Shown here: one piece after another, positions 1 to 64,000 of the stretch
How positions within the stretch are numbered: the first letter of the stretch is position 1
How the letters are laid out: each line of letters begins with the position of its first letter
Source of the DNA: a virus
IMG/VR virus record: IMGVR_UViG_3300003322_000089
Span: 1 to 64,000 of that record
Length of the DNA stretch: 64,000 nucleotides
Strand: one strand, 5' to 3'
Program-made: the position numbers and the translations under genes
Notes under the pieces: generated by a model
Databases searched by the model: none
The model's input: the letters and a program-made list of their open reading frames with translations, nothing else
Told to the model about the DNA's origin: nothing

Positions 1-240
1 CAATCTGTATGGTGCCAATCTGTATGGTGCCAATCTGAGGAGTGCCAATCTGAGTGGTGCCGATCTGAGGAGTGCCAATCTGAGGAGTGCCAATCTGAGT
101 GGTGCCAATCTGAGGAGTGCCGATCTGAGTGGTGCCGATCTGAGGAGTGCCAATCTGTATGGTGCCAATCTGTATGGTGCCAATCTGAGTGGTGCCGATC
201 TGAGGAGTGCCGATCTGAGTGGTGCCGATCTGAGGAGTGC
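1..240 (+). repeat. 16 tandem 15-nt units (C[A/G]ATCTG[TATG/AGGA/AGTG]GTGC) encoding pentapeptide repeats
   Basis: Exact 15-nt periodicity from position 1. Units differ only at unit position 2 and positions 8-11. In frame 2 they read A[N/D]L[YG/RS/SG]. Confidence 0.95.
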
Positions 241-574
241 CAAGAACTCAGAATTAGTGGTAGCACGTACACGAATCTTACCTGACGGCGATATTATAGG
301 GTGGAAAAAATGTGTAGGTGGCGTGATTGTCAAACTACGTGTACCTAACGAAGCAAAAAGAAGTCATGCATTTGGACGTAAGTGCAGGGCCGAATACGCA
401 GATGTACTTGAAGTCTTCAATGGCATTATCGGAATTTCATTGCACGACAAGAAGACTGAATACAAGGTTGGCACAAGGGTCAAACCTGATTCCTTTTCTG
501 AAAAGTGGGGAGAGGAGTGTGCACCAGGAATTCATTTCTATATCACAAGAGAAGAGGCGGAGGCTCACCAATGA
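2..574 (+). CDS. Pentapeptide-repeat protein, 5'-truncated by the window edge, with a ~105-aa globular C-terminal domain
   Basis: The repeat frame (positions 2, 5, ...) runs without a stop into listed ORF 257..574, with TGA at 572-574. The A(N/D)LxX repeat is the canonical pentapeptide motif. Confidence 0.85.
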
Positions 575-888
575 GCAAGTACAATTTCTTTGACTACTAT
601 GTAGGTCCGCGTGGGCCTCACCTTGCAAATCTCACTCAGTACTCACGTACAAAAGAGGATAACAAGGGGAATAAATCCATTCATGCACGTTCTGGTAACT
701 ATACTGGAAAGCAGTATGCACAAGACAAGAATGGAAATCAGCTACCCATTTGTGCCCCGCGTAATCCCAATCGTAAGGGCACATTGGCGAAGGCTTCAGC
801 ACGTCTTGATATCCGTAGGCGTGTCCATGCTGCACTGTCACCATCAGCCGCAATCGCCTATCGTCAACCCGGTTCGATGAAATGGTGA
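571..888 (+). CDS. Hypothetical basic protein (105 aa)
   Basis: Its ATG overlaps the upstream stop (caATGAgc). It is co-directional with its neighbours. It conflicts with the antisense extension of minus ORF 632..1138, which I treat as a non-native read-out. Confidence 0.4.
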
Positions 889-898
889 ATAAGGTTAT

Positions 899-1123
899 AG
901 TGACTGATACAGAACGTGCTGCATCTGCATTCCCAAGAGAACAAAGCCCTTGAACCTCAAGGAGGTATGCATCAGTGATTCCGTTGATAGCCACAATACG
1001 ACGATTAACCTCGAAGTTATCAGCGGCTTTGGATAGATTGGTTGATGCAATATCTGCATCGGTACAACCCGCAAGAAGTGCCAATCCGATTGCAGCACCA
1101 CAGAACATAAGTTTCTTAATCAT
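899..1123 (-). pseudogene. 5' half (75 codons) of a lipoprotein gene, lying on an inverted segment
   Basis: MIKKLMFCGAAIGLALLAGC has a signal peptide plus lipobox (LAGC). GAGAGGG sits 6 nt upstream of the ATG (1123). The homologous part ends at ...ARSVSVT; beyond that the frame reads antisense of gene 571..888. Confidence 0.6.
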
Positions 1124-1299
1124 TAGATACCCTCTCAAATGGCCACAGAAGGCCGTAGAACGCGAAGAAAGCCCCCGGATGGTATCACCCTAGCCGGAAG
1201 CTATGAAAACCTCTGTATGAGGCTGTATGTCAGAAATTGAAGATAGCTTGTGCCACGAGAAAAAGTCCCCATAGGACCCAAATGACAATGGCAGTTACC

Positions 1300-1467
1300 T
1301 GCAAGACTGGTCCAGGACAGTTCAAGAAGTACTTTGTCGGGCTTTCTGACAATGTGACCTATGTGGTGGAACAACTGGAACCAATGCCAGTCAACACATA
1401 CCGCTATCGTGTCACATTCAAACCGTCTGTCATCGCTCCTGATGTCGATGTGAAATTAGGGTTCTGA
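1300..1467 (+). pseudogene. 3' half of the same lipoprotein gene (CKTGPGQFKKYFVGLSDNVTYVVEQL...FKPSVIAPDVDVKLGF)
   Basis: Part of listed ORF 1237..1467. Joined to the minus-strand 5' half it gives a continuous 130-aa protein (...SVSVT|CKTGPG...). From memory this matches the layout of the 'beta-sandwich lipoprotein' family seen in phages and actinobacteria. Confidence 0.55.
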
Positions 1468-1566
1468 TACATCCTAGGTTTATCAACAAAGGGTGTGGTA
1501 ACTTCTTTCCGGTAGTTGGCGACTGGTTAGGGGTTATTGAATTCTTTGTCATGAAGGAAAAGAGCT

Positions 1567-1809
1567 ATGGAATATCTTCAATACATCAATTGGGATTTTG
1601 TCGCTGTGTGGTTGATTGCGGGTGGTATTGGTGTCTTTCTTTTGTATTCAGCATACATGTGGGATACGTACGGTGATGGAGCCGTATACCTAGGTGAGGC
1701 AATTGTAATACCAATTATAGGTACACTTCTGGGTCCTGTGACTGTTATTACTGCATTGTGGATTTATATTTGCATCATAATAAAACGCTGGAACACTAGG
1801 ATATTTTAA
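1567..1809 (+). CDS. Small membrane protein (2 predicted TM segments)
   Basis: ORF with two long hydrophobic stretches. AAGGAAAAGAG lies upstream of the ATG. Confidence 0.6.
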   Translation: MEYLQYINWDFVAVWLIAGGIGVFLLYSAYMWDTYGDGAVYLGEAIVIPIIGTLLGPVTVITALWIYICIIIKRWNTRIF

Positions 1810-1810
1810 C

Positions 1811-2041
1811 ATGAATTGGGTACTTATCGTCATTCTTCTTTCTTCGGAAGGAATGACCAATGCCACAACTTCACAACAGATTGGCCCTTATCGTACCTCA
1901 TCGGACTGTGAGAGGGCTTATGTGGTAATGAAGGGTCAAAGGGAAGGTTTGATACGTGAGCATTATTGTGTTCCTGTCCCATTTACATATGACGGACCTA
2001 ATAGGAATCGTGCTAACCCACTTCCAGAGGAATTTGATTGA
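1811..2041 (+). CDS. Small secreted/membrane-anchored protein
   Basis: Hydrophobic N-terminus (MNWVLIVILLSS). Tightly packed against flanking ORFs. Confidence 0.55.
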   Translation: MNWVLIVILLSSEGMTNATTSQQIGPYRTSSDCERAYVVMKGQREGLIREHYCVPVPFTYDGPNRNRANPLPEEFD

Positions 2042-2403
2042 TGACATATGATTGGGCAAAACCTGGGGTAAAGGTTGTTTGTGTTAATGACACTGAGGAT
2101 ATGGTTTGGAATATTGGCAAGCGAAAGAGCGGAGATTGGTATATTAAATTAAACGAAATTTATACCATCAGAGAGGTTGTCATCCATCCAGCGAAAGGTT
2201 ATCCACTTATTAGACTCAACGAAATCAGAAGAGAGTCTATGGTAAAAGGTGGAACTTTTGAAAACGGATGGAATATACTTCGGTTCCGTCCTCTGGTAGA
2301 GAAGAAACTCCCTGAATCCCTCACCTGTCTGTTGAAGAACCCCAAGTCGGTTATTATTCCGGACCAGTTTGACTACAAGAAACAATGGGAGCCTGTGGAA
2401 TGA
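2038..2403 (+). CDS. Hypothetical protein
   Basis: ORF whose start overlaps the upstream stop by 4 nt (ATGA). Confidence 0.6.
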   Translation: MMTYDWAKPGVKVVCVNDTEDMVWNIGKRKSGDWYIKLNEIYTIREVVIHPAKGYPLIRLNEIRRESMVKGGTFENGWNILRFRPLVEKKLPESLTCLLKNPKSVIIPDQFDYKKQWEPVE

Positions 2404-2540
2404 GGTACAAACCCAGACTTTGGGACATAGTAGAGGCTATCCAGTGTGAGCCGGACAGAAAGATACGTGTCCCTGATAAACCATCCACCAAGAAACAACC
2501 TAGTGATCTCTGGGAATTGAAAAATGCTTTTCGTCTCTAA
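2400..2540 (+). CDS. Hypothetical small protein (46 aa)
   Basis: ATGA overlap with the stop of 2038..2403. Below the ORF-track cutoff; translated by eye. Confidence 0.3.
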   Translation: MRYKPRLWDIVEAIQCEPDRKIRVPDKPSTKKQPSDLWELKNAFRL

Positions 2541-2561
2541 TGAAAATAGAGGAGTGTAACG

Positions 2562-2975
2562 ATGTCTTTAGACTTTAAAGTTGGGAAGAAGTATCGCATC
2601 GTTGAAGGTGGTGAGAAAGCCACAGCCTACACTTGTGTTTACGTCACTGACATCTCTAAACTGAGTTGCTGCGCGGGTGCTGTTGCAGTGCTGAAATGGC
2701 CGGGTGGTGCTGAACGGTCTGTCTCACGTGATCTTTGGCCTCAGTGGGAAGAAGTCGTAGAACCTCATCGTGAATTCTTCAATGCCTATAAACAGACAAA
2801 AGATGAGATGGGAGACAACATCACTCCTGAAACCTACTATCGTGGTCCCTACTCGACTAGAAACGTGGCTGACATTCGTTCAGGAATGGATAGATATGGT
2901 GTCCTTGAATTAGTGCATCATTCGGATACCAAGGTCGAGAGTATCTTTCATCTAGTGCCACGGGCACGGTCGTAG
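2562..2975 (+). CDS. Hypothetical protein (F-K-V-G-K-x-Y strand motif at the N-terminus, no acidic tail)
   Basis: ORF with GAGGAG upstream of the ATG. Confidence 0.6.
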   Translation: MSLDFKVGKKYRIVEGGEKATAYTCVYVTDISKLSCCAGAVAVLKWPGGAERSVSRDLWPQWEEVVEPHREFFNAYKQTKDEMGDNITPETYYRGPYSTRNVADIRSGMDRYGVLELVHHSDTKVESIFHLVPRARS

Positions 2976-2992
2976 TTGTGAGGAAGAAATAA

Positions 2993-3124
2993 ATGTTTTC
3001 CATTCTTATCACATACCTGATGTCGAAGGACAAGTTGAATGATGGAGGCGCTACATTAGTCTTCACGATGCTCTTGGACTTCGTCCTTCTAATCGTATTT
3101 TTAGTTGCTATTTTCGGAAAGTAA
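2993..3124 (+). CDS. Small hydrophobic protein (43 aa)
   Basis: GAGGAAG lies 6 nt upstream of the ATG. The C-terminal LLDFVLLIVFLVAIF is TM-like. Fills an otherwise empty gap. Confidence 0.4.
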   Translation: MFSILITYLMSKDKLNDGGATLVFTMLLDFVLLIVFLVAIFGK

Positions 3125-3126
3125 TT

Positions 3127-3537
3127 ATGTATATTTTCGTATATGGGACCCTTATGCAGGGTTATGGGAATTGGAATAGATACCTCAGAGATCGTTCCCA
3201 ACTGATTACCAATGGGACTCTCAGGGGTTATAAGCTTTTTGATAGTGGATTTCCTGTTGCTTCTATCTCCCCTGATGATTGTGTCTATGGTCAAGTCTTC
3301 TTGATTGATGCAGGGAGAGAACCATCAGTTGTGAGAGATTTGGATTTCCTGGAGGGATACCACAAGGATTATCATGATGGCTCTATGTACCATCGTATTC
3401 CTGTGAGTATCTTTGGAGATGACGGAACCCAATATGAATGTGAGACCTACAGGGGTAATCTCAGATTCTGGAACAACTTTGAGGGAATGAGAGATGTATC
3501 AAGGGATGCAGAGAATAGATATCACTGGTCCAGATAG
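3127..3537 (+). CDS. Gamma-glutamyl cyclotransferase (AIG2/GGCT-like) protein
   Basis: N-terminal VYGTLMQGYGN (the YGTL/YGSL hallmark) plus LDFLEGY...YHR, which contains the catalytic-Glu region. Confidence 0.75.
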   Translation: MYIFVYGTLMQGYGNWNRYLRDRSQLITNGTLRGYKLFDSGFPVASISPDDCVYGQVFLIDAGREPSVVRDLDFLEGYHKDYHDGSMYHRIPVSIFGDDGTQYECETYRGNLRFWNNFEGMRDVSRDAENRYHWSR

Positions 3538-3775
3538 TTTTCAGGTTGGGGATATTATTGTAAGTCCATCATATACGAGGACTGTACTAAGAATTAATAC
3601 TGATGATAATGGATTACTCTATTGTTCCGTCATATACAATAACGACAAAAGATCGGTGGGCAATGCGACATATGAGTGGACTAATTTCGACTTTCCGGGT
3701 TACGAATTATACCGTCCTTATGCAGAAGCACCATACGATCCAACCCAAGTAGGGGATACAGAAGATGACATATGA
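3494..3775 (+). CDS. Tail-family small protein 1 (ends EAPYDPTQVGDTEDDI)
   Basis: Listed ORF with the conserved C-terminal peptide. Start is uncertain (ATG 3494 or 3506). FQVGDIIV strand motif near the N-terminus. Confidence 0.7.
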   Translation: MYQGMQRIDITGPDSFQVGDIIVSPSYTRTVLRINTDDNGLLYCSVIYNNDKRSVGNATYEWTNFDFPGYELYRPYAEAPYDPTQVGDTEDDI

Positions 3776-3914
3776 AGACAGATTGGCACAAAGAACCATC
3801 GAAGGGTATATTCAGAACTTCAGTGCCCTCAAGAGGGTGATCAAAGAGAAATCGTCATATAAGCCCAAGGAAGAGCTTTTGGGTAAAAGTGGTATCTCGT
3901 ATCGGATTTCATGA
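3765..3914 (+). CDS. Hypothetical small protein (49 aa)
   Basis: Its ATG is embedded in the upstream tail codons (GATGACATATGA), the same overlap pattern as at 4635, 6511 and 8831. Confidence 0.4.
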   Translation: MTYEDRLAQRTIEGYIQNFSALKRVIKEKSSYKPKEELLGKSGISYRIS

Positions 3915-4108
3915 GAAACGCTCTCAGCGAGCTTCTGTGTGTCAAAGAAGGGTATTATAGATGCTGGTGGGGTGGTCTGATTGGACATAGGGCAATAGGT
4001 GTCAGTTGGATCACCTCACATGAAGTACCTACTTGCAGTACTAAACCTTTTGAACTTGGTACTGCAAGAACATACATCAAGAACATACATCAAGAACTTA
4101 ACTATTAG
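3911..4108 (+). CDS. Hypothetical protein
   Basis: ORF with an ATGA overlap. Its 3' part contains a 10-bp perfect inverted repeat and a 13-nt tandem duplication, so it may be partly regulatory DNA. Confidence 0.4.
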   Translation: MRNALSELLCVKEGYYRCWWGGLIGHRAIGVSWITSHEVPTCSTKPFELGTARTYIKNIHQELNY

Positions 4109-4360
4109 TACTATACTAAAGTACTTAAAAATAAAAAAGAACCTAGAGAATTTACTATTGGAATAACCTATAGAACTGATTCTTGAAGTAATTACTAGAT
4201 GTAGTTACTTACAGTAATATACTTAAAGTATGATATTTTATCAGATTTGATTTCTTTTGTCAATAGGTAAATTCCATTGATCTTAGATTTATTTTTGTGT
4301 CCGATCAAGAGGCGATAGCCTCCTCACCCCCAGTTCCGTCCACCCCCCTAGGTTCCAAAG
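4109..4360 (+). promoter_or_regulatory. AT-rich non-coding spacer with TTCTTGAAGTA box, TTGTCAATAGGTAAAT box and a C-rich tract
   Basis: No ORF. It shares the boxes TTCTTGAAGTA (4180-4190), TTGTCAA-AGG-TAAAT (4257-4272) and a C-run element (4322-4352) with the 61.9-62.9 kb hub. Confidence 0.6.
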
Positions 4361-4645
4361 ATGACGACATTTAGAACAACAGATGTCCTTGTGTACAACG
4401 AGGAGTTCAGTGCAGATATGTTTCAACCAAACTTTGGCGACATCAACGATGAGTACGCACTACGTAGATCAAGAGATGTGACATTTAGTGATCGTTCATA
4501 CGGAGAAGAAGAAGGAGACCTCGTTTATGTCCGTAACTTGAGAACTGGTAACGAAGGGCGCGGGTTCTGGTGGAGACTTAAAGTCGGGTACACAAATACT
4601 CCATACGATCCTACTCAAGCTGGAGATACTGCAGATGACATCTGA
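4361..4645 (+). CDS. Tail-family small protein 2 (ends NTPYDPTQAGDTADDI)
   Basis: Listed ORF with the conserved C-terminal peptide. Confidence 0.75.
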   Translation: MTTFRTTDVLVYNEEFSADMFQPNFGDINDEYALRRSRDVTFSDRSYGEEEGDLVYVRNLRTGNEGRGFWWRLKVGYTNTPYDPTQAGDTADDI

Positions 4646-4850
4646 AAGAATGTCGGATCTAACGAAGTTAGAGATATCTGAGGGTGACACTGTGAGACTA
4701 AAGTTCACCAAGAGAAACAAGATGGGATGGCTCCATAGGCTATACGGTCCTGATCTTGTGGTTGACACTATTGTAGGTTCCTTGGTTTATCTGAGGGGGA
4801 TTCCACAACAACACAATGGGTGGTTACGTGACAGATTCGAGAAAGTTTAA
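4635..4850 (+). CDS. Hypothetical protein (G-D-x-V strand motif, no tail)
   Basis: Its ATG lies inside the upstream tail codons (GATGACATCTGA). An alternative GTG at 4690 sits behind GAGGG. Confidence 0.55.
   Translation: MTSERMSDLTKLEISEGDTVRLKFTKRNKMGWLHRLYGPDLVVDTIVGSLVYLRGIPQQHNGWLRDRFEKV
4655..4674 (+). promoter_or_regulatory. Copy a of the recurrent motif GGATYTAACGRAGTTARAGRGG
   Basis: GGATCTAACGAAGTTAGAGA, 10 nt after the stop of tail gene 2. Confidence 0.5.
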
Positions 4851-5082
4851 ATTTGGAGATCGTGTAGTCTACACTGGTGCATACAGTGAGTTCAATACTC
4901 TAAGTGCCATTGGTGAGACTGGTACAGTAAGTTCTATTAATGGCAATCAAGTGAATGTCGTCTGGGATAATATAAGACGGAATGAACTTTTTGGTTATTG
5001 GGGTGTGTACTCACAGAATATAGAACTTGAGTCTAAACCATACGACCCTACTCAAGCAGGGGATACCGATGATGATATTTAA
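4816..5082 (+). CDS. Tail-family small protein 3 (ends SKPYDPTQAGDTDDDI)
   Basis: Listed ORF with FKFGDRVVY motif and conserved tail. Start is uncertain (ATG 4816 or GTG 4828). Confidence 0.75.
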   Translation: MGGYVTDSRKFKFGDRVVYTGAYSEFNTLSAIGETGTVSSINGNQVNVVWDNIRRNELFGYWGVYSQNIELESKPYDPTQAGDTDDDI

Positions 5083-5159
5083 CTTCACGTAGCTCAACTG
5101 GATAGAGCCTCCGGTTTCTACCCGGATGGTTAGGGGTTCGAATCCCTTCGTGAAGGCCA
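5083..5159 (+). tRNA. tRNA-Arg (anticodon UCU), CCA encoded
   Basis: Hand-folded cloverleaf: acceptor CTTCACG/CGTGAAG, D arm GCTC-AACTGGATA-GAGC, anticodon arm TCCGG-TTTCTAC-CCGGA, T arm AGGGG-TTCGAAT-CCCTT, discriminator G, then CCA. Confidence 0.9.
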
Positions 5160-5160
5160 C

Positions 5161-5235
5161 TTTCCTTTCGTTTAATTGGTAAGACGCTGGTCTTTGGTAC
5201 CAGAAATCCATGTTCGAACCGTGGCGGGAGAGCCA
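5161..5235 (+). tRNA. tRNA-Gln (anticodon UUG), CCA encoded
   Basis: Hand-folded: anticodon arm CTGGT-CTTTGGT-ACCAG, T arm CCATG-TTCGAAC-CGTGG, D arm GTTT-AATTGGTA-AGAC. It has U1-A72 and G73. There is one 7:66 mismatch. Confidence 0.75.
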
Positions 5236-5375
5236 ATATGCATTTAAAAGCTCATAGACCGTTCCTACGTCACTCAGGTATGCTCTAAATCGACCATACA
5301 AGGCTGTACAGAGCGTTTCTAGAGTTTTATGATACTAGACACCAGAAACAAGTGAATGCTTGTCAGCGAGGTTAT

Positions 5376-5636
5376 ATGAAAGAAAATTGGGATTATGTAT
5401 CTTTTGAAAATTACTCGAAGGATATGCAAGAAAGCTCAGACAGGGCTTCAAATATAATCCGACAACAGAGAGGGGAGATTGATAGGTTAAATGAGCTCAT
5501 AGCTGGTTTGGTTTATAGTAATCCCAATCATGAAATCCTAATTCCAACTTCAAATCTCGACATAAACGATCTCAAATTAACTGTAAGTTACGATCCATGT
5601 GAAATGAGATACATCTACAAGGCAAATAGGAGATAA
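5376..5636 (+). CDS. Hypothetical protein
   Basis: ORF; ATG 5376 behind AGCGAGG is preferred over the listed GTG 5352. Confidence 0.55.
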   Translation: MKENWDYVSFENYSKDMQESSDRASNIIRQQRGEIDRLNELIAGLVYSNPNHEILIPTSNLDINDLKLTVSYDPCEMRYIYKANRR

Positions 5637-5637
5637 C

Positions 5638-6300
5638 ATGCCTGTAATTCATTCTAGCGTAAGTACTGTATGCACTGCAACTCATCTGACCAACTGGTCC
5701 CTTCCAGGATTTGATAGTGATGATGAGAAAGTCTTGGTGAATGCCAAGCTCAATGAGGTAGACCATCTGATGAAGGCAGGGTTCAAGAGGGACTTTGCCA
5801 TGATGGAAGTTATCGTCACAGAAACTCAGAGATCAAAGTACAAGCTGGATGAGTTCCTTCCGAAGATCGGATTTGAATTCACTCGTACATTCCCCAAGAG
5901 TGACGCAAAGAGCACTCAGCGTCACCAGGAAACAGGTGATCTTCACCTTTGGACCACCACTCCCAAGATCTATGAGAAAGCTCTAAAGGACTACCACAAG
6001 GAACTGACAGAACTCAAGGAGCGTATCGATCCTCCCAAGAAGCCTGATCCCAAGCGTCAGAAGTTCCCTGATCTCCTCTTGAGTGCCCTTCGTAAGGCAG
6101 AGATGGTTCAGAACAATACCTCTGTTAACAACCCCATCCATCAGGTTCTCACTGTCTCTGATGATGTACTCTATCGTCATCTCAAGATGAAGTACGGTAT
6201 TGATATCAAGAAGTGGAATAACCTTGGTGATGCATGGACCAAGATCACCATCCGTCAGTTGAAGCAGTATCAGATGGACTGGAAGGCTGAACTCGTATGA
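5638..6300 (+). CDS. Hypothetical protein (220 aa)
   Basis: Long ORF with plausible composition. No motif recognised. Confidence 0.65.
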   Translation: MPVIHSSVSTVCTATHLTNWSLPGFDSDDEKVLVNAKLNEVDHLMKAGFKRDFAMMEVIVTETQRSKYKLDEFLPKIGFEFTRTFPKSDAKSTQRHQETGDLHLWTTTPKIYEKALKDYHKELTELKERIDPPKKPDPKRQKFPDLLLSALRKAEMVQNNTSVNNPIHQVLTVSDDVLYRHLKMKYGIDIKKWNNLGDAWTKITIRQLKQYQMDWKAELV

Positions 6301-6521
6301 GGACCTATCCTTGTTATCTCCGTTCCAAAGAAAGCGGCAACCTCTACTTCTTTGAAGGGAGAGGTTATGAATGTACTTTTATTGAAACTTCAAGGAATCA
6401 TTCTCAATACCGCTCAGGTCAAAAGGTTGTTATTGGGTACACATCTGAGGATAAGTTCCTGTGGACAGAGGAATCTCCATATGATCCAACCCAAGTAGGG
6501 GACACAGAAGATGACATCTAG
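6297..6521 (+). CDS. Tail-family small protein 4 (ends ESPYDPTQVGDTEDDI)
   Basis: ATGA overlap with the upstream stop. Conserved tail. Confidence 0.75.
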   Translation: MRTYPCYLRSKESGNLYFFEGRGYECTFIETSRNHSQYRSGQKVVIGYTSEDKFLWTEESPYDPTQVGDTEDDI

Positions 6522-7131
6522 TAACAAGGGTAAGGTCTATGTCGTAGGTACAGACAGGAATGTCACCAGTATGTTCTTCGAGAGGGGCTATATGATCACC
6601 CATAGACAGTCAGATGCTGACATTCTTTGTTTCATTGGTGGTGCTGATATTGACCCCAATTTCTATGGACAAAAGAAGAACCCTGTCTTGAATATTAATA
6701 CATCACCCACTTGTGATGCCAGAGATAGTCAGGCTTGGAAACAGAAGACCTCTAATCAATTGTCTGTAGGTATTTGCAGGGGTGGACAATTCCTTTCGAG
6801 TATGTCCGGTGGGAGTATGATCCAGCATGTTGTAGGTCATATGGGAGTCCATAAGGTCTATGATACTGTCTGGAACACAGAGGTACAAGTTGCCTCTTGT
6901 CATCATCAAATGATGGTTCCTGGTCCAGATGCAGAAATCTTTGCCTATACCGAGGATCATGCAAAAGAGGCTTGGGACGATCAAGGAAAGATTGAAGTAC
7001 CCAAGGTAGAACCAGAGGTTATCTGGTACGACAAGACCAAGTGCCTGTGTTATCAAGGTCATCCTGAGTGGAACCCTCAGACAGGTACAGACTATTTCTT
7101 CAATCTCCTTGAGTTGGTTAAGGATTGTTAG
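6511..7131 (+). CDS. Class I glutamine amidotransferase-like / peptidase C26 (gamma-glutamyl hydrolase-type) protein
   Basis: GGADIDPNFYG, nucleophile elbow GICRGGQF, HHQ and GHPEW, in the typical C26/PuuD-like order. Its ATG is embedded in the upstream tail codons. Confidence 0.7.
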   Translation: MTSSNKGKVYVVGTDRNVTSMFFERGYMITHRQSDADILCFIGGADIDPNFYGQKKNPVLNINTSPTCDARDSQAWKQKTSNQLSVGICRGGQFLSSMSGGSMIQHVVGHMGVHKVYDTVWNTEVQVASCHHQMMVPGPDAEIFAYTEDHAKEAWDDQGKIEVPKVEPEVIWYDKTKCLCYQGHPEWNPQTGTDYFFNLLELVKDC

Positions 7132-7133
7132 AT

Positions 7134-7382
7134 ATGAAGTGGAATGTAGGTGAAGAGGTTGAAGTTGTAACCAAGAGGCATGGTGGAAGCCAATTCGGTC
7201 TGATTGGTACTGTAATGAAGAATGACGGCTCTAATTATGGGTCCGGACTAGATCATATAGTGGACTTTGGTGAGATGATCAGGGGTTGCCTAAGAATAAA
7301 TTACTATTCGTACTCCGATCTCCAAACTACTGAGAAACCATATGACCCTACTCAGGTAGGGGATACTGATGACGATATCTGA
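7134..7382 (+). CDS. Tail-family small protein 5 (ends EKPYDPTQVGDTDDDI)
   Basis: MKWNVGEEVEVV start at ATG 7134 (the listed ORF begins at TTG 7125). Conserved tail. Confidence 0.75.
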   Translation: MKWNVGEEVEVVTKRHGGSQFGLIGTVMKNDGSNYGSGLDHIVDFGEMIRGCLRINYYSYSDLQTTEKPYDPTQVGDTDDDI

Positions 7383-7389
7383 TCGTCTT

Positions 7390-7411
7390 GGATTTAACGA
7401 AGTTAGAGAGG
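7390..7411 (+). promoter_or_regulatory. Copy b of the recurrent motif GGATYTAACGRAGTTARAGRGG
   Basis: GGATTTAACGAAGTTAGAGAGG, 8 nt after the tail-gene stop and 9 nt before TTG-TGT of the GAT-II gene. Confidence 0.5.
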
Positions 7412-7420
7412 ATATTTAAT

Positions 7421-8542
7421 TTGTGTGGACATCTAGGAATGATGGGTCCAGGTATTCAACGAGAAGACCTTGCGATCATTAAACAATTGGGTATTGTCTC
7501 TCAGCTAAGGGGACTTGATGGTTCTGGTATCTACCAGACAAGAACTACAAAGTACAATGCCTACTCTCCAAACTACGATCTCCTGTTCAAGACATACAGT
7601 CCATTCTCTAGCATTCTTGATGAGTCGTCTGGACATAATGGGAAGTACAAAGAACTCTTGAACTCTGTGATGGTCGATGTTGTCATTGGTCACGTAAGGG
7701 CTAGTACTCAGGGTGTAATCTCCGATCAGAATGCTCATCCTTTTGAGTTCGATAACATCGTAGGTGCTCACAATGGTACTCTTAAGGATGCTCAGTACCT
7801 CTCTCATCCAGTGAAGACAGATTCTGAATTAATGTTCAAGGATATCAGCAAGAGGGGTATTACTCCTGTTGTAGAAGCTCTGGATAGAGACTCTGCCTTT
7901 GCCATCGTTATGTACGATAAGATAGACAAGCATGTTTATTTTGTCCGGAACGAACTTAGGACACTGTGTTTTGCCTTCATCAAGGACAGAGCAGTCATGT
8001 ATTGGGCGTCTGAACTGGTCATGCTTGAGTATATCCTGAAGAGAAATCACCAGGATTATAGGATTTTCTCTCTTCATGAGAATTATCTTATCAAAATCAA
8101 CCCCAATGATATAACTCTAAACAATAATAAAAAAGAAGATCCTCTTGACATTCTGAAAGTCCATAAGAAACTCGTGCGTCCACTTCCCACCTCATACCAA
8201 AAAGCTAAGGATGAGATGGAACGCAGGAAGAAACTGGAGAAAGAGAAAGAAACCAAGAGTAACTGGACCCCTGATCAGTACTCCTTCGAGTTGAATAAGA
8301 CAAAGGATAAAGGAGGTAAAGTACTCCAAGGAAATTTTCCACAGACCAAAATCAAGAGCAAACCATTCTCAGTGAAGAGTTGCTATACTCGTTGTGCCTG
8401 TGGCAAAACTACTTTGAATTTGTTGGAAACCAATCAGACCCATCGGGGAATTCATCCTAGGTATCGTTACGATAAGTCAGAGAAAAAGATCTATTGTGAT
8501 GTATGTCCAGACAACAAGATCGAGTGCAAAGAGGTGGTATGA
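7421..8542 (+). CDS. Class II (Ntn) glutamine amidotransferase-domain protein with a long C-terminal extension and Cys-rich end
   Basis: TTG 7421 is followed directly by Cys (CGHLGMMG), as required for an Ntn nucleophile. GHVRASTQG and NAHPF motifs. C-terminal CxC...CxxC. Confidence 0.7.
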   Translation: MCGHLGMMGPGIQREDLAIIKQLGIVSQLRGLDGSGIYQTRTTKYNAYSPNYDLLFKTYSPFSSILDESSGHNGKYKELLNSVMVDVVIGHVRASTQGVISDQNAHPFEFDNIVGAHNGTLKDAQYLSHPVKTDSELMFKDISKRGITPVVEALDRDSAFAIVMYDKIDKHVYFVRNELRTLCFAFIKDRAVMYWASELVMLEYILKRNHQDYRIFSLHENYLIKINPNDITLNNNKKEDPLDILKVHKKLVRPLPTSYQKAKDEMERRKKLEKEKETKSNWTPDQYSFELNKTKDKGGKVLQGNFPQTKIKSKPFSVKSCYTRCACGKTTLNLLETNQTHRGIHPRYRYDKSEKKIYCDVCPDNKIECKEVV

Positions 8543-8841
8543 TGAAAAATCCTGCAAGTACGGAGAGGTTGGTTTTTAATGTCGGTGACGAAGTTGAATT
8601 TGTGGGGCGGGTGGGTGATCTCGGCTCTCAGTTTGAGGGTTCTGTTGGGACTATAATTAACCCCTCTGATCCAGCTTGGAAATCTCATTTAGTGTGTTGT
8701 GTTAGATTTCATTCTGGTTCATTAGCTGGAAGAGTATCTACTGGACGACAAGGAGGGTACTGTGTGTATTCAAGACACCTAGCACTAGCATCTAAACCCT
8801 ATGATCCAACCCAAGCTGGAGACCAAGACGATGACATTTAA
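8539..8841 (+). CDS. Tail-family small protein 6 (ends SKPYDPTQAGDQDDDI)
   Basis: ATG 8539 overlaps the upstream TGA, with GAGGTGG upstream. FNVGDEVEFVG motif. Confidence 0.75.
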   Translation: MMKNPASTERLVFNVGDEVEFVGRVGDLGSQFEGSVGTIINPSDPAWKSHLVCCVRFHSGSLAGRVSTGRQGGYCVYSRHLALASKPYDPTQAGDQDDDI

Positions 8842-9079
8842 TGTAGGTGATCGTATAGAGTATTTTAGAGGGAACTCCTTAGCCAATGAGAGGTTCTTTG
8901 GGCTAACTGGGACTATCGTGGGAAAAATGTCGTACGGAATGGTGGCCATCCGGTGGGATCACTATTGTCTAGAAAATATGTATGCAGATACGAGATGTGT
9001 CTGGTCAGTCCATAATATAAAACCACTTATGAACGATTATGATCCTACTCAGGTAGGTGATACTGAGGATGATATCTAA
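8831..9079 (+). CDS. Tail-family small protein 7 (ends NDYDPTQVGDTEDDI)
   Basis: MTFNVGDRIEYF start at an ATG embedded in the upstream tail codons (GATGACATTTAA). Confidence 0.75.
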   Translation: MTFNVGDRIEYFRGNSLANERFFGLTGTIVGKMSYGMVAIRWDHYCLENMYADTRCVWSVHNIKPLMNDYDPTQVGDTEDDI

Positions 9080-9796
9080 ATGACGACAATTAAAATTGGA
9101 TGTGACCCAGAGTCATTCATTGTAGATGGCAAGGGTGATTTTATTCCAGCCATTGGTATTATTCCTGGAGATAAGGAAAATCCATACCCTGTGGATGGTG
9201 GTGCAGTTCAAGTCGATGGATTGGCAGTAGAGTTTAATATTCACCCTGCCGAGACGGCAGATCAGTTTGTTGGGAATATCAAGAAGGTTCTCTACCAGAT
9301 TGATGAGATGATACACTCCTTTGATAAGGACTTTTCCATCAGGCATACACCGGTAGCTACATTCCGTCAGACCATCTGGAATATGGCACCAGAACAAAGC
9401 AAGATCCTCGGGTGCGACCCAGATTATAATGTCAAGGGGGATATCAACGAGAACCCTACAATGAGACTGGAAAATAGTACCATCCGTACTGCTGCCGGTC
9501 ATATCCACATTGGTTGGCTTGATGAACTCCTTGAAGACCCAATGCAGGGAGATCATTTTGAGACGTGCTTGGACATTGCCAATGGTTTCTTCCACGGTCA
9601 TCTATCCACCTTCATTCCTAGTACACAGGAAGAAGAAGAGCGGATGAAATACTACGGTCACAATGGTTCTTTCCGTCCCAAGAAGTATGGTATTGAACTC
9701 CGTGCACCAAGCAACCTTTGGGTTAGAACCGAAGAAACTCAGAAGCTTATCTTCAATCAGACAAGGAAGAAGTTCCATGAGCTTACAGGACTATAG
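9080..9796 (+). CDS. COOH-NH2 ligase, glutamine-synthetase/GCS fold (phage 'type 2' amidoligase-like)
   Basis: N-terminal GCDPESF...G..QVDG.AVEFNI.P pattern plus HIHIG. From memory this matches the phage phiEco32-like COOH-NH2 ligase type 2 family. Not verified. Confidence 0.55.
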   Translation: MTTIKIGCDPESFIVDGKGDFIPAIGIIPGDKENPYPVDGGAVQVDGLAVEFNIHPAETADQFVGNIKKVLYQIDEMIHSFDKDFSIRHTPVATFRQTIWNMAPEQSKILGCDPDYNVKGDINENPTMRLENSTIRTAAGHIHIGWLDELLEDPMQGDHFETCLDIANGFFHGHLSTFIPSTQEEEERMKYYGHNGSFRPKKYGIELRAPSNLWVRTEETQKLIFNQTRKKFHELTGL

Positions 9797-9807
9797 GGAG
9801 TGTAATC

Positions 9808-10089
9808 ATGTTACCGGCCTTTAAAGTTGGTGATGAAGTTGAGTACAGACACCCACATATGGAAGTAAAAGATTTGGATGGTTCTTTTGGATATATAGTG
9901 GCTGTATTTCCCAGAAGATTTCAGGACCCACCTGAAGAAGTTCATCATTATCATGTTAATTGGGAATCTGGTCCTGCTGTATTTCAAAAAATATATACTA
10001 GTAACACTCGATGGGGAGAGCCTGTACTACATCTGTCAAGTAATACATATGATCCCACTCAAATGGGTGATACTGATGAAGACATCTGA
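9808..10089 (+). CDS. Tail-family small protein 8 (ends NTYDPTQMGDTDEDI)
   Basis: FKVGDEVEY motif and conserved tail. Confidence 0.75.
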   Translation: MLPAFKVGDEVEYRHPHMEVKDLDGSFGYIVAVFPRRFQDPPEEVHHYHVNWESGPAVFQKIYTSNTRWGEPVLHLSSNTYDPTQMGDTDEDI

Positions 10090-10110
10090 AAGAATGTTCT
10101 AGAGGGTAAG

Positions 10111-10731
10111 ATGAAACAACGTTGGAAAGGTGATGATGTTAAGGCTCGTCTCCATGGGACCATCATCAGATATAAGAGCCATCCGTACCTCTGTGGAGTA
10201 GACGGACATAGCATTAATCTAATCGATCTCCAGACTGGTAGTACAGTTGGTACTGTGGACAGTGACGATGATCTCCTTGATGTATCTAGTGTACCTCTTG
10301 GCTATGTGAATATTGTCCACCCTGATTACAAACTTTGTGTTTATCTCAAGCGTGACCCTCTTCGTAGGTTCAAGCAGGGTGTAGAAGTAGATATCCTCAC
10401 TCAGAAGATCCTAAGGGATGGTTGGAGTCCTATCAGCAGGGATATTATTCGTTCCAAGTCTCTTGTTGACACAATTCTTGGACGGTTCCCTTCATACAAG
10501 GAGGCTCTGGATTTCATTACGAAGAAGGGTTTCCATTCTGTGGCTTTGAGTAGAGACATTGCTCTTAAACGGGAGGGTGAACTCCTTAAAGTATATCTCA
10601 AAGAGTCTGAAGTTGGGTACATTCGACTTGGTACTGACAGGGTGATTGTCCCCAAGACAGACCAGAGCTACTATCACATTCTACTTCTAGAAGATCTCCA
10701 TGGTTGGGAAGTAATCGAGGGTTCAAAATGA
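10111..10731 (+). CDS. Hypothetical protein (206 aa)
   Basis: ORF with GAGGG upstream. No motif recognised. Confidence 0.65.
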   Translation: MKQRWKGDDVKARLHGTIIRYKSHPYLCGVDGHSINLIDLQTGSTVGTVDSDDDLLDVSSVPLGYVNIVHPDYKLCVYLKRDPLRRFKQGVEVDILTQKILRDGWSPISRDIIRSKSLVDTILGRFPSYKEALDFITKKGFHSVALSRDIALKREGELLKVYLKESEVGYIRLGTDRVIVPKTDQSYYHILLLEDLHGWEVIEGSK

Positions 10732-10991
10732 GAAAAGAAGTAGTTCCAGGAATTTATGATGGTGATGAGCTAGAGTTTGTAGGTAATGCTCCTAGCTGGA
10801 TTAAGGACAGTCCCATTAGGGCATTCTACTCAGAACTGTACACACAGATGAGGTCACATTACATTACTATACGAATCGGCGGAATGAGTTACAATCCCGA
10901 TGATTGTCATTCATACTCTGCTAAAGATCTTAGACTTAAAGAACAACCATATGATCCGACACAAGCAGGGGATACCGATGAGGATATTTAA
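10728..10991 (+). CDS. Tail-family small protein 9 (ends EQPYDPTQAGDTDEDI)
   Basis: ATGA overlap with the upstream stop at 10728 (the listed ORF begins at 10704). Conserved tail. Confidence 0.75.
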   Translation: MRKEVVPGIYDGDELEFVGNAPSWIKDSPIRAFYSELYTQMRSHYITIRIGGMSYNPDDCHSYSAKDLRLKEQPYDPTQAGDTDEDI

Positions 10992-11013
10992 CCCCCGTAG
11001 GAGGGTCTTCATT

Positions 11014-11035
11014 GAATCTAACGGAGTTAGAGAGG
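11014..11035 (+). promoter_or_regulatory. Copy c of the recurrent motif (GAATCTAACGGAGTTAGAGAGG)
   Basis: Lies between tail genes 9 and 10. Its GAGAGGG end serves as the SD for ATG 11043. Confidence 0.5.
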
Positions 11036-11042
11036 GTGACAT

Positions 11043-11309
11043 ATGATTGAAGTTGGTGATTATGTAGAATACTGCTTTGAGGGGTATGGGAACGAGCGTT
11101 ATCATGGAAGTATAGGAAGAGTTCTAGAAGTTAGAAATTACTACGGATACAGTGAATACCAATGTGCAGTATTTTGGGAAAGTGGTCTACTTTCTGAACA
11201 CGAAAGTTATAAAACCCCAAGACTATTCTGGGACAGAACCATCAAGAAGGCCTGCGTTAATAGAGATTACGACCCCACACAGATGGGTGACACTGAGGAC
11301 GACATTTAA
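11043..11309 (+). CDS. Tail-family small protein 10 (ends RDYDPTQMGDTEDDI)
   Basis: IEVGDYVEY motif and conserved tail. Confidence 0.75.
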   Translation: MIEVGDYVEYCFEGYGNERYHGSIGRVLEVRNYYGYSEYQCAVFWESGLLSEHESYKTPRLFWDRTIKKACVNRDYDPTQMGDTEDDI

Positions 11310-11318
11310 GGATTTAAA

Positions 11319-12347
11319 ATGAATCAGATTGTAAATGTTTATGATATTCTAAAGGCTCAGACCAAGTTCTCTGGTGATCGTCATCATGGTGAATTTGGTG
11401 TGGAGATCGAGACTGAGACAGAGAAGTCTTATGAATACCCCAAGATGAAATTCTGGAACACAACCAAGGATAATTCCTTGCGTGATTGGGGTGTGGAATA
11501 TGTTCTCAAGGCTCCCATGAACCTTCCTGAATTTGAGAAAGCTCTTGAAGAATTCTCCATTTGTGAGAAGAAATACAAGTTTAGGAATGGATCTATCTCT
11601 ACCAGTGTCCATGTCCATATTAATTTTCAGAATGATACCTTCTTGACATTGGCAAACTTCTGTACTGCCTATGCATTGGTAGAGAATCTTCTGATCAAAT
11701 ACTCTGGACCAGACCGGTTGAGTAATCTTTTCTGTCTTCCGATGTGTGATGCAGAGGGTGTTGTCTCCAATATTGTTAACCTATTGTCATTTGTCAACAG
11801 GAATATGTATGCCAAGGTTCCTGGATCAGTGTCAGTAGACAGGTGTAAGTATGGTGCACTCAATCCAGCACCTATTACCACACTAGGAACTCTCGAAGTT
11901 AGATGTTTCAGGGGTGAGACAGACTCCAAAATCATCCAACGATGGGTAGAAATCATCAAGAAACTGAAGGATTTTTCTCGTAGGGAGGGCTTGACACCAC
12001 CAGATATCCTCAAACTCTGGAAGGAAAACAAGGCTACCATCGTCGATATCATCTTCCAAGAGTATGCAAGTGACCTTAAGTATAAGGAAACTGATGAACT
12101 GATTCGTAAGAATTTGAAGTATGCAGCAGATATTGCTTGTGTTTCCAAGACTTGGGATAAATTCGGTATCCTTAAGATCAAACCTGTCTATAAGGAAGTG
12201 GCTAAGGACAAGTTGGACAGGATCTCCAATGATATGTTCCAGAGGCTCTACGATTCCCTCAACTACCATGAGCGTATTGCAGTGGCAGAGAAGTATCAAG
12301 CAATGAACCCTACAACAAGAATCGTGGATCTAAATGACGATATCTAG
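11319..12347 (+). CDS. Putative amidoligase (Amidoligase_2-like, GS fold); ends in VDLNDDI
   Basis: GEFGVEIETE and STSVHVHI motifs, typical of the 'putative amidoligase enzyme' family (from memory). The acidic C-terminus resembles the tail. Confidence 0.6.
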   Translation: MNQIVNVYDILKAQTKFSGDRHHGEFGVEIETETEKSYEYPKMKFWNTTKDNSLRDWGVEYVLKAPMNLPEFEKALEEFSICEKKYKFRNGSISTSVHVHINFQNDTFLTLANFCTAYALVENLLIKYSGPDRLSNLFCLPMCDAEGVVSNIVNLLSFVNRNMYAKVPGSVSVDRCKYGALNPAPITTLGTLEVRCFRGETDSKIIQRWVEIIKKLKDFSRREGLTPPDILKLWKENKATIVDIIFQEYASDLKYKETDELIRKNLKYAADIACVSKTWDKFGILKIKPVYKEVAKDKLDRISNDMFQRLYDSLNYHERIAVAEKYQAMNPTTRIVDLNDDI

Positions 12348-12354
12348 TATCGTT

Positions 12355-12374
12355 GGATTTAACGAAGTTAAAGG
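12355..12374 (+). promoter_or_regulatory. Copy d of the recurrent motif (GGATTTAACGAAGTTAAAGG), followed by an orphan tail-end relic
   Basis: Located 8 nt after the amidoligase stop. 12371-12390 (AAGGATGATATCTAAATGAC) matches 9065-9084 at 19 of 20 positions. Confidence 0.5.
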
Positions 12375-12385
12375 ATGATATCTAA

Positions 12386-13186
12386 ATGACAATTACAGCA
12401 ATCTTTGCTTATGCAAACTACTCTGAAGGTGCTAATGAGCTAAAGACAGCTCTTGGTGTCCCTAAGATCAAGCACACAGGTTCCAAGTTTAAAGCAGCTC
12501 CCACCAAAACTATTCTTAACTGGGGGGCTACGACAGATAGGTTCCCTGAAGAATACAATAGATGCAATGTCATCAATAAGCCTCAGAATGTCGATCTTGC
12601 AGTAGATAAGAAGAAGGCATTCCGTAAATTCAGAGAACATGGAGTATCTATTCCTGAGTTCACAGAGGACAAGGAAACTGCTACCCAATGGCTTGAAGCA
12701 GGGCAGATGGTCTTTGCTCGTACTAGACTCCATGATCATAGCGGTCGCGGTATCGTCATCATGGACCCTGAATTTCCTGATACTTGGGAAGTAACGGCAG
12801 AACTGTTCGTCAAATACGTTCCCAAGAAAGATGAATACCGCATCCATGTTCTCAATGGACAGATCATCGACATTCAGCGTAAGGGTCTTCGTGCAGAGTT
12901 GAGAGGTTCTGAGGGTATCAACTATAAGATCAGAAATCTTTCTAACGGTTTCATCTATGTCCGTAACGATAGTAATGAGACCCCCCTGATCTCTTCTGCA
13001 TCAGTCCCTCAGATTGTCAAGGATGTGGGTATTGCAGGTGTTCAGGCACTGGGTCTTGACTTTGGTGCTGCCGATGTAATCTACAATGAGAAATCTCGTA
13101 GAGCATATATCCTTGAGGTCAACAGCGCGCCGGGCCTAAGTGGCTCTACTGTAACCAACTATGCAGAGGCATTTGGACGGCTATGA
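12386..13186 (+). CDS. ATP-grasp ligase (RimK-like)
   Basis: Size and motif layout of RimK-type ATP-grasp enzymes: FARTRLHDHSGRGIV, KYVPKKDEYRIHV and ILEVNSAPGL. Confidence 0.7.
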   Translation: MTITAIFAYANYSEGANELKTALGVPKIKHTGSKFKAAPTKTILNWGATTDRFPEEYNRCNVINKPQNVDLAVDKKKAFRKFREHGVSIPEFTEDKETATQWLEAGQMVFARTRLHDHSGRGIVIMDPEFPDTWEVTAELFVKYVPKKDEYRIHVLNGQIIDIQRKGLRAELRGSEGINYKIRNLSNGFIYVRNDSNETPLISSASVPQIVKDVGIAGVQALGLDFGAADVIYNEKSRRAYILEVNSAPGLSGSTVTNYAEAFGRL

Positions 13187-13458
13187 GAATCCAAGATTAT
13201 CCATTTGAACCTATTACTAAAGATACTGTACTATCTGTAGGTGATATCTTTTATGAAAATAATTATCAGTATTATATTACTTACATTGATGACACAACTT
13301 TCAGATACATAGCCAGTAGTTTTATTCATGATTGGACTGGTAAAGAAAGTACTAGTCAATTGAGTTCCATTACAAACTCTAATGGATACTTCAAGAAAGT
13401 AATCTTTGAAAGACCCTATGATCCCACCCAAGCGGGTGACACAGACGACGATATCTAA
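13183..13458 (+). CDS. Tail-family small protein 11 (ends ERPYDPTQAGDTDDDI)
   Basis: ATGA overlap with the ATP-grasp stop. Conserved tail. Confidence 0.75.
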   Translation: MRIQDYPFEPITKDTVLSVGDIFYENNYQYYITYIDDTTFRYIASSFIHDWTGKESTSQLSSITNSNGYFKKVIFERPYDPTQAGDTDDDI

Positions 13459-13475
13459 TTAAGGAATTAATAACA

Positions 13476-14615
13476 GTGTGTGTGATTCTCCATCTATCTG
13501 CTGGTGCTACTATCAACAAGCGTCAACTCTATAACGCTGTACATAACAATTGGCATGGCTTTGGTCTAGTTCTTAAGGACCAGAATAATCGTATCCAACT
13601 CACCAAGGGCTTCAGGGAAAACGGTACTGACCCTGAAGAGATCTGGAAGCTTCTGGAAGATAACAAAGATATCGAACGGTATCTTCATGTCCGTCATTCC
13701 ACTCGTGGTGCACCAGATGATACCAACGTTCAGCCCTTTGAAGTTTACAATTCCAATGAACGTCAGATCTTCTTCATGCACAATGGCACCCTATCCTCAT
13801 TTGGAGGGGCGTGGAACAACGATCAGGGAAAGAGTGATACACTAGAGTTCTGCGAGAAGATTCTCTCCCCCGCCCTTCTACGTTGGTCTGGTGCCAATGG
13901 TAAAGCTGACTATACCGATGAAGAATTCTTTCGTCTGGTAATGGAAAAGCAGTGGTCATCTGGCTCCACTGGTCTGTTCGTTTCCAACGATCTTGAACCC
14001 AGACGTATTGGTGCTGGATGGTCAGAATACAAACACCCAGATGACACCAGTAGTGGTACTGTCTGGACTTCCAATACTTCCTATTTCGATAGGGTTCAGC
14101 GTGGGCCTGAATTTCAAAGGTTGGAAGCAATCAAGAAAGCAGAGGAAGAGAAGAAAAAGGAGGAGATGAACTCCTTAGTCCCTTTCGACCAGACGAATGC
14201 GAAAACCAGATCGAGTATTATGCAAGAATGGGGTGGGGGTCCGAATGGGCATACTACAACTACTGAAGTCCTGAAGTTTAATGCCAGCAATCTTGCCAAG
14301 TCTCCAAAAGTCCTTAAGGCTCTCTCTGATATTGTTAACACTTGGGACTTTGAAAATCCTGAAGACCTCCAGAAGCTCCGTTTTGTTGCATATGATGAAT
14401 GGATCAACTTCATTGACAGTGAAGGAGAGTGGGCTGTAGCTGCATTCATTGAGCATCTTACTCACCATTATCATGACATGTTCTTCAAGAATCTTGCTCT
14501 TATCGAGATGGTAAAGAAAGCAGAAACAAAGCAGAGGAAGGCAGAACAGCATATTTCCAACCTAAAGCAAATCACTTTGGAAAAGAATCCTGTAGGTAAA
14601 AATGAAGCTGCGTAG
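13476..14615 (+). CDS. Class II (Ntn) glutamine amidotransferase-domain protein, second copy
   Basis: GTG start followed directly by Cys (MCVILH). HVRHSTRG, NVQPF and HNG motifs. The C-terminal half is K/E-rich. Confidence 0.7.
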   Translation: MCVILHLSAGATINKRQLYNAVHNNWHGFGLVLKDQNNRIQLTKGFRENGTDPEEIWKLLEDNKDIERYLHVRHSTRGAPDDTNVQPFEVYNSNERQIFFMHNGTLSSFGGAWNNDQGKSDTLEFCEKILSPALLRWSGANGKADYTDEEFFRLVMEKQWSSGSTGLFVSNDLEPRRIGAGWSEYKHPDDTSSGTVWTSNTSYFDRVQRGPEFQRLEAIKKAEEEKKKEEMNSLVPFDQTNAKTRSSIMQEWGGGPNGHTTTTEVLKFNASNLAKSPKVLKALSDIVNTWDFENPEDLQKLRFVAYDEWINFIDSEGEWAVAAFIEHLTHHYHDMFFKNLALIEMVKKAETKQRKAEQHISNLKQITLEKNPVGKNEAA

Positions 14616-15201
14616 TGCAAGAAACTCGTATGATATCATCGGTACATCTGCCAAGAATACTCCAGACTGGATGGACCTAAAGAAATCTGCATATGATGAA
14701 TTCCTTGTCTTTGTAGTTGGTAACACTCGTAGGTATAGATCCAGGTCTGCCCTTATGGAGGGTGCCAACTATTATGGTGAGGGTGTAACATTCGATGATA
14801 ATTATATTATGAAGAGATCAATGACAGCGGCTGGAAATAAAAACCCGGAACCACTGTTGTTCACATTTGATAAGGTTAAGAATTGGAATGATTTTAAACC
14901 CATCTTCCGTAGAGAACATTTAAAGCATATCGAAGGTGATGTATACGGTATCCCACTCCGAAAGCTTGCTCAACTCGATCAATATGAAGGTAATGGAGAT
15001 TTCATCACCAGAATTTCCAGATGGGTAAAACTCCTTCATCCCAAACAAGAAGGTACTACTGTTAAAGCATGGATGTGGGTAGTGGACACTGATGCTTGGA
15101 TGGAATGTTATTCGGGTGGAAATGAACTCAATCTTTGTAACACTATTAATCATATGGTAGGTCCAGAAAAGGAGTCCTTCAATGCCTACTACTTTGCATA
15201 A
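14602..15201 (+). CDS. GGCT/AIG2-like protein, divergent second copy
   Basis: LVFVVGNTRR replaces YGTL. VYGIPL...LDQYEGNGDFITR matches the catalytic-Glu segment seen in 3127..3537. Confidence 0.5.
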   Translation: MKLRSARNSYDIIGTSAKNTPDWMDLKKSAYDEFLVFVVGNTRRYRSRSALMEGANYYGEGVTFDDNYIMKRSMTAAGNKNPEPLLFTFDKVKNWNDFKPIFRREHLKHIEGDVYGIPLRKLAQLDQYEGNGDFITRISRWVKLLHPKQEGTTVKAWMWVVDTDAWMECYSGGNELNLCNTINHMVGPEKESFNAYYFA

Positions 15202-15496
15202 ATATGACGGTGATGATTACGAATATGTAAGCACCAAAGATATTCTTGTTGGTGATATTGTTATTCACAAATCTTGGTTAGCAAATGCAGGGTCTAAGAT
15301 AACGTATGAGATTGTCTATAATAATCCACAAGAAGAGAGGATCTACGGTATTGATCCTAGATGGGATAGCAGATCAAGAAACTCTGACTATAGATGGAAT
15401 TACAGTAGTAACTTCGGATACACTGGGTGGCTACGTAAAGTAACTGAGTATCCTTACGACCCAACACAAATGGGAGATCAAGAAGATGATATTTAA
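15182..15496 (+). CDS. Tail-family small protein 12 (ends EYPYDPTQMGDQEDDI)
   Basis: ILVGDIVIH motif and conserved tail. Confidence 0.75.
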   Translation: MPTTLHKYDGDDYEYVSTKDILVGDIVIHKSWLANAGSKITYEIVYNNPQEERIYGIDPRWDSRSRNSDYRWNYSSNFGYTGWLRKVTEYPYDPTQMGDQEDDI

Positions 15497-15806
15497 AGAT
15501 CTGGTACTTTCTGAATTTAAATCTTGGGATGAGATCCTTCTTGGAGATAAACTTGTCTGGTGTAGAGATGGTAAAGTTTTGTATGATTACTTAGTGTCTT
15601 TTGAAAGATTAACAGACTATGAGATGTTTGGTTCTAATGAAATAGGAGACCCAGACGATGATGATGACTATGATAGTGAAGGAGACGGATGGAGTAGAGA
15701 CATTTATCCGACAAAAAGTTATTCCATGATTTGTGGTTGGATGAAGGTGGTGGAAGAAGTTCCATATGATCCCACACAAATGGGAGATCAAGAAGATGAT
15801 ATTTAA
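15486..15806 (+). CDS. Tail-family small protein 13 (ends EVPYDPTQMGDQEDDI)
   Basis: Its ATG is embedded in the upstream tail codons (GATGATATTTAA). Conserved tail. Internal poly-Asp stretch. Confidence 0.75.
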   Translation: MIFKDLVLSEFKSWDEILLGDKLVWCRDGKVLYDYLVSFERLTDYEMFGSNEIGDPDDDDDYDSEGDGWSRDIYPTKSYSMICGWMKVVEEVPYDPTQMGDQEDDI

Positions 15807-16122
15807 TCTAGGTGATGTAGTAGAGTATACCAATAAGAAGTATAAGGCAGATATGATTGGGTATATCATTGCCTATGAGGGTTCCTATGTTTGTGTAGAG
15901 ACTCTCAGTGGTGATAGTGGGTGTACACAAGAAAAGTCTTGGTTCTGGAAGAATGAACAGAGTGATTATCTTTCTGACAGATTTGAGCAACTGGGTTTTG
16001 CAAGTGGGTATACTTCGAAGAGTGATAAATGCCAATGGATTCCTAAGAGGTCTCGTAACCTCAAGCAAGCAATAAGAGAATACGATCCTACACAAGCAGG
16101 GGATACCGATGAGGACATTTAA
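15796..16122 (+). CDS. Tail-family small protein 14 (ends REYDPTQAGDTDEDI)
   Basis: MIFNLGDVVEY start at an ATG embedded in the upstream tail codons (the listed ORF begins at 15766). Confidence 0.75.
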   Translation: MIFNLGDVVEYTNKKYKADMIGYIIAYEGSYVCVETLSGDSGCTQEKSWFWKNEQSDYLSDRFEQLGFASGYTSKSDKCQWIPKRSRNLKQAIREYDPTQAGDTDEDI

Positions 16123-16402
16123 GATCATCGACTATTTTGCTAACTTGTTCTATGGAAAGATATATAAAAAGAAATTTAATATTGGAGACCGAGTTAGATA
16201 CAAGCCAACAAAAGCATTCTGGCAAAACCTTACTATCATAAAGTATGACTTCTGTTATAATGGTAAATGGTGGATTGTAGCCGAAGATACGGATGACCCA
16301 AGTTATAGAAAGATACCTGTTGAGGAACACAGTCTGGAACTTGTCTGTGTAGAACATCCTTATGATCCCACTCAGATGGGTGATACAGATGAAGACATTT
16401 AA
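16109..16402 (+). CDS. Tail-family small protein 15 (ends EHPYDPTQMGDTDEDI)
   Basis: Its ATG lies inside the upstream tail codons (GATGAGGACATTTAA). FNIGDRVRY motif. Confidence 0.75.
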   Translation: MRTFKIIDYFANLFYGKIYKKKFNIGDRVRYKPTKAFWQNLTIIKYDFCYNGKWWIVAEDTDDPSYRKIPVEEHSLELVCVEHPYDPTQMGDTDEDI

Positions 16403-16456
16403 CCTCCTATGGAGGGTCTTCATTGGAATTTAGCTACGCTAAAAAGAGGATGATAT

Positions 16457-16485
16457 TTGACTTGAATAATAACAAAAGGTATAAT
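16457..16485 (+). promoter_or_regulatory. Sigma70-type promoter (TTGACT-17 nt-TATAAT)
   Basis: -35 TTGACT at 16457-62, a 17-nt spacer, and -10 TATAAT at 16480-85. ATG 16492 is only 6 nt downstream, which implies a leaderless or near-leaderless mRNA. Confidence 0.65.
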
Positions 16486-16491
16486 TAAAAT

Positions 16492-16755
16492 ATGACAAAA
16501 GATAAACTCAAGGAACTTCAAGAACTATCTCGTACAGTAAATCGTAGTGGTACGAACAGGTGCAGCCTGTGTAATTGTGTATCAAATGAGAGTATCGAAA
16601 CAGAGATTGGTGATTACCGTCATCACATGAGTTTCACACAAGATCCAAAGTTTAATGACTCTGTTATCTGTATTACATGCGCAGAGGTTATCGAAGATCA
16701 ACGACAAGACTATGAATATCTAGATCTAAACGACGATTACGATTTTGATAATTAA
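16492..16755 (+). CDS. Small zinc-finger protein with an acidic C-terminus (LDLNDDYDFDN)
   Basis: CSLCNC...CITC, i.e. four Cys in two pairs. Confidence 0.6.
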   Translation: MTKDKLKELQELSRTVNRSGTNRCSLCNCVSNESIETEIGDYRHHMSFTQDPKFNDSVICITCAEVIEDQRQDYEYLDLNDDYDFDN

Positions 16756-16763
16756 GGAATATC

Positions 16764-17240
16764 ATGGAGTATAGACGTGACGATAGAATATACGATTCAG
16801 AAACTGGAAAATTTCACTGGGCTTTAGACATTCAAAATAAGATCGGAAGAAAAACCCCAGGAAAAGAAATCGGCAGCAATAACGGTAGGGGTTATATTCA
16901 GATTACTTATAACGATCATATGGTTATGGCAGGTAGATTAGCTTGGTTTTTTGTACACGGAGAATGGCCTAAAGGTCAAATTGACCACATTAATCGTGAT
17001 AGATCAGATAATAGATTAGAAAACCTTAGAGTAGTAACACAAAGAGTTAATGCTCATAATAGAGCTAATAATCAAAAAATCCCGGGCGTTAGAAGATCAA
17101 GATCTGGTAAAAGATACATTGCCAGGATAGTTATCAATAAAAAAGAAAAGCATTTGGGCTCCTTTTCTACAGAAGAGGAAGCAGCTGCTGCCTATCAAAA
17201 AGCATTTGATGAGGTACATAGATTTGAGCAAGTGGATTAA
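16764..17240 (+). CDS. HNH homing endonuclease with AP2 DNA-binding domain
   Basis: GQIDHINRDRSDNRLENLRVVTQRVNAHN (HNH_3) followed by GVRRSRSGKRYIARI...LGSFSTEEEAAAAY (AP2). Confidence 0.85.
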   Translation: MEYRRDDRIYDSETGKFHWALDIQNKIGRKTPGKEIGSNNGRGYIQITYNDHMVMAGRLAWFFVHGEWPKGQIDHINRDRSDNRLENLRVVTQRVNAHNRANNQKIPGVRRSRSGKRYIARIVINKKEKHLGSFSTEEEAAAAYQKAFDEVHRFEQVD

Positions 17241-18774
17241 AACAGGACAGCCATGTTTATGTGGCAAATCGTCTGATGCCATGGCTACCGACTCAAATGG
17301 TAATTCATTTTGCTTCGGTCAATGTGGCGGTAAGTTTTTTAGAAATAGTAAAGAAGAGGAAATGGACACTTCTAAGTATTCATTTGAATTTTACGAACAT
17401 CGCGGTTTGAGAAGGAGGACTCTAGAGAGGTTTAATGTTAAGACGAAGTTTTATGAGGGGACTCCTATTGAGACTGCGTTTTATTATGAAAACGGTGCAA
17501 TCAAGATCAGGAGTCTTACCGACAAGAAATTCAGATCTCATGGTGAACTCTCTCAGACACACCTGTTCGGAAAGAATGTATTTGACAAGGGTAGTAAGAG
17601 AGTAATCACTATCACTGAGGGAGAGTATGATGCACTGTCAGCCTCTCAGATGATTGGAGAAGAGACAGCAGTAGTTTCTGTCAGAAGTGGAACATCGGCT
17701 AAGGCAGATTGTACTGCTGAATATGAATACATTAATTCCTTTGATAAGATTGTTATTAACTTTGATAATGATGAAGTAGGACAGATTGCAGCTAAGAAGG
17801 TTGCCAGTCTCTTTGACTTCCGAAAGGTTTATAATCTATGTCTGACACTACATAAGGATGCCAATGCCTATCTTGAACATGATCTCCAAAAGGAATACTC
17901 AGAAGCTTGGCGGGGTGTTAAACGATACACTCCTGATAATCTTCTTTCGACGATGCGAGAGTTCGAAGAGGCTCTGAAATCTAAGAGGGAAGAGAAGCTT
18001 GCCGATTATCCATTTGAACAACTCCAGCGTATGCTCTTTGGTTTCCATAGGGGTGAGGTTGTAGTTGTCAAGGCACAAGAGGGTGTCGGTAAGTCAGAAT
18101 TCTTTAGGGCTATTGAAAACCATGTCCTGAAAACTACCAAACATCCTATTGGTCTTATTCACCTTGAGGAAGATAACGGTACAACCCTCAGAGCTATGGC
18201 TGGATACTTCTCAGAACAGCCAGTACTTCATCCAGAACAAGAGTATGAAGATGAAGATATTCTCAAGATCCTCAAAGACATTGTAGGTGAACAGGAAAAC
18301 AGGTTTGTACTTCATAGTTCTTTCGATGTAGAAGATGAGGATGCATTCCTAGATAATGTTCGCTTCATGGTGGCTGCCTGTTCAGCACAGTTGATCTTCT
18401 TTGATCACATCTCTTGGTTGGCTACAGGAGCAACTGACAAGGGGGACGATGAACGTAAGAGACTTGATCGTATCTCTCAGAGACTTAAGCTCCTGGCTAA
18501 GGAACTTGGTTTCTGTCTAGTAATGATCTCACATGTTAATGATGACGGACTCACCAGAGGCTCTAGGAACATCAGCAAGGTGGCAAACACTGTTATCTAC
18601 CTGACAAGAGACAAAACCTCTACAGACCCCGTAGAAAGGCTAAAGACACACATTCTAGTGGAGAAGGCTCGACTGATTGGATCAAAGGAAGGTCCAGCTG
18701 GTTATGCCATATACGATGAAGAGAAGCTTATGCTTACAGATCCGGCAACAAAAGGATTGGAGTTTATAGAATGA
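17206..18774 (+). CDS. Bifunctional DNA primase/helicase (T7 gp4-like)
   Basis: N-terminal Zn ribbon CLCG...CFGQCG, TOPRIM ITEGEYDALS...NFDNDEVG, Walker A AQEGVGKSEF, and the DnaB-type LVMISHVN motif. Confidence 0.9.
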   Translation: MMRYIDLSKWIKTGQPCLCGKSSDAMATDSNGNSFCFGQCGGKFFRNSKEEEMDTSKYSFEFYEHRGLRRRTLERFNVKTKFYEGTPIETAFYYENGAIKIRSLTDKKFRSHGELSQTHLFGKNVFDKGSKRVITITEGEYDALSASQMIGEETAVVSVRSGTSAKADCTAEYEYINSFDKIVINFDNDEVGQIAAKKVASLFDFRKVYNLCLTLHKDANAYLEHDLQKEYSEAWRGVKRYTPDNLLSTMREFEEALKSKREEKLADYPFEQLQRMLFGFHRGEVVVVKAQEGVGKSEFFRAIENHVLKTTKHPIGLIHLEEDNGTTLRAMAGYFSEQPVLHPEQEYEDEDILKILKDIVGEQENRFVLHSSFDVEDEDAFLDNVRFMVAACSAQLIFFDHISWLATGATDKGDDERKRLDRISQRLKLLAKELGFCLVMISHVNDDGLTRGSRNISKVANTVIYLTRDKTSTDPVERLKTHILVEKARLIGSKEGPAGYAIYDEEKLMLTDPATKGLEFIE

Positions 18775-18974
18775 GTACGAAGTTTTATGCATTTGGTATC
18801 TACGATGATGAATTGGTAAACTTCATTTTGAAAGAGCTTGCCTTTATCAGAACTTGCGATGATGGCGGAGGAATTGCCTTTGCTTATCAAAACATTCTAG
18901 ATGCCCTTCATTGTGCTACTGATAATGTAGTGGATGGTATCCCGTCATTTGTAGATGAGAATGGTGGAGTGTAG
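18771..18974 (+). CDS. Hypothetical protein
   Basis: ORF with ATGA overlap to the helicase stop. Confidence 0.55.
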   Translation: MSTKFYAFGIYDDELVNFILKELAFIRTCDDGGGIAFAYQNILDALHCATDNVVDGIPSFVDENGGV

Positions 18975-18975
18975 A

Positions 18976-19146
18976 ATGAGAACAGGTGATAAAGTAATCC
19001 TGATCACAGGAGCAATCGTTATTATTCTATTGTTGTGCAGTAGTTGTAGAGTGACAACAGAGAGGTACTCTTGGGACAAGAATCCTAACCTAATGAGGGA
19101 CCTCACTAGTGCAATCGATCAGGAAAAAGCAGATGATTATCCGTAA
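18976..19146 (+). CDS. Small membrane protein
   Basis: ATG 18976 behind GGTGGAG. Contains the TM segment VILITGAIVIILLLC. Confidence 0.5.
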   Translation: MRTGDKVILITGAIVIILLLCSSCRVTTERYSWDKNPNLMRDLTSAIDQEKADDYP

Positions 19147-19405
19147 ATGGTATACACCTGTTTATCGGTATGCATCCTATGAGCCTTATGATGGTACTAA
19201 ACCAGATGTGAGTGAATCCTATATTGAACACACTGAAGATATCACTACATATACGGATAAGTACCGTCCTGAATTAGATTTGGAAATATACACATATAGA
19301 CAAAATGATAAGATAGTTGAACAGCTCAAAACTTACTATCCAAAAGGTGATAAGAAAATCATTTTGTTTAGAGAAAAAGTCAGAGAAGAGGATTATATTA
19401 AGTAA
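19133..19405 (+). CDS. Hypothetical protein
   Basis: ORF; the internal ATG 19133 overlaps the end of the upstream gene. Confidence 0.5.
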   Translation: MIIRKWYTPVYRYASYEPYDGTKPDVSESYIEHTEDITTYTDKYRPELDLEIYTYRQNDKIVEQLKTYYPKGDKKIILFREKVREEDYIK

Positions 19406-19410
19406 GCCTA

Positions 19411-19439
19411 TTGACACACCTTTTGAAAAAAGTTATAAT
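19411..19439 (+). promoter_or_regulatory. Consensus sigma70 promoter (TTGACA-17 nt-TATAAT)
   Basis: Perfect -35 (19411-16) and -10 (19434-39) hexamers with an exact 17-nt spacer. Confidence 0.7.
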
Positions 19440-19467
19440 TAAACATACAGAAAGAGAAAGAAAGATA

Positions 19468-19617
19468 TTGGACAATAGTGAACTACAAAAGTTGAAAGAA
19501 ATTTATCTGGAAACCAATAAGATTAAACGAATTGGTAAGCCACCTAAGAGAGACACTTTCCAAACTAACGATATCCTAACTATCTACAACTATGGAAACG
19601 ATGAAAAGGTACTATAA
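19468..19617 (+). CDS. Hypothetical small protein (start uncertain)
   Basis: The listed ORF 19411..19617 starts on the promoter's -35 hexamer. TTG 19468 behind AGAGAAAGAAAG is the first start downstream of the predicted TSS. Confidence 0.3.
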   Translation: MDNSELQKLKEIYLETNKIKRIGKPPKRDTFQTNDILTIYNYGNDEKVL

Positions 19618-19853
19618 TGTGGTATGATTATGTTTCTGCATACATCTGCATTGGTTTTATTATCTGCCTTCTGAACTTTATGTATAGAGTTTATTCCAAT
19701 CAAGTGTTTAGTCCCTCTGTTGAACGTTTGATCTTTGGTATTTCCCTATGGCCTATTGTTGCCATCTATCTGGTCTTTGATGTTAGTATGAGTGTCCTAG
19801 ATTTTATTGGGGATAGTGATATCTGGATCAAGAAAAAGGATAGGGATGAATAG
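19617..19853 (+). CDS. Small membrane protein (2 TM segments)
   Basis: ORF with two hydrophobic segments. Confidence 0.55.
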   Translation: MWYDYVSAYICIGFIICLLNFMYRVYSNQVFSPSVERLIFGISLWPIVAIYLVFDVSMSVLDFIGDSDIWIKKKDRDE

Positions 19854-21711
19854 GAAGAAAAAGATTTGGGTTATAGATTCGGAGGCAGATGGACTAAATC
19901 CTACTAAAATTTATTGTCTAGGTATGTCAGACCCACAATCTGATAAAGTTTTTGTTACTTCCAATTACGATAATATGCGGAAGGCATTGACAGAAGCAGA
20001 TGTTCTTATAGCACATAACGCTGTCAGATTTGACAAACCAGTATTTGAACGTATTCTCGGAATTAAAATTACAGCTAAGATTGTAGATACTCTTGCATTA
20101 TCTTGGTATCTATATCCAAAGAGACTTAAACATGGACTTGAATCTCACGGTCTTGATCTCGGAATTGAGAAACCTTTTATTGCAGACTGGTTTAATCAGA
20201 CACAGGAAGAATATGAACACAGAGTTGAAGAAGACGTAAAGATCAATGTCGCTCTCTGGCGAAACATGTATAGATACCTCTTCGATATCTATGGGTCAGA
20301 CAAAGAGATCTGGAGACTTCTGGATTATCTTTCCTTCAAGATGCATACAGCTATGCTCCAGGAAAAGAGTCGTTGGAAGCTAGACATTGAGTTCACTCAG
20401 AAGAGTCTGGAAGAATTATCCAAGATACAGGAGGAAAAGAAAGAAGCCCTCATAAAGGCTATGCCAGAGGTTCCATTCTATTCCTATAAGACAAAGCCAA
20501 AACGATTCATTAATGCCAATGGTGATTATTCCAAACTAGGGATGGAATGGATTAAACTCCTATCTGAGAGGGGTCTTCCACTTGACTATGATGGTGAAGT
20601 AGAGATTCTCAAGGGTAAGGAGACAGGTAATCCGAGTTCTCCAGAACAACTTAAAGAGTGGTTGTATTCTTTAGGGTGGGTTCCTAGGACATTCAAGGAA
20701 AAGAAGGATAAAGAAACTGGTGATATCAGACAGATCCCTCAGATCAATTTAGAGTTAGGTAAAGGCATTTGTGAGTCAATTAAGGAGTTGTACTCTAAAG
20801 AGCCGAATCTGGAACTTTTAGAAGGTCTTTCTGTCCTCCAACACCGTATTGGTATTCTCAAGGGATTTCTAAGAGATCAAGAAGACGGATGGGTTAAAGC
20901 TCGTATTTCTGGATTTACTAACACACTAAGAGTAAAACATACAGAGGTAGTCAATCTCCCTAAACCCGAAAAACTTTATGCTGCACCGATTAGAGGTGCA
21001 TTGATCGCTGATGAAGGATTCGAACTTTGTGGTTCTGATATGAAGAGCTTGGAAGATCGAATTAAAATGCATTATATCTACCCACTAGATCCTAAATACG
21101 TAGAGTCCATGAGTACAGATGATTGGGACCCCCATCTTGAGATCGGTAAATTGGCAGGAATGTTAACACAGAAGCAAGTAGATGGATATAAATCAGGAGA
21201 AGATAAATCTTGTAAACCAACGAGAGATATCGCAAAAAATTGTGGATACGCCTGTCAGTATGGTGCTGGTGTTGGAAGACTCATGGTAACTGGTGGCATT
21301 GATAGGACAGCTGCTCAAAAACTGTTTGATGCATACTGGAGACTTAATTGGAGTGTTAAGAAGGTTGCAGAAGATCAGATTGTTAAGACTATTAATGATC
21401 AAATGTGGTTGTACAATCCTGTTAGTAAACTTTGGTATTCACTCCGATATGATAAAGATCGATTCTCTACTCTAGTACAGGGAACGGCCTCTTACGTATT
21501 CGACTTGTGGATTAAATACGTACTTGAACAAAGAGAACAGATTACTTCAACATTCCATGACGAAGGCGTCTGGCATCTTAAAGAAGGTCACAGAGAAGAA
21601 TTCACTCAGATAATTGAAAATGCTATTAAAAAAGTCAATGAAGAGGTCAAATTAAATAGAGAACTCGAAGTCGATATACAATATGGCAAGATCTACTCTC
21701 AGATTCATTAA
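19846..21711 (+). CDS. DNA polymerase, family A, with 3'-5' exonuclease domain
   Basis: ExoI VIDSEADGL. Motif A GSDMKSLEDR, motif B RDIAKNCGYACQYGAG, motif C FHDEG. ATG 19846 overlaps the end of the upstream ORF. Confidence 0.9.
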   Translation: MNRKKKIWVIDSEADGLNPTKIYCLGMSDPQSDKVFVTSNYDNMRKALTEADVLIAHNAVRFDKPVFERILGIKITAKIVDTLALSWYLYPKRLKHGLESHGLDLGIEKPFIADWFNQTQEEYEHRVEEDVKINVALWRNMYRYLFDIYGSDKEIWRLLDYLSFKMHTAMLQEKSRWKLDIEFTQKSLEELSKIQEEKKEALIKAMPEVPFYSYKTKPKRFINANGDYSKLGMEWIKLLSERGLPLDYDGEVEILKGKETGNPSSPEQLKEWLYSLGWVPRTFKEKKDKETGDIRQIPQINLELGKGICESIKELYSKEPNLELLEGLSVLQHRIGILKGFLRDQEDGWVKARISGFTNTLRVKHTEVVNLPKPEKLYAAPIRGALIADEGFELCGSDMKSLEDRIKMHYIYPLDPKYVESMSTDDWDPHLEIGKLAGMLTQKQVDGYKSGEDKSCKPTRDIAKNCGYACQYGAGVGRLMVTGGIDRTAAQKLFDAYWRLNWSVKKVAEDQIVKTINDQMWLYNPVSKLWYSLRYDKDRFSTLVQGTASYVFDLWIKYVLEQREQITSTFHDEGVWHLKEGHREEFTQIIENAIKKVNEEVKLNRELEVDIQYGKIYSQIH

Positions 21712-21723
21712 AGGAAGAATAAA

Positions 21724-22566
21724 TTGGATATCGTAGTTAAAGGTATCTTGGAGTATGTACAAAGCCTAGAAGGACACAAGAATTCAGTCCTTGCAGGTGG
21801 GGCAGTCAGAGATCAAATCTATGGTTTAGTTCCAAATGATTATGATATCTTTGTTCCTAGTAAGCATCCAAGAGATATCGAATATCTGATCCAGAGTGTT
21901 GGTAAGGAGTTTAATATCTCTGATGTTCTGTGCAAGACCAAGAGTTATGATACTCATCAGACAAGAGGTATCAGTAAGCATGAACAGAGGTTGACTAGCG
22001 TTTGGGAACTAGTTTTTGAAGGAAAGAAGATTGACCTCATTGGTCAGAGAGAAAATGACGATGAGGACTTCCCCTTTGAAGTAATTAAGTCTTTCGATTA
22101 TGGCATCAATATGATCTACGATAATGGTAGCTATGTTGATTCTGAGGATGAGAACTTTAGGTACGATAGGGATTATCAATGTATGTCCCTCATTAATCTG
22201 CATGATATGTCTGCACTACCAAAGCTGATCAATAGATACCAGAAGTTTTCAAAAAGGTATAGGGATCTAACTGGTGGTGAATTCCGATTTAGGGCACCAT
22301 GTCTACAGTTCACAGACAAGAAAGAAAAGAAACTAGATCATTACCTCACAGATTCTTACTCTTATGGCTCTGGAAGTACTGGAACTATCAGTAGATCAGT
22401 GAGTGCTAGACTAACAACTGCTTGGACTGAGGCTGCAACAACTGAAGAACCAGGTTGGGGTGCAGAAAGGGCTTTGGAAATAATCCAATCCATTCAAACA
22501 ACTCGTAATCAACAGGCTGTAGATAACCCAACTATTGCAAATAGCATCTTCGATGATAATTTTTAA
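21724..22566 (+). CDS. Nucleotidyltransferase of the CCA-adding / poly(A) polymerase head-domain type
   Basis: GGAVRDQIYGLVPNDYDIFV matches the GGxVRD...DxD signature. TTG start. Confidence 0.65.
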   Translation: MDIVVKGILEYVQSLEGHKNSVLAGGAVRDQIYGLVPNDYDIFVPSKHPRDIEYLIQSVGKEFNISDVLCKTKSYDTHQTRGISKHEQRLTSVWELVFEGKKIDLIGQRENDDEDFPFEVIKSFDYGINMIYDNGSYVDSEDENFRYDRDYQCMSLINLHDMSALPKLINRYQKFSKRYRDLTGGEFRFRAPCLQFTDKKEKKLDHYLTDSYSYGSGSTGTISRSVSARLTTAWTEAATTEEPGWGAERALEIIQSIQTTRNQQAVDNPTIANSIFDDNF

Positions 22567-22580
22567 GAAAGGAATTTATA

Positions 22581-23186
22581 TTGGCAACTAATTTTTATAA
22601 ACTGCGTGGAACTCTAAAGTGGGCGAAGGTGTACGAACCCGACTCTTTCATGAACGCAGAAAACTACAAGATCGCCTTCTATCCGCTGGATGAAAAAGAG
22701 TGGGATAAGTTCAAGGCTACCGGTCTGGAACTCAAGATCAAAGATGATACCGATGGTGTGTCAGGTAAGTTCGTTACTTTCCGTCGTCCTACCAAGAAGT
22801 TGATCAAGGATGATCTTGTAATCTTTACTCCACCGGAAATTACTGGTCTTGTAAATGTTTCTTATGAAGATGAGAATGGTAATAAGATCCGTAGTTATAA
22901 CAAGGCTGATAAGCTTAAGATCAAGCGAGTTGGAAATGTTGTAGAACTTGGTAATGGTACTGAGGCCATCGTTAACTTCTGTGTGTACGATACCGTAAAG
23001 GGTAAGGGTCATCGACTGGAAAGCATTCGGGTTCTTCAACTTGTGGAATTCGAACGTGAAGACTATGAACAAGAAAAAGAAACAGTAGTAGAAACCAAGA
23101 TCGAAAAGAAGAAGTCTACCGTTTCTGAAGATCTTAATGACGACATCCCATTTGGTGATAAGGTGAAGGACTCCTTGCCTTGGTAA
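22581..23186 (+). CDS. Single-stranded DNA-binding protein (T7 gp2.5-like) with acidic DLNDDIPF segment
   Basis: N-terminal YKLRGTLKWAKVYEPD... pattern typical of gp2.5-type SSBs. Acidic tail motif DDIPF near the C-terminus. Positioned in the replisome module. Confidence 0.75.
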   Translation: MATNFYKLRGTLKWAKVYEPDSFMNAENYKIAFYPLDEKEWDKFKATGLELKIKDDTDGVSGKFVTFRRPTKKLIKDDLVIFTPPEITGLVNVSYEDENGNKIRSYNKADKLKIKRVGNVVELGNGTEAIVNFCVYDTVKGKGHRLESIRVLQLVEFEREDYEQEKETVVETKIEKKKSTVSEDLNDDIPFGDKVKDSLPW

Positions 23187-23198
23187 TAGGAGAATAAT

Positions 23199-23411
23199 AT
23201 GTTTTCATATACAGAACATCTCGTAGAATACGATAATGACCTTCTCATGGTCTATGCCTCTGGACTCACAGAGGATGACTACTGGGAAGAGTATGAGACT
23301 TTCGAAGAGGTGGATAATCCTGAGAGCTTTGCAGAAGGGTATGCTGCACGACTTCGTAAGGATGGTGCATTTGTCACTGTTATCCCTGTTGATATTGAAC
23401 AGGATGACTGA
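23199..23411 (+). CDS. Small acidic protein
   Basis: ORF with GGAGAA upstream. Confidence 0.55.
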   Translation: MFSYTEHLVEYDNDLLMVYASGLTEDDYWEEYETFEEVDNPESFAEGYAARLRKDGAFVTVIPVDIEQDD

Positions 23412-24143
23412 TTGACAACACTGATTATCGATAGTGATATCCTTCAGTACAAAGCTGCATTCGATTGTGAAGTGGCTGAGGAAGACTCTGAAGGATATTG
23501 GACTTGGCGATGTAACTTTAATGATGTTGTCAAGAGATTTGATGAAAGAGTAAATTGGTATGTAGAATTCCTGAGTGCAGATGATTACATTCTTTGTGTC
23601 TCAGATGAGATGAACTATAGGAAGGATATTTACCCCAATTACAAGATCCTAAGACAGAGGAAAAAGAGACCTCTGGTACTCAAAGCATTCAGAAAATATC
23701 TAATAGAGGAACGGGGGGCCAAGTGCTTCCCGAACCTTGAGGGTGATGATCTCTGTGGAATCTATGCTACAGGGGACTATATCCAAGATGAAAAGATCAT
23801 TATTTCTGAAGACAAAGATTTGAAAACGGTCCCAGGATATCTGTTCAAAGGTAACGAAGTCAAGTGGTACTCTGAAGAAGAAGCCAAGTACTGGCATTTC
23901 TATCAGACACTAGTTGGTGACCAAACCGATGGATACCCTGGGTGTAAAGGCATCGGACCTAAGAAGGCAGAGACACTCCTGAAAGAGAATCCTTCATGGG
24001 AAACAGTGGTTAAGTGTTTTATTGACAATGAGTTCACTGAGGAAGATGCATTAGTACAAGCTAGGTGTGCATATATCCTTCATGATAAAGACTTCAATCA
24101 AGAAACTAAGGAGATCAAACTATGGAGTCCAAACGATAGCTAA
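23412..24143 (+). CDS. 5'-3' exonuclease / flap endonuclease (PIN-like)
   Basis: LIIDSDILQYK, NLEGDDLCG, SEDKDL and H3TH GDQTDGYPGCKGIGPKKAETLL. Confidence 0.85.
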   Translation: MTTLIIDSDILQYKAAFDCEVAEEDSEGYWTWRCNFNDVVKRFDERVNWYVEFLSADDYILCVSDEMNYRKDIYPNYKILRQRKKRPLVLKAFRKYLIEERGAKCFPNLEGDDLCGIYATGDYIQDEKIIISEDKDLKTVPGYLFKGNEVKWYSEEEAKYWHFYQTLVGDQTDGYPGCKGIGPKKAETLLKENPSWETVVKCFIDNEFTEEDALVQARCAYILHDKDFNQETKEIKLWSPNDS

Positions 24144-24576
24144 AAAGAAGAGAGAAATCCATAAGTATGGAAAGAGGGTGTTTAAGAACCCTAGTGAATA
24201 TGAATGCTTTAAACATCTAGAAAGTATTCTCCCTAATGACCTAAGAGTAGAGTACGAGACAGAAACACTACCTTATATTACAGAGCATGTGTACCGTCCA
24301 GACTTTCCAATTAAATTCAGGAAATTGGATGGTACTCTTTGTTATCTGGAGTATAAGGGGAACGGAAGAGCCTTTGATATTGCAGCCAGACAGAAAATGA
24401 TTGCAGTCAAAGAACAACACCCTGACATTACATTCTATCTTGTATTCCACTCAGATGGTAAAGTCGGACCTAGACGAAAGAACGGTACTTGCTTTAGGCA
24501 AAGCGACTGGGCGAGGAAGTATGGTTTCGAATTTTGCATAGGTTACCAAAATATCCCAAGTTCCTGGTTTGAATAG
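24067..24576 (+). CDS. Holliday-junction resolvase, T7 endonuclease I family
   Basis: SEYECFKHLES...EYE...PY...YRPDF...LEYKG...KEQHP...VF...W..KYGFEF parallels T7 gp3 (from memory). The true start is probably a non-ATG codon downstream of 24143. Confidence 0.8.
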   Translation: MHISFMIKTSIKKLRRSNYGVQTIAKKKREIHKYGKRVFKNPSEYECFKHLESILPNDLRVEYETETLPYITEHVYRPDFPIKFRKLDGTLCYLEYKGNGRAFDIAARQKMIAVKEQHPDITFYLVFHSDGKVGPRRKNGTCFRQSDWARKYGFEFCIGYQNIPSSWFE

Positions 24577-24585
24577 GAAACTAAA

Positions 24586-25011
24586 ATGAACAGACTTTAT
24601 AAGTGGCTTATCTTCAATTGTGTAACGACCTTCCTTTTGGGTTATATGATTGTTCGGTATGATTTCCTGAACTGGCTAATCCATAATGACCCAACTAGAA
24701 TTTCTCTCGCTATTACCGGTGTATATGTTCTTAGTAGCGGTTACATTGGCTTGGGAGTTCTCTTCAACAAGGTCAAGGTTTCCGTTCTTGAGCATATCGC
24801 TAGTAGTGTTATGGGCCTTGGTCTTATTGGTACTATCCTAGCTACATTCTGGCTATTCAAGGAAGTCCATTCTGTAACTGATACCAAACAGATGATTACT
24901 ATTGTCCTTAATGGTATTGGTACTGCTCAGATCACCACATTGTTCGGCCTTGGTGGGGCTTGGCTGTTGGATCAACAGAGAGCATTTTCACTAGGGGTGG
25001 ACAATGACTGA
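24586..25011 (+). CDS. Integral membrane protein (weak MotA/TolQ/ExbB-like C-terminal motif)
   Basis: At least 3 TM segments. GIGTAQITTLFGLGGAW resembles the channel-family motif, but this is a low-certainty call. Confidence 0.55.
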   Translation: MNRLYKWLIFNCVTTFLLGYMIVRYDFLNWLIHNDPTRISLAITGVYVLSSGYIGLGVLFNKVKVSVLEHIASSVMGLGLIGTILATFWLFKEVHSVTDTKQMITIVLNGIGTAQITTLFGLGGAWLLDQQRAFSLGVDND

Positions 25012-25531
25012 TAGGAATATCTGGGTTATCTCGGATTCCCATTTCAATCATTCTAATATCATCGAGTATTGTAACAGACCGTTTACCAAAACATCAGAGA
25101 TGAATGAGTATATGGTGGATAAATGGAATTCTGTTGTAAAACCACAGGACAAAGTTTATCATCTTGGTGATGTATATATGGGTGGTGGATTTTCCAGAGA
25201 ATATACCTCTCATCTGATTTCTAGACTTAATGGTCACAAGAGGTTGATTCTTGGTAATCACGATAACGGAAAGGATCAAATCCTCCAGAAATATTTCGAT
25301 AAGATTGATGTTTGGAGGATGTTTCCTGAGTTCGGTTTGCTACTAACACATGTACCAGTGCATGAAAGTTCCCTTCAGAAGTCTGGAAGAAGTGGAAATC
25401 CAGATTTTGAACTAACTAATGTTCATGGGCATATCCACAACAGACCCTCACCAAACGGTCCGTACAAATGCGTGTGTGTAGAGCAGGTGGATTATACCCC
25501 AGTCAATATCGAGGAGCTTAGAGTCAAATGA
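25004..25531 (+). CDS. Metallophosphoesterase
   Basis: VISDSHFNH, HLGDV, GNHDN and GHIH motifs in canonical order. Confidence 0.8.
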   Translation: MTDRNIWVISDSHFNHSNIIEYCNRPFTKTSEMNEYMVDKWNSVVKPQDKVYHLGDVYMGGGFSREYTSHLISRLNGHKRLILGNHDNGKDQILQKYFDKIDVWRMFPEFGLLLTHVPVHESSLQKSGRSGNPDFELTNVHGHIHNRPSPNGPYKCVCVEQVDYTPVNIEELRVK

Positions 25532-26118
25532 TCAAAGGTAAATTTCTACTTAGTTACCTTGACTTCTATGTCTACTATGTCTCGGTATTCATTGTCCTGT
25601 TTGCTCTTGCATTCGTTATGATGAATGAAGAGTCCAAGAAGGGTAACATCATTGATCCGGCACAGTACCTTGTAGAACTCACTTGGGAGAATAACTCCGA
25701 TAGTGATATCGATCTGTGGGTTCAAGATCCTACAGGTGCAATTACTTACTTTGCACACAAGGATTCTCAGATTGTAACTCTAGACAGAGATGATCTGGGC
25801 ATCAATAACACTGTAACTCTGGAAGACGGAAGTAAGGTTACAAACCCTCTTAGACGAGAGGTAGCCAGTATCAGACGTATTATTCCAGGTACATTCACTG
25901 TGAATATCATGTGCTATAACAATAGATCAGGTAATCCTGTGAAAGCTCATGTTACTGTCAGACGACTCAATCCTTATGTAGAGATCGCTGAGAAGTCTGT
26001 AGAAGTTACAGCAAATGGTGAAGAGGCAACCATTTTGAATTTTGATGTATCACAGGATGGTTCTGTAAGTAATACAAATGACACATATGTTCCTCTGTTC
26101 TCTGTGGTGAAACCATGA
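25528..26118 (+). CDS. Membrane-anchored protein (DIDLWVQDPTG motif, possibly DUF2135-like)
   Basis: N-terminal TM segment followed by a beta-rich domain. The family call is tentative. Confidence 0.55.
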   Translation: MIKGKFLLSYLDFYVYYVSVFIVLFALAFVMMNEESKKGNIIDPAQYLVELTWENNSDSDIDLWVQDPTGAITYFAHKDSQIVTLDRDDLGINNTVTLEDGSKVTNPLRREVASIRRIIPGTFTVNIMCYNNRSGNPVKAHVTVRRLNPYVEIAEKSVEVTANGEEATILNFDVSQDGSVSNTNDTYVPLFSVVKP

Positions 26119-26582
26119 TTACTACATATCTTACACTGTTAGGTCTTCTGGCAATCACTGCAATTCTATTGGTGAACAGGTGGGTACTTGCCATTGCACT
26201 TATCCCCTGTCTCTATCTTGGATACTGGTTCGTACAAGAAAAGATTCCTGATTACTTTGGATATGCAATACCTATTGAAGCTGTAGATATTCCAGAGGCC
26301 AGAGTTCTTAATGCATTCCAAGGTGACAAAATCTACGTATTGATTGTCATCAAGGGGCAAACTGAACCAAGACTTATCTCTCTTGAACCAACTGAACAGA
26401 ATAAAAAGAACCTGAAAGAAATGTCGACCAAATTGAAGTCAGGTGCAGTTGTAGTTAAGAAGGGAAAGAAGTCTGATAAAGATGGTCCATCAGATAGTGA
26501 ACAAGGATTTGATGGAGACACAGGAGATTTGAAACTAGTGCCTATTACAGAACAAACAATTATTCAGAAGGATGAAAGTTAA
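26115..26582 (+). CDS. Membrane protein with a charged C-terminal region
   Basis: ORF with ATGA overlap and two N-terminal TM segments. Confidence 0.55.
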   Translation: MITTYLTLLGLLAITAILLVNRWVLAIALIPCLYLGYWFVQEKIPDYFGYAIPIEAVDIPEARVLNAFQGDKIYVLIVIKGQTEPRLISLEPTEQNKKNLKEMSTKLKSGAVVVKKGKKSDKDGPSDSEQGFDGDTGDLKLVPITEQTIIQKDES

Positions 26583-27350
26583 TTGAGCAATACATACATC
26601 CTGATTCCAGACCAACATGCCGTCCCATATCACAACAACAATAGAGCTGATTGGCTTGCAGGATTGATTAATGATATCCGTCCCGACGTTGTAATCAATA
26701 TGGGTGATGCAGCGGATTTGGAGTCATTGTCATCTTACGACAAAGGTAAGAGATCATTCCATGGGAAATCTTACCGTAAAGATCTTGATGCTCATCTTGA
26801 ATTTCAAGAACGTCTTTGGGAACCTGTTAAGAAGACTAAGAAAAAACTTCCTTGGCGAGTAGTACTGGAAGGTAATCACGAACATAGAATTGAAAAAGCA
26901 CTTGACCTTTCTCCGGAAATGACAGGTGTTATCGGATTTGATGATTTTGAATTTGATAAGTATTATGATGAAATAGTTCGTTATGATGGTGGCCTTCCTG
27001 GTATTTATAAGTCTGATGGTATTCTTTTCGCACACTTCTTCCCTACTGGTATCTCAGGTAGACCTATTGGGGGAGAGCGGCCTGCTCATATGTTGATTGC
27101 TAAGAATGGTATTTCATCTGTAGCAGCACATAGTCATACATTCGATTTTGCTACCAGACGTACAGTAGCAGATGGCTATCTAAACGGACTAGTAGTAGGT
27201 TGTTACCAAGATTTTATCAATCCTTGGGCAGGTCCAGTTGGTAAATTCTGGCAAGCAGGTGTGGCTGTTCTTCGGAACGTAGAGAATGGTCGATATGATC
27301 TACAATGGATTTCTATCGAGAGCATGCAAAAAGAATATGGAACAGCATAA
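26583..27350 (+). CDS. Metallophosphoesterase, second copy
   Basis: LIPDQHAVPYH, NMGDAADL, EGNHEHR and AAHSHT motifs. TTG start. Confidence 0.7.
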   Translation: MSNTYILIPDQHAVPYHNNNRADWLAGLINDIRPDVVINMGDAADLESLSSYDKGKRSFHGKSYRKDLDAHLEFQERLWEPVKKTKKKLPWRVVLEGNHEHRIEKALDLSPEMTGVIGFDDFEFDKYYDEIVRYDGGLPGIYKSDGILFAHFFPTGISGRPIGGERPAHMLIAKNGISSVAAHSHTFDFATRRTVADGYLNGLVVGCYQDFINPWAGPVGKFWQAGVAVLRNVENGRYDLQWISIESMQKEYGTA

Positions 27351-27492
27351 AGTAAAGCATAAGTTTAAGAATTTTGAGAATGATCTGAAGGGGCCGTTTA
27401 AACTAAAAGAGGTGGACCCAAGGAAGCAAGAATATAAAAGAAAAAGAATTAAGGTTACAGAGGTGTACGAATATGAAGAAGAACAAGATTGA
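27337..27492 (+). CDS. Small K/E-rich protein
   Basis: ATG 27337 overlaps the upstream 3' end. Part of listed ORF 27286..27492. Confidence 0.4.
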   Translation: MEQHKVKHKFKNFENDLKGPFKLKEVDPRKQEYKRKRIKVTEVYEYEEEQD

Positions 27493-27646
27493 GGACTTCG
27501 TATCGTTGGCTCTAGAAGAAATTTCATTTGAGGATTTGCTTAGCAAGTTTGACCTAACCCCAGAGGAGGTCTTTTCAATTTTGTATGAGAATGGTTTCAT
27601 CGATGAGGATATTCTAGAAAACGAAGTAGATTCAGTATATGAATAA
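27473..27646 (+). CDS. Small acidic protein (57 aa)
   Basis: Translated by eye; fills the gap between listed ORFs. Confidence 0.4.
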   Translation: MKKNKIEDFVSLALEEISFEDLLSKFDLTPEEVFSILYENGFIDEDILENEVDSVYE

Positions 27647-27827
27647 CATTAACGCATTCAATGCCAGATTTCCGATTGAGCTTGTGGCAGAGTGGGTTAA
27701 AGACAACGGAATAGAGGATGGTGCCATCACATCAACACAAGATGTTATCATCCATAATGTAGAGTTGGATATGATCAATGGGTATCTTATCATTGATGCT
27801 GTCCTAGAACAAAAGGTACTAAACTAA
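27639..27827 (+). CDS. Hypothetical protein
   Basis: Listed ORF, tightly packed. Confidence 0.5.
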   Translation: MNNINAFNARFPIELVAEWVKDNGIEDGAITSTQDVIIHNVELDMINGYLIIDAVLEQKVLN

Positions 27828-28336
27828 TGAGACTTATCGTAGGTACTGTACTAGCACTTCTTCTTATTCTTGGTGTAGGTGTCTATAAGGCAAAGGCTGA
27901 AGTAGTTACCCCTGAAATCCAGAGGATTGTAGTTAAGGATGATCCTGGTGGTCGTCTAGATGAATACTATACTAGTCTGGTCAATCTCAAGAAGGCAGGT
28001 CTTGGAGTAAAGCTAGATGGTCTTTGTGCATCTGCATGTACTATGATTGTCAATACCGATCTGAATATTAATGTGTGTGTCACTCAGAATGCCTCTCTTG
28101 GTATTCATCACCCATTCATGATGTCTTCAGAGGGTGAAATCGGTTATAGTATTCCTGCTATCGTGAAATCTGGACAAGTCTGGTCTGAGGTGTTCTACAA
28201 GAAGTATCCAGATTGGCTCAGAAAGTTTATCGATGATAATAATGGTGCTCCTGATGTTTATCTTGGGGCTGCACCTTCTGATATGCTAAGAGTACCTTTT
28301 AATGAATTGTCAAAACATATGGCTGTGTGCCAGTAA
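27827..28336 (+). CDS. Secreted protein (DDPGG...CASACTMI, weak ClpP/S49-like resemblance)
   Basis: Has a signal-peptide-like N-terminus. The family call is tentative. Confidence 0.55.
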   Translation: MRLIVGTVLALLLILGVGVYKAKAEVVTPEIQRIVVKDDPGGRLDEYYTSLVNLKKAGLGVKLDGLCASACTMIVNTDLNINVCVTQNASLGIHHPFMMSSEGEIGYSIPAIVKSGQVWSEVFYKKYPDWLRKFIDDNNGAPDVYLGAAPSDMLRVPFNELSKHMAVCQ

Positions 28337-28347
28337 AGGAGAATAAT

Positions 28348-28470
28348 ATGCTAGAGAAGATTATTTCAGTACTTACCAGTATCAAGAATTCAGGTCTATC
28401 TGTTACAGAACAGAAGAAGACAGAACTGATTATCATTGGTCTTCTGGTATTTGATATCGTATTCAAGTAA
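28348..28470 (+). CDS. Small membrane protein (40 aa)
   Basis: AAGGAGAA lies 6 nt upstream. C-terminal TM segment. Confidence 0.4.
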   Translation: MLEKIISVLTSIKNSGLSVTEQKKTELIIIGLLVFDIVFK

Positions 28471-28482
28471 GGATAAAATCAT

Positions 28483-28590
28483 ATGGAAAAGATCAAGAAT
28501 TTTCTCCTAGAGAAGACACCAATCTATAATTGGGCATTGGTGCTGGTCATTATTTCTACGACGATCCAAATATTTAAAGTATTTCTGTGA
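28483..28590 (+). CDS. Small membrane protein (35 aa)
   Basis: Translated by eye; contains the TM segment WALVLVIISTTIQIF. Confidence 0.35.
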   Translation: MEKIKNFLLEKTPIYNWALVLVIISTTIQIFKVFL

Positions 28591-28600
28591 TAATAAATAG

Positions 28601-28635
28601 ACCCCTGAGTGGAAAGCTTGGGGGTTTTCTTTTTG
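28601..28635 (+). terminator. Putative intrinsic terminator
   Basis: ACCCC...GGGGT stem (28601-05 / 28621-25) followed by TTTCTTTTT. The loop is long (15 nt). Confidence 0.45.
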
Positions 28636-28645
28636 AGGAGACATA

Positions 28646-29329
28646 ATGGAAGTTACATTAATTGATTGTATGGGCGACGACATCACTGTCTGTAATGCAG
28701 CAAGGGTGTCTATGAATAAAGAGACAGATTGGGAATACAGCAGCGAATACTGTGAATCATGTAACGACTACCATGGCCCATACTTGAGTGACAAAGACAA
28801 GAAGCTGATTAAGTATCTGGCCAATCATGGACATTTCACACCGTTCACACATTGTATTGTCACTCTGAGGGAAACTGTCCCTATCTTTGTGGCTAGACAG
28901 CGCTTTAAACATCAAATTGGTTTCACATACAATGAAATTTCTCGTAGGTATGTAGATGATACTCCTGAATTCTTTACTCCTAAAGAGTGGAGAGGTAAAC
29001 CTATCAATGTGAAGCAAGGTTCTTCAGATATAATTATTTCTCCGGAACAGTACGATCTTAATGGTATGTATGCTGAATTGATTGGTCATGCATCTACTCT
29101 ATACAATGCCATGATTACATATGGAGTAGCCCCCGAACAAGCACGTATGGTTCTCCCTCAAAGTATGATGACTTCCTACTATGTAACTGGGAGTCTTTCA
29201 GCATTTGCCAGAGCGTTTAAATTGAGAGTCGACACCCATGCCCAAAAAGAAATCCAAGAAGTCGCAGTCGAATGGGACAGAATCATCAGACCTCTATTCC
29301 CCATCTCTTGGTCAGCCCTCGTTGACTGA
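28646..29329 (+). CDS. thyX: Flavin-dependent thymidylate synthase (ThyX)-like, with a divergent signature motif
   Basis: MEVTLIDCMGDD..VCNAARVS N-terminus, then ARQRFKHQIGFTYNEISRRY where canonical ThyX has RHRx7S...RY. Confidence 0.7.
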   Translation: MEVTLIDCMGDDITVCNAARVSMNKETDWEYSSEYCESCNDYHGPYLSDKDKKLIKYLANHGHFTPFTHCIVTLRETVPIFVARQRFKHQIGFTYNEISRRYVDDTPEFFTPKEWRGKPINVKQGSSDIIISPEQYDLNGMYAELIGHASTLYNAMITYGVAPEQARMVLPQSMMTSYYVTGSLSAFARAFKLRVDTHAQKEIQEVAVEWDRIIRPLFPISWSALVD

Positions 29330-29403
29330 AGAAGAAAGGGCCAGAGGGTTCTGTGAAGAATTAAAAAGATCAGATTTTAAGAAATTTTTGGATTTTATCA
29401 GAA

Positions 29404-29712
29404 ATGATATCAAAGGATTATATGGTGGTTAATTGGTACGAAATCTTTGTGACTAGTGCATTCCGTTGCAAGTACTGTGAAGAGGCTAAAGAACTCCTCA
29501 AGTGCTACGGTATGGACTTTGTAGAAAGAGATATTGCCACAGATGAGAATGCCCTAGATGAATTCAAGGCACACGGGTTTACCAGGATACCTCAAGTATT
29601 TCGTGAGGGAGTCCATATTGGTGGGTGTGATAAACTCAAGGAACATCTGAGATTGAACCATAGCCCAAAGGCTAGAGAAGAAAAAGATATTGAAGGAAAG
29701 GTTAAGTTTTAA
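29404..29712 (+). CDS. Glutaredoxin/NrdH-like redoxin
   Basis: CKYC active-site motif followed by a thioredoxin-fold pattern (RIPQVF..G.HIGG.D). The start may be ATG 29422. Confidence 0.75.
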   Translation: MISKDYMVVNWYEIFVTSAFRCKYCEEAKELLKCYGMDFVERDIATDENALDEFKAHGFTRIPQVFREGVHIGGCDKLKEHLRLNHSPKAREEKDIEGKVKF

Positions 29713-29713
29713 T

Positions 29714-29986
29714 ATGGGATTCCGTAAATACGAAGAGTTCGTTCGCACAATGCCCGACTTCGATGATGCTGCTCTGGGTCTTCCTGGTGAAGTAGGTGAA
29801 GTACTAGAGCTAGTCAAGAAGGATAGGCGTACTGGTGATTACCGACAGCCACTGGATCAAGAGAAGTTTACTGCTGAACTAGGAGATGTGCTTTTCTACT
29901 TGACTCGTCTGGCATATAAGAATGGTGTATCGATTAAAGATGTAGCCGATTATAATATTGCCAAACTGACAAAGAGACATGGGTGA
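29714..29986 (+). CDS. mazG: MazG-like nucleoside triphosphate pyrophosphohydrolase
   Basis: GLPGEVGEVLELVKK...ELGDVLFYLTRLA (EExxE/D-type MazG helices). Confidence 0.8.
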   Translation: MGFRKYEEFVRTMPDFDDAALGLPGEVGEVLELVKKDRRTGDYRQPLDQEKFTAELGDVLFYLTRLAYKNGVSIKDVADYNIAKLTKRHG

Positions 29987-30387
29987 TGTTTAATATTCTA
30001 GTCTGTGGTGGAAGAGATTTTAATAATAAGAAACTCTTGTATGATGTACTACTAAACTATTGTTGGAAAAATGGATTTCATCATCCTAAAGATGCTATGA
30101 CACCCGTCGGTATTTCAATCATTTCTGGAATGGCTAAGGGTGCAGATACACTAGGCTGGCTCTTCGCCAAAGACTACGGTCTAGATATTTTTTCTTTTCC
30201 AGCTGACTGGAAGCATCAAGGTAATTCTGCTGGTCCTATTCGTAATCAGAAAATGATTGATGAAACTCCGGGTGGTGTAGATCTTGTTATTGCATTCCCC
30301 ACTAAAAACTCTCGTGGAACTTACGATATGATTAGACGAGCAGAGAAGGCTGGAATTAAAACAATTATTGTTAAGGAAGAAGAATGA
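29983..30387 (+). CDS. SLOG-fold protein (DUF2493/YspA-like)
   Basis: VCGGRDF, SGMAKGADTLGW, FPADWKHQGNSAGPIRNQKM. Confidence 0.7.
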   Translation: MMFNILVCGGRDFNNKKLLYDVLLNYCWKNGFHHPKDAMTPVGISIISGMAKGADTLGWLFAKDYGLDIFSFPADWKHQGNSAGPIRNQKMIDETPGGVDLVIAFPTKNSRGTYDMIRRAEKAGIKTIIVKEEE

Positions 30388-30560
30388 GTACAAGAGTTCT
30401 AATCGAGAATGCCATTGTCCGTATCGACAAAGAGATTGAACGAGAACAGTATCAGATCAGAGAATGGCAGAGTGAGATCAATAGAAGTAACAAAGCCATC
30501 GAGAGCCTAGAAGAACTAAAGAAGGTTTATAGGAGCGACTTGGAGAGACTCAATGGATAA
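30384..30560 (+). CDS. Small coiled-coil protein (58 aa)
   Basis: ATGA overlap; translated by eye. Confidence 0.4.
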   Translation: MSTRVLIENAIVRIDKEIEREQYQIREWQSEINRSNKAIESLEELKKVYRSDLERLNG

Positions 30561-30732
30561 GTATAACGCAGCTTATATTAACACACTCTCAGAGGAACGA
30601 GATTATAAAGTTCTTTTCGAATGGGTAGTTCGATTGCATAAAGAGAATGTAGATCTACGCAGTCAGTTAGAGGAAGAAGATTATACATACATGTGGGATG
30701 AGGCTAAGAATGAATGGAATAATGGAACCTAA
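30553..30732 (+). CDS. Small protein (59 aa)
   Basis: Its ATG overlaps the upstream end; translated by eye. Confidence 0.4.
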   Translation: MDKYNAAYINTLSEERDYKVLFEWVVRLHKENVDLRSQLEEEDYTYMWDEAKNEWNNGT

Positions 30733-30856
30733 TGAGCCAGTAGATCTTGATGAACTTGCTAGACTACACGTAGAGTATCAATCCTATTTGGATGATCTAG
30801 AAGAGTATGAAGAAGACGAAGATATTGAAGATAGTTATGAAGAGGAAGATGAGTGA
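30710..30856 (+). CDS. Small highly acidic protein (48 aa)
   Basis: Translated by eye. Its stop overlaps the GTG start of the RNR gene (GTGA). Confidence 0.35.
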   Translation: MNGIMEPNEPVDLDELARLHVEYQSYLDDLEEYEEDEDIEDSYEEEDE

Positions 30857-31786
30857 ATCTAGAAAATAATATTTTGAGTCAGATCGTTGTATTTAGTAAA
30901 TATGCACGTTATGATAAATCGCTGAAGCGTCGTGAGTCTTGGGAAGAGATCTGTTGGCGTAATGCTGAAATGCACATGAAAAAGTATCCAGATATTAAGA
31001 TGGATATCTATAATACGTATCTTAATTACGTGATCACAAAGAAGCTCCTACCATCTATGAGAAGTCTTCAGTTTGGGGGTAAAGCAATTGAACGTAATCC
31101 TGCTCGTATCTATAATTGCGCTTATCTTCCAGTTGAGCACCCGGATGCTTTTAGCGAGACTATGTTCCTTCTCTTGGGTGGTACAGGAGTTGGTTACTCT
31201 GTTCAGTACCGCCATGTTAATAAACTTCCTGTTGTATCTGGACCAAAAGAACGTACTAGACGTTATGTTATCGGAGATAGCATCGAAGGTTGGGCAGATG
31301 CTGTAAAGGTTCTGGTAGAATCGTATTTCTACAATAAGGCACAACCGATCTTTGATTATGGAGACATCAGAGATAAGGGTACAGAGCTAGTTACATCTGG
31401 TGGTAAAGCCCCAGGTCCAGATCCGCTTCGTGTATGTCTGGCTCAAGTAGAGTCTGTACTTAATGGTGCAGTAGGACGTAGACTAACCCCGTTAGAGGCT
31501 CATGATATCCAGTGCTTCTTGGCAGATGCAGTCCTTGCAGGTGGTATTAGACGGGCTGCCATGATTTCTTTGTTCTCTCCAGAGGATGAAGATATGATGA
31601 CTTGTAAGAGTGGCAATTGGTGGGAACTTCACCCACAGCGTTCTCGTGCTAATAATTCTGTTACACTACTCAGAGGTTCTGTTTCTAAGGAAGAGTTTGA
31701 TAAAATCTGGGAACGAGTTAAAGCATCTGGAGCTGGTGAACCAGGTATTTATTGGACGAACAATCTTGATTGGGGTACTAATCCGT
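30853..31786 (+). CDS. nrdJ: Ribonucleotide reductase, class II-like, exon 1
   Basis: N-terminal YARYDKSLKRRESWEE and GGTGVGYS motifs. Ends at ...GTNP + T, immediately before the catalytic Cys codon. No beta-subunit gene is present in the window. Confidence 0.75.
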
Positions 31787-32611
31787 TAATTTCACTGGCG
31801 GCCTAATAGAGTAATCTATTTTGAATAACTTTTCTAAAAACGGGGAACACCCCTCTGGGACAATCCCGTGCCAATCCGATATGGAAGGTGTAACGACTAT
31901 GGATAAAAAACAACTAACTAAACTTATTTCATATTTTGCAATGGGTGATGGTGGCCTCTATCGTGTCAAAGAGGGTAACGCTCAGTTTATCATGAATATG
32001 AAAAAGGACAATTTGGATTACATTAAATGGGTAGCCGATACTTTGTCTAATGTAACTGGCGTTCATATGTATGATCGAAAAGATTATAATACAGATGGTT
32101 GCACAAGAGCACCTCAAGTACGTCTGGAATCAAATCGTCATCCGTTTCTGACTAAACTACGTGATCGTATCTATTGTGAAGATGGTCATAAAGGTTTGGA
32201 CATGCATACGCTTAAGCTTCTTGATTGGGAAGCTATGGCAATTCTTTTTATGAGTGATGGTAGTTCTCATGAATATCTTCGCCCAGAAATCGGTATGAAA
32301 AATGCGTCTGTTAAGGTCACACTTAACATGAAACGTCTGTCAGAAGCAGAACAGTTGGTACTTAAACAAACTATTCGAGATAACCTCGGTGTAGAATTCA
32401 ATATCAATAGACAGTATAAATATTTTTTCCTGACACTCAGGACGAAAGATGTAAATACTTTTATGGATGGTATCGAACCTTATGTAGTTGAAAGTTTTAA
32501 GTATAAGATTATCCGTATGAAAAGCTCTGAGAAATCAGATGGTGATATAGTCTGAACTCTATGGCAACATGGAGAGGTTAACAGAAATGATTAATCTTTA
32601 TAACAAAATTG
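31787..32611 (+). mobile_element. Group I intron (825 nt) carrying a LAGLIDADG homing-endonuclease ORF
   Basis: Exon 1 ends in U, which can pair as U.G in a P1 helix (CCGU/GCGG at 31797-31801), and the intron ends in G. The 5' core AAACGGGGAAC..CTCT.GGACAATCCCGTGCCAAT and the 3' GATATAGTCTGAAC resemble T4 td-type introns (from memory). Confidence 0.75.
31881..32555 (+). CDS. LAGLIDADG homing endonuclease (two-motif type)
   Basis: LISYFAMGDGGLY and MAILFMSDGS motifs. The reading frame differs from the RNR exons. Confidence 0.8.
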   Translation: MEGVTTMDKKQLTKLISYFAMGDGGLYRVKEGNAQFIMNMKKDNLDYIKWVADTLSNVTGVHMYDRKDYNTDGCTRAPQVRLESNRHPFLTKLRDRIYCEDGHKGLDMHTLKLLDWEAMAILFMSDGSSHEYLRPEIGMKNASVKVTLNMKRLSEAEQLVLKQTIRDNLGVEFNINRQYKYFFLTLRTKDVNTFMDGIEPYVVESFKYKIIRMKSSEKSDGDIV

Positions 32612-33531
32612 GTTGTGAAATCGGCCTTCGTCCATATCAATTCTGCAATCTGATCGATCTGAATGGTAGCGATATCGTAAGCCGTGAGGACTATCTTGAT
32701 CGCTCTCGTAAGGGTGCATTCATTGCAACACTACAAGCAGGTTATACAGATTTCCATTACCTTCGTCCAATCTGGCAAACTACGACAGAAGAAGACGCGT
32801 TGATTGGTGTAGGTGTTACAGGTATTGCTGCAAATAAAATTAATCCAGAATGGCTCAAAGAGGCAGCCAGTGAAGTCCGGAAAGTTAACGAAGAAACTGC
32901 AAAGAAGATTGGCATCAATCCAGCTGCTAGAACCACAACTATTAAGCCCTCTGGTACAAGCTCTCTTGTTTTGGGTAGTTCTTCTGGGATCCATGCTTAT
33001 CATAACGATTTCTATATCCGTCGTATTAGATACGGTAAGGATGAGGCAATCTGGAAGTATCTTTCTACAGTCTTGCCAGAACTCTGTGAAGATGAAAAGT
33101 TTCGACCCCAAACTCAAGGAGTACTCACAATACCTCAAAGATCTCCAATCGGATCTGTCGTACGCACAGAAACTCCGATTGAACTGCTTGAAAGAGTACG
33201 AACGTATAACATCGATTGGGTAGCCGAAGGTCATAATAGGGGTGATAACAAGAATAATGTCTCTTGTACCATTTCATTGAAAGATGACGAATGGGAGCCG
33301 GTGGGTCAATGGATGTGGGAAAACCGTGAACACTATAATGGTATTTCTGTCCTACCATATGATGGGGGAACTTATGTTCAGGCACCATTCGAAGATACTT
33401 CAGAAGCAACATATTTTAGAATGATTGAAATGCTTAAAGATATCGATTTGAAACAGATTATTGAAGAAGAGAACAATACGACATTGGTTGATGAATTGGC
33501 ATGTGCTGCTGATGGTTGTGTCGTAGTATAA
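32612..33531 (+). CDS. nrdJ: Ribonucleotide reductase, class II-like, exon 2
   Basis: Splicing gives ...GTNPCCEIGLRPYQFCNL, restoring the N-x-C-x-E catalytic motif. C-terminal CAADGC redox pair. Confidence 0.75.
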
Positions 33532-34121
33532 TGAGACTCTTAATTGCTTGCGAGATGAGCGGCAGGGTTAGAGATGCATTTATCAGGAAGGGTCATGAGG
33601 CAATGTCTTGTGACCTCCTCGATACTCTAGTTCCTGGACCTCATTATAAAGGTAATATTTTTGATATTCTATACGATGGATGGGATATGATGATTGCTCA
33701 TCCTCCGTGCACATATCTATCTGTATCTGGTCTTCATTGGAATAAGAAAAATCCTGATAGAGCACAGAAGACAGAAGAAGGTCTGGAGTTTGTACAAAGA
33801 CTGATGGATGCACCAATAGATAAGATCTGTATTGAAAATCCTGTCTCTTGTATTTCATCGAGAATAAGGAAGCCAGATCAGATCATTCAACCGTATGAAT
33901 TTGGAGAAGACGCATCTAAGAAGACATGCCTTTGGTTGAAGAATCTTCCACTACTTGTTGGTACAGAACGAGTTCCCGGTCGTGTGGTCAATGGTAAAGA
34001 ACGTTGGAGTAATCAGACAGACTCAGGACAAAACAGATTAGGTCCATCAGAAGATAGAGCAGAAATAAGGAGTTTGACGTATATGAAAATTGCAGAAGCA
34101 ATGGCAAACACTTGGGGCTAA
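33531..34121 (+). CDS. Minimal C5 cytosine DNA methyltransferase-like protein
   Basis: IACEMSG (motif I-like), HPPC (motif IV PC) and IENPVS (motif VI ENV). The TAATG start overlaps the RNR stop. Confidence 0.55.
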   Translation: MRLLIACEMSGRVRDAFIRKGHEAMSCDLLDTLVPGPHYKGNIFDILYDGWDMMIAHPPCTYLSVSGLHWNKKNPDRAQKTEEGLEFVQRLMDAPIDKICIENPVSCISSRIRKPDQIIQPYEFGEDASKKTCLWLKNLPLLVGTERVPGRVVNGKERWSNQTDSGQNRLGPSEDRAEIRSLTYMKIAEAMANTWG

Positions 34122-34618
34122 CATTTGTAAGACTGAACCATATAGATAATAAATCTAGAAAATTTAATCTATACAAATGTGATTGTGGTAATGAAAAAGT
34201 TCTTCAACAGGCATTAGTCAGATCTGGAAATACAAGATCGTGTGGTTGTCTAGCCAGACAAGTGAAGGCATCACAAAGAATTTCTGACAATCACTCTGAA
34301 GTGACAGCTGTTATTTTAGGATATAAAACACACGCACTAAAACGCGGATATCTGTGGGATTTAACAAGAGAAGATGTTGAAAATTTAATATTTAAGGATT
34401 GTTATTATTGTAAATCTCCACCTAGTAACACAAAGAGAACTAAGAACTCTCTAGGTGAAGGTCTCAAGTATAACGGTATCGATAGGACAGATAACTCACA
34501 GGGGTATCACAAAGATAATTGTGTACCTTGTTGTAAAATCTGTAATAGGGCAAAAGGAGATCTGACAATTTTTGAATTTAACAATTGGTTGAAAAATTTA
34601 GCGGAGCAGTGGGGATGA
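34112..34618 (+). CDS. HNH endonuclease
   Basis: CDCG...CGC zinc cluster and GIDRTDNSQGYHKDNCVPCCKICNRAKG. Non-ATG start. Confidence 0.75.
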   Translation: MGLTFVRLNHIDNKSRKFNLYKCDCGNEKVLQQALVRSGNTRSCGCLARQVKASQRISDNHSEVTAVILGYKTHALKRGYLWDLTREDVENLIFKDCYYCKSPPSNTKRTKNSLGEGLKYNGIDRTDNSQGYHKDNCVPCCKICNRAKGDLTIFEFNNWLKNLAEQWG

Positions 34619-34824
34619 ACGGACAAGTTCGTATTGCATTCATGGGTTCCTTCTTGGGTAATCAAGAGGCTCAAGATTATAGAGATGAATTCTTTGATTT
34701 CTTCGGACAGGATGTAGAAAATGGTAATCTTGTTCTCTTGGAAGACACCATTCGATTTATCAATCAGCATTGGGTAGTTCGTATCCTCGCAGAAAATGCA
34801 CAGATGGAATTAGAACTTGAGTGA
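34615..34824 (+). CDS. Hypothetical protein
   Basis: ATGA overlap with the HNH stop. Confidence 0.5.
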   Translation: MNGQVRIAFMGSFLGNQEAQDYRDEFFDFFGQDVENGNLVLLEDTIRFINQHWVVRILAENAQMELELE

Positions 34825-35041
34825 CAATCCATATGATATCCAAGTTGGAGGCAGTCACTATAAGAACTTTGCAATTCAACCAGCAGAGTATATCAGGAAG
34901 AACAATCTAGGTTGGTTTGAAGCAAATGTAGTTAAGTATGTAACTAGACACAGATTTAAGAATAAGAGGCAGGATATCGAAAAGGCTATCCACATGCTTC
35001 AATGTATTCTTAAAGAGTATGATGATGGTGAACTAAAATGA
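34817..35041 (+). CDS. DUF3310-family protein
   Basis: VGGSHYKN..IQPAEYI...N.LGWFEANVVKYVTRH...DIEKAIHML pattern. Confidence 0.7.
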   Translation: MSDNPYDIQVGGSHYKNFAIQPAEYIRKNNLGWFEANVVKYVTRHRFKNKRQDIEKAIHMLQCILKEYDDGELK

Positions 35042-35565
35042 AAGATAATTTTGAAGACTTTATCCAACTATATTCAGGAAGGGCATTTCACTTTGGTAAT
35101 CCTCGCGAAGAGGAAGTCTACATTGAGGATATTGCACATGCTCTAAGTCTTTTATGTAGATTTGGTGGACACTGTAAGGAATTTTATAGTGTAGCAGATC
35201 ATAGTATTCGATGTGCTGAAAATGTTCCACGAGAATTCAAACTTGAGGCACTTCTCCACGATGCTACTGAAGCTTACTTAGTCGATATGCCACGACCGAT
35301 TAAGTACGCAATGAAAGAATATCGTATCATTGAAGATGGTATCGACAAAGTAATCCGAAAGAGATTCAATCTTCCAGAAGAAATGTCACCTGAAATCAAA
35401 GAAGTCGATGCGCGGATGCTTTCTACGGAACGAAGGGATCTAATGCAACCGTCTGAACTTGAATGGCATAAAATGTTAGAACCTATTGATCAAATCGTAT
35501 ATCCGAGATCTCCAAAAGAGTCTTACAACGATTTTATTAATCTCTTTTATGAACTAAGAATCTAA
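35038..35565 (+). CDS. HD-domain phosphohydrolase
   Basis: SVADHS...LLHDATEAYLVDMPRP (H...HD...D). Confidence 0.75.
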   Translation: MKDNFEDFIQLYSGRAFHFGNPREEEVYIEDIAHALSLLCRFGGHCKEFYSVADHSIRCAENVPREFKLEALLHDATEAYLVDMPRPIKYAMKEYRIIEDGIDKVIRKRFNLPEEMSPEIKEVDARMLSTERRDLMQPSELEWHKMLEPIDQIVYPRSPKESYNDFINLFYELRI

Positions 35566-35574
35566 AACGCAAAA

Positions 35575-35600
35575 GGCCCCGAAGGGGACTTCTTCCATTG
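35575..35600 (-). terminator. Putative intrinsic terminator for the minus-strand late operon
   Basis: The minus strand reads GUCCCC-UUC-GGGGCC followed by UUUUGCGUUUU. The stem is short with one mismatch. Confidence 0.45.
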
Positions 35601-35617
35601 GATTTCTCCTTTGGTTG

Positions 35618-35642
35618 AGGTTCCTTTCGGGGCCTTTTTTTT
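35618..35642 (+). terminator. Intrinsic terminator for the plus-strand arm
   Basis: AGGTTCC-TTTC-GGGGCCT (7-bp stem including 2 G.U pairs) followed by T8. It weakens on the opposite strand, where the G.U pairs become C.A. Confidence 0.75.
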
Positions 35643-38600
35643 ATTTCTGAATGTTAAGTTTTTCCATTTCGGTTTTTAATGCAGGTTTGAAATCACCTGT
35701 ACCGAACATGCCTGTATCATTACCTCTGGCACTACCATAAGCCTTCTCAGAGATGAGATTACTATTGGCTCTGGAGAAACCTCGACCGAAGTACTTATTA
35801 AGATACTTGGTAGTCTGATCATCCATAATACCATCAGCAATCTTCTTGGAGATCTCAGAGAACTGATCGGGATCTTCCATCATAGCATTCAAGAGTTGTG
35901 CCCTTTTAGCTCTAACCTGAGCGAGGCTTTCAACACCCATAGGAGTGGTGATCCTTCGGACCTTACTACCAGTTCTATTCAGAGGACCAAAGACAAGAGT
36001 CACAACAGACTGAAGTGCCTGTTCTGGATCTTCTGATCTGTTAATAGGACCAAGGACATCTCCATCCATTTTAGGAGTTTTCTTAGATAGATTGGTATAG
36101 ACATCTCTGACTTCATCAAGGGTTTTAATGATCTCAGGCTTATCAGAGAAGATTTCTTTCATGTTGGCAAGATCATTCCCACCTTCATCAAAGATCTTAT
36201 CTGCCTGGGTCTCAGAGATACGGAAACCACTCCTGACTTCACCATTAGGACCAGCAGAACCAATACCAAGAGAAGACCTACTCTGCACTCTATCACCCAG
36301 GTAATCTAGGTAAGTACCTTGCAAGGTCTCTCGGGCTTCTTTCTCCATACCAGCCTTTTGGGCTTCTTTCAGTATTCTCTGAACATTGGAGACAGAGTTC
36401 TTGTTCTTAAAGATACTCTTGAGTTCTGCACCTACTTCTGAAGGATTGAGAGCCTGACCATCACCCTTATAGATGAACCTACCGAGAATAGACGTTGAAG
36501 CTTCTTTACGAAGATCATCAGCCTGTCTCTTAATAGTCTCGTAGGCTTCAGTCTTGTTAAGGGAGATATTTTCCAATGTCTGCAATTTGGTTTCAAGCTG
36601 TCTTAGCTTACCTACCATAGGAGAATTTACTCCTTGCAGACCTTCGATAATACCCGAGATATTTGCCCTAAGTTGCCCCACACTTTGTTTGCTACCAGCA
36701 CTGACAGAATTAGTCAGATTGGTAATAGCACGAGTAGCATAGTAATTGGCTAGATCGCCATCGATGTTCTGTCCACCAGTCTTGGCTGCCCTCTGGAGAG
36801 CCTCGCGAAGAGGTTTACCATTGACACCATCTAGCTGTTGGATATGATTTCCGAAGGTAATATCCCAATTGGTTTTACCCTGTCCTGGACCTTCACCTGG
36901 ATCAAACTTCTCACCCTTAAGACGAGTTTCACCAGCCTTCTTAAGTCCTGCTGCCTCTGGCTCACCAAAAGTAGTCCTATACTTATTGTAGGCATCTTTG
37001 GCATTATCAACAAGTTTCTTGATACCTTCATCACCCTGTTGAGCAACGAAGTCAAGCTGTTCATTGTTGATGTTATCTCTCAGAGCATACAGAGAAGTAA
37101 GTCTACCAGAGTCACCAGAATTTAGAGATGCTCTAATCTGATCGTTAACTTCCTTACGAACATTGTTATAAATGTTACCAATGGATGGATCAGAGTTTAC
37201 CTGTTCTGCCACCTTCTTGAAGAATGGATCTTCGGCCATACCAGTGTTTTTAACTGTCTCAAGGAATGAAACAGGATCACCCTCAGCACCAGTATCACTA
37301 ATGGCTTTGTAGGCATTATCAGTATCAGTCTTAAGTTTCTTCAAGGATTGATAGGTCTTCTCAGACATCTTTCCGTGAACAAGATCATAGACCTGAGACT
37401 TGGAACCTAGTTCAGCATTAGCCTCTTCCATGAAGAGTTTGAACTCTGGATCATCAGAGATGCCTCTTTCAGAAGCAGCCTTAGCATCTTCCATCTCTTT
37501 ACGTGCAGTGTCTTCCATCATGTCTGCACCAGCAGTACGATCTAGTTGACGTTGTTCTGCCATTTGCCCAAGTTTACCCTGAGCCTGTTGAAGATTACCA
37601 CCGGCTGCTGCATTAGAACCTTCATCGAAGAGATCCTTGATCTTAGTTGCTGCAATAGCATTAGGATCATTAGAGGCAATAGCAGTTCTGATTTCAAACA
37701 GAGTCCTAGAGCTTTCATGTGCTCTATCAGCCACCCACTCATTGAATTCCTTCGTACCCATACTATCCTTGAGATTAGCATAGGCTGTACGATAGTAGTC
37801 CTGAGCAGCATCAGCAAAAGCAGATGGAGAGTCTAGTTTGATCTCTTTTCCTGCACCAGAAAGCTGGAAGTTCTTTACACCATTTCTCTGGATAGAGTCA
37901 GCAAGAGCTTTAATCTTGAATGCTGCATCTTCTGGAGCAAGAGTCGTAATGTTTGGGTCAATAGTGGTAAGAAGCTTTAGGCCAGCATTCTTATCTGACA
38001 TCTTAAGCACCTTACCGGGTTCAAGGCCATAGATGTTAACGTTACGAAGACCACCAATAGTCGGGCTAACAACCTTGTCTTTGATGACATTATACATCTT
38101 ACCGAAAGTACCAAGAGTACCAGCAATAACTGGACTATCGAACATGACAGAATAGTCATCTGCACGTTCTCTGGATACACCAAAGTTCCTCTGGATCCAC
38201 TCCGGATTTACTAGACCTTGTGAGTCGTTAGGGGCTACAATTGCATCTGCCAGACCCATCTTACCAGTGTTAACACCAAAGGATAGACCAACAAGCATAT
38301 TACGAGTAATACCATTAGCAGCCAGTCTAGCTTTAGCAGCAGAACCAGTAGCCTTCAGAGTAGTTTCATATGTGCTTTTAATCGCCTGTATAGCCTCAGG
38401 AGATAGCGTTTGGGCTGCTTTGCCTGCTGCACCTAGGGCAACACCTGCACCCGTCTGGGCGGCCTTCCCAAGAGCCATAGGACCAACAATGAAAGTGGTC
38501 ATGTCGGTTACGAACTTTTCACCAGCCTCATTAGGTACTGTCTCTGGCATACTACGGCCAATGGCCCCTTCACCGGTGAGCTTGCCTTCAGTTACAAAGT

Positions 38601-39279
38601 CACCAACACCACCTACAATATTCTGGAGAACCTGATAACCCATACGTTGAATGGTGTCCATATTCGGTGGGTCCACCAAGTAACGAGTAGAGACCATTGC
38701 AGGGTTTTCGGGACTCTCTGGTTTACTCGGGTCGAATGCAGGATTGTTTTCCCTCCTCGCCTGAGTACGTACAGGAATAATACCACCAAGCATAGTATCA
38801 GCTTGACCGGTATTACCGAATTGAGTTTCTCTTTCCTTTTCTCGTTCCATCCTGAGTTTTTCAAGTTCAGGTGGCATACGGAATTCACCGAAATGTTCTC
38901 CAAAAGGGTTGAGACCTGTACCAATAGAATAGGTAGCACTTTCGTTGGTCAGAGCATCTCTAAAACGAAGATTGAGGCCATTCTTATAAGCAAAAGAATT
39001 CTCGTAATCTTCGAGAGGCTTATACTTGTCCTGACTATTTACAGGGGAATAGATTTCAGATTGAGATTGGACAACACCCTGTTCAGGCATTGGCAGAGGA
39101 GCGTCAAACTCCCCCTGTTCTCTCATCTTATTGAGTTCATCATTGATGTCACCACCCTGCATCCAGTTCCTATTATTTATGGAGGGGGTCGGTTGGAACT
39201 TGGAGAAGGGATTTTCATCATTAGTGTTTTGAGTTGGAGATGCAGGAACAGGTTTGAATTTAGCGAAAGGATTATCCAT
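35641..39279 (-). CDS. Large internal virion / DNA-ejection protein (1212 aa)
   Basis: Longest ORF, at the distal end of the structural arm. Ala/Gly-rich and coiled-coil regions. Called by position and size only. Confidence 0.55.
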   Translation of the reverse strand: MDNPFAKFKPVPASPTQNTNDENPFSKFQPTPSINNRNWMQGGDINDELNKMREQGEFDAPLPMPEQGVVQSQSEIYSPVNSQDKYKPLEDYENSFAYKNGLNLRFRDALTNESATYSIGTGLNPFGEHFGEFRMPPELEKLRMEREKERETQFGNTGQADTMLGGIIPVRTQARRENNPAFDPSKPESPENPAMVSTRYLVDPPNMDTIQRMGYQVLQNIVGGVGDFVTEGKLTGEGAIGRSMPETVPNEAGEKFVTDMTTFIVGPMALGKAAQTGAGVALGAAGKAAQTLSPEAIQAIKSTYETTLKATGSAAKARLAANGITRNMLVGLSFGVNTGKMGLADAIVAPNDSQGLVNPEWIQRNFGVSRERADDYSVMFDSPVIAGTLGTFGKMYNVIKDKVVSPTIGGLRNVNIYGLEPGKVLKMSDKNAGLKLLTTIDPNITTLAPEDAAFKIKALADSIQRNGVKNFQLSGAGKEIKLDSPSAFADAAQDYYRTAYANLKDSMGTKEFNEWVADRAHESSRTLFEIRTAIASNDPNAIAATKIKDLFDEGSNAAAGGNLQQAQGKLGQMAEQRQLDRTAGADMMEDTARKEMEDAKAASERGISDDPEFKLFMEEANAELGSKSQVYDLVHGKMSEKTYQSLKKLKTDTDNAYKAISDTGAEGDPVSFLETVKNTGMAEDPFFKKVAEQVNSDPSIGNIYNNVRKEVNDQIRASLNSGDSGRLTSLYALRDNINNEQLDFVAQQGDEGIKKLVDNAKDAYNKYRTTFGEPEAAGLKKAGETRLKGEKFDPGEGPGQGKTNWDITFGNHIQQLDGVNGKPLREALQRAAKTGGQNIDGDLANYYATRAITNLTNSVSAGSKQSVGQLRANISGIIEGLQGVNSPMVGKLRQLETKLQTLENISLNKTEAYETIKRQADDLRKEASTSILGRFIYKGDGQALNPSEVGAELKSIFKNKNSVSNVQRILKEAQKAGMEKEARETLQGTYLDYLGDRVQSRSSLGIGSAGPNGEVRSGFRISETQADKIFDEGGNDLANMKEIFSDKPEIIKTLDEVRDVYTNLSKKTPKMDGDVLGPINRSEDPEQALQSVVTLVFGPLNRTGSKVRRITTPMGVESLAQVRAKRAQLLNAMMEDPDQFSEISKKIADGIMDDQTTKYLNKYFGRGFSRANSNLISEKAYGSARGNDTGMFGTGDFKPALKTEMEKLNIQK

Positions 39280-41105
39280 TACTTACCTCCTGTACCAAGA
39301 ATCCTATCTGCGGCTCCCTTACCAAATTGCTGATCGAAGAAGTCTTTCGTTCTCTGATCTGGACGACCCTTAAGAATAGTTATAGCCTCATCTGGAATTA
39401 TAAGACCATTGAACTCTATACCACTAGGTACCTGTTGCTGTTGATCCTGTTGTTGGATAGATGAACCAGTTTCAGTCTGACCTTGAGCATAAGTCTTATT
39501 GAGATTTCCAAGATAGGACATAAGATTTCTCTTCTGTTCTTCAGGGATATCCATCTCCATGATCTGATCACCAATACGCTTACCCCTGAGACCAGTATTC
39601 AGCTTCTTGCCGTCTGGAGTACGATATCTATTTTCAAAATCGGCAACAGAGGGGTTGTTATTAAGCTGATTCAGAGTGCTCTGGAGTTTGAGGAATGCAC
39701 CTTGCATCTGACTATTAAGAGTCGGAATGATCAGTTTAGGATCGCTGGAGCTACCAATAATCTCCATTGCATTAGCAAGATCTTGGTTGGACACTTTATT
39801 ATCTGTCGCGGTAGCTTGGGCTACTTGATATGCGGTCTGCATCTGAAGGGAGCGGAACTTAGCTGCGTTGACGGCCTTCTGTTGGTTCTTATCTGAAAGG
39901 ACACCCCGTTCAAGGAACTTTTCTACTTGTTCAGCATGGGCTGCAATATCTGCTTCAAGACCTTCAGTCTTACCACTCTGGATACGAGAATTGATGTTGT
40001 TCTCCATATCGGTGAGTGCCTTGTAAGCTGCCTGAGCCTCACCAGAGAGAGACTCAATGAGACCAAGACCTTTCGAGGACATGGTAGCCGCATCTGGATC
40101 ATCATGGAGAATCTGAGCCATTTGTTGAGATGAGTGCAGTGCACCAATAAACGATTGGGATGCTGCACTAAAGTCCTTGGAATTCTTACCGAAATCGTCA
40201 GTAAGCTGATTCAGACGCTTGATACCATCATCATCCATACGCATGACAGGACCAGAAACAAGCTGAGGATGCATCGGATCTACTACGTTATAGAGACCAT
40301 CTTCACGCATCTCACCAGGAATCTGTGCACCGATAGTACCATCTGGATTAACGGAAAGATATGTGGATACATTCTTACCATTTGCTATAGCCTCTTGCTT
40401 AGCCTTCTCAGACATGATACGTTGATGGATTTCTACCTTATCCTGAGCTGCTCTGATACGGGCGGGGTCCTTCGATGCCTTAGCCTGATTGAGTTCCCAA
40501 AGAACATCACCGTAGTCACCAATCTTATATTCATTCTTGGGTTTAAGGACATACTTGGAATTGGCATCATCAGCTGTCGTAGTGATATTGTCATCCGTAA
40601 TTGTTTCTTTTCGGAGCGAAGGATCAATGGAGTCAATTCTCTTATTGATATTCTCCATAGTACGGTCATAGGAACGCTGCTTACCCTTGGCCAAAAGACC
40701 GGAACCGTCTGGCTGCATAGGATTAACATCGGCATCATAGGTCATATCGACAGCTCTCGGAACCTTGACAGTCTGAGTAGGTGCCTTCCAATTCTCATTC
40801 TTCTGATACTGACCTTCAAGCACTCTCTTTTGTACTGTTTCATAAGAAACACCATTAGAGAGTTCTCTGTACATAACAGAGGCAGCATCTGGATCACCAA
40901 GCTGAGCAGCAAGGTCCTGAGCCTTCTTGGAGTTTTCAGTCTCCTCAAACTTTCTCTTATCTCGCTTTTCTTTCTGTTGCATAAGATTATCCATCTTATA
41001 CTTGAAGATTAGATTCTCTTGATCTGCATCCTGCTCTTCAGTACGAGCACGAGCAGCATTAAATGCTTGAGCAAATCCACTTAGAAATGTTTGACCTTCA
41101 GCCAT
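39279..41105 (-). CDS. Internal virion protein (608 aa)
   Basis: Long ORF abutting the 1212-aa gene. Coiled-coil and Q-rich. Confidence 0.5.
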   Translation of the reverse strand: MAEGQTFLSGFAQAFNAARARTEEQDADQENLIFKYKMDNLMQQKEKRDKRKFEETENSKKAQDLAAQLGDPDAASVMYRELSNGVSYETVQKRVLEGQYQKNENWKAPTQTVKVPRAVDMTYDADVNPMQPDGSGLLAKGKQRSYDRTMENINKRIDSIDPSLRKETITDDNITTTADDANSKYVLKPKNEYKIGDYGDVLWELNQAKASKDPARIRAAQDKVEIHQRIMSEKAKQEAIANGKNVSTYLSVNPDGTIGAQIPGEMREDGLYNVVDPMHPQLVSGPVMRMDDDGIKRLNQLTDDFGKNSKDFSAASQSFIGALHSSQQMAQILHDDPDAATMSSKGLGLIESLSGEAQAAYKALTDMENNINSRIQSGKTEGLEADIAAHAEQVEKFLERGVLSDKNQQKAVNAAKFRSLQMQTAYQVAQATATDNKVSNQDLANAMEIIGSSSDPKLIIPTLNSQMQGAFLKLQSTLNQLNNNPSVADFENRYRTPDGKKLNTGLRGKRIGDQIMEMDIPEEQKRNLMSYLGNLNKTYAQGQTETGSSIQQQDQQQQVPSGIEFNGLIIPDEAITILKGRPDQRTKDFFDQQFGKGAADRILGTGGK

Positions 41106-41117
41106 CTCTGTCTATCC

Positions 41118-41669
41118 TTATTTAGTTTCTGGTTTCTTCTGACCTTCAGAAGGATTACCACTTGTCATTGCCATGAAGCCCTGATTTTTAAGATCACCTT
41201 CCTGCTCTTCTCCAGAAGCCTGTTCGGTTTCTTCTTTCAGTTCGGGGAGTTCTTCTTCAATCAATTTCATGGACTTGGGCATTTTCATTTCATTATCATG
41301 TTTGAAGTAATTACCTGTAGAGAAATCATCCTCTTCATCATAAATACCAAGATCGTAGTCTACATCAAATCCGATACACATAAGTTCAATCATACGGGTC
41401 ACAGGACCTGCGAGGATGAGTGCAAAGTCAGGAGTCCACTTACCTTCACCAACCCCGGAAATAAGAACAAAGTTGGCAACCTTATAAAGCGGCATTCCCA
41501 TTTCAGCCATGGTTAAAAGACCGTTAGCTACTTTAAACTGGGTGATACGACCAGATAGGTAGTCCAGAGCATCGTCAATATCAGCGAACTCCGGGGGTTG
41601 ACGCCAAGGGTAGTTCTTAGTATCAGAAGTGTAATTTTCTCCAGGAATAGGTCCTGCATTAACTGCCAT
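41118..41669 (-). CDS. Virion-associated protein (183 aa)
   Basis: ORF in the structural arm with an acidic C-terminus. Confidence 0.5.
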   Translation of the reverse strand: MAVNAGPIPGENYTSDTKNYPWRQPPEFADIDDALDYLSGRITQFKVANGLLTMAEMGMPLYKVANFVLISGVGEGKWTPDFALILAGPVTRMIELMCIGFDVDYDLGIYDEEDDFSTGNYFKHDNEMKMPKSMKLIEEELPELKEETEQASGEEQEGDLKNQGFMAMTSGNPSEGQKKPETK

Positions 41670-41671
41670 GA

Positions 41672-41881
41672 TTATTCTTCTCCCTCAGACATTTCTTCCG
41701 GATCGTTCTTTTCTTTTTTCTTAGAAAGTTTCTTCTTAGATTTCCTAAGTTCTTCTTCATAACGATCAAAGAATTCTGTGTTATGTCTCACCTTCTTGCC
41801 GGTAGATTTCTCATAGTTTTCGAAACCAGCCTTCTCATAGAAAGCAAGAACTGACTTTTTAATTGCTTCATCCAAATCCAT
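41672..41881 (-). CDS. Small K/E-rich protein
   Basis: Listed ORF, tightly packed. Confidence 0.5.
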   Translation of the reverse strand: MDLDEAIKKSVLAFYEKAGFENYEKSTGKKVRHNTEFFDRYEEELRKSKKKLSKKKEKNDPEEMSEGEE

Positions 41882-41888
41882 ATATCAC

Positions 41889-43400
41889 CTATCCAAACAA
41901 ACCAGAGGCAAGATTTTCGAAAGTCTTAGAACCCAAGAAGCCACCAGCAATAGATCCAAGTGCAGCAGCATTTGCACCCTTTCTAGCCTGTTTAGCTTGC
42001 ATAGTAGCCAGAGCAAGACTAGCAGCCCTGTCTTTATCACCCTCAGTGGATTTAAATGCATAATCCAACATACTGTCTGCTCTATCCCAAAGCTGATTAA
42101 GCTGATTGACAGAGATGTCGAGCATATTCTTTACATCAGTGGTAGCTGCTTCATACTTCTGTTGATCGTCCTGAAGCTGTACCTGCTGTCTCCAGTTGGC
42201 GTTGGCTACTGCGATATTATACTGCTGTTCAGAGTAGAATTTCTGACGAGAGTCTTCCATACTGGAATTGAACTTATCGGCATCTTGCGTCTGGGCTGCA
42301 TTAAATTGAGCAATCTGAGTATTCATAGATGCGTAAAATTGGTCTGTCTCATTCTTGCTCTCAGCATTAAATTGAGCAGCTACATTCTTGGCATTGGCAT
42401 CAGAAAGGATACTCTGGATACGTGCTTGGTTGTTAATAACGGCAGCTTGCTGTTCATTATCCAAATTCTTCATATCCATAGCAAGGAATGCTTGGGAATT
42501 CTGAACCGCCGCAGTCATTCGGTTATCGAGATTAATCTCTTCGAACTTCGCAAGAACATTAGCTGCGTTAATCGTAGCCTGTTGTTTGTTATCGAGGTTC
42601 TTAATCGTTAGTGTCTGAAAGAACTGTGCGTCTTGCTGTGCAATCGGAAGACTTGCCTCAAGTAGTGCCTGAGACATAGCAGCCGTTGCAGCAGTACCGG
42701 TCATACCAGAGAAAGCAGCGATCTTAGAGACATTCCTAGCAGTGGCAGCAGCCCACGAAGGGATCTTAGGTTCACCAGTAGCAGGGTCTACAAACTGCTC
42801 TTGGAGAAGAGCGATCTGGCCCTGTAGTGTTGCTTTACTATCCGTATAGTTACCTTCACCGAGCTGTTGAGCAAGAAGTTTACCCGCACTGGTAGAGGTA
42901 TCGATAATGTTAGAAATGTTCTGAGAAGCATACTGTTGGAGCTTCTGACCTAATTCATTGACAGAGCCGTCTTTATTGACACCAGTGGCAATACCAGTAG
43001 TATCAGCCTGTGGAACATCCTTAATCTGAGCCTGATCGGATACTTCACCCTTTGCCCCAGTCATCTGGTTATTCTTCACAGACTCTTCAGTCTGGGCAGC
43101 TTCATAGGTGTTGGCGTCTTTAGGATTTACTTGATCGACCTTACTTGGATCAACTGTAGGAGTATCACCAAGTTTAAGATTAGGATCATTAGCATCTACT
43201 TGAGCAGCCTGTCCAGTCTGACTAGGATCTTTTAGTGCACCTTGAACAGATGTACCCTGAGTCTCATTTACTAGAGTCGAGCCACCACTGTTTACTATAT
43301 CGCTGGCATAGTCTGCGATGTTTCCAGGTAGAATTCGGTCAGTACCGCTCTGAGTCGAATGGAGCTGATCGTAGAGTTCAGTTTCATAAGCATTAGCCAT
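41889..43400 (-). CDS. Internal virion protein (503 aa, Q/N/A-rich coiled coil)
   Basis: Long ORF. The C-terminal GSIAGGFLGS is a glycine-zipper-like segment. Confidence 0.5.
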   Translation of the reverse strand: MANAYETELYDQLHSTQSGTDRILPGNIADYASDIVNSGGSTLVNETQGTSVQGALKDPSQTGQAAQVDANDPNLKLGDTPTVDPSKVDQVNPKDANTYEAAQTEESVKNNQMTGAKGEVSDQAQIKDVPQADTTGIATGVNKDGSVNELGQKLQQYASQNISNIIDTSTSAGKLLAQQLGEGNYTDSKATLQGQIALLQEQFVDPATGEPKIPSWAAATARNVSKIAAFSGMTGTAATAAMSQALLEASLPIAQQDAQFFQTLTIKNLDNKQQATINAANVLAKFEEINLDNRMTAAVQNSQAFLAMDMKNLDNEQQAAVINNQARIQSILSDANAKNVAAQFNAESKNETDQFYASMNTQIAQFNAAQTQDADKFNSSMEDSRQKFYSEQQYNIAVANANWRQQVQLQDDQQKYEAATTDVKNMLDISVNQLNQLWDRADSMLDYAFKSTEGDKDRAASLALATMQAKQARKGANAAALGSIAGGFLGSKTFENLASGLFG

Positions 43401-43680
43401 TCTTTACTCCATCCAACTCAATTCGTGCTTTGTGTTTGTTATAGCATTCAACAAGATTTTTCCTGTCCTTACCCCAGTACTTCTCTTCTTCATCTTTAGT
43501 CAATGTCCTCTCAGGAAGTATAATCGGTAGATTACAGAGTTCTTTAATCTTGGAATCGATAACCTTCTTGGGGGGATTAGAGGTAATCACAACCTTACCT
43601 GATCCTGTTGAGACGCATGACGCGAGACTTACCAATACCAGGCTCATCCCTATCAGGCTCTTTAGAAGCTTGTTCCTCAT
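43393..43680 (-). CDS. Outer-membrane spanin subunit (lipoprotein)
   Basis: Signal peptide plus lipobox LASC. Overlaps the 3' end of the i-spanin gene in another frame. Confidence 0.75.
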   Translation of the reverse strand: MRNKLLKSLIGMSLVLVSLASCVSTGSGKVVITSNPPKKVIDSKIKELCNLPIILPERTLTKDEEEKYWGKDRKNLVECYNKHKARIELDGVKNG

Positions 43681-43939
43681 TTTCCCTCATGACCTTCTCT
43701 AGTTCAGTATTCTTTGTTCTTAGATTATTAAGGAGTTTATCCTGTAGTTCTACAAATCGATCGTGTTCGTCTTTTTGTTTCTTCAGAAGTTCAGCAGACT
43801 TAAGATTAATCTCGGAAATCTCCTTGATATATTTAGTTTCTGCCCTTGAATATCCAAAGTCATATATCTTATAACTAATGAAACTCAAAACGACCAGAGC
43901 GAAGACACCTATAATGGGGTAGAGATACTGTTTAATCAT
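43595..43939 (-). CDS. Inner-membrane spanin subunit
   Basis: N-terminal TM segment (YPIIGVFALVVLSFISY) followed by coiled coil. ATGA overlap with the endolysin stop. Confidence 0.7.
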   Translation of the reverse strand: MIKQYLYPIIGVFALVVLSFISYKIYDFGYSRAETKYIKEISEINLKSAELLKKQKDEHDRFVELQDKLLNNLRTKNTELEKVMRENEEQASKEPDRDEPGIGKSRVMRLNRIR

Positions 43940-44409
43940 AGACCAGATAAACAAAATTCCCTCTCCTTTTCTCGTCTTTTGACAAGACCTTTGACGACTT
44001 TACCACCGGCTTTATTGAAGTTCAAAAGATAGCTGCAGGCTTCTCTGATTTTTCCTGCATTGACTAGACGTTTCATATTACCATTACAGAAACCACCAGT
44101 GCCGATATTATAAGTCAGAGAGACAAATGCGATATAAGGCTTATCAGGGATACTGTCAGGATTTTTAAGACATGCTCTCATACCGTCTTCGTGTTCAGCG
44201 AGTTCGTCTATGAACTTCTGGTCACACTCGGCTTTCGTGAAAGTCATACCCTTCTTGATACCCTTGGTGGCACCGTAGCAAGCAGTCCATACACCAATGA
44301 CATCGGGATAGGCTTTTGAACTATATCCCTCGAAACCACCCACAAGGGCGATAGCCATTGCACCGGCGGCAGTGATACCTATACCAGCTTTCCTAAACCT
44401 ACTTGCCAT
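43936..44409 (-). CDS. Endolysin, GH24 lysozyme with N-terminal SAR (signal-arrest-release) segment
   Basis: The catalytic E-x8-D-x5-T triad in GFEGYSSKAYPDVIGVWT. Weakly hydrophobic Gly/Ala-rich N-terminus GIGITAAGAMAIALVGG. Confidence 0.85.
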   Translation of the reverse strand: MASRFRKAGIGITAAGAMAIALVGGFEGYSSKAYPDVIGVWTACYGATKGIKKGMTFTKAECDQKFIDELAEHEDGMRACLKNPDSIPDKPYIAFVSLTYNIGTGGFCNGNMKRLVNAGKIREACSYLLNFNKAGGKVVKGLVKRREKEREFCLSGL

Positions 44410-44620
44410 CTTTGAAATCCTTCTGTGAGATAATCTGGGCTAAATTAGAGAACAACCCTACGATCATAGAGAGGGCAAGAAAGATACCTCTTGGGATTTC
44501 AAGCATCTGATCGATAATAGGTAGTGCCAATTCACACAAACCAAGTAAAAGAGCGAGAAGATCAATTCGAATACTCCACGCTTTCAGTAGAAATTTCTTC
44601 CAATCTTCTCGCAATATCAT
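44399..44620 (-). CDS. Holin (pinholin-like, 2 TM segments)
   Basis: 73 aa with two TM segments and a charged C-terminus, immediately upstream of the SAR endolysin. Confidence 0.6.
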   Translation of the reverse strand: MILREDWKKFLLKAWSIRIDLLALLLGLCELALPIIDQMLEIPRGIFLALSMIVGLFSNLAQIISQKDFKDGK

Positions 44621-45439
44621 TTAGATAACTCCTAGATTTTGTAGTCCTGATTTAATACCATTACAAAATATGTTATGACCATTCACGGATAGATGCATTC
44701 CGTCTATATGATTGGTATCAGCAAGATTTCCAGTACCATCTATAAGCTGTGACTTAACACTCACGAATTGGACTTGTGCTGCACTACCAGACCATGTATT
44801 GCGGATTTTAGTATTAGCCTGATCAATTTTAGCGTTCATTCCTGCATAATTTGCTGAAACATTAGCTACGAGAACGTCTTCGTCCACTGGAAGAATATCA
44901 CAGATAATCCATTTACCGGTGGCTTGAGCCGCCATGCCAGAGTGCATATAAGCCATATTGTCTGTTAGGACTTCAGTACTATATGGAGCATAGGAAGTGA
45001 AGTTAGAAAGCTCATTGATACCACTAGCAAATACAACTGCACCTGCTCTGTTAATCAATCCACCACGTCCAATACGATTGATAGTTCTTCGGAGACTCTC
45101 GCCACCTACACCAAAAGTCTGTAGGAATTGGCTGATCTTACCGCCACAAAGATCCTGAGTGATACTATCCCCGATCATGAGAATAGTACCATCTGGGCAG
45201 TGTGTCATAAGTCTGTCATAATATCCAAGATTGACTGAGGTCGGAAGTGTGTCATTAGGAAATAGGCTCAACGGATAGGGAATACTGGAAGGCCATGTAC
45301 CTCCTAAACAATCAATTCCTGTAGGAAGTACAGGAGTAGGTCCTACTACAACAGGGATGTTGTCTACCGCAGTAGCTATAGCTCCAAGAGATAGTGCAAC
45401 TCCTCTGATTGAATCACCAAGACCTGACATTAATTCCAC
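44621..45439 (-). CDS. SGNH/GDSL hydrolase (esterase), probably tail-associated
   Basis: Block I MIGDSIT, block III ASGINE, block V DGMHL. Follows the tail-fibre gene. Confidence 0.7.
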   Translation of the reverse strand: MELMSGLGDSIRGVALSLGAIATAVDNIPVVVGPTPVLPTGIDCLGGTWPSSIPYPLSLFPNDTLPTSVNLGYYDRLMTHCPDGTILMIGDSITQDLCGGKISQFLQTFGVGGESLRRTINRIGRGGLINRAGAVVFASGINELSNFTSYAPYSTEVLTDNMAYMHSGMAAQATGKWIICDILPVDEDVLVANVSANYAGMNAKIDQANTKIRNTWSGSAAQVQFVSVKSQLIDGTGNLADTNHIDGMHLSVNGHNIFCNGIKSGLQNLGVI

Positions 45440-47184
45440 CCTTCGATAGGTACAGAAAATCTAGTATTCATAACAGTGCCCGTACCTAAAACAGTCCCAT
45501 CAACTGGGGTAAAGGAATCACGACTGGATGATGCTATAGATATATTAACTAGGTTAGAATTACCCAGTCCGATAATACATAGATTATCTCCAGATGTAAC
45601 ATTCCATCCAACTAGACCCAGAATAGGTCTACGAGAGTTCCAGAAGGTATCACACAAACCTGAACCATTGACACCATTAAATCCGAGGCTCATTGAGAAT
45701 GGAGTTGCAGTAGGAGTACCATTTGTCCAAGTACCCTCGACTTCTAGGTTTGAACCAATTCTCCTAGAACGTACAAGTATGGAGGTAGCAGTGCCGATAC
45801 CTACGAAGGTAGGAGTATAGGAGACCCAAGGGGTTATAAAGCCGCCATCAGCTACGGTATAGAATGCAGAGCCGGAGCAGACCATTGTTACTCTTCGACC
45901 GTTTCGAACTACTATAGTAGTGGAACCATCAATAGTTTCTGCTCCGTTCGGATCGATTGTTACATCACCACCGTCTGCAATAACCGAGAGGTGCCAGTTA
46001 GCTCCAAGGGTCGCAGCAGCAGTTAAAGACAATGTAGCTGTTGCTGTAAATCTCATGATACCGTTGTTGTCAGTACCAAGGGCGGTGTAGTTGCCAGACT
46101 TACTGGAGTATACAGCGGCTACATCAACACCTAGAGTTGTTCTTTGAGCGGTAGCATCTGCATCATCTACAAGCGCTCTACCAGCAGCTGTGAATGTCGC
46201 CAGCGCGGCGGTGCCAGAACCAGTGAAATAAGGAAGTCTATCAGCAGCAGAAACTAGTCCTGCAATGGCAGAGAGTTCAGCATCCTGTGCCTGTACGTCT
46301 GTACCAATCACAAGGCCGAGATTAGTTCTAGCAGTAGCTGCGTCTGAAGCACCGGTACCACCATCTGCAATAGCCAAGTCGGTGATGCCAGTGATAGTAC
46401 CACTAGTAATTCCGATTCCCGTAAAGGTTCCACCCGTAAAGGTACCACCAGTAATCGTTTTACCAGTAAAAGTCAATGCAGCCGGAAGACTAATAGTAGG
46501 ATTTCCTGAAACACCATTACCGTTAGTAACTGTGACTTCATTGGCAGTACCTGTAAGAGTCCTACCTGCAAAAGTATCTGCAGCAGTCTGTGTCAGAAGA
46601 CCATTGGTGTTGTAAGCAGCGAGAGCTGTCAGAGTAGAATCTAGTGTTTGGGCGCTAATAGTAGTTCTTACAGTAGCGGCATCTGCATCATCTAATATCG
46701 TACGTGCAAAAGATGTTAAAGTTGTTACTGCATAAGTATCAGAGGCAGTAGTATAAATCATTCTATCTGCTGCAGTAGTTAATCCTGCAATAGAGGTAAG
46801 ACCAGCATCATATAATTGATATCTCTGCCAGATAGCAGCCGTCGGAGTAGCATCTACGCAAAGATAGATTACATCACCGGTGATATCAATCCAAAGAGAT
46901 CCTTCAGAATAACCATCATTAGCGTCATCGTTGGCAGTGGGGGCAGTTGTGGCATTTACCTTATTGATGCCACCAGAACCACCATTTGCTACTGGTAGGA
47001 CTCCTACGACAGAATTAGTTAGGTTGATCTTAGGACCTTCACCTACAGTGCCATCATGAGTGTGTCCAGTAGTTCCATCAAAAGCATTTTGAAGCTGATT
47101 AAATTCAGCATTAAGGGGGGCTGCCTCTACGACTTCACCAGTCTGAATTTCAGCAGCAGATTGTCTAGTATAACCAGTGCCCAT
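45430..47184 (-). CDS. Tail fibre protein
   Basis: N-terminus ...AEIQTGEVV..A.LNAEFNQLQNAFDGTTGHTHDG is typical of phage fibres. Long Thr/Gly/Ala beta-repeat region (GGTFTGGTFTG). Confidence 0.7.
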   Translation of the reverse strand: MGTGYTRQSAAEIQTGEVVEAAPLNAEFNQLQNAFDGTTGHTHDGTVGEGPKINLTNSVVGVLPVANGGSGGINKVNATTAPTANDDANDGYSEGSLWIDITGDVIYLCVDATPTAAIWQRYQLYDAGLTSIAGLTTAADRMIYTTASDTYAVTTLTSFARTILDDADAATVRTTISAQTLDSTLTALAAYNTNGLLTQTAADTFAGRTLTGTANEVTVTNGNGVSGNPTISLPAALTFTGKTITGGTFTGGTFTGIGITSGTITGITDLAIADGGTGASDAATARTNLGLVIGTDVQAQDAELSAIAGLVSAADRLPYFTGSGTAALATFTAAGRALVDDADATAQRTTLGVDVAAVYSSKSGNYTALGTDNNGIMRFTATATLSLTAAATLGANWHLSVIADGGDVTIDPNGAETIDGSTTIVVRNGRRVTMVCSGSAFYTVADGGFITPWVSYTPTFVGIGTATSILVRSRRIGSNLEVEGTWTNGTPTATPFSMSLGFNGVNGSGLCDTFWNSRRPILGLVGWNVTSGDNLCIIGLGNSNLVNISIASSSRDSFTPVDGTVLGTGTVMNTRFSVPIEGWN

Positions 47185-48773
47185 TATTTTCTTCCTTCAG
47201 TGTGGAATTCAAAAAGAGTTCCTTGAATAGTGTAGCTTGGATTCGTATCGACACTTGAATATTTAATTTGAACAGAGAATCCTGAACCCTCAACATTAGA
47301 TATCAATACAGGAGTTTTACCACCAGAGTAAGTGGCAGTACCATAGACTGCTGAACCATAGGTAGATGAACCACCTGCGACATCACTCTCAATTGCATAT
47401 GTGTCAGGATTCAATTTAATAGGATCTTCCCAGTCATAGACAAGTCGGGCATTAATATTCATGAAACCTTCAGGACGGACAAAGAGTCTGATCTTCCTCA
47501 TGGTCTTTCTAACACCAGCATCACCAAAATCAAGAAATGGCATGGTGTAAATAGATTCAATGGGATTATCATTCATTGTATTACCAGACTCTTGTCTGTA
47601 GACAAACCCATCATAATCACCATGTATGACAAACTCACTAGCTCCGATGTATTTGGATGCTGCGCAAGAAGCATTAAACCCCTTAAGTCTCCCCCACTCC
47701 CATCCGATACCACCATCTGGATAATCTCTGAGACACCCAATGATACCAAAAGTATCTCCAGCAGTTTTGTCTGGAGATGATAGAAAGAAACGTACTTGAG
47801 ACTTACTTCTGATAAGAACTGAGCACAATTCGCCCATATCATTAGTGGTAACTTCTTCAATTAGCAACCTCTGGATCTTCTTAGAAACGACTTCGAGTTG
47901 GACATCACCAATTCTATTGGTGCCACTAATTGGTCTGATACCATCTTGAGATAAGAAGATCAAATCACCATCAATTTCCTGAACACTATCAGGTGCCAAG
48001 CAACCAATGTTAGCAGTTACATCATTCAGGACAAAATCAGTGCCAGATACTTCAACTTTTTTAATGTTGTTAGTACCAAATACGTAAAGAGTGTCTCTGA
48101 ATGGTTTAATTTGAACCACAATATAACCAGCAGGAAGTTGACCGGCACCAGAGGCAGCAGTAAAATCGTACTCTGCTAGAGGTGCAGAATAAACTACAAG
48201 ATGGTCACCAGCGAGAAATAAAGTATTTTTGAATACACTCACATACGACGGGGTATCAATAGCTTGATTACCGCCAGCATTAGCATAGTTAGCCCCAGTG
48301 TGTGCTGCAGTGATTTGAGACCATGTAGAACCATCGTACAGGATGGCCGGGTTTACACCGTCTACAAAACAAATCTTAGGTGTACCATTGAAATTGAATT
48401 CGACAAACCTAATCCTGTCAACACCCACGGAAGATAGAGTATATCCAGTGACCAACTTAGTCCAGCCAGTGCCATTGAACTGATAAAAATCATAGGTGTT
48501 CCCGGCCTTTTGTTTTCTGGCCGCAATAATATCATCCTGATAGAATGCTACTGTGAGAATTCTACCCTCTGCATCAGCAGAATCAACTTCTGGTGTACTA
48601 GGGGCTAAGTATGTGTAACCATTGATACGTCTGTATCCACCGAATAAAGAAGCTTCAAAGTTTTGAAGATCAACAGCAGATCCAGGCTCATTATCAGACA
48701 ACTGAATATGATTGACGTTGGAATTTAATCCACCAATAGAGACAACCTTCTGACTTTGAATATCTTCCATCAT
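47184..48773 (-). CDS. Tail structural protein (nozzle / tubular-B-like by position)
   Basis: 529-aa beta-rich ORF between the adaptor-like gene and the fibre gene. Confidence 0.4.
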   Translation of the reverse strand: MMEDIQSQKVVSIGGLNSNVNHIQLSDNEPGSAVDLQNFEASLFGGYRRINGYTYLAPSTPEVDSADAEGRILTVAFYQDDIIAARKQKAGNTYDFYQFNGTGWTKLVTGYTLSSVGVDRIRFVEFNFNGTPKICFVDGVNPAILYDGSTWSQITAAHTGANYANAGGNQAIDTPSYVSVFKNTLFLAGDHLVVYSAPLAEYDFTAASGAGQLPAGYIVVQIKPFRDTLYVFGTNNIKKVEVSGTDFVLNDVTANIGCLAPDSVQEIDGDLIFLSQDGIRPISGTNRIGDVQLEVVSKKIQRLLIEEVTTNDMGELCSVLIRSKSQVRFFLSSPDKTAGDTFGIIGCLRDYPDGGIGWEWGRLKGFNASCAASKYIGASEFVIHGDYDGFVYRQESGNTMNDNPIESIYTMPFLDFGDAGVRKTMRKIRLFVRPEGFMNINARLVYDWEDPIKLNPDTYAIESDVAGGSSTYGSAVYGTATYSGGKTPVLISNVEGSGFSVQIKYSSVDTNPSYTIQGTLFEFHTEGRK

Positions 48774-49504
48774 AGATGGTAAGCTCCTGTTTCTCCGAAG
48801 AAAGGACTACCACCAAGATTAACTCTACCATCATAGGCATACGGAGGGGCATCCTTGACGAGGATCTCGTACATATTTCGGATACCTTCTTGGAATTTAG
48901 CCTCTGCAATCTGTTCACCTTGTGGGTTTTCTCTAAAAAGATTCAGATGATAGAGTGCACCATAAGTAATTACGTTATCGAATTGCGTTGGAATATCTGT
49001 TGCATCGTCATACAGTACCAGATCAGATGCATTCTTATAATATAGGTATTCTATAGTATACGCTTTTTCGGGGGCGGGGGTTAATCCAAAACCACCTTTA
49101 GGATTTCTGAATATATACTTAGGAACCTGTCTACCATTAGGTGATGCACCTTGGTCTAGGTCTCTGAAGTATTTATAAAACTCGTCGATGTCGATCTCAG
49201 AGAGTGTCTCTGAAGCCACACCCAAAGTATCGTCTCTTTGAATTCTAAATGATTGCCAATCAACCGATTTAAAGTCTGCTGGCCATAGGTATAGATTTTG
49301 TCCGATAGTCAATAATTGAGTACCGGTCATAGCATGATAGGGCCACTCCCACCTCTGCTGATTGATCTCATTAATTGCATCTGTGACACAATCTTTTGCT
49401 ACGGCCTGCATACCTTTAGCGGAAGCAAAGGAAGTCTGTGTCAGTTCGACCTCATTGATCCTGCGGATGACTCTGTTAGTCAGACTTAGAAAAGTACTTC
49501 CCAT
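48770..49504 (-). CDS. Head-tail adaptor / tubular-A-like protein (by position)
   Basis: 244-aa ORF downstream of the capsid genes. Confidence 0.35.
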   Translation of the reverse strand: MGSTFLSLTNRVIRRINEVELTQTSFASAKGMQAVAKDCVTDAINEINQQRWEWPYHAMTGTQLLTIGQNLYLWPADFKSVDWQSFRIQRDDTLGVASETLSEIDIDEFYKYFRDLDQGASPNGRQVPKYIFRNPKGGFGLTPAPEKAYTIEYLYYKNASDLVLYDDATDIPTQFDNVITYGALYHLNLFRENPQGEQIAEAKFQEGIRNMYEILVKDAPPYAYDGRVNLGGSPFFGETGAYHL

Positions 49505-49516
49505 TGCTAATCCTTA

Positions 49517-49759
49517 TTAAATAAAACCTGCCAGACTTCCACTTAGAGCAAACTTCACAAATACGATGATAACTGCTCCCCAAACTGTCCAGTTCAGGTT
49601 CTTTGCAGTTCTTTTGATATCCTTGAGCTCTTCTTTTAATTCTGCAAACTCTTTCTTCATATATTCAGAGTTCAGATCGTGTCTACCCAAAGATACATCA
49701 ACATGATTTCTCCATTGCTCTAGGATGGATAGTCTTTTATCTAAATTCTCAACATCCAT
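49517..49759 (-). CDS. Coiled-coil protein with C-terminal TM anchor
   Basis: ORF ending in WTVWGAVIIVFVKFALSGSLAGFI. Confidence 0.5.
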   Translation of the reverse strand: MDVENLDKRLSILEQWRNHVDVSLGRHDLNSEYMKKEFAELKEELKDIKRTAKNLNWTVWGAVIIVFVKFALSGSLAGFI

Positions 49760-49770
49760 ATCAATCCCCT

Positions 49771-49803
49771 ATAAAGAAACTGGGGGCTTTTTACGACCCC
49801 CAG
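49771..49803 (-). terminator. Intrinsic terminator after the capsid / decoration genes
   Basis: The minus strand reads CUGGGGG-UCGUAAAAAG-CCCCCAG followed by UUUCUUUAU. Confidence 0.7.
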
Positions 49804-49815
49804 AATGAAGATTAA

Positions 49816-50322
49816 TTAGGACTTAGGCTGGGCGATAGCGCCGCGACCTTCGACAGTTACGTCAACGATGACTGCCCAAACCATAACCTTACCTGTCAGA
49901 AGGGTACCTGTCTGCGTAGCAATCAGGATATCAATCGTGTCAGATGCAGAGAGGATCAGAGCCGGGGTCTGAACACCAGCAGGGGTACCATAGGAACCCA
50001 CAGCAGCGGCATCAAAATCCCAACCGTCTACGTAAACATCAGCATCAACACCAGTAATACCGATGTCGAAGGTGAGATCCGTAGAAGTACCAGTCATAGC
50101 AGCGGTCTTCTGTGCGCCTGCAGCTAGGATCTGTACACCAGCCGGGAGGCGAAGTGCTTCGATAACGTCAGCAGCAGCAAGGGCAGAACCCTTTGCAGTA
50201 ACAGCAGCAGCAATGTCAATTTCACGCCATACCTTATATGCAAAGTTGGCATTATCCATCGTCCGAGGAGCGAGGTTAGCCGTTGCATAGGTGGGGTTAG
50301 AAAGCGTAGTAATAGTAGCCAT
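49816..50322 (-). CDS. Putative head decoration / second capsid protein
   Basis: 168-aa Ala/Thr/Gly-rich ORF immediately after the major capsid gene and before a terminator. GC-elevated like the capsid gene. Confidence 0.45.
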   Translation of the reverse strand: MATITTLSNPTYATANLAPRTMDNANFAYKVWREIDIAAAVTAKGSALAAADVIEALRLPAGVQILAAGAQKTAAMTGTSTDLTFDIGITGVDADVYVDGWDFDAAAVGSYGTPAGVQTPALILSASDTIDILIATQTGTLLTGKVMVWAVIVDVTVEGRGAIAQPKS

Positions 50323-50346
50323 TTATATTCTCCTTTAACCTAACTA

Positions 50347-51393
50347 TTAGTTAGCCTTGTTGTAGATTGCACGAACAAGACCGGTCGGCTTCAGGATCTT
50401 ACGGCCATACATATGCATACCACGGACGATATCAGAGAAACCAAACGGAGAACGGAAGGTTTCCGTCTTGTTGATCTGTTCTGCCGTAGCAGTGGAAGAG
50501 TCGTGACCAGCAACGATAACACCGAAGTCCGTTGCAGAGCCGTTGTTGTCCAGAACAGCCGGACCCGAACCGAGGAACGGAAGGTTGTTCGAGGAGTACC
50601 ACTTGAAGCCATAGATCGTGTTAGCAGAGAGCTTACCATTCGAAAGCTGTTCCGAGTCCTGATAGAACTGGTTCATGAACTTCGAATTTTCGTCCATCAG
50701 GATTTCGAGGAATACCGGATCAACGATAACCCAACGACCTTCCTTCGGCACGTTCTGCTGATCGAGCAGACGGTTCATGCGGTTAACGAGCTGGAGCGGG
50801 GTAACGTCATACGTACCAGCCGTACCAACAGCGACCGAGTCAGAGGCAGAGCCACCCGAAACGAACGAGTTACGAGCAAGCTTGTGGATTGCCAGAAGTT
50901 CGTCTGAATCGGCAGAGCTTTCAGACTTCGTACCAACAGCAGTCGTACGGGCCGTCCATGCACCACCAAGAGTCGTCTGTTCGTAACCAGACATGTAGCC
51001 GAGGATATCAGCGTCATAGGTCTGAGCAAGATTGTAAGCAGCACGGTCCGTTGCGAGATCAAGCCAGTTTACATGGGACTGCTTCTTTTCAATGTCATCG
51101 ATCTGGAACTGGAATGCGTTCGCACGGTCAACGATAAGGGTGAAATCCTGGTCTTCAAGATCCTGCGACGTGAGCTGAGCACCACGGGCATACTTGGAGA
51201 TTGCGATTTCCGGTTCTTTGATAATCTGAACAGTATCACCATAGTTCGAGATTTCGCCGAAGTAGTCAGAGTTGGTAACGTCCTGAATAACAGAGGTCTT
51301 GCGGAACTGCTTCTGGACCTTCTGCGAGTAGATTACCGGGCTAAATTTACCATTAGGAAGGTTGTTATAACCTGTTGCACTTTGAAATGCCAT
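50347..51393 (-). CDS. Major capsid protein
   Basis: 348 aa, following the scaffold gene. Start MAFQSATGYNN at ATG 51393 behind GGAGAAATAAAA (the listed ORF extends to 51441). Confidence 0.75.
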   Translation of the reverse strand: MAFQSATGYNNLPNGKFSPVIYSQKVQKQFRKTSVIQDVTNSDYFGEISNYGDTVQIIKEPEIAISKYARGAQLTSQDLEDQDFTLIVDRANAFQFQIDDIEKKQSHVNWLDLATDRAAYNLAQTYDADILGYMSGYEQTTLGGAWTARTTAVGTKSESSADSDELLAIHKLARNSFVSGGSASDSVAVGTAGTYDVTPLQLVNRMNRLLDQQNVPKEGRWVIVDPVFLEILMDENSKFMNQFYQDSEQLSNGKLSANTIYGFKWYSSNNLPFLGSGPAVLDNNGSATDFGVIVAGHDSSTATAEQINKTETFRSPFGFSDIVRGMHMYGRKILKPTGLVRAIYNKAN

Positions 51394-51540
51394 TTTTATT
51401 TCTCCATTTAGATTAAAATATTTTTGTTTGAAATAGATCAATCCAAAGAGGGGCCAATTCTTTTGAGTATCTGATGAACAGGGTCAATCGAATATGGGTA
51501 GTCTTCTTTTGTTTTTGTCTACGTTAGGTAAGTCTGATGG

Positions 51541-52338
51541 TTATCGAGCACCACCCGACAGGTCATACAGGAACTTACCCCTGCGAATGGCAGACTCAAT
51601 TGCAGCTTCGTTAGCAATATAGAATCTACTACCATTCTTTTGAATTTGGGACTCTGAGAATTCATAGTCACCAGCATCTGCATCTGGCTCTTCAACAACG
51701 GAACGATTGCGAACTACCTTAGCTGCATCTTTATCCTGGAAATCATCCTCATCAACCTTTGACTTAGAGGACTTCTTGTTTTCTGCCTTGTACTTAGAAA
51801 TAACAAGAGAAGCTTCTTCCACATCGAGACTATTCATCTTGTTTTTGTACTTCTCAGGCTGCTTATCCAACCACTTTCTGAAATCAGAGTCTTTCGCGAG
51901 AAGCTTGTTCAGATCAGGGTGCAGGTCTTTGAGGTACATGAATGCTTCTTTAGCATCCAATTCTTTCTGCTTAAACTCTACTTGAGAGAGTTTAGCTTCA
52001 GTCTGAGAGGTAGCTTCTTTAATGCGATTCTGTACGATGGTCTCTAGAATACCAGCGAATTCAGGATATTCACGCATCCAAAGTTCTACATCTTCATCAG
52101 ACTTGGGAGCCTTGAGTTGGCCCCGGAGAGCCTGTTCCAATTTACGTTCTAGTTCAGCAACCTTACTCTTGGTTTCATTCTGAACCTGATCAGAGTGTCG
52201 CCGAAGGTCCCCATAACGCTTCTTCCAAACTTCCTCATCAACAGAGGTTGCAGGTTCGGCCATAAGTTGTTCGTCCTTTTCGAGCTCTTCAACTTCAGCC
52301 ATCTCGGCTTCAATACGGGGATTACGATATTTTGTCAT
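51541..52338 (-). CDS. Scaffolding protein
   Basis: Acidic, K/E-rich coiled-coil 265-aa ORF between the portal-side genes and the capsid gene. Confidence 0.65.
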   Translation of the reverse strand: MTKYRNPRIEAEMAEVEELEKDEQLMAEPATSVDEEVWKKRYGDLRRHSDQVQNETKSKVAELERKLEQALRGQLKAPKSDEDVELWMREYPEFAGILETIVQNRIKEATSQTEAKLSQVEFKQKELDAKEAFMYLKDLHPDLNKLLAKDSDFRKWLDKQPEKYKNKMNSLDVEEASLVISKYKAENKKSSKSKVDEDDFQDKDAAKVVRNRSVVEEPDADAGDYEFSESQIQKNGSRFYIANEAAIESAIRRGKFLYDLSGGAR

Positions 52339-52402
52339 TGTTTCTCCTTTGGGGCCACAAGTGGTTCACATATAGTGAAGGTTGGGGTAGCCGTTTGATT
52401 AA

Positions 52403-54499
52403 TTAATAAGATCTTCCACCACTAAATCCGCTGGAAGCTTTGTCATCCTTATCCTTACCTGGGTTGCCAGATGTGCCGGTCATACCAGAAGACTTAGATG
52501 AACCAGAACCCATGCTACTAAACCCACTACCACCAGAACTTCCTGCACCGCCAGTACCCATAGAGGATCTAGTTTCGGATTTGGAACCACTCATAGTGTC
52601 ATTAGACATAGAAGTTTGGGTCTGCGTCTTAGGTTGGCTAGAAACCGTATTCCTAAGAGAGTTCTCTGCCGATGTAACACCAGTCATGTGTGGTGCGTAC
52701 GATGCAGCAGTATTAAAGACTGTATGAGGTTGAACGGTAGATTTCTCTGCGCCGTACTCATTCAAGAAACCAAACGTATGTGGTCCGATAGTTTCTGGAT
52801 TACTCATAGCAGACGACCACCCAGGATTTACTGTATTAGCATGATAGCTGGTAAACCCTAGATTGTTAGCTGGATCGGAAATATAATCAGAGACTAGTGT
52901 GTCATACGTTGACTTATTTCCATGATAGTTATTTGCAGCTGTGTTTGCTGCTGCTTGGTTGTTCCAGGTTGAATACTGATTAGGGGCTTGGATAGCCTCA
53001 GTGATACCACCGTATTTAGGAGCACGGTTCTCTATAGTAGAGAGGATACCCATTGCTTCCCTACGACCTGCTTCAGTGGTCAGATCAGTTTTGCCAGGAT
53101 CAATCTCACCAGCAAGAGTCATACCCATGAGAGATTTCTCATCATCAGTGACATCTTTGAACCGATTAGGATCAACTGTGATGCCTATGGACTTGTCCGA
53201 TAGATCACCCATCAAAGAGTCATAACTAGGAAGTGACTTTTGTTCTTTCTTAGTTTCTAATGGTCTTCCCATGAAACCGAAAGCATCGTCTTTCTTTTCT
53301 GGTTCATCCTGTTCTGCAATTAATGTAGATGGTAATTGATCATCAGGACGTTGACTTGGAATGGGGGCATTGATATCGTAGTATTGAGAGGGCATCACGC
53401 CAGTAGCTCTTGCTTCATCTAGTGTGTTTGCCCAAGCTTTACCTGTAGAAGCCCATTCAGAACCACCAGGATATTTACTCAGATCCATAGTATCAATATG
53501 CATAGTGTTGGGACCCATATACTCAGGACCCATACCGAAGTTGGCATTATACCTAGCTGCCATACCTTGTGCTACATCTTTAATGGACTGTGCATCATCA
53601 GGGTTATCTAGGGATAGTTTTCTGCCGCTAGGATCTCTAATGTCCAAGTCTGCGGCAGTTCCTAGAGGGTGTCGATATTGTGTACCAACAGCTGAATGAC
53701 CCTTCGGTTCTTGTCCCGATGTCACATTGACTGTGTATCCCGGACCAAGGAGGTCTGTGACCACATCAGAGACTTTACTACCAATACCAGAGGATGGGAT
53801 TTGATTTCTACCCTTACCTTCTAGATCGTAGTTCAGATTGGCCATCTGTCTATCAGGTAGATCAGGATCGTTGATATCCTTAAATCCATCTGGGGTATTA
53901 GCCAGTCCGAAACCTCTGTGGATATTACTCTCTGTGGAGTCATCTTCCATCTGATTTTCTTGACTACCAAAGATGTTCCTGCTCAACTTAGAGACCATAG
54001 AGTCATCTTTTTTAGCAGACTTAACTTCGGTAAGACCACCACCCATGAGACCTCTCATACGAGCTTCATTAGGTGTCAGTGTAGTCTTCTTGTTTGCATC
54101 CTGCGCTTCAAAGCCGACGGGATAGGTCTGAGGATTTTCACCAATCTTGACGTCTGCAATCTTACCATCTTTGGGGGACTTCAATACATCTCTGATAAAT
54201 GAGAGTTTAGCATTATCAAGACCGATTGCCTCTCGGCCCCTACGAATAGCTTGGTTGTTACCTTGGTTGATCATACCAGAAGTAACTCTAGATGCTGTTC
54301 CGATAGGGCCGGGGAGGAAACTAGTGAATCCCATTATCCCCGGCTTATCGATATATCCGTAGTTTTCAGCAGCAGTTGGTTCAACATACTGTTGATCGAA
54401 GTCGTTAACGTCACCACCCCGAGAGCCAGCAAGCTTTCTCAAGAGGTCTAGAAGCTGCTTTTCTTGATCAGCTCTATCTTCTTCTCTCTTTTCTGCCAT
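52403..54499 (-). CDS. Virion protein with two peptidoglycan-hydrolase domains (M15 peptidase-like + SleB/CwlJ-like) and an S/G-rich C-terminus
   Basis: YRHPLGTAADLD matches the HxxGxAxD motif of M15. LAGEI...EAMGILSTIENR...APNQYSTWN is Hydrolase_2-like. ATG 54499 is preferred to avoid overlap with the upstream gene. Confidence 0.65.
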   Translation of the reverse strand: MAEKREEDRADQEKQLLDLLRKLAGSRGGDVNDFDQQYVEPTAAENYGYIDKPGIMGFTSFLPGPIGTASRVTSGMINQGNNQAIRRGREAIGLDNAKLSFIRDVLKSPKDGKIADVKIGENPQTYPVGFEAQDANKKTTLTPNEARMRGLMGGGLTEVKSAKKDDSMVSKLSRNIFGSQENQMEDDSTESNIHRGFGLANTPDGFKDINDPDLPDRQMANLNYDLEGKGRNQIPSSGIGSKVSDVVTDLLGPGYTVNVTSGQEPKGHSAVGTQYRHPLGTAADLDIRDPSGRKLSLDNPDDAQSIKDVAQGMAARYNANFGMGPEYMGPNTMHIDTMDLSKYPGGSEWASTGKAWANTLDEARATGVMPSQYYDINAPIPSQRPDDQLPSTLIAEQDEPEKKDDAFGFMGRPLETKKEQKSLPSYDSLMGDLSDKSIGITVDPNRFKDVTDDEKSLMGMTLAGEIDPGKTDLTTEAGRREAMGILSTIENRAPKYGGITEAIQAPNQYSTWNNQAAANTAANNYHGNKSTYDTLVSDYISDPANNLGFTSYHANTVNPGWSSAMSNPETIGPHTFGFLNEYGAEKSTVQPHTVFNTAASYAPHMTGVTSAENSLRNTVSSQPKTQTQTSMSNDTMSGSKSETRSSMGTGGAGSSGGSGFSSMGSGSSKSSGMTGTSGNPGKDKDDKASSGFSGGRSY

Positions 54500-54503
54500 T
54501 ACA

Positions 54504-54719
54504 CTAATCCCTTGGGTTGTTGACTTCATCTCTTAAGGTTTTAAGCCTTTTGAGTTCTTCGATAGCACCTTGATACTTTCTGACCTCTTCAATAGAGGTA
54601 GCAGATGTGAGTTGATCTTTCAGGAAATCAATTCGCAAACCCATATAGAATTCAAGAGCATCTACATTTGGTCTGGAATTAACTAGGATTAGAAGCTTCT
54701 CTGCATCTTTCTTATTCAT
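54504..54719 (-). CDS. Small helical protein
   Basis: Listed ORF between the portal gene and the hydrolase gene. Confidence 0.5.
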   Translation of the reverse strand: MNKKDAEKLLILVNSRPNVDALEFYMGLRIDFLKDQLTSATSIEEVRKYQGAIEELKRLKTLRDEVNNPRD

Positions 54720-56809
54720 TGCTGAGGACCACTAAACCCTTCTGCACCCGGGGCCGGGGCATTACCTGGAGCTATATTACCAGCGCCCTGTCCCGTAGGA
54801 TTATCAGGGTTTGGAACACCGCCTTGTGAACCTTGATCATTCGGGTTCTGTGGGGGCTGTCCGGAAAGCTCTGCCATCTGCCTCATCATAGTGGCTTGTA
54901 GTGCTGCCATACGAGGATCATTGACGACCTTCTCTTCATCCAGATCGAGACTCGCTGCATATTCTCTAAGGATATAATCCCACTTAATGAATGGGGCCAT
55001 AGAGGGGTTGGGAGCAGCAAACTGAGCAAGCTGTAGGAGCCTCTGAGATCTGATTTCATTTCTCATAAGAGACTCAGTACCCCTTGCTACAATCTCCAAT
55101 CCACCGATGTAATCGGCTTCAAAGTTAAATTGCATATTGAAAGCAAAGAGTGCCTTACCCAACGGGGCAAGAAGATAGTCATCGATATTACGGACAACAG
55201 CTTTGATATTTCTATCAGCTGCACCCATAAGCATAGACATACCAGAGGCGGTCCTACCAACGCCTGTGACGCCCGTTTGACCATGTGCAAAGGAGGGCAT
55301 ACCAGTTGCTTCATCAGAGAGTTGACGAGCCTTGTCGAAGGCAAAGAGAGCATCCTGTGTATGGTTATCAATTTTAACAGAATTAATAGCCTGACCAACA
55401 GGACCACCAGAGCGTCTGAAGATTTTACCAGGATAGAGTTCCATCGATTGCCCAGGGACAAGATAATCTTCATTGACTTCAAGAATAACATTAGAAGATA
55501 ATGCAGCATTGTCTACTGCCAGTCTCATAAAGCCGTTCATAAGCAATTGAGTATCCAACATATTCTCTGCGATACCAATACCGAAGAAAGAGTACGGATT
55601 AATCTCGTAAGGAACTACGTGGTAAGGAATCCTTGCAGGAGTAAAGGGGTTGAATACCAGTCGGAGAACATGGCCACCACAAATCCAAGCATTTACCTGT
55701 ATCTGATCGTGATTTTTGAACTCTTTTGGGATCTTAATGTTATTTTCTTTTGCAATCTCTGCATCCATAATACCCCAATATTCAAGAACTTCCCACCTAT
55801 CCTGGACATTCATTTGGTTCTGAGTCTGCTGAATAAGAGCAGTTTCCCAGTATTTTTGGCTATAATTTGGACCTTCAGAGATGATTGCTTCAATGTTTTT
55901 ACCCCTAAAGAAGGGTCTTTTCTTCAAAGCACGTAGTTCAGACTTAGAAAGTCTATGTCTTTGTATGAATTTCTCTGCTTCTGCCATATTCCTGGCATCG
56001 CAGTCTGGATAACAATCCCAAATGGAAACAAATTCGACAAATGGGATGGTCCTAATCTCAGGATCGTAGGTTCCGTCCTTACCCCAACGAGGATATTCCT
56101 TATCGATGGCAAAAGGACCCTTATAGACACCAGTTCCAAAGAGTGCCAGTTCGAAAACCGTAGATCTGAGGGATTTGGAAGCATCTGCTTCGTCCAACTG
56201 ATCAAGAATTTTCTTTTCCATCTTCTTAGCTGCATCATTTGCAGGTTCGAAGGTGATATCAGAGGGTAATCTACCAGGACCGGGCTGTACTTTATCCTCT
56301 ACAGGCTTCAAAAGATCCTGTTTTGGACCAAAAAGCTTGGCAATGTGAGGTGCCATCTGCGGGTTTTGAGAGGATTTAAGCTGAGATTGTCCAGTTGGAT
56401 CGATATGAACTGAATCTTCTATACCAACTGAGAGATTCTGAGGTTGAATACCGATAGGAAATCTGTTTCCAGCAAAAAGAACATCTACAATCTGTGCTAC
56501 AGCTGCCATAACCTTCGTTTTTGTAATCTTAATGAAGGCTTTTGACTTCTCGTTTCCAGAGAACTGTGTGGTAGGACCGTAGAGTCCACGATAATTACGA
56601 AAACACTCAAGCCACCTCTGTTCGTCAATGTATCTTTTGCGCTCAGATTTGGAAAAGTCTTCTCTAATGGACTCTACAAGCCTAGAATACTTACGGTCAT
56701 CTTCAGGAACATCAGTGGCTTCAGGGACAGAAACTGCCGAAGAAGGATCAGCAGATGTTTCCACTGTCAGATCATTATTAAGTGGCATTTCATCCATAAA
56801 TGAAGCCAT
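54716..56809 (-). CDS. Portal protein
   Basis: 697-aa ORF between terminase and scaffold. Gly/Pro/Gln-rich C-terminal tail. Called by position and size. Confidence 0.7.
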   Translation of the reverse strand: MASFMDEMPLNNDLTVETSADPSSAVSVPEATDVPEDDRKYSRLVESIREDFSKSERKRYIDEQRWLECFRNYRGLYGPTTQFSGNEKSKAFIKITKTKVMAAVAQIVDVLFAGNRFPIGIQPQNLSVGIEDSVHIDPTGQSQLKSSQNPQMAPHIAKLFGPKQDLLKPVEDKVQPGPGRLPSDITFEPANDAAKKMEKKILDQLDEADASKSLRSTVFELALFGTGVYKGPFAIDKEYPRWGKDGTYDPEIRTIPFVEFVSIWDCYPDCDARNMAEAEKFIQRHRLSKSELRALKKRPFFRGKNIEAIISEGPNYSQKYWETALIQQTQNQMNVQDRWEVLEYWGIMDAEIAKENNIKIPKEFKNHDQIQVNAWICGGHVLRLVFNPFTPARIPYHVVPYEINPYSFFGIGIAENMLDTQLLMNGFMRLAVDNAALSSNVILEVNEDYLVPGQSMELYPGKIFRRSGGPVGQAINSVKIDNHTQDALFAFDKARQLSDEATGMPSFAHGQTGVTGVGRTASGMSMLMGAADRNIKAVVRNIDDYLLAPLGKALFAFNMQFNFEADYIGGLEIVARGTESLMRNEIRSQRLLQLAQFAAPNPSMAPFIKWDYILREYAASLDLDEEKVVNDPRMAALQATMMRQMAELSGQPPQNPNDQGSQGGVPNPDNPTGQGAGNIAPGNAPAPGAEGFSGPQQ

Positions 56810-56823
56810 AAGAACTCCTTAAA

Positions 56824-58611
56824 TTAAGTTAAGAGCTGCTGGTATCCGAGATTATCACGGTCCCACAATTCAGATAGTGATAGGAATTTAAATCCTCTGG
56901 AGACAGCACCTTCTAAATAGGGTATCATCACGTCTTGCATCGATGTATCCAGACCGGCTGGAGTACCAGTTACGATGTTATGGAAATATGGGGTGATCGT
57001 ACCTCCAACTGCTGCAACCTTGTCGAGGTCGAGCAGCATGTTAGACAGCACACCACCGGTATATCCCTGACCTGACAGGGTAAGAGCCTGGTCACCGAAG
57101 CCGAAGCGCGTGAAGTTAGGCAGATAGCCTGCCGAACCCGATGTACCGCCACCAAGCGTGGTCCGCATGAGCTTCATGCCGTTGGTGGTACGGAACGCAT
57201 CCTGCATAGCCGGTCGGGTGAATGGGTCTCCAAGGTATATGAAAGCAGCACGCGTGACGGCGGAGTTGATGTTCTGATCAACAGTAATCGTTGTTCCGAC
57301 GACGTTTGTTACAGTCGCCCCGTTGACCTTGTTGGCCCCGAAGCCGCCGAACATCTTCATGCCGATCTCGACAACCGTGCCTGCCGGATTGGCGGTGATG
57401 AGCGTACCAACATCAAAAGACGATGTTCCGTTGGCGACGATGGTGGACGAGCGGACACTCTTTTCCCAAGGGTCATCGTTAGCATCAAGAGCAGTTGCTT
57501 GGAACACACCTTCTGGATAGCATCCGAATTCTGCGCCGCGAGGCATTCCATTGGAAGTTAGATAGGCTTGTACTTCAGCTAGTGCTGCTGCAGCTCCTGC
57601 AGGGTCTGTCCAGAATGGGAATTGGAAATCATTTGGGCTGTCGCAGGCCATGTCGTGACCAGCAGCATACATTTCCTGAATTTCAGCCAGCGAGTAGCAG
57701 TTTGCAGTGCCGACTTTCCCATTTGGTACCATAACGGTAAAATGGGAACCTGTTGGCATATTCGCCTGCCACCACGGATATAGCACAGAATAGTGCGAAC
57801 GGTGTGCATCATCTAGGGTCAAGCACATCGTTGGCTGACCTTTAGCATTGGCTACGATTGCGTGGTACGTAACCTCCGCGTTGCTCGGAACGCGCGTGGA
57901 GTAGCGAGGCCGAAGCTGGATGTTGCCAAGTCCAGATGGCATGCTTGTGAATGCACTCTTCGGGAATGCCCTCCACCTTGCACCCGGCGTAAGATCGTCG
58001 CTGTTTTCAGCAACAGTCGTACCGCTAAATACGTTGCTCCGCCCGATCTCGAATTGCACTTGGTTCGAGGCATACCGGTCATTCGAGTACATGAAGGCGA
58101 TCACGTCGCCGAAGTCGGTGTCTGGATTATACTGCGTGGCAAGTGTCTTCGCACCCGCAATCCCCTGTCCAGAGCCCACAGCAGTCGTCGTCATCTTCAT
58201 CGCATTCGCCACACCGGGTATAGCCGATGCAACAAGTGACGTTGTCATGTTCGATCCACCGGAATAGCTAGCTGTACTAGTAAAGAGATCAAGTACGAGT
58301 GGTTCTGGTAGTCCTGCGATAGCAGATAGAATTGTTGCCAAAGCTGTAGAACTTAACCCAGGGGAGATAAGATCAGCAAGTCGGCGGCCTGTGTTATTAG
58401 GAGTACCTGCAAGAACTGCTGTCATCTCGGAAGCAAGCGTAGCGGGAGAAGCACCGGGATAAACTAAGTCCGAGAGTCTTTTTGTTTCCGGGGTTTGTGT
58501 ACCACCAGCGGCATTCTGTACTATAATAGAAAGCTCGTCAGAGTCAGCTCCAGGAGAAACCAAATCTGCAAGAGTATCTAGAGGCTTGACACGAATGGTT
58601 TCTCCTGCCAT
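56824..58611 (-). CDS. Chimeric protein: three ~31-aa N-terminal repeats plus a GC-rich body (possible polysaccharide deacetylase-like fold)
   Basis: Repeats (R)L(A/S)DL(V/I)xPGxxxxxLAxxxxxxAGxP occur three times. LTLDDAHRSHY weakly resembles NodB motif 1. The enzymatic call is tentative. Confidence 0.4.
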   Translation of the reverse strand: MAGETIRVKPLDTLADLVSPGADSDELSIIVQNAAGGTQTPETKRLSDLVYPGASPATLASEMTAVLAGTPNNTGRRLADLISPGLSSTALATILSAIAGLPEPLVLDLFTSTASYSGGSNMTTSLVASAIPGVANAMKMTTTAVGSGQGIAGAKTLATQYNPDTDFGDVIAFMYSNDRYASNQVQFEIGRSNVFSGTTVAENSDDLTPGARWRAFPKSAFTSMPSGLGNIQLRPRYSTRVPSNAEVTYHAIVANAKGQPTMCLTLDDAHRSHYSVLYPWWQANMPTGSHFTVMVPNGKVGTANCYSLAEIQEMYAAGHDMACDSPNDFQFPFWTDPAGAAAALAEVQAYLTSNGMPRGAEFGCYPEGVFQATALDANDDPWEKSVRSSTIVANGTSSFDVGTLITANPAGTVVEIGMKMFGGFGANKVNGATVTNVVGTTITVDQNINSAVTRAAFIYLGDPFTRPAMQDAFRTTNGMKLMRTTLGGGTSGSAGYLPNFTRFGFGDQALTLSGQGYTGGVLSNMLLDLDKVAAVGGTITPYFHNIVTGTPAGLDTSMQDVMIPYLEGAVSRGFKFLSLSELWDRDNLGYQQLLT

Positions 58612-58698
58612 TTACTTTTTACCCTTCGGTTTCTTGGAGGGAATAGACATTTTAGTCGCTTTCATCTTAGCGATAGATGTGGGCTTACAATTTTTCAC
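58612..58698 (-). CDS. 28-aa lysine-rich peptide
   Basis: Its GTG overlaps the upstream TGA, and its stop abuts the ATG of the 595-aa gene. Translated by eye. Confidence 0.3.
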   Translation of the reverse strand: MKNCKPTSIAKMKATKMSIPSKKPKGKK

Positions 58699-58958
58699 TC
58701 TTCTTCTCCTAGATCAATAATCATTGTGGACATCAATATGGTCTTTGCCTTATCGAGATCCCAATTGATCTCTTGGACATTTCCAGAGGTAGTTGCAAAG
58801 TAAAATCTACCGTCTGACTGTCTGCCAATAACGATAAGGTCATCAAATTCCTTGTCTTGAAGAGCCTCTATCACCTTCTCTACCGAAACACCGGGGGCGT
58901 CATGGTCGTCGAAAAGGGGGAGGATATCAGTACCGGGGAAAGAGATGACGTTATCCAT
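58695..58958 (-). CDS. Small acidic protein
   Basis: Listed ORF, tightly packed. Confidence 0.5.
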   Translation of the reverse strand: MDNVISFPGTDILPLFDDHDAPGVSVEKVIEALQDKEFDDLIVIGRQSDGRFYFATTSGNVQEINWDLDKAKTILMSTMIIDLGEEE

Positions 58959-59173
58959 TATTTATTATCCTTTACTGTATGCCTGAAGAAAGGAGCATCT
59001 TTCTGATTCCAAGTGGGCTTTTCAGCTTTAGAACCGTCCATTGGAAAAGTCTGAGTCACATAAGGCTGATCAGAGCCATTAGGAGAAACAGTAGTTCGAG
59101 AAACCACATTATCGGTGGACTTCATTGAGCCACGACCTTTAGATTTCATCTTCTTAGGTTCAAAGGGAGCCAT
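58958..59173 (-). CDS. Small basic protein ending ...APFFRHTVKDNK
   Basis: Listed ORF. Shares a C-terminal PFF[KR]H motif with the next gene. Confidence 0.5.
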   Translation of the reverse strand: MAPFEPKKMKSKGRGSMKSTDNVVSRTTVSPNGSDQPYVTQTFPMDGSKAEKPTWNQKDAPFFRHTVKDNK

Positions 59174-59520
59174 TACTTTTCTTCCTTATAGACATTGCTT
59201 GTAGTTTTGTGCTTGAAGAAAGGGACTTCGTCATAATTGGCACGGGAAGTTGTATCGAGATTTTCAGGAGCAGGGTCCTTATAGGCTCGACCTTCACCTG
59301 TAGCTCTAGACTTCGTTGCCCTACCGGGATTCTTCAATCGATTAACAATGAGATCCGATGGCGACTTGTCTTCGTTGTAAGCAACGGCTTCAGGAGATGT
59401 AAGACGAGGAGAGTTCCTTGCCTTGATTTCCTGCCTCATGGTTGCTTCATACTTTTGATTTGCTTTTGAGTCTCTGACATCAATGACGTTGTCGGACTGT
59501 CTTCCTGTTCTTTTCACCAT
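59173..59520 (-). CDS. Small basic protein ending ...VPFFKHKTTSNVYKEEK
   Basis: Listed ORF with low-complexity basic composition. Confidence 0.5.
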   Translation of the reverse strand: MVKRTGRQSDNVIDVRDSKANQKYEATMRQEIKARNSPRLTSPEAVAYNEDKSPSDLIVNRLKNPGRATKSRATGEGRAYKDPAPENLDTTSRANYDEVPFFKHKTTSNVYKEEK

Positions 59521-59534
59521 ATCCTCTATTCTTT

Positions 59535-61481
59535 TTAGTATCCGAAGACATCGTCAGCGGGGATGTACTTATGCATGGGCTTTGTGCCCCAATCTAATGG
59601 AGAAGAAGCTCTCGGCCTGGACATAATCCCATAACGAAGGGCGTCATAGGAGTGGTCTCGTGAGTAACGAGAATCGATGTCATCAGTACCGTCGGGATCT
59701 GTGGGGATAGCCGGGAGGTCAGAAATAACCTGTCTGCAAGTATCGAAGAAAACAATACCTGCTCTCTCCTCACCGAGTCCGTTAATACTACGAACCTTCA
59801 GGAGTTCATGCAATCTATTCTTACCGGAAACACGAGAGCCTTGACCTCTGTCTGAAGGTCTCCACTTACACCCGGCAGCAATCATTTCTTCTGCTACAGA
59901 AGGACCATAGTGACCTCTTTGGTGCCATACTGAGCTGTCCAGTATACCGTAAGCAATCTTCTCGCCAGCCTCAAGCATAAGGGTTTTCTGGGCCAGATCG
60001 ACACCAGTCATTCCCGATCCGTAGAGTTCCCTATAAACATATAGCGTATCATAAGCCGGATCAATCGCAAACCAAAGGACACAAGCTGGAGAAGAATAAC
60101 CATAGTCAGCACTTCTAAAACGACGCCACTCAGATGGTACATCGAAAGGCTTGCAGACATGGTGGTTGGGATTAAATTCAGCAAAGGCAGCCCCCTCTAC
60201 AATAGACCAATCGCCTTCAAGGAGCTTACGTCTCTGATCTTCTGGCAATGACAAAAGATTAGCTTCATAAATGCCATCTTCAGCAAGGTAAGGATTGTCC
60301 TTCAGTCTTGCCGGGATAAACCTTCTCTTAAAGATGGGCTTACCTCTTTTGTTGGGATCATCATGGTTTTCTGGATATCTGATTACTTCCCCTGTCTCGA
60401 TATTAGTCGCCCAGAAGGCTTGTCCAGCAGGAGCAGGGTCGATGAACATCTTCTTTACCCAATGGTGACCAGGGCCACCGGGGTTAGTAGTTGCTCGGAA
60501 AGAAAGGCACTTCTTAAGCTCTGGGTCTGCCGTTCTGAGACGAGACTTAAGGTAGGTGTAAGCAAAAGGGGTAGGATACTGCGTCAACTCGTCCATACCG
60601 ATCCAAGTAAATGCCTGACCCTGATATCGGAGAACGTCATCGTCTCTATCAAGGTAGGTGATCCAGAGTTTGGCACCGGAAGGAAAGGTCCACATAGATT
60701 TCTGATCCTGCCATTTGGCATCTGGCCAGAGTTTCTTGTAGAGCTTATTTGTTTCCCAGATGATTTCTCTGAGTTCGTCATTGGTCCGACGGAGAAGAAG
60801 ACCTACGAAATTAGGATTCTCGAAATATCTCATAGGATCGGCAATCATGGCGAATGTCTTACCGCCACCGGCAGAACCACCATAGAGAACTTCTGTCTCA
60901 GTGGCAGCTAGAAAGTCTGACTGAGGTCCCTCGTTCGGAACAAAAACAAAATCGATATCTTTGTTCTTAGGTTTGGCAGGGGTGAATTTCTCTGAGAATG
61001 TACCCTCTCTAAAGGGTTCTTTCCTGTGGTTGGGACCCTCTGGGAATTCCTCGTCTGGAATCTTCCTTACTGGTTCCTTGGAGAGCTTCTCATACCTTTT
61101 CCGGGCATTAGTGATAGCTCTCTTGGCATTTGCCTTCTCTACAGATTCCTTGGTCCTCTTGGGGGCCTTCTTATTCAGGATCTGTCTATTGGTCTTCTTA
61201 AATTGATATGGCTTACGGTGAAGCTTGTAGAGATTGGCTACAGTCTGGTGAGTAATGGATCTAAGAAGCTTCTGGGACAACCATTCACAGACTTCCCGGA
61301 GAGATGATCCTTTGTCGATATAATCGAATCCTACCTCAATGTGAACAATCTGTTCTGGGTCCGGAATAATATCATGAGGATCTTCTGGATTAACCTTATA
61401 ACCAAATCCAATCTTACCATAAGGTAGCTTACGTCTCCAAGGCTTCCACCTATCGAGTGGCAACAGAGGATTATCATTCAT
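59535..61481 (-). CDS. terL: Terminase large subunit
   Basis: Walker A GGSAGGGKTF, Walker B-like WIGMDEL, a C-terminal nuclease region and an N-terminal extension of ~190 aa. Confidence 0.85.
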   Translation of the reverse strand: MNDNPLLPLDRWKPWRRKLPYGKIGFGYKVNPEDPHDIIPDPEQIVHIEVGFDYIDKGSSLREVCEWLSQKLLRSITHQTVANLYKLHRKPYQFKKTNRQILNKKAPKRTKESVEKANAKRAITNARKRYEKLSKEPVRKIPDEEFPEGPNHRKEPFREGTFSEKFTPAKPKNKDIDFVFVPNEGPQSDFLAATETEVLYGGSAGGGKTFAMIADPMRYFENPNFVGLLLRRTNDELREIIWETNKLYKKLWPDAKWQDQKSMWTFPSGAKLWITYLDRDDDVLRYQGQAFTWIGMDELTQYPTPFAYTYLKSRLRTADPELKKCLSFRATTNPGGPGHHWVKKMFIDPAPAGQAFWATNIETGEVIRYPENHDDPNKRGKPIFKRRFIPARLKDNPYLAEDGIYEANLLSLPEDQRRKLLEGDWSIVEGAAFAEFNPNHHVCKPFDVPSEWRRFRSADYGYSSPACVLWFAIDPAYDTLYVYRELYGSGMTGVDLAQKTLMLEAGEKIAYGILDSSVWHQRGHYGPSVAEEMIAAGCKWRPSDRGQGSRVSGKNRLHELLKVRSINGLGEERAGIVFFDTCRQVISDLPAIPTDPDGTDDIDSRYSRDHSYDALRYGIMSRPRASSPLDWGTKPMHKYIPADDVFGY

Positions 61482-61911
61482 GATCGATAACCTTAAAATC
61501 TTCTACAGAATCTTTGGGAGGAAGGATAAACATATTCCTAACCTCGGTGACCTTAACACCCTCTTCTTTATTAACTCCACTCCTGTCCAAGATCTCCTTG
61601 GAAGAAACCAAGAGGTTCTTAGCTCCTACCATATTGGGATCATACTGGAGTTTAACGAGGTTAATGGAAGCAAGGGCAGAGGCAGCAGTAAGATAATCCT
61701 TGGCTCTTTCCCTAATGTGTTTGGCAAGAGGTTTAGTCACATGACTCTCAGGAGTATCCTTGGAATAACCAGCCTTGGTCATAGCCTCTCTGATATTCCC
61801 GGAACAAAACTCAAATAGGTTATCCAAGAAAGCTTCTTCCTTAAGGGTAAGTCCATTCTCGGAAGTAATATCTGCAATTAGTTCATTCTTAAGATCAGAC
61901 AATATAGACAC
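61474..61911 (-). CDS. terS: Terminase small subunit (putative)
   Basis: 145-aa ORF overlapping the terL start, first gene of the late arm. Has an HTH-like segment NIREAMTKAGYS. GTG start. Confidence 0.55.
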   Translation of the reverse strand: MSILSDLKNELIADITSENGLTLKEEAFLDNLFEFCSGNIREAMTKAGYSKDTPESHVTKPLAKHIRERAKDYLTAASALASINLVKLQYDPNMVGAKNLLVSSKEILDRSGVNKEEGVKVTEVRNMFILPPKDSVEDFKVIDHE

Positions 61912-62900
61912 CTTTAACTATGTTAAATCCAAATGTCTTTTTGACATTCATTCATTGAATAAAAATTATTTTTGAGAGCCATTCGCTATACTACAAGTAA
62001 CGTCATTCAAGTTACGAAGTAAGTTGATCTTGTATGAGTACTCTACAAGTAGTTCACTACCTTGCGTCTCTTGAAGATCAAAGCAGTGTGTTACGCTTGA
62101 AGGATCAGACTTGAATGAATACGCTTGAAGAAGTCATCCGACGTAGGAGGATCCGAACAGATAGCATACAACTAAAGTACTAAGAAAAAATCAAAAGATC
62201 TAAATCAAAGCAGCTAAAAGATCAAACTATTCGATCTAACGATCAAAGTCGAAATCCAATAGGAGTGGTTCAAGCAGTAAAGCATTATTCTGCTTTTTCT
62301 TTTTCTACTATAGTTTAATTATATCATTTTTCAAAAAGGTTGTCAAGAGGGTAAATGAATAAAAGTGCATAATATTGGAAAAAACTCTAAAATAATTCTA
62401 TTTTTTACTATTTTTGAACTAATACAGTAAGAATAATACTTCAAGTATACTTCAAGATTACCTATGAATTAGACAAGAAGTATTTCTAGAAGGTCTATTT
62501 TTTGCACTTTATGCTCACTCATTTTGACATCTAACTATTTGAAAAATATCTCCAATCGGTATACACCAATTAGTACCCACCCCCTGTGCCCCTTCGGTAC
62601 CCCCTTCGAAAAAACCTGGAGTATAGTGTGGTAATAGAGTAAGAAGAGTGTGTATACCCATAAGAACAATACTTCATATCAATATAGAACTACATGAACT
62701 ATACTTGAAGCATGTATTCTTGAAGTACTATTCTACCTGGATACACTTGAAGCATCCGTTCTTGAAGTATAGCAATACTTGGAAATAAAAAGAATACTGT
62801 TATAGGACTATATTCCTATCGTTAGGTAAAGATTCCTACAACCTACGATTAGTTGATTACAACTTATGATTATGCTATATTATTGGTGTGACATTAAAGC
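61912..62900. promoter_or_regulatory. AT-rich divergent control region with CTTGAAG iterons (candidate promoter hub / replication origin)
   Basis: No credible ORF. It holds 7 direct and 2 inverted perfect CTTGAAG copies plus one variant, GATCAAAG repeats, a TTGTCAAGAGGGTAAAT box, a C-rich box, and a TTGACA-17-AATTAT promoter-like site at 61941-69. Confidence 0.65.
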
Positions 62901-63195
62901 AACAGTAGGAGTTTATTATTTGTCCGATACTGGATTAGTTCTGCGCGTAGTGCATAGCAGATATGCAAAATTGTCTATATTCTTGGATGACAGTTGTGGT
63001 AATCTCTAATCATCGAAAGGGAGGAAACAAACTTTCGAGAAACCTGGTACTGAGAGGGTCTGATCCGTATCTTGCTAGGAGTGTCCAATCAAAACAAGCC
63101 TTCTGCAGGGCGATTGGAGAAGCCATGAGTAGGACTGCAGACTGAGGACTTAGAAGTGTTCTTAGCGAATGGGAAAACTGCCAGAAAGGGGATTA

Positions 63196-63327
63196 ATGAG
63201 GTTTCTTTGTAGATTAGGCCGTCATGTTTGGGTTTATGTCAAGGGTAGCGAAAAGCATGTCGCTTGGCAGGAAGAATGCAAGCATTGCGGCAAGATCATT
63301 AATCGTTCTGGTTTTGACGGTTGGTGA
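63196..63327 (+). CDS. Small zinc-ribbon-like protein (43 aa; DUF1660-like)
   Basis: AAAGGGGA lies 5 nt upstream of the ATG. MRFLCRLGRHVW...CKHCGK resembles small prophage proteins of that family (from memory). Confidence 0.45.
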   Translation: MRFLCRLGRHVWVYVKGSEKHVAWQEECKHCGKIINRSGFDGW

Positions 63328-63329
63328 TG

Positions 63330-64000
63330 AAACTCTGTTTCTTATGACCGTTGATTTGCTCCCAGTCTCTCTGGTTGAGCTATGGCTATGGGGATAGCCT
63401 TGGGTTTCACTCCCACAATTTTCCCCATTGGTTTCTAGGCCCTTTGCCTAGTTTGTAATACCCGCGAATGGGTTTGTATGGTTTCCCGTAGGGGAAGCTT
63501 GCGTAGCATTGTGAGCGAAATAGCCCCGCGCTTAGGGCACTGAGGACCGCTCTTAAAGTTCCTCATAGGTTTCCAAAGAACCTACCCAATTAGTCCCGTG
63601 ACAGGGAACAAGGGAAATCAGAGCTAGGTGATAAGCCCAATTTGTCACTCTGTAGAAATGCTCCATTCGGGTTCTTCCGGCATACAGGGGCTAAGTACAT
63701 AGGGTGTCATTTCCGGCTGATACATCAAAGCGGACTGGTATATGTCCGTGCCACTAATCCACCATGACGGAAGTTGTGAGATAGGATGGATAGCGAAAGC
63801 AAGGGGGCGGCAATAGAGCGGCAAAACGATATTAGTTTTCCAGTGTCTTGAGAACTGCCCTATTTGTCGATCCAATTCAGCGCCTAGCATGTGTGATTAC
63901 TCGTTCCCCTGAAATGACAAGACGGTAGCCGAAAGGGTGGCCGGTTCTCATATCCATCGTACACACACAAATAAGGGTTCATGCCGATTTGTTTCCATCC
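63330..64000. ncRNA. Candidate structured non-coding RNA region (class and strand unknown; runs off the window)
   Basis: About 670 nt with no plausible ORF. The only ORF is an 81-aa W/C/P-rich reading frame. GC is visibly higher than the flanks. There are several perfect 5-6-bp local hairpins. Confidence 0.3.

Follow-up and report, generated by a model that had tools for sequence, protein, structure and literature searches.

The phage studied here is a phiM6-like podovirus with a complete genome record of 67,409 bp (67.4 kb), and the stretch analysed (hereafter, the window) covers its first 64,000 nucleotides. Fifteen genes on the + strand (window positions 3494-16402) encode proteins of 74-108 aa with a common acidic C-terminal peptide (hereafter, the tail), and they are interleaved, often with overlaps, with a set of enzyme genes (Table 1). 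The region belongs to the early/middle arm, with primase/helicase and DNA polymerase genes directly downstream and the structural module on the opposite strand. Five downstream start codons, that of the C26 hydrolase among them, lie inside tail codons, and 10 of the 15 tails contain none. The starts of five tail ORFs are ambiguous (7125/7134, 8503/8539, 8801/8831, 10704/10728 and 15766/15796).

Table 1 Genes and features of the tail-gene region, in window coordinates.
Feature	Position	Strand	Evidence and remarks
GGCT/GGACT-like enzyme 1	3127..3537	+	PF06094 E=1e-17; phrog_2520; 3' end overlaps tail gene 1
Tail protein 1, 93 aa, ending PYDPTQVGDTEDDI	3494..3775	+	hhalign to SH3 cluster 42%
Tail protein 2, 94 aa	4361..4645	+	hhalign to SH3 cluster 94%
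Tail protein 3, 88 aa, SH3-like	4816..5082	+	SH3_12 match, weak
Clade-specific conserved 220-aa protein among tail genes	5638..6300	+	orthologues in all clade genomes
Tail protein 4, 74 aa	6297..6521	+	its tail codons contain the C26 start codon
Peptidase C26 / GATase-1-like gamma-glutamyl hydrolase	6511..7131	+	PF07722 E=1e-11; phrog_7218 E=8e-39
Tail protein 5, 82 aa, SH3-like	7134..7382	+	hhalign 95%
Ntn GAT-II protein a	7421..8542	+	PF13522 E=1e-10; phrog_4736 E=4e-46; basic Cys-rich C-terminal region
Tail protein 6, 100 aa, SH3-like	8539..8841	+	
Tail protein 7, 82 aa, SH3-like	8831..9079	+	modelled with AF2; start codon within tail of protein 6
phiEco32-type COOH-NH2 ligase, GS-like fold	9080..9796	+	phrog_3815 E=1e-56; PF14395 weak, 16 bits
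Tail protein 8, 93 aa, SH3-like	9808..10089	+	
Conserved cassette protein	10111..10731	+	phrog_11055 E=1e-16; phmmer to PA11 gp006 8e-9
Tail protein 9, 87 aa	10728..10991	+	no fold assignable to body
Tail protein 10, 88 aa, SH3-like	11043..11309	+	
Amidoligase_2, GS-like	11319..12347	+	PF12224 E=5e-8; phrog_7469 E=3e-48; C-terminus ...VDLNDDI
RimK-like (R2K) ATP-grasp ligase	12386..13186	+	phrog_2599 E=2e-71; PF18299 weak; PF08443 on homologues
Tail protein 11, 91 aa	13183..13458	+	no fold assignable to body
Ntn GAT-II protein b, begins Met-Cys	13476..14615	+	PF13230 weak, 23.3 bits vs cutoff 23; orthologues in clade
GGCT/GGACT-like enzyme 2, N-terminal extension	14602..15201	+	PF06094 E=3e-7
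Tail protein 12, 104 aa	15182..15496	+	hhalign 41%
Tail protein 13, 106 aa	15486..15806	+	body very acidic, net charge -14; start codon within tail of protein 12
Tail protein 14, 108 aa, SH3-like	15796..16122	+	start codon within tail of protein 13
Tail protein 15, 97 aa, SH3-like	16109..16402	+	hhalign 94%; terminator-like hairpin at 16403-16415 directly 3'

The enzyme set is the podovirus amidoligase cassette, already described for phiEco32, PA11, RIO-1, LUZ24 and phiM6. All eight enzyme assignments of the preliminary description held in Pfam and PHROG searches, with the second GAT-II protein weakly matched. The families and their order upstream of the primase/helicase gene are those of the phiEco32, PA11, RIO-1, LUZ24, CW02 and phiM6 podoviruses: C26, GAT-II, COOH-NH2 ligase, the phrog_11055 protein, Amidoligase_2 and the RimK-like ATP-grasp, with GGCT in some. 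The phrog_11055 protein sits between the two GS-like ligases, the same placement as PA11 gp006. The tail-bearing clade differs in adding 11-16 tail proteins, a second GAT-II protein (protein b), two GGCT proteins and the 220-aa protein. The last of these matched no Pfam or PHROG family; its N-terminal half is weakly GNAT-like (Atlas TM 0.34-0.45 to GNATs), its C-terminal half is helical and carrier-protein-like, and VIA matches to the protein have Z 5-6. For GAT-II protein a another start is possible at 7388; the start at 7421 gives Met-Cys.

The cassette, also present in CW02, is otherwise named the 'peptidoglycan modification' cassette and was described by Iyer et al. 2009 and Hardies et al. 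2013, according to PMC6256558 and PMC5498523; the module is also named in the announcement of phiM6. The preliminary description had referred to phiEco32-like neighbourhoods of ligase, GAT-II and GGCT families. The published descriptions available to us propose cell-wall modification and mention no substrate or tail family.

All 15 tail ORFs end in [P/D/E/T]YDPTQ[AVM]GD[TQ][ADE][DE]DI-stop, the conserved acidic peptide being the last 13 residues, with 9 of the 13 positions invariant among the window copies. Their coordinates were confirmed as first listed. When all 637 window ORFs of at least 40 aa were clustered blind by their final 12 residues, a single cluster emerged, made up of exactly these 15. 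A degenerate DNA pattern for YDPTQxGD had 15 forward matches in the 67,409-bp record, and there were no reverse matches and none with a reversed-pattern control. Codons differed in 55% of the same-residue codon pairs across tails, and mean tail identity was 84% at the amino-acid level versus 75% at the nucleotide level. Selection thus acts strongly on the peptide and not on the DNA, in line with the preliminary description: the peptide stays invariant although its synonymous sites are scrambled.

The bodies preceding the tails (hereafter, heads) are strongly diverged, in agreement with the preliminary description. Once the tails were removed, only two BLAST links at E<1e-3 remained between window proteins; heads have orthologues across genomes and almost no links within a genome. 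The AF2 model of tail protein 7 (pLDDT 76.7) had a KOW domain as its best VIA-align match (Z 9.1, rmsd 1.4 A, 57 residues), and the top matches were all SH3-like barrels. The majority of heads are SH3/KOW/Tudor-like barrels, and the earlier guess of an SH3/Tudor-like fold is supported.

A profile search for the tail family gave 1017 matches, and 68 of the 150 best cluster representatives were proteins of 74-117 aa with the tail exactly C-terminal. Contigs that carry the tail, from viruses or metagenomes, measure 65.9-70.6 kb, apart from one of 129.6 kb, and the tail is also present in MAG bins. The peptide reads Y-D-P-x-Q-x-G-D-x-acid-acid-D-I-COOH; across 193 distinct tails of the family, conservation is 100% for Y, Q, D(-6) and D(-2), 98% for G and 95% for the terminal I. 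The family is limited to the phiM6-like clade, with 11-16 copies per genome; phiM6 itself has 13 copies of a diverged tail (Y-x-x-D-Q-E-P-x-E-D-E-E-x-L) in a block upstream of the enzymes, not interleaved with them. At variable tail positions, identity was 0.625 within genomes versus 0.421 between them, a difference reached by 0 of 2000 permutations, and thus each genome has its own concerted tail flavour.

The tail is portable across heads: in addition to SH3-like proteins it occurs on a DUF7448 head (E=2e-23) and on host histidyl-tRNA synthetase (HisRS) alleles of several Rhizobium lineages, where its codon usage looks foreign. In some Rhizobium the peptide has thus been grafted onto the cell's own HisRS. 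Neither the tail family nor the host's capture of it appears to have been described so far.

Two other explanations were considered. The tail could lack a function of its own, as a relic of tandem duplication, a product of homogenisation by gene conversion, or DNA retained for translational coupling. The genes are in tandem, the five nested starts would suit coupling, and one pair of tails has an identical stretch of 33 nt. Against this stand the scrambled synonymous sites, heads diverged past BLAST detection while tails are not, the occurrence on unrelated folds and a host gene, and the majority of tails without a nested start, which together make this extremely improbable. A very improbable role is that of a degron or timing signal by which a host or phage protease would clear early proteins jointly. 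The conservation of a peptide at the extreme C-terminus, its hydrophobic final residue and the hydrolases of the cassette would be in keeping with it, but the intact tail is carried by an essential HisRS in several Rhizobium lineages, and a constitutive degron read by the host would be hard to tolerate. To our knowledge, the tail sequence is also unlike known bacterial C-terminal degrons.

The preliminary description had also named a capsid-targeting signal. The tail would act in the manner of encapsulin cargo-loading peptides or of the capsid-targeting sequence of T4, so that the small proteins are loaded into the HK97-fold head and injected with the DNA. One conserved terminal peptide on many unrelated cargos agrees with this, as does the HK97-type major head protein of the phage (phrog_267), and a signal-bearing host decoy would make sense. 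However, the tail genes lie among enzymes on the strand opposite the structural module, the proteins as a whole are acidic (net charge of the tail -5, of the bodies -14 to +3), unlike known DNA-associated internal proteins, and the tail-like end of Amidoligase_2 is left unexplained. We therefore consider capsid targeting improbable.

The Amidoligase_2 encoded in the window ends in DLNDDI, resembling both the tail and a truncated tip of single-stranded DNA-binding protein (SSB). The C-termini of all clade orthologues consist of an acidic or small residue (D/E/G/N) followed by D/E/G, D and finally I/L/V. Of 120 Amidoligase_2 clusters in the PA11-like lineage, 97 close with an acidic stretch and a hydrophobic residue after it, IDEVPF, DDEEPF and VDAEPF being frequent; EPLED[YF] is another of these endings, and EPLED is found in phiM6 tails too. 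The host Rhizobium SSB ends in ...DLDDDIPF. An SSB-like protein of the phage (window 22581-23186) carries DLNDDIPF, and the endings of this protein and its orthologues follow DLND[DE]IP[FW]. The tail closes with DDDI, the same four residues that open the host SSB tip DDDIPF, and tail and tip are alike in being acidic runs with a hydrophobic last residue whose carboxylate is free.

This likeness points to a replisome-type hub instead of the cassette, and the common docking peptide for one hub, raised earlier as an alternative, has at least as much support as the tagging proposal. The tail would bind non-covalently to a pocket that reads SSB-type tips, in the phage DNA polymerase or helicase or in host SSB-interacting proteins, and the SH3-like heads and Amidoligase_2 would be recruited to, or compete at, a replication hub. 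The acidic tails of T7 gp2.5 and gp4 offer a parallel for a polymerase or helicase pocket. The SSB-type endings of Amidoligase_2 in both lineages and the replication genes directly downstream favour this reading, but the Pro-Phe/Pro-Trp anchor of SSB is absent from all tails, and nothing in SSB tips corresponds to the invariant Y-D-P-x-Q-x-G-D half. Moreover, host HisRS with a constitutive SSB-tip competitor attached should be a burden to the cell, yet it is tolerated. On balance we regard replisome docking as rather unlikely.

The tail is probably a handle by which the proteins dock to a single shared partner. It would attach many diversified heads to one common, co-evolving receptor. Because each genome has a flavour of its own and the host puts up with a tailed essential enzyme, this receptor is most likely phage-encoded. 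The leading candidate would be the cassette, through its RimK-like ATP-grasp and two GS-like ligases; its C26, GAT-II and GGCT hydrolases may serve as erasers. The heads could be acceptors of C-terminal or side-chain modification, as S6 is for RimK and tubulin (-EEY) for TTL, or adaptors that take the enzymes to different targets. That the partner is a cassette enzyme is possible but doubtful, and covalent modification of the tail is unlikely; the complete reading, of a portable handle with a co-evolving, probably phage-encoded receptor and the cassette as leading candidate, is tentative and falls somewhat short of even confidence.

Tail genes lie inside or adjoining the cassette in all genomes seen, and all tail-bearing contigs with enough flank carry it. 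The tail-bearing genomes are all in one clade, and therefore co-occurrence and synteny amount to a single evolutionary event and carry no statistical association. The preliminary description stated that frequent occurrence of tails without the enzymes, or the reverse, would refute it, and the reverse case is observed, as the enzyme set commonly occurs without the tail family: the COOH-NH2 ligase is found in 319 phage records versus matches to a tail protein in only 3 (RHph) plus phiM6 with its diverged tail, and no shared C-terminal cluster was found in PA11, LUZ24, RIO-1 or ES17. The block arrangement in phiM6, where tail genes are not interleaved with the enzymes, also counts against the cassette as partner. 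With the cassette so widespread without the tail family, its conserved job is therefore independent of the tail proteins. The proposed handle or acceptor of a writer/eraser system is partly supported: the anatomy, the cassette linkage and the tail-like Amidoligase_2 end agree with it, and the many cassettes without tails do not.

Chemical precedents for tail-directed ligation are RimK/S6, TTL/tubulin, LysX/LysW and PafA/Pup. ATP-grasp ligases act on the acidic C-termini of ribosomal protein S6 (RimK; ...DSEE), tubulin (TTL and TTLL; ...GEEY) and the LysW carrier (LysX; ...EDWGE), and the phage likewise encodes a RimK-superfamily ATP-grasp beside small acidic-tailed proteins. The acid-acid-aromatic encoded end of tubulin is similar to the phage -DDI and the Amidoligase_2 -EDY/-EDF ends. 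However, there are 15 different phage proteins versus one substrate or carrier, and the phage ATP-grasp is placed at superfamily level. RimK, LysX and PafA use Glu as the terminal residue, whereas the phage tails end invariantly in Ile or Leu, which counts against an acceptor role; a hydrophobic C-terminus that never varies is more in keeping with docking in a pocket.

Pup is disordered, ends in GGQ or GGE, and has PafA and Dop as partners. Comparably, the phage has GS-like carboxylate-amine ligases and amidohydrolases adjoining small proteins whose conserved C-terminal motif includes an invariant Gln. The phage proteins, however, are folded barrels with the Gln nine residues from the end, and the phage has neither PafA or Dop orthologues nor a proteasome. 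A constant C-terminal motif on many paralogues is also known from the poxvirus ankyrin/PRANC F-box-like proteins, and encapsulin cargos carry loading peptides. These systems have no motif, partner or host in common with the phage, but they share with the tail proteins a design in which variable binding heads are all directed to a single partner by one constant C-terminal peptide.

Fifteen + strand ORFs of the window (3494-16402) end in one acidic 13-residue peptide, YDPTQ[AVM]GD[TQ][ADE][DE]DI-stop (hereafter, the tail), and the preliminary description was right about every one of them. The degenerate DNA pattern of the tail had 15 forward matches in the virus record, and none in reverse or in a reversed-pattern control. 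When the last 12 residues of 637 window ORFs were clustered blindly, the single sizeable cluster comprised exactly the same 15 ORFs. The tail has a charge of -4 to -5. Nine of its 13 positions are invariant, yet 55% of same-residue codon pairs differ, which indicates selection on the peptide and agrees with the earlier claim that the peptide rather than the DNA is conserved. A DNA-level repeat or recent gene conversion as the cause of the common tail was ruled out by this codon scrambling, except for one recently duplicated pair. The invariant Gln is a CAA codon in 11 of the 15 copies. In five cases (6511, 8831, 15486, 15796 and 16109) the start codon of the next gene is nested in the tail codons with an overlap of 11-14 nt; shifting the reading of GAT GAx ATT TAA forward by one base yields M-[IT]-F or M-R-T-F N-termini, and one of these starts is that of the C26 gene. 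The nested starts suggest translational coupling and head-to-tail duplication at the tail.

To find further members, a family profile of 25 members was searched against 1.8 billion cluster representatives (E<1e-3), and 1017 proteins were matched. Among the best 150 of these 1017, 68 are 74-117-aa proteins with the tail at the extreme C-terminus, and the rest are long multi-repeat SH3_15 or SH3_12 proteins matched through the barrel only. The tail DNA pattern was detected in IMG/VR, GTDB genomes and JGI metagenomes. The contigs that bear it are 65.9-70.6 kb long, apart from one of 129.6 kb and from fragments of such contigs, and each complete genome has 11-16 copies. Four residues, Y(-13), Q(-9), D(-6) and D(-2), never vary among 193 distinct tails, G(-7) and P(-11) are kept in 98% and 92%, and the terminal residue is I (95%), V (3%) or L (2%). 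Phage phiM6 has 13 copies of a different yet alignable tail, Y-x-x-D-Q-E-P-x-E-D-E-E-x-L, and some of its tail-protein bodies (the protein without the tail) cluster with those of the window. In the RHph and phiM6 records, all annotations of the family read 'hypothetical protein'. In RHph_N3_13 (MN988507.1), at least one tail-bearing ORF, at ~15840-16113 and ending ...YKYDPNQQGDTEDDI, lies in an annotation gap between the ligase gene and EVB79_035.

The flavour of the tail is genome-specific. The residue after Q is A, M or V in the window, M in one UViG, Q in three others and E in phiM6, and the identity at variable positions is 0.625 within genomes vs 0.421 between them, a difference reached by 0 of 2000 label permutations. 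The bodies are orthologous across genomes and have hardly any detectable paralogue links within a genome, so the tails change in concert. Such concerted change would be expected if every copy tracks one partner, and we consider it probable that the tail has one shared receptor.

The bodies themselves are strongly diverged. Once the tails were removed, six window proteins fell into one BLAST cluster of 101 family members, and profile-profile comparison (hhalign) added three to this SH3-like cluster at 94-95% probability; of the other six, two reached ~40%, one 17% and three were not detectable. The AF2 model of the 8831-9079 protein (pLDDT 76.7) is a five-stranded barrel with the last 13 residues outside the fold. 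Its best match in VIA is a KOW domain (DSIF KOW6-7; Z 9.1, rmsd 1.4 A over 57 residues), and all of its top structural matches are SH3-like barrels (KOW, Tudor, PsaE, NdhS, the Mind-bomb repeat and Xrn1 SH3); Foldseek gave TM values of 0.5-0.6 with a weak E of ~5e-3. The SH3/Tudor-like barrel guessed earlier from a strand motif is thus correct for most of the family. No family was above threshold for the tail proteins in PHROGs and Pfam scans, including SH3_12 and SH3_15 at their gathering thresholds (SH3_12 reached 19.3 and 18.6 bits, the cutoff being 26.2); the long multi-repeat proteins matched by the family profile do exceed both the SH3_15 and SH3_12 thresholds. The tail is not tied to one fold, since in a related phage (IMGVR_UViG_3300027809_000006) a 163-aa tail-bearing protein (L033:2382-2873) has a DUF7448 body (E=2e-23) that is not SH3-like. 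An intramolecular role, with the acidic tail autoinhibiting a basic nucleic-acid-binding barrel, was ruled out because the bodies, with net charges of -14 to +3 (family mean -0.1), are not basic and because the tail occurs on unrelated bodies. The arrangement also differs from RiPP precursor families, where a short precursor combines a recognition sequence with a modified variable core and is served by tailoring enzymes. Here the likeness fails, since the tail proteins vary in a folded domain of 60-90 aa and are constant at their extreme C-terminus.

The virus record is 67,409 bp long with direct terminal repeats and is rated 100% complete in IMG/VR, the window being its first 64,000 bases. 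Its left arm (+ strand) has the early genes, the tail-gene region, primase/helicase, DNA polymerase and nucleotide metabolism, and its right arm (- strand) the terminase, portal, HK97-type head protein and phage tail genes. DNA polymerase identity places Rhizobium phages RHph_N3_13 and RHph_I3_11 (80%) nearest among cultured relatives, ahead of RHph_N3_19 (65.5%), Sinorhizobium phage phiM6 (63%) and PA11-like Pseudomonas phages (~50%). When the region was compared with phages by megablast, there were just three short matches, all to Rhizobium phages. The tail could also be read as a capsid-targeting or cargo-loading peptide; the position of the tail genes and the acidity of the tail proteins argue against it.

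All eight enzymes that the preliminary description had called among the tail genes hold, the second GAT-II only at the Pfam threshold. The COOH-NH2 ligase is of phiEco32 type (phrog_3815, E=1e-56), with phmmer matches, together with Amidoligase_2, to PA11 gp005/gp007 at 1e-47 and 3e-37, and Amidoligase_2 matches PF12224 (E=5e-8). These enzymes, the RimK-like ATP-grasp at 12386, GAT-II and the C26/GGCT hydrolases form one co-directional block upstream of the primase/helicase, and the gene order is the same in phiM6, RHph_N3_13 and PA11. The block is a member of the podovirus amidoligase cassette (phiEco32 / PA11 / RIO-1 type), and the cassette as such is already known. The phiM6 genome announcement describes a seven-ORF peptide-bond-synthesis segment common to PA11 and RIO-1 and cites a proposal of peptidoglycan modification by the cassette (PMC6256558), and the same cassette is found in phiEco32, 7-11, PA11, tf, LUZ24, PaP3 and CW02 (PMC5498523). 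The COOH-NH2 ligase was present in 319 phage records. The core common to PA11 consists of C26, GAT-II, COOH-NH2 ligase, a phrog_11055 protein, Amidoligase_2 and ATP-grasp; in the phiM6-like clade (the window virus, the RHph phages, phiM6 and related UViGs) it is joined by two GGCT enzymes, a second GAT-II and a 220-aa protein (5638-6300). This clade-specific protein lies among the tail genes and has no sequence family match. The N-terminal half has a weak likeness to the half of GNAT enzymes that binds acetyl-CoA, and the C-terminal half is like a four-helix acyl/peptidyl carrier protein, both with middling matches (Z 5-6).

The proposed co-occurrence of the tail and the enzymes held in one direction. 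The cassette was found on every tail-bearing contig with enough flank, but it often occurs without the tail family. No family of shared C-termini was found in PA11, LUZ24, RIO-1 or kuravirus ES17, which weakens the idea of a dedicated substrate family by the standard proposed with it, namely that tail and enzymes should not commonly occur apart. A tail protein search of 50,697 records matched only the three RHph phages. All tail-bearing genomes belong to one clade, so the association of tail and cassette represents one evolutionary event.

A second connection comes from Amidoligase_2 itself. Its tail-like endings in the clade (...VDLNDDI, VDLTEDV, VSINEDL, VDADGDI, VDAQGDL and VYSEEDI) have D and then I, L or V as the last two residues. 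For PA11-like Amidoligase_2, 101 of 120 cluster representatives (P0392-P0511) have a hydrophobic residue at the end, and 97 of the 120 additionally have at least two acidic residues in the last eight. Recurrent endings are EPLEDY, EPLEDF, IDEVPF, DDEEPF and VDAEPF; phiM6 tails have the identical EPLED string (D-Q-E-P-L-E-D-E-E-x-L). The cassette thus has an intrinsic acidic, hydrophobic-ended peptide in at least two lineages, and a peptide of this kind appears to be in use in the SH3 family as well. Co-folding of the ATP-grasp with the 8831-9079 tail protein scored 0.19 vs a mark of 0.32, neither for nor against binding. A C-terminal acceptor of the RimK-S6 or TTL-tubulin type would have an acidic tail and a co-encoded ATP-grasp that adds residues to it; the window encodes an acidic tail and an ATP-grasp. 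The acceptor in RimK-S6, LysX-LysW and PafA-Pup is a C-terminal Glu (or Gln converted to Glu), whereas the tails end in I, V or L. A cassette enzyme as the receptor is a tentative assignment, which we place below even chances, and covalent modification of the tail seems unlikely.

Host and phage SSBs offer another comparison. The Rhizobium host-type SSB ends ...DLDDDIPF, the window tails end DDDI and the window Amidoligase_2 ends DLNDDI; the latter two look like SSB tips cut before the Pro-Phe anchor, and PA11-like Amidoligase_2 ends like complete tips. This resemblance to host and phage SSB tips supports a competing reading, with a replisome-type hub as the receptor. Simple SSB mimicry fits less well, as the full tip, D-D-D-I-P-F with its Pro-Phe/Pro-Trp anchor, is found on the host SSB and the phage SSB-like protein whereas the tails stop at DDDI, and they have an extra invariant half, Y-D-P-x-Q-x-G-D. 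The 201-aa window protein at 22581-23186, in the position of the putative SSB of PA11/RIO-1, has no PHROG match and ends ...EDLNDDIPFGDKVKDSLPW, a double SSB-tip-like motif. This protein and its orthologues end DLND[DE]IP[FW], and the orthologue ends include LNDDIPW and DLDDKIPF.

The tail also occurs in host histidyl-tRNA synthetase (HisRS, gene hisS). A strict scan of 185,579 species genomes with the tail pattern matched two chromosomal genes only, both hisS, in Rhizobium binxianense BJ04 and Rhizobium sp. L43, with the ends ...AEDRKRA[SG]SGFET[SP]YDPAQAGDTDDDI; a looser pattern matched in 1 of 401 Rhizobiaceae. Mimicry of a widespread host motif is not supported by these counts. The host alleles have a C-terminal extension of ~17 residues that ends in the phage tail (e.g., ...SGFETSYDPAQAGDTDDDI). 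HisRS in 29 other Rhizobiaceae stops ~17 residues earlier, including one protein that is 97% identical to that of BJ04 over the compared C-terminal region. The hisS flanks are syntenic and the difference is a short 3'-end patch (<250 bp) including a ~51-nt in-frame insertion, which rules out a prophage or island at hisS as the source. The codon usage of the extensions looks foreign, and their GC3 points to a low-GC, phage-like origin.

Tail-bearing hisS genes, GC3 of the HisRS extensions, and the Amidoligase_2 C-terminal peptide (L, retrieved loci; P, retrieved proteins)
Feature	Location	Property	Equal-length core windows as low
Tail-bearing hisS, R. binxianense BJ04	L068:6179-7750; chromosome G001:C1 ~486.2-487.75 kb		
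Further tail-bearing hisS	L065 (Rhizobium sp. L43); L108:11522-13261; L119:6770-8380; proteins P0272-P0295		
First HisRS extension		GC3 0.33 vs gene core 0.82	0/487
Second HisRS extension		GC3 0.44 vs gene core 0.82	0/487
Third HisRS extension		GC3 0.24 vs gene core 0.63	0/445
Fourth HisRS extension		GC3 0.55 vs gene core 0.71	37/396
Amidoligase_2 C-terminal peptide	window 12320-12347; also L042:4535-5482	acidic, hydrophobic last residue	

In a protein search, the extension was present in ~30 HisRS clusters, whose sources are R. leguminosarum, CIAT894, S9, PEPV16, CNPSo 3490, R. halophilum, R. metallidurans and metagenomes. Intact extensions (YDP[AT]QAGDTDDD[IV], YDPNQVGDTEEDI) occur beside decayed ones (GDTDENA, GDPSDGI, QQPYDDADI), and most Rhizobium HisRS lack the extension, including those of other R. 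leguminosarum strains. The nearest of 221 phage tail DNAs to the BJ04 extension is in the window (33 of 39 bases). We read the extension as a phage handle captured by the host, with strain-level polymorphism. Its capture by HisRS suggests that the tail is an autonomous module and that uninfected cells suffer little from it; the latter point speaks for a receptor encoded by the phage and against a degron read by the host. On HisRS, the tail may act as an integrated decoy or tripwire against these phages, or may have no effect.

To our knowledge, hundreds of podoviruses with the amidoligase cassette have been recorded over more than 15 years, with neither a substrate nor a function known for it. 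The tail family, whose only common feature is the 13-residue handle, is embedded in the cassette and mirrors the C-terminus of Amidoligase_2, and it is the first concrete and testable candidate for the feature that the cassette, or some other single hub, recognises. We found no mention in the literature of the tail family, the tail-like Amidoligase_2 ends or the HisRS capture. One speculative scheme, improbable as a whole in our judgement, would make the cassette a phage writer/eraser of protein tails. Its writers would be the ATP-grasp and the GS-like ligases, working on C-terminal peptides that are acidic and end in a hydrophobic residue, and its erasers would be the C26, GAT-II and GGCT enzymes. 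The 11-16 SH3-like heads of phiM6-like phages, with their cognate handle, would be adaptors or acceptors for different host targets. Grafted onto HisRS by Rhizobium strains in defence, the handle would be a decoy or else a tripwire, with translation stalling once the phage enzymes act on it. In a variant of this scheme, the true target class would be SSB-type tips, capped by the cassette enzymes. A modified tail would mean a new phage protein-tagging system, and if docking is its only role, the tail would be a clear example, from a bacterial virus, of an adaptor family that relies on one short linear motif. The handle is short and portable, and thus convenient for peptide pull-downs, mass spectrometry and tail swaps. 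The strain-variable HisRS suggests a new host counter-measure, an integrated decoy on a housekeeping enzyme, and its alleles offer a genetic test in tractable systems (RHph phages/Rhizobium and phiM6/S. meliloti).

Several further features were observed. Metagenome contig Ga0058695_1000002 (129,572 bp; loci L111, L114, L115, L120, L123, L132, L134, L135 and L137) has at least 26 tail matches; its length and tail copy number are about twice those usual for a genome, and it could be a larger relative or a ~65-kb phage in concatemeric form. In the window, sigma-70 promoter sites were fewer than in shuffled controls and terminators modestly above them. Genes for tRNA-Arg(TCT) and tRNA-Gln(TTG) lie inside the cluster at 5083-5159 and 5161-5235, directly 3' of the third tail gene. 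Between tail genes 1 and 2, a stretch of ~585 bp (3776-4360) has no ORF of more than 73 codons, and a short frame ending ...GSKDDDI-stop at 4374 overlaps the start of the next gene; this stretch may be a decayed tail gene or a regulatory region.
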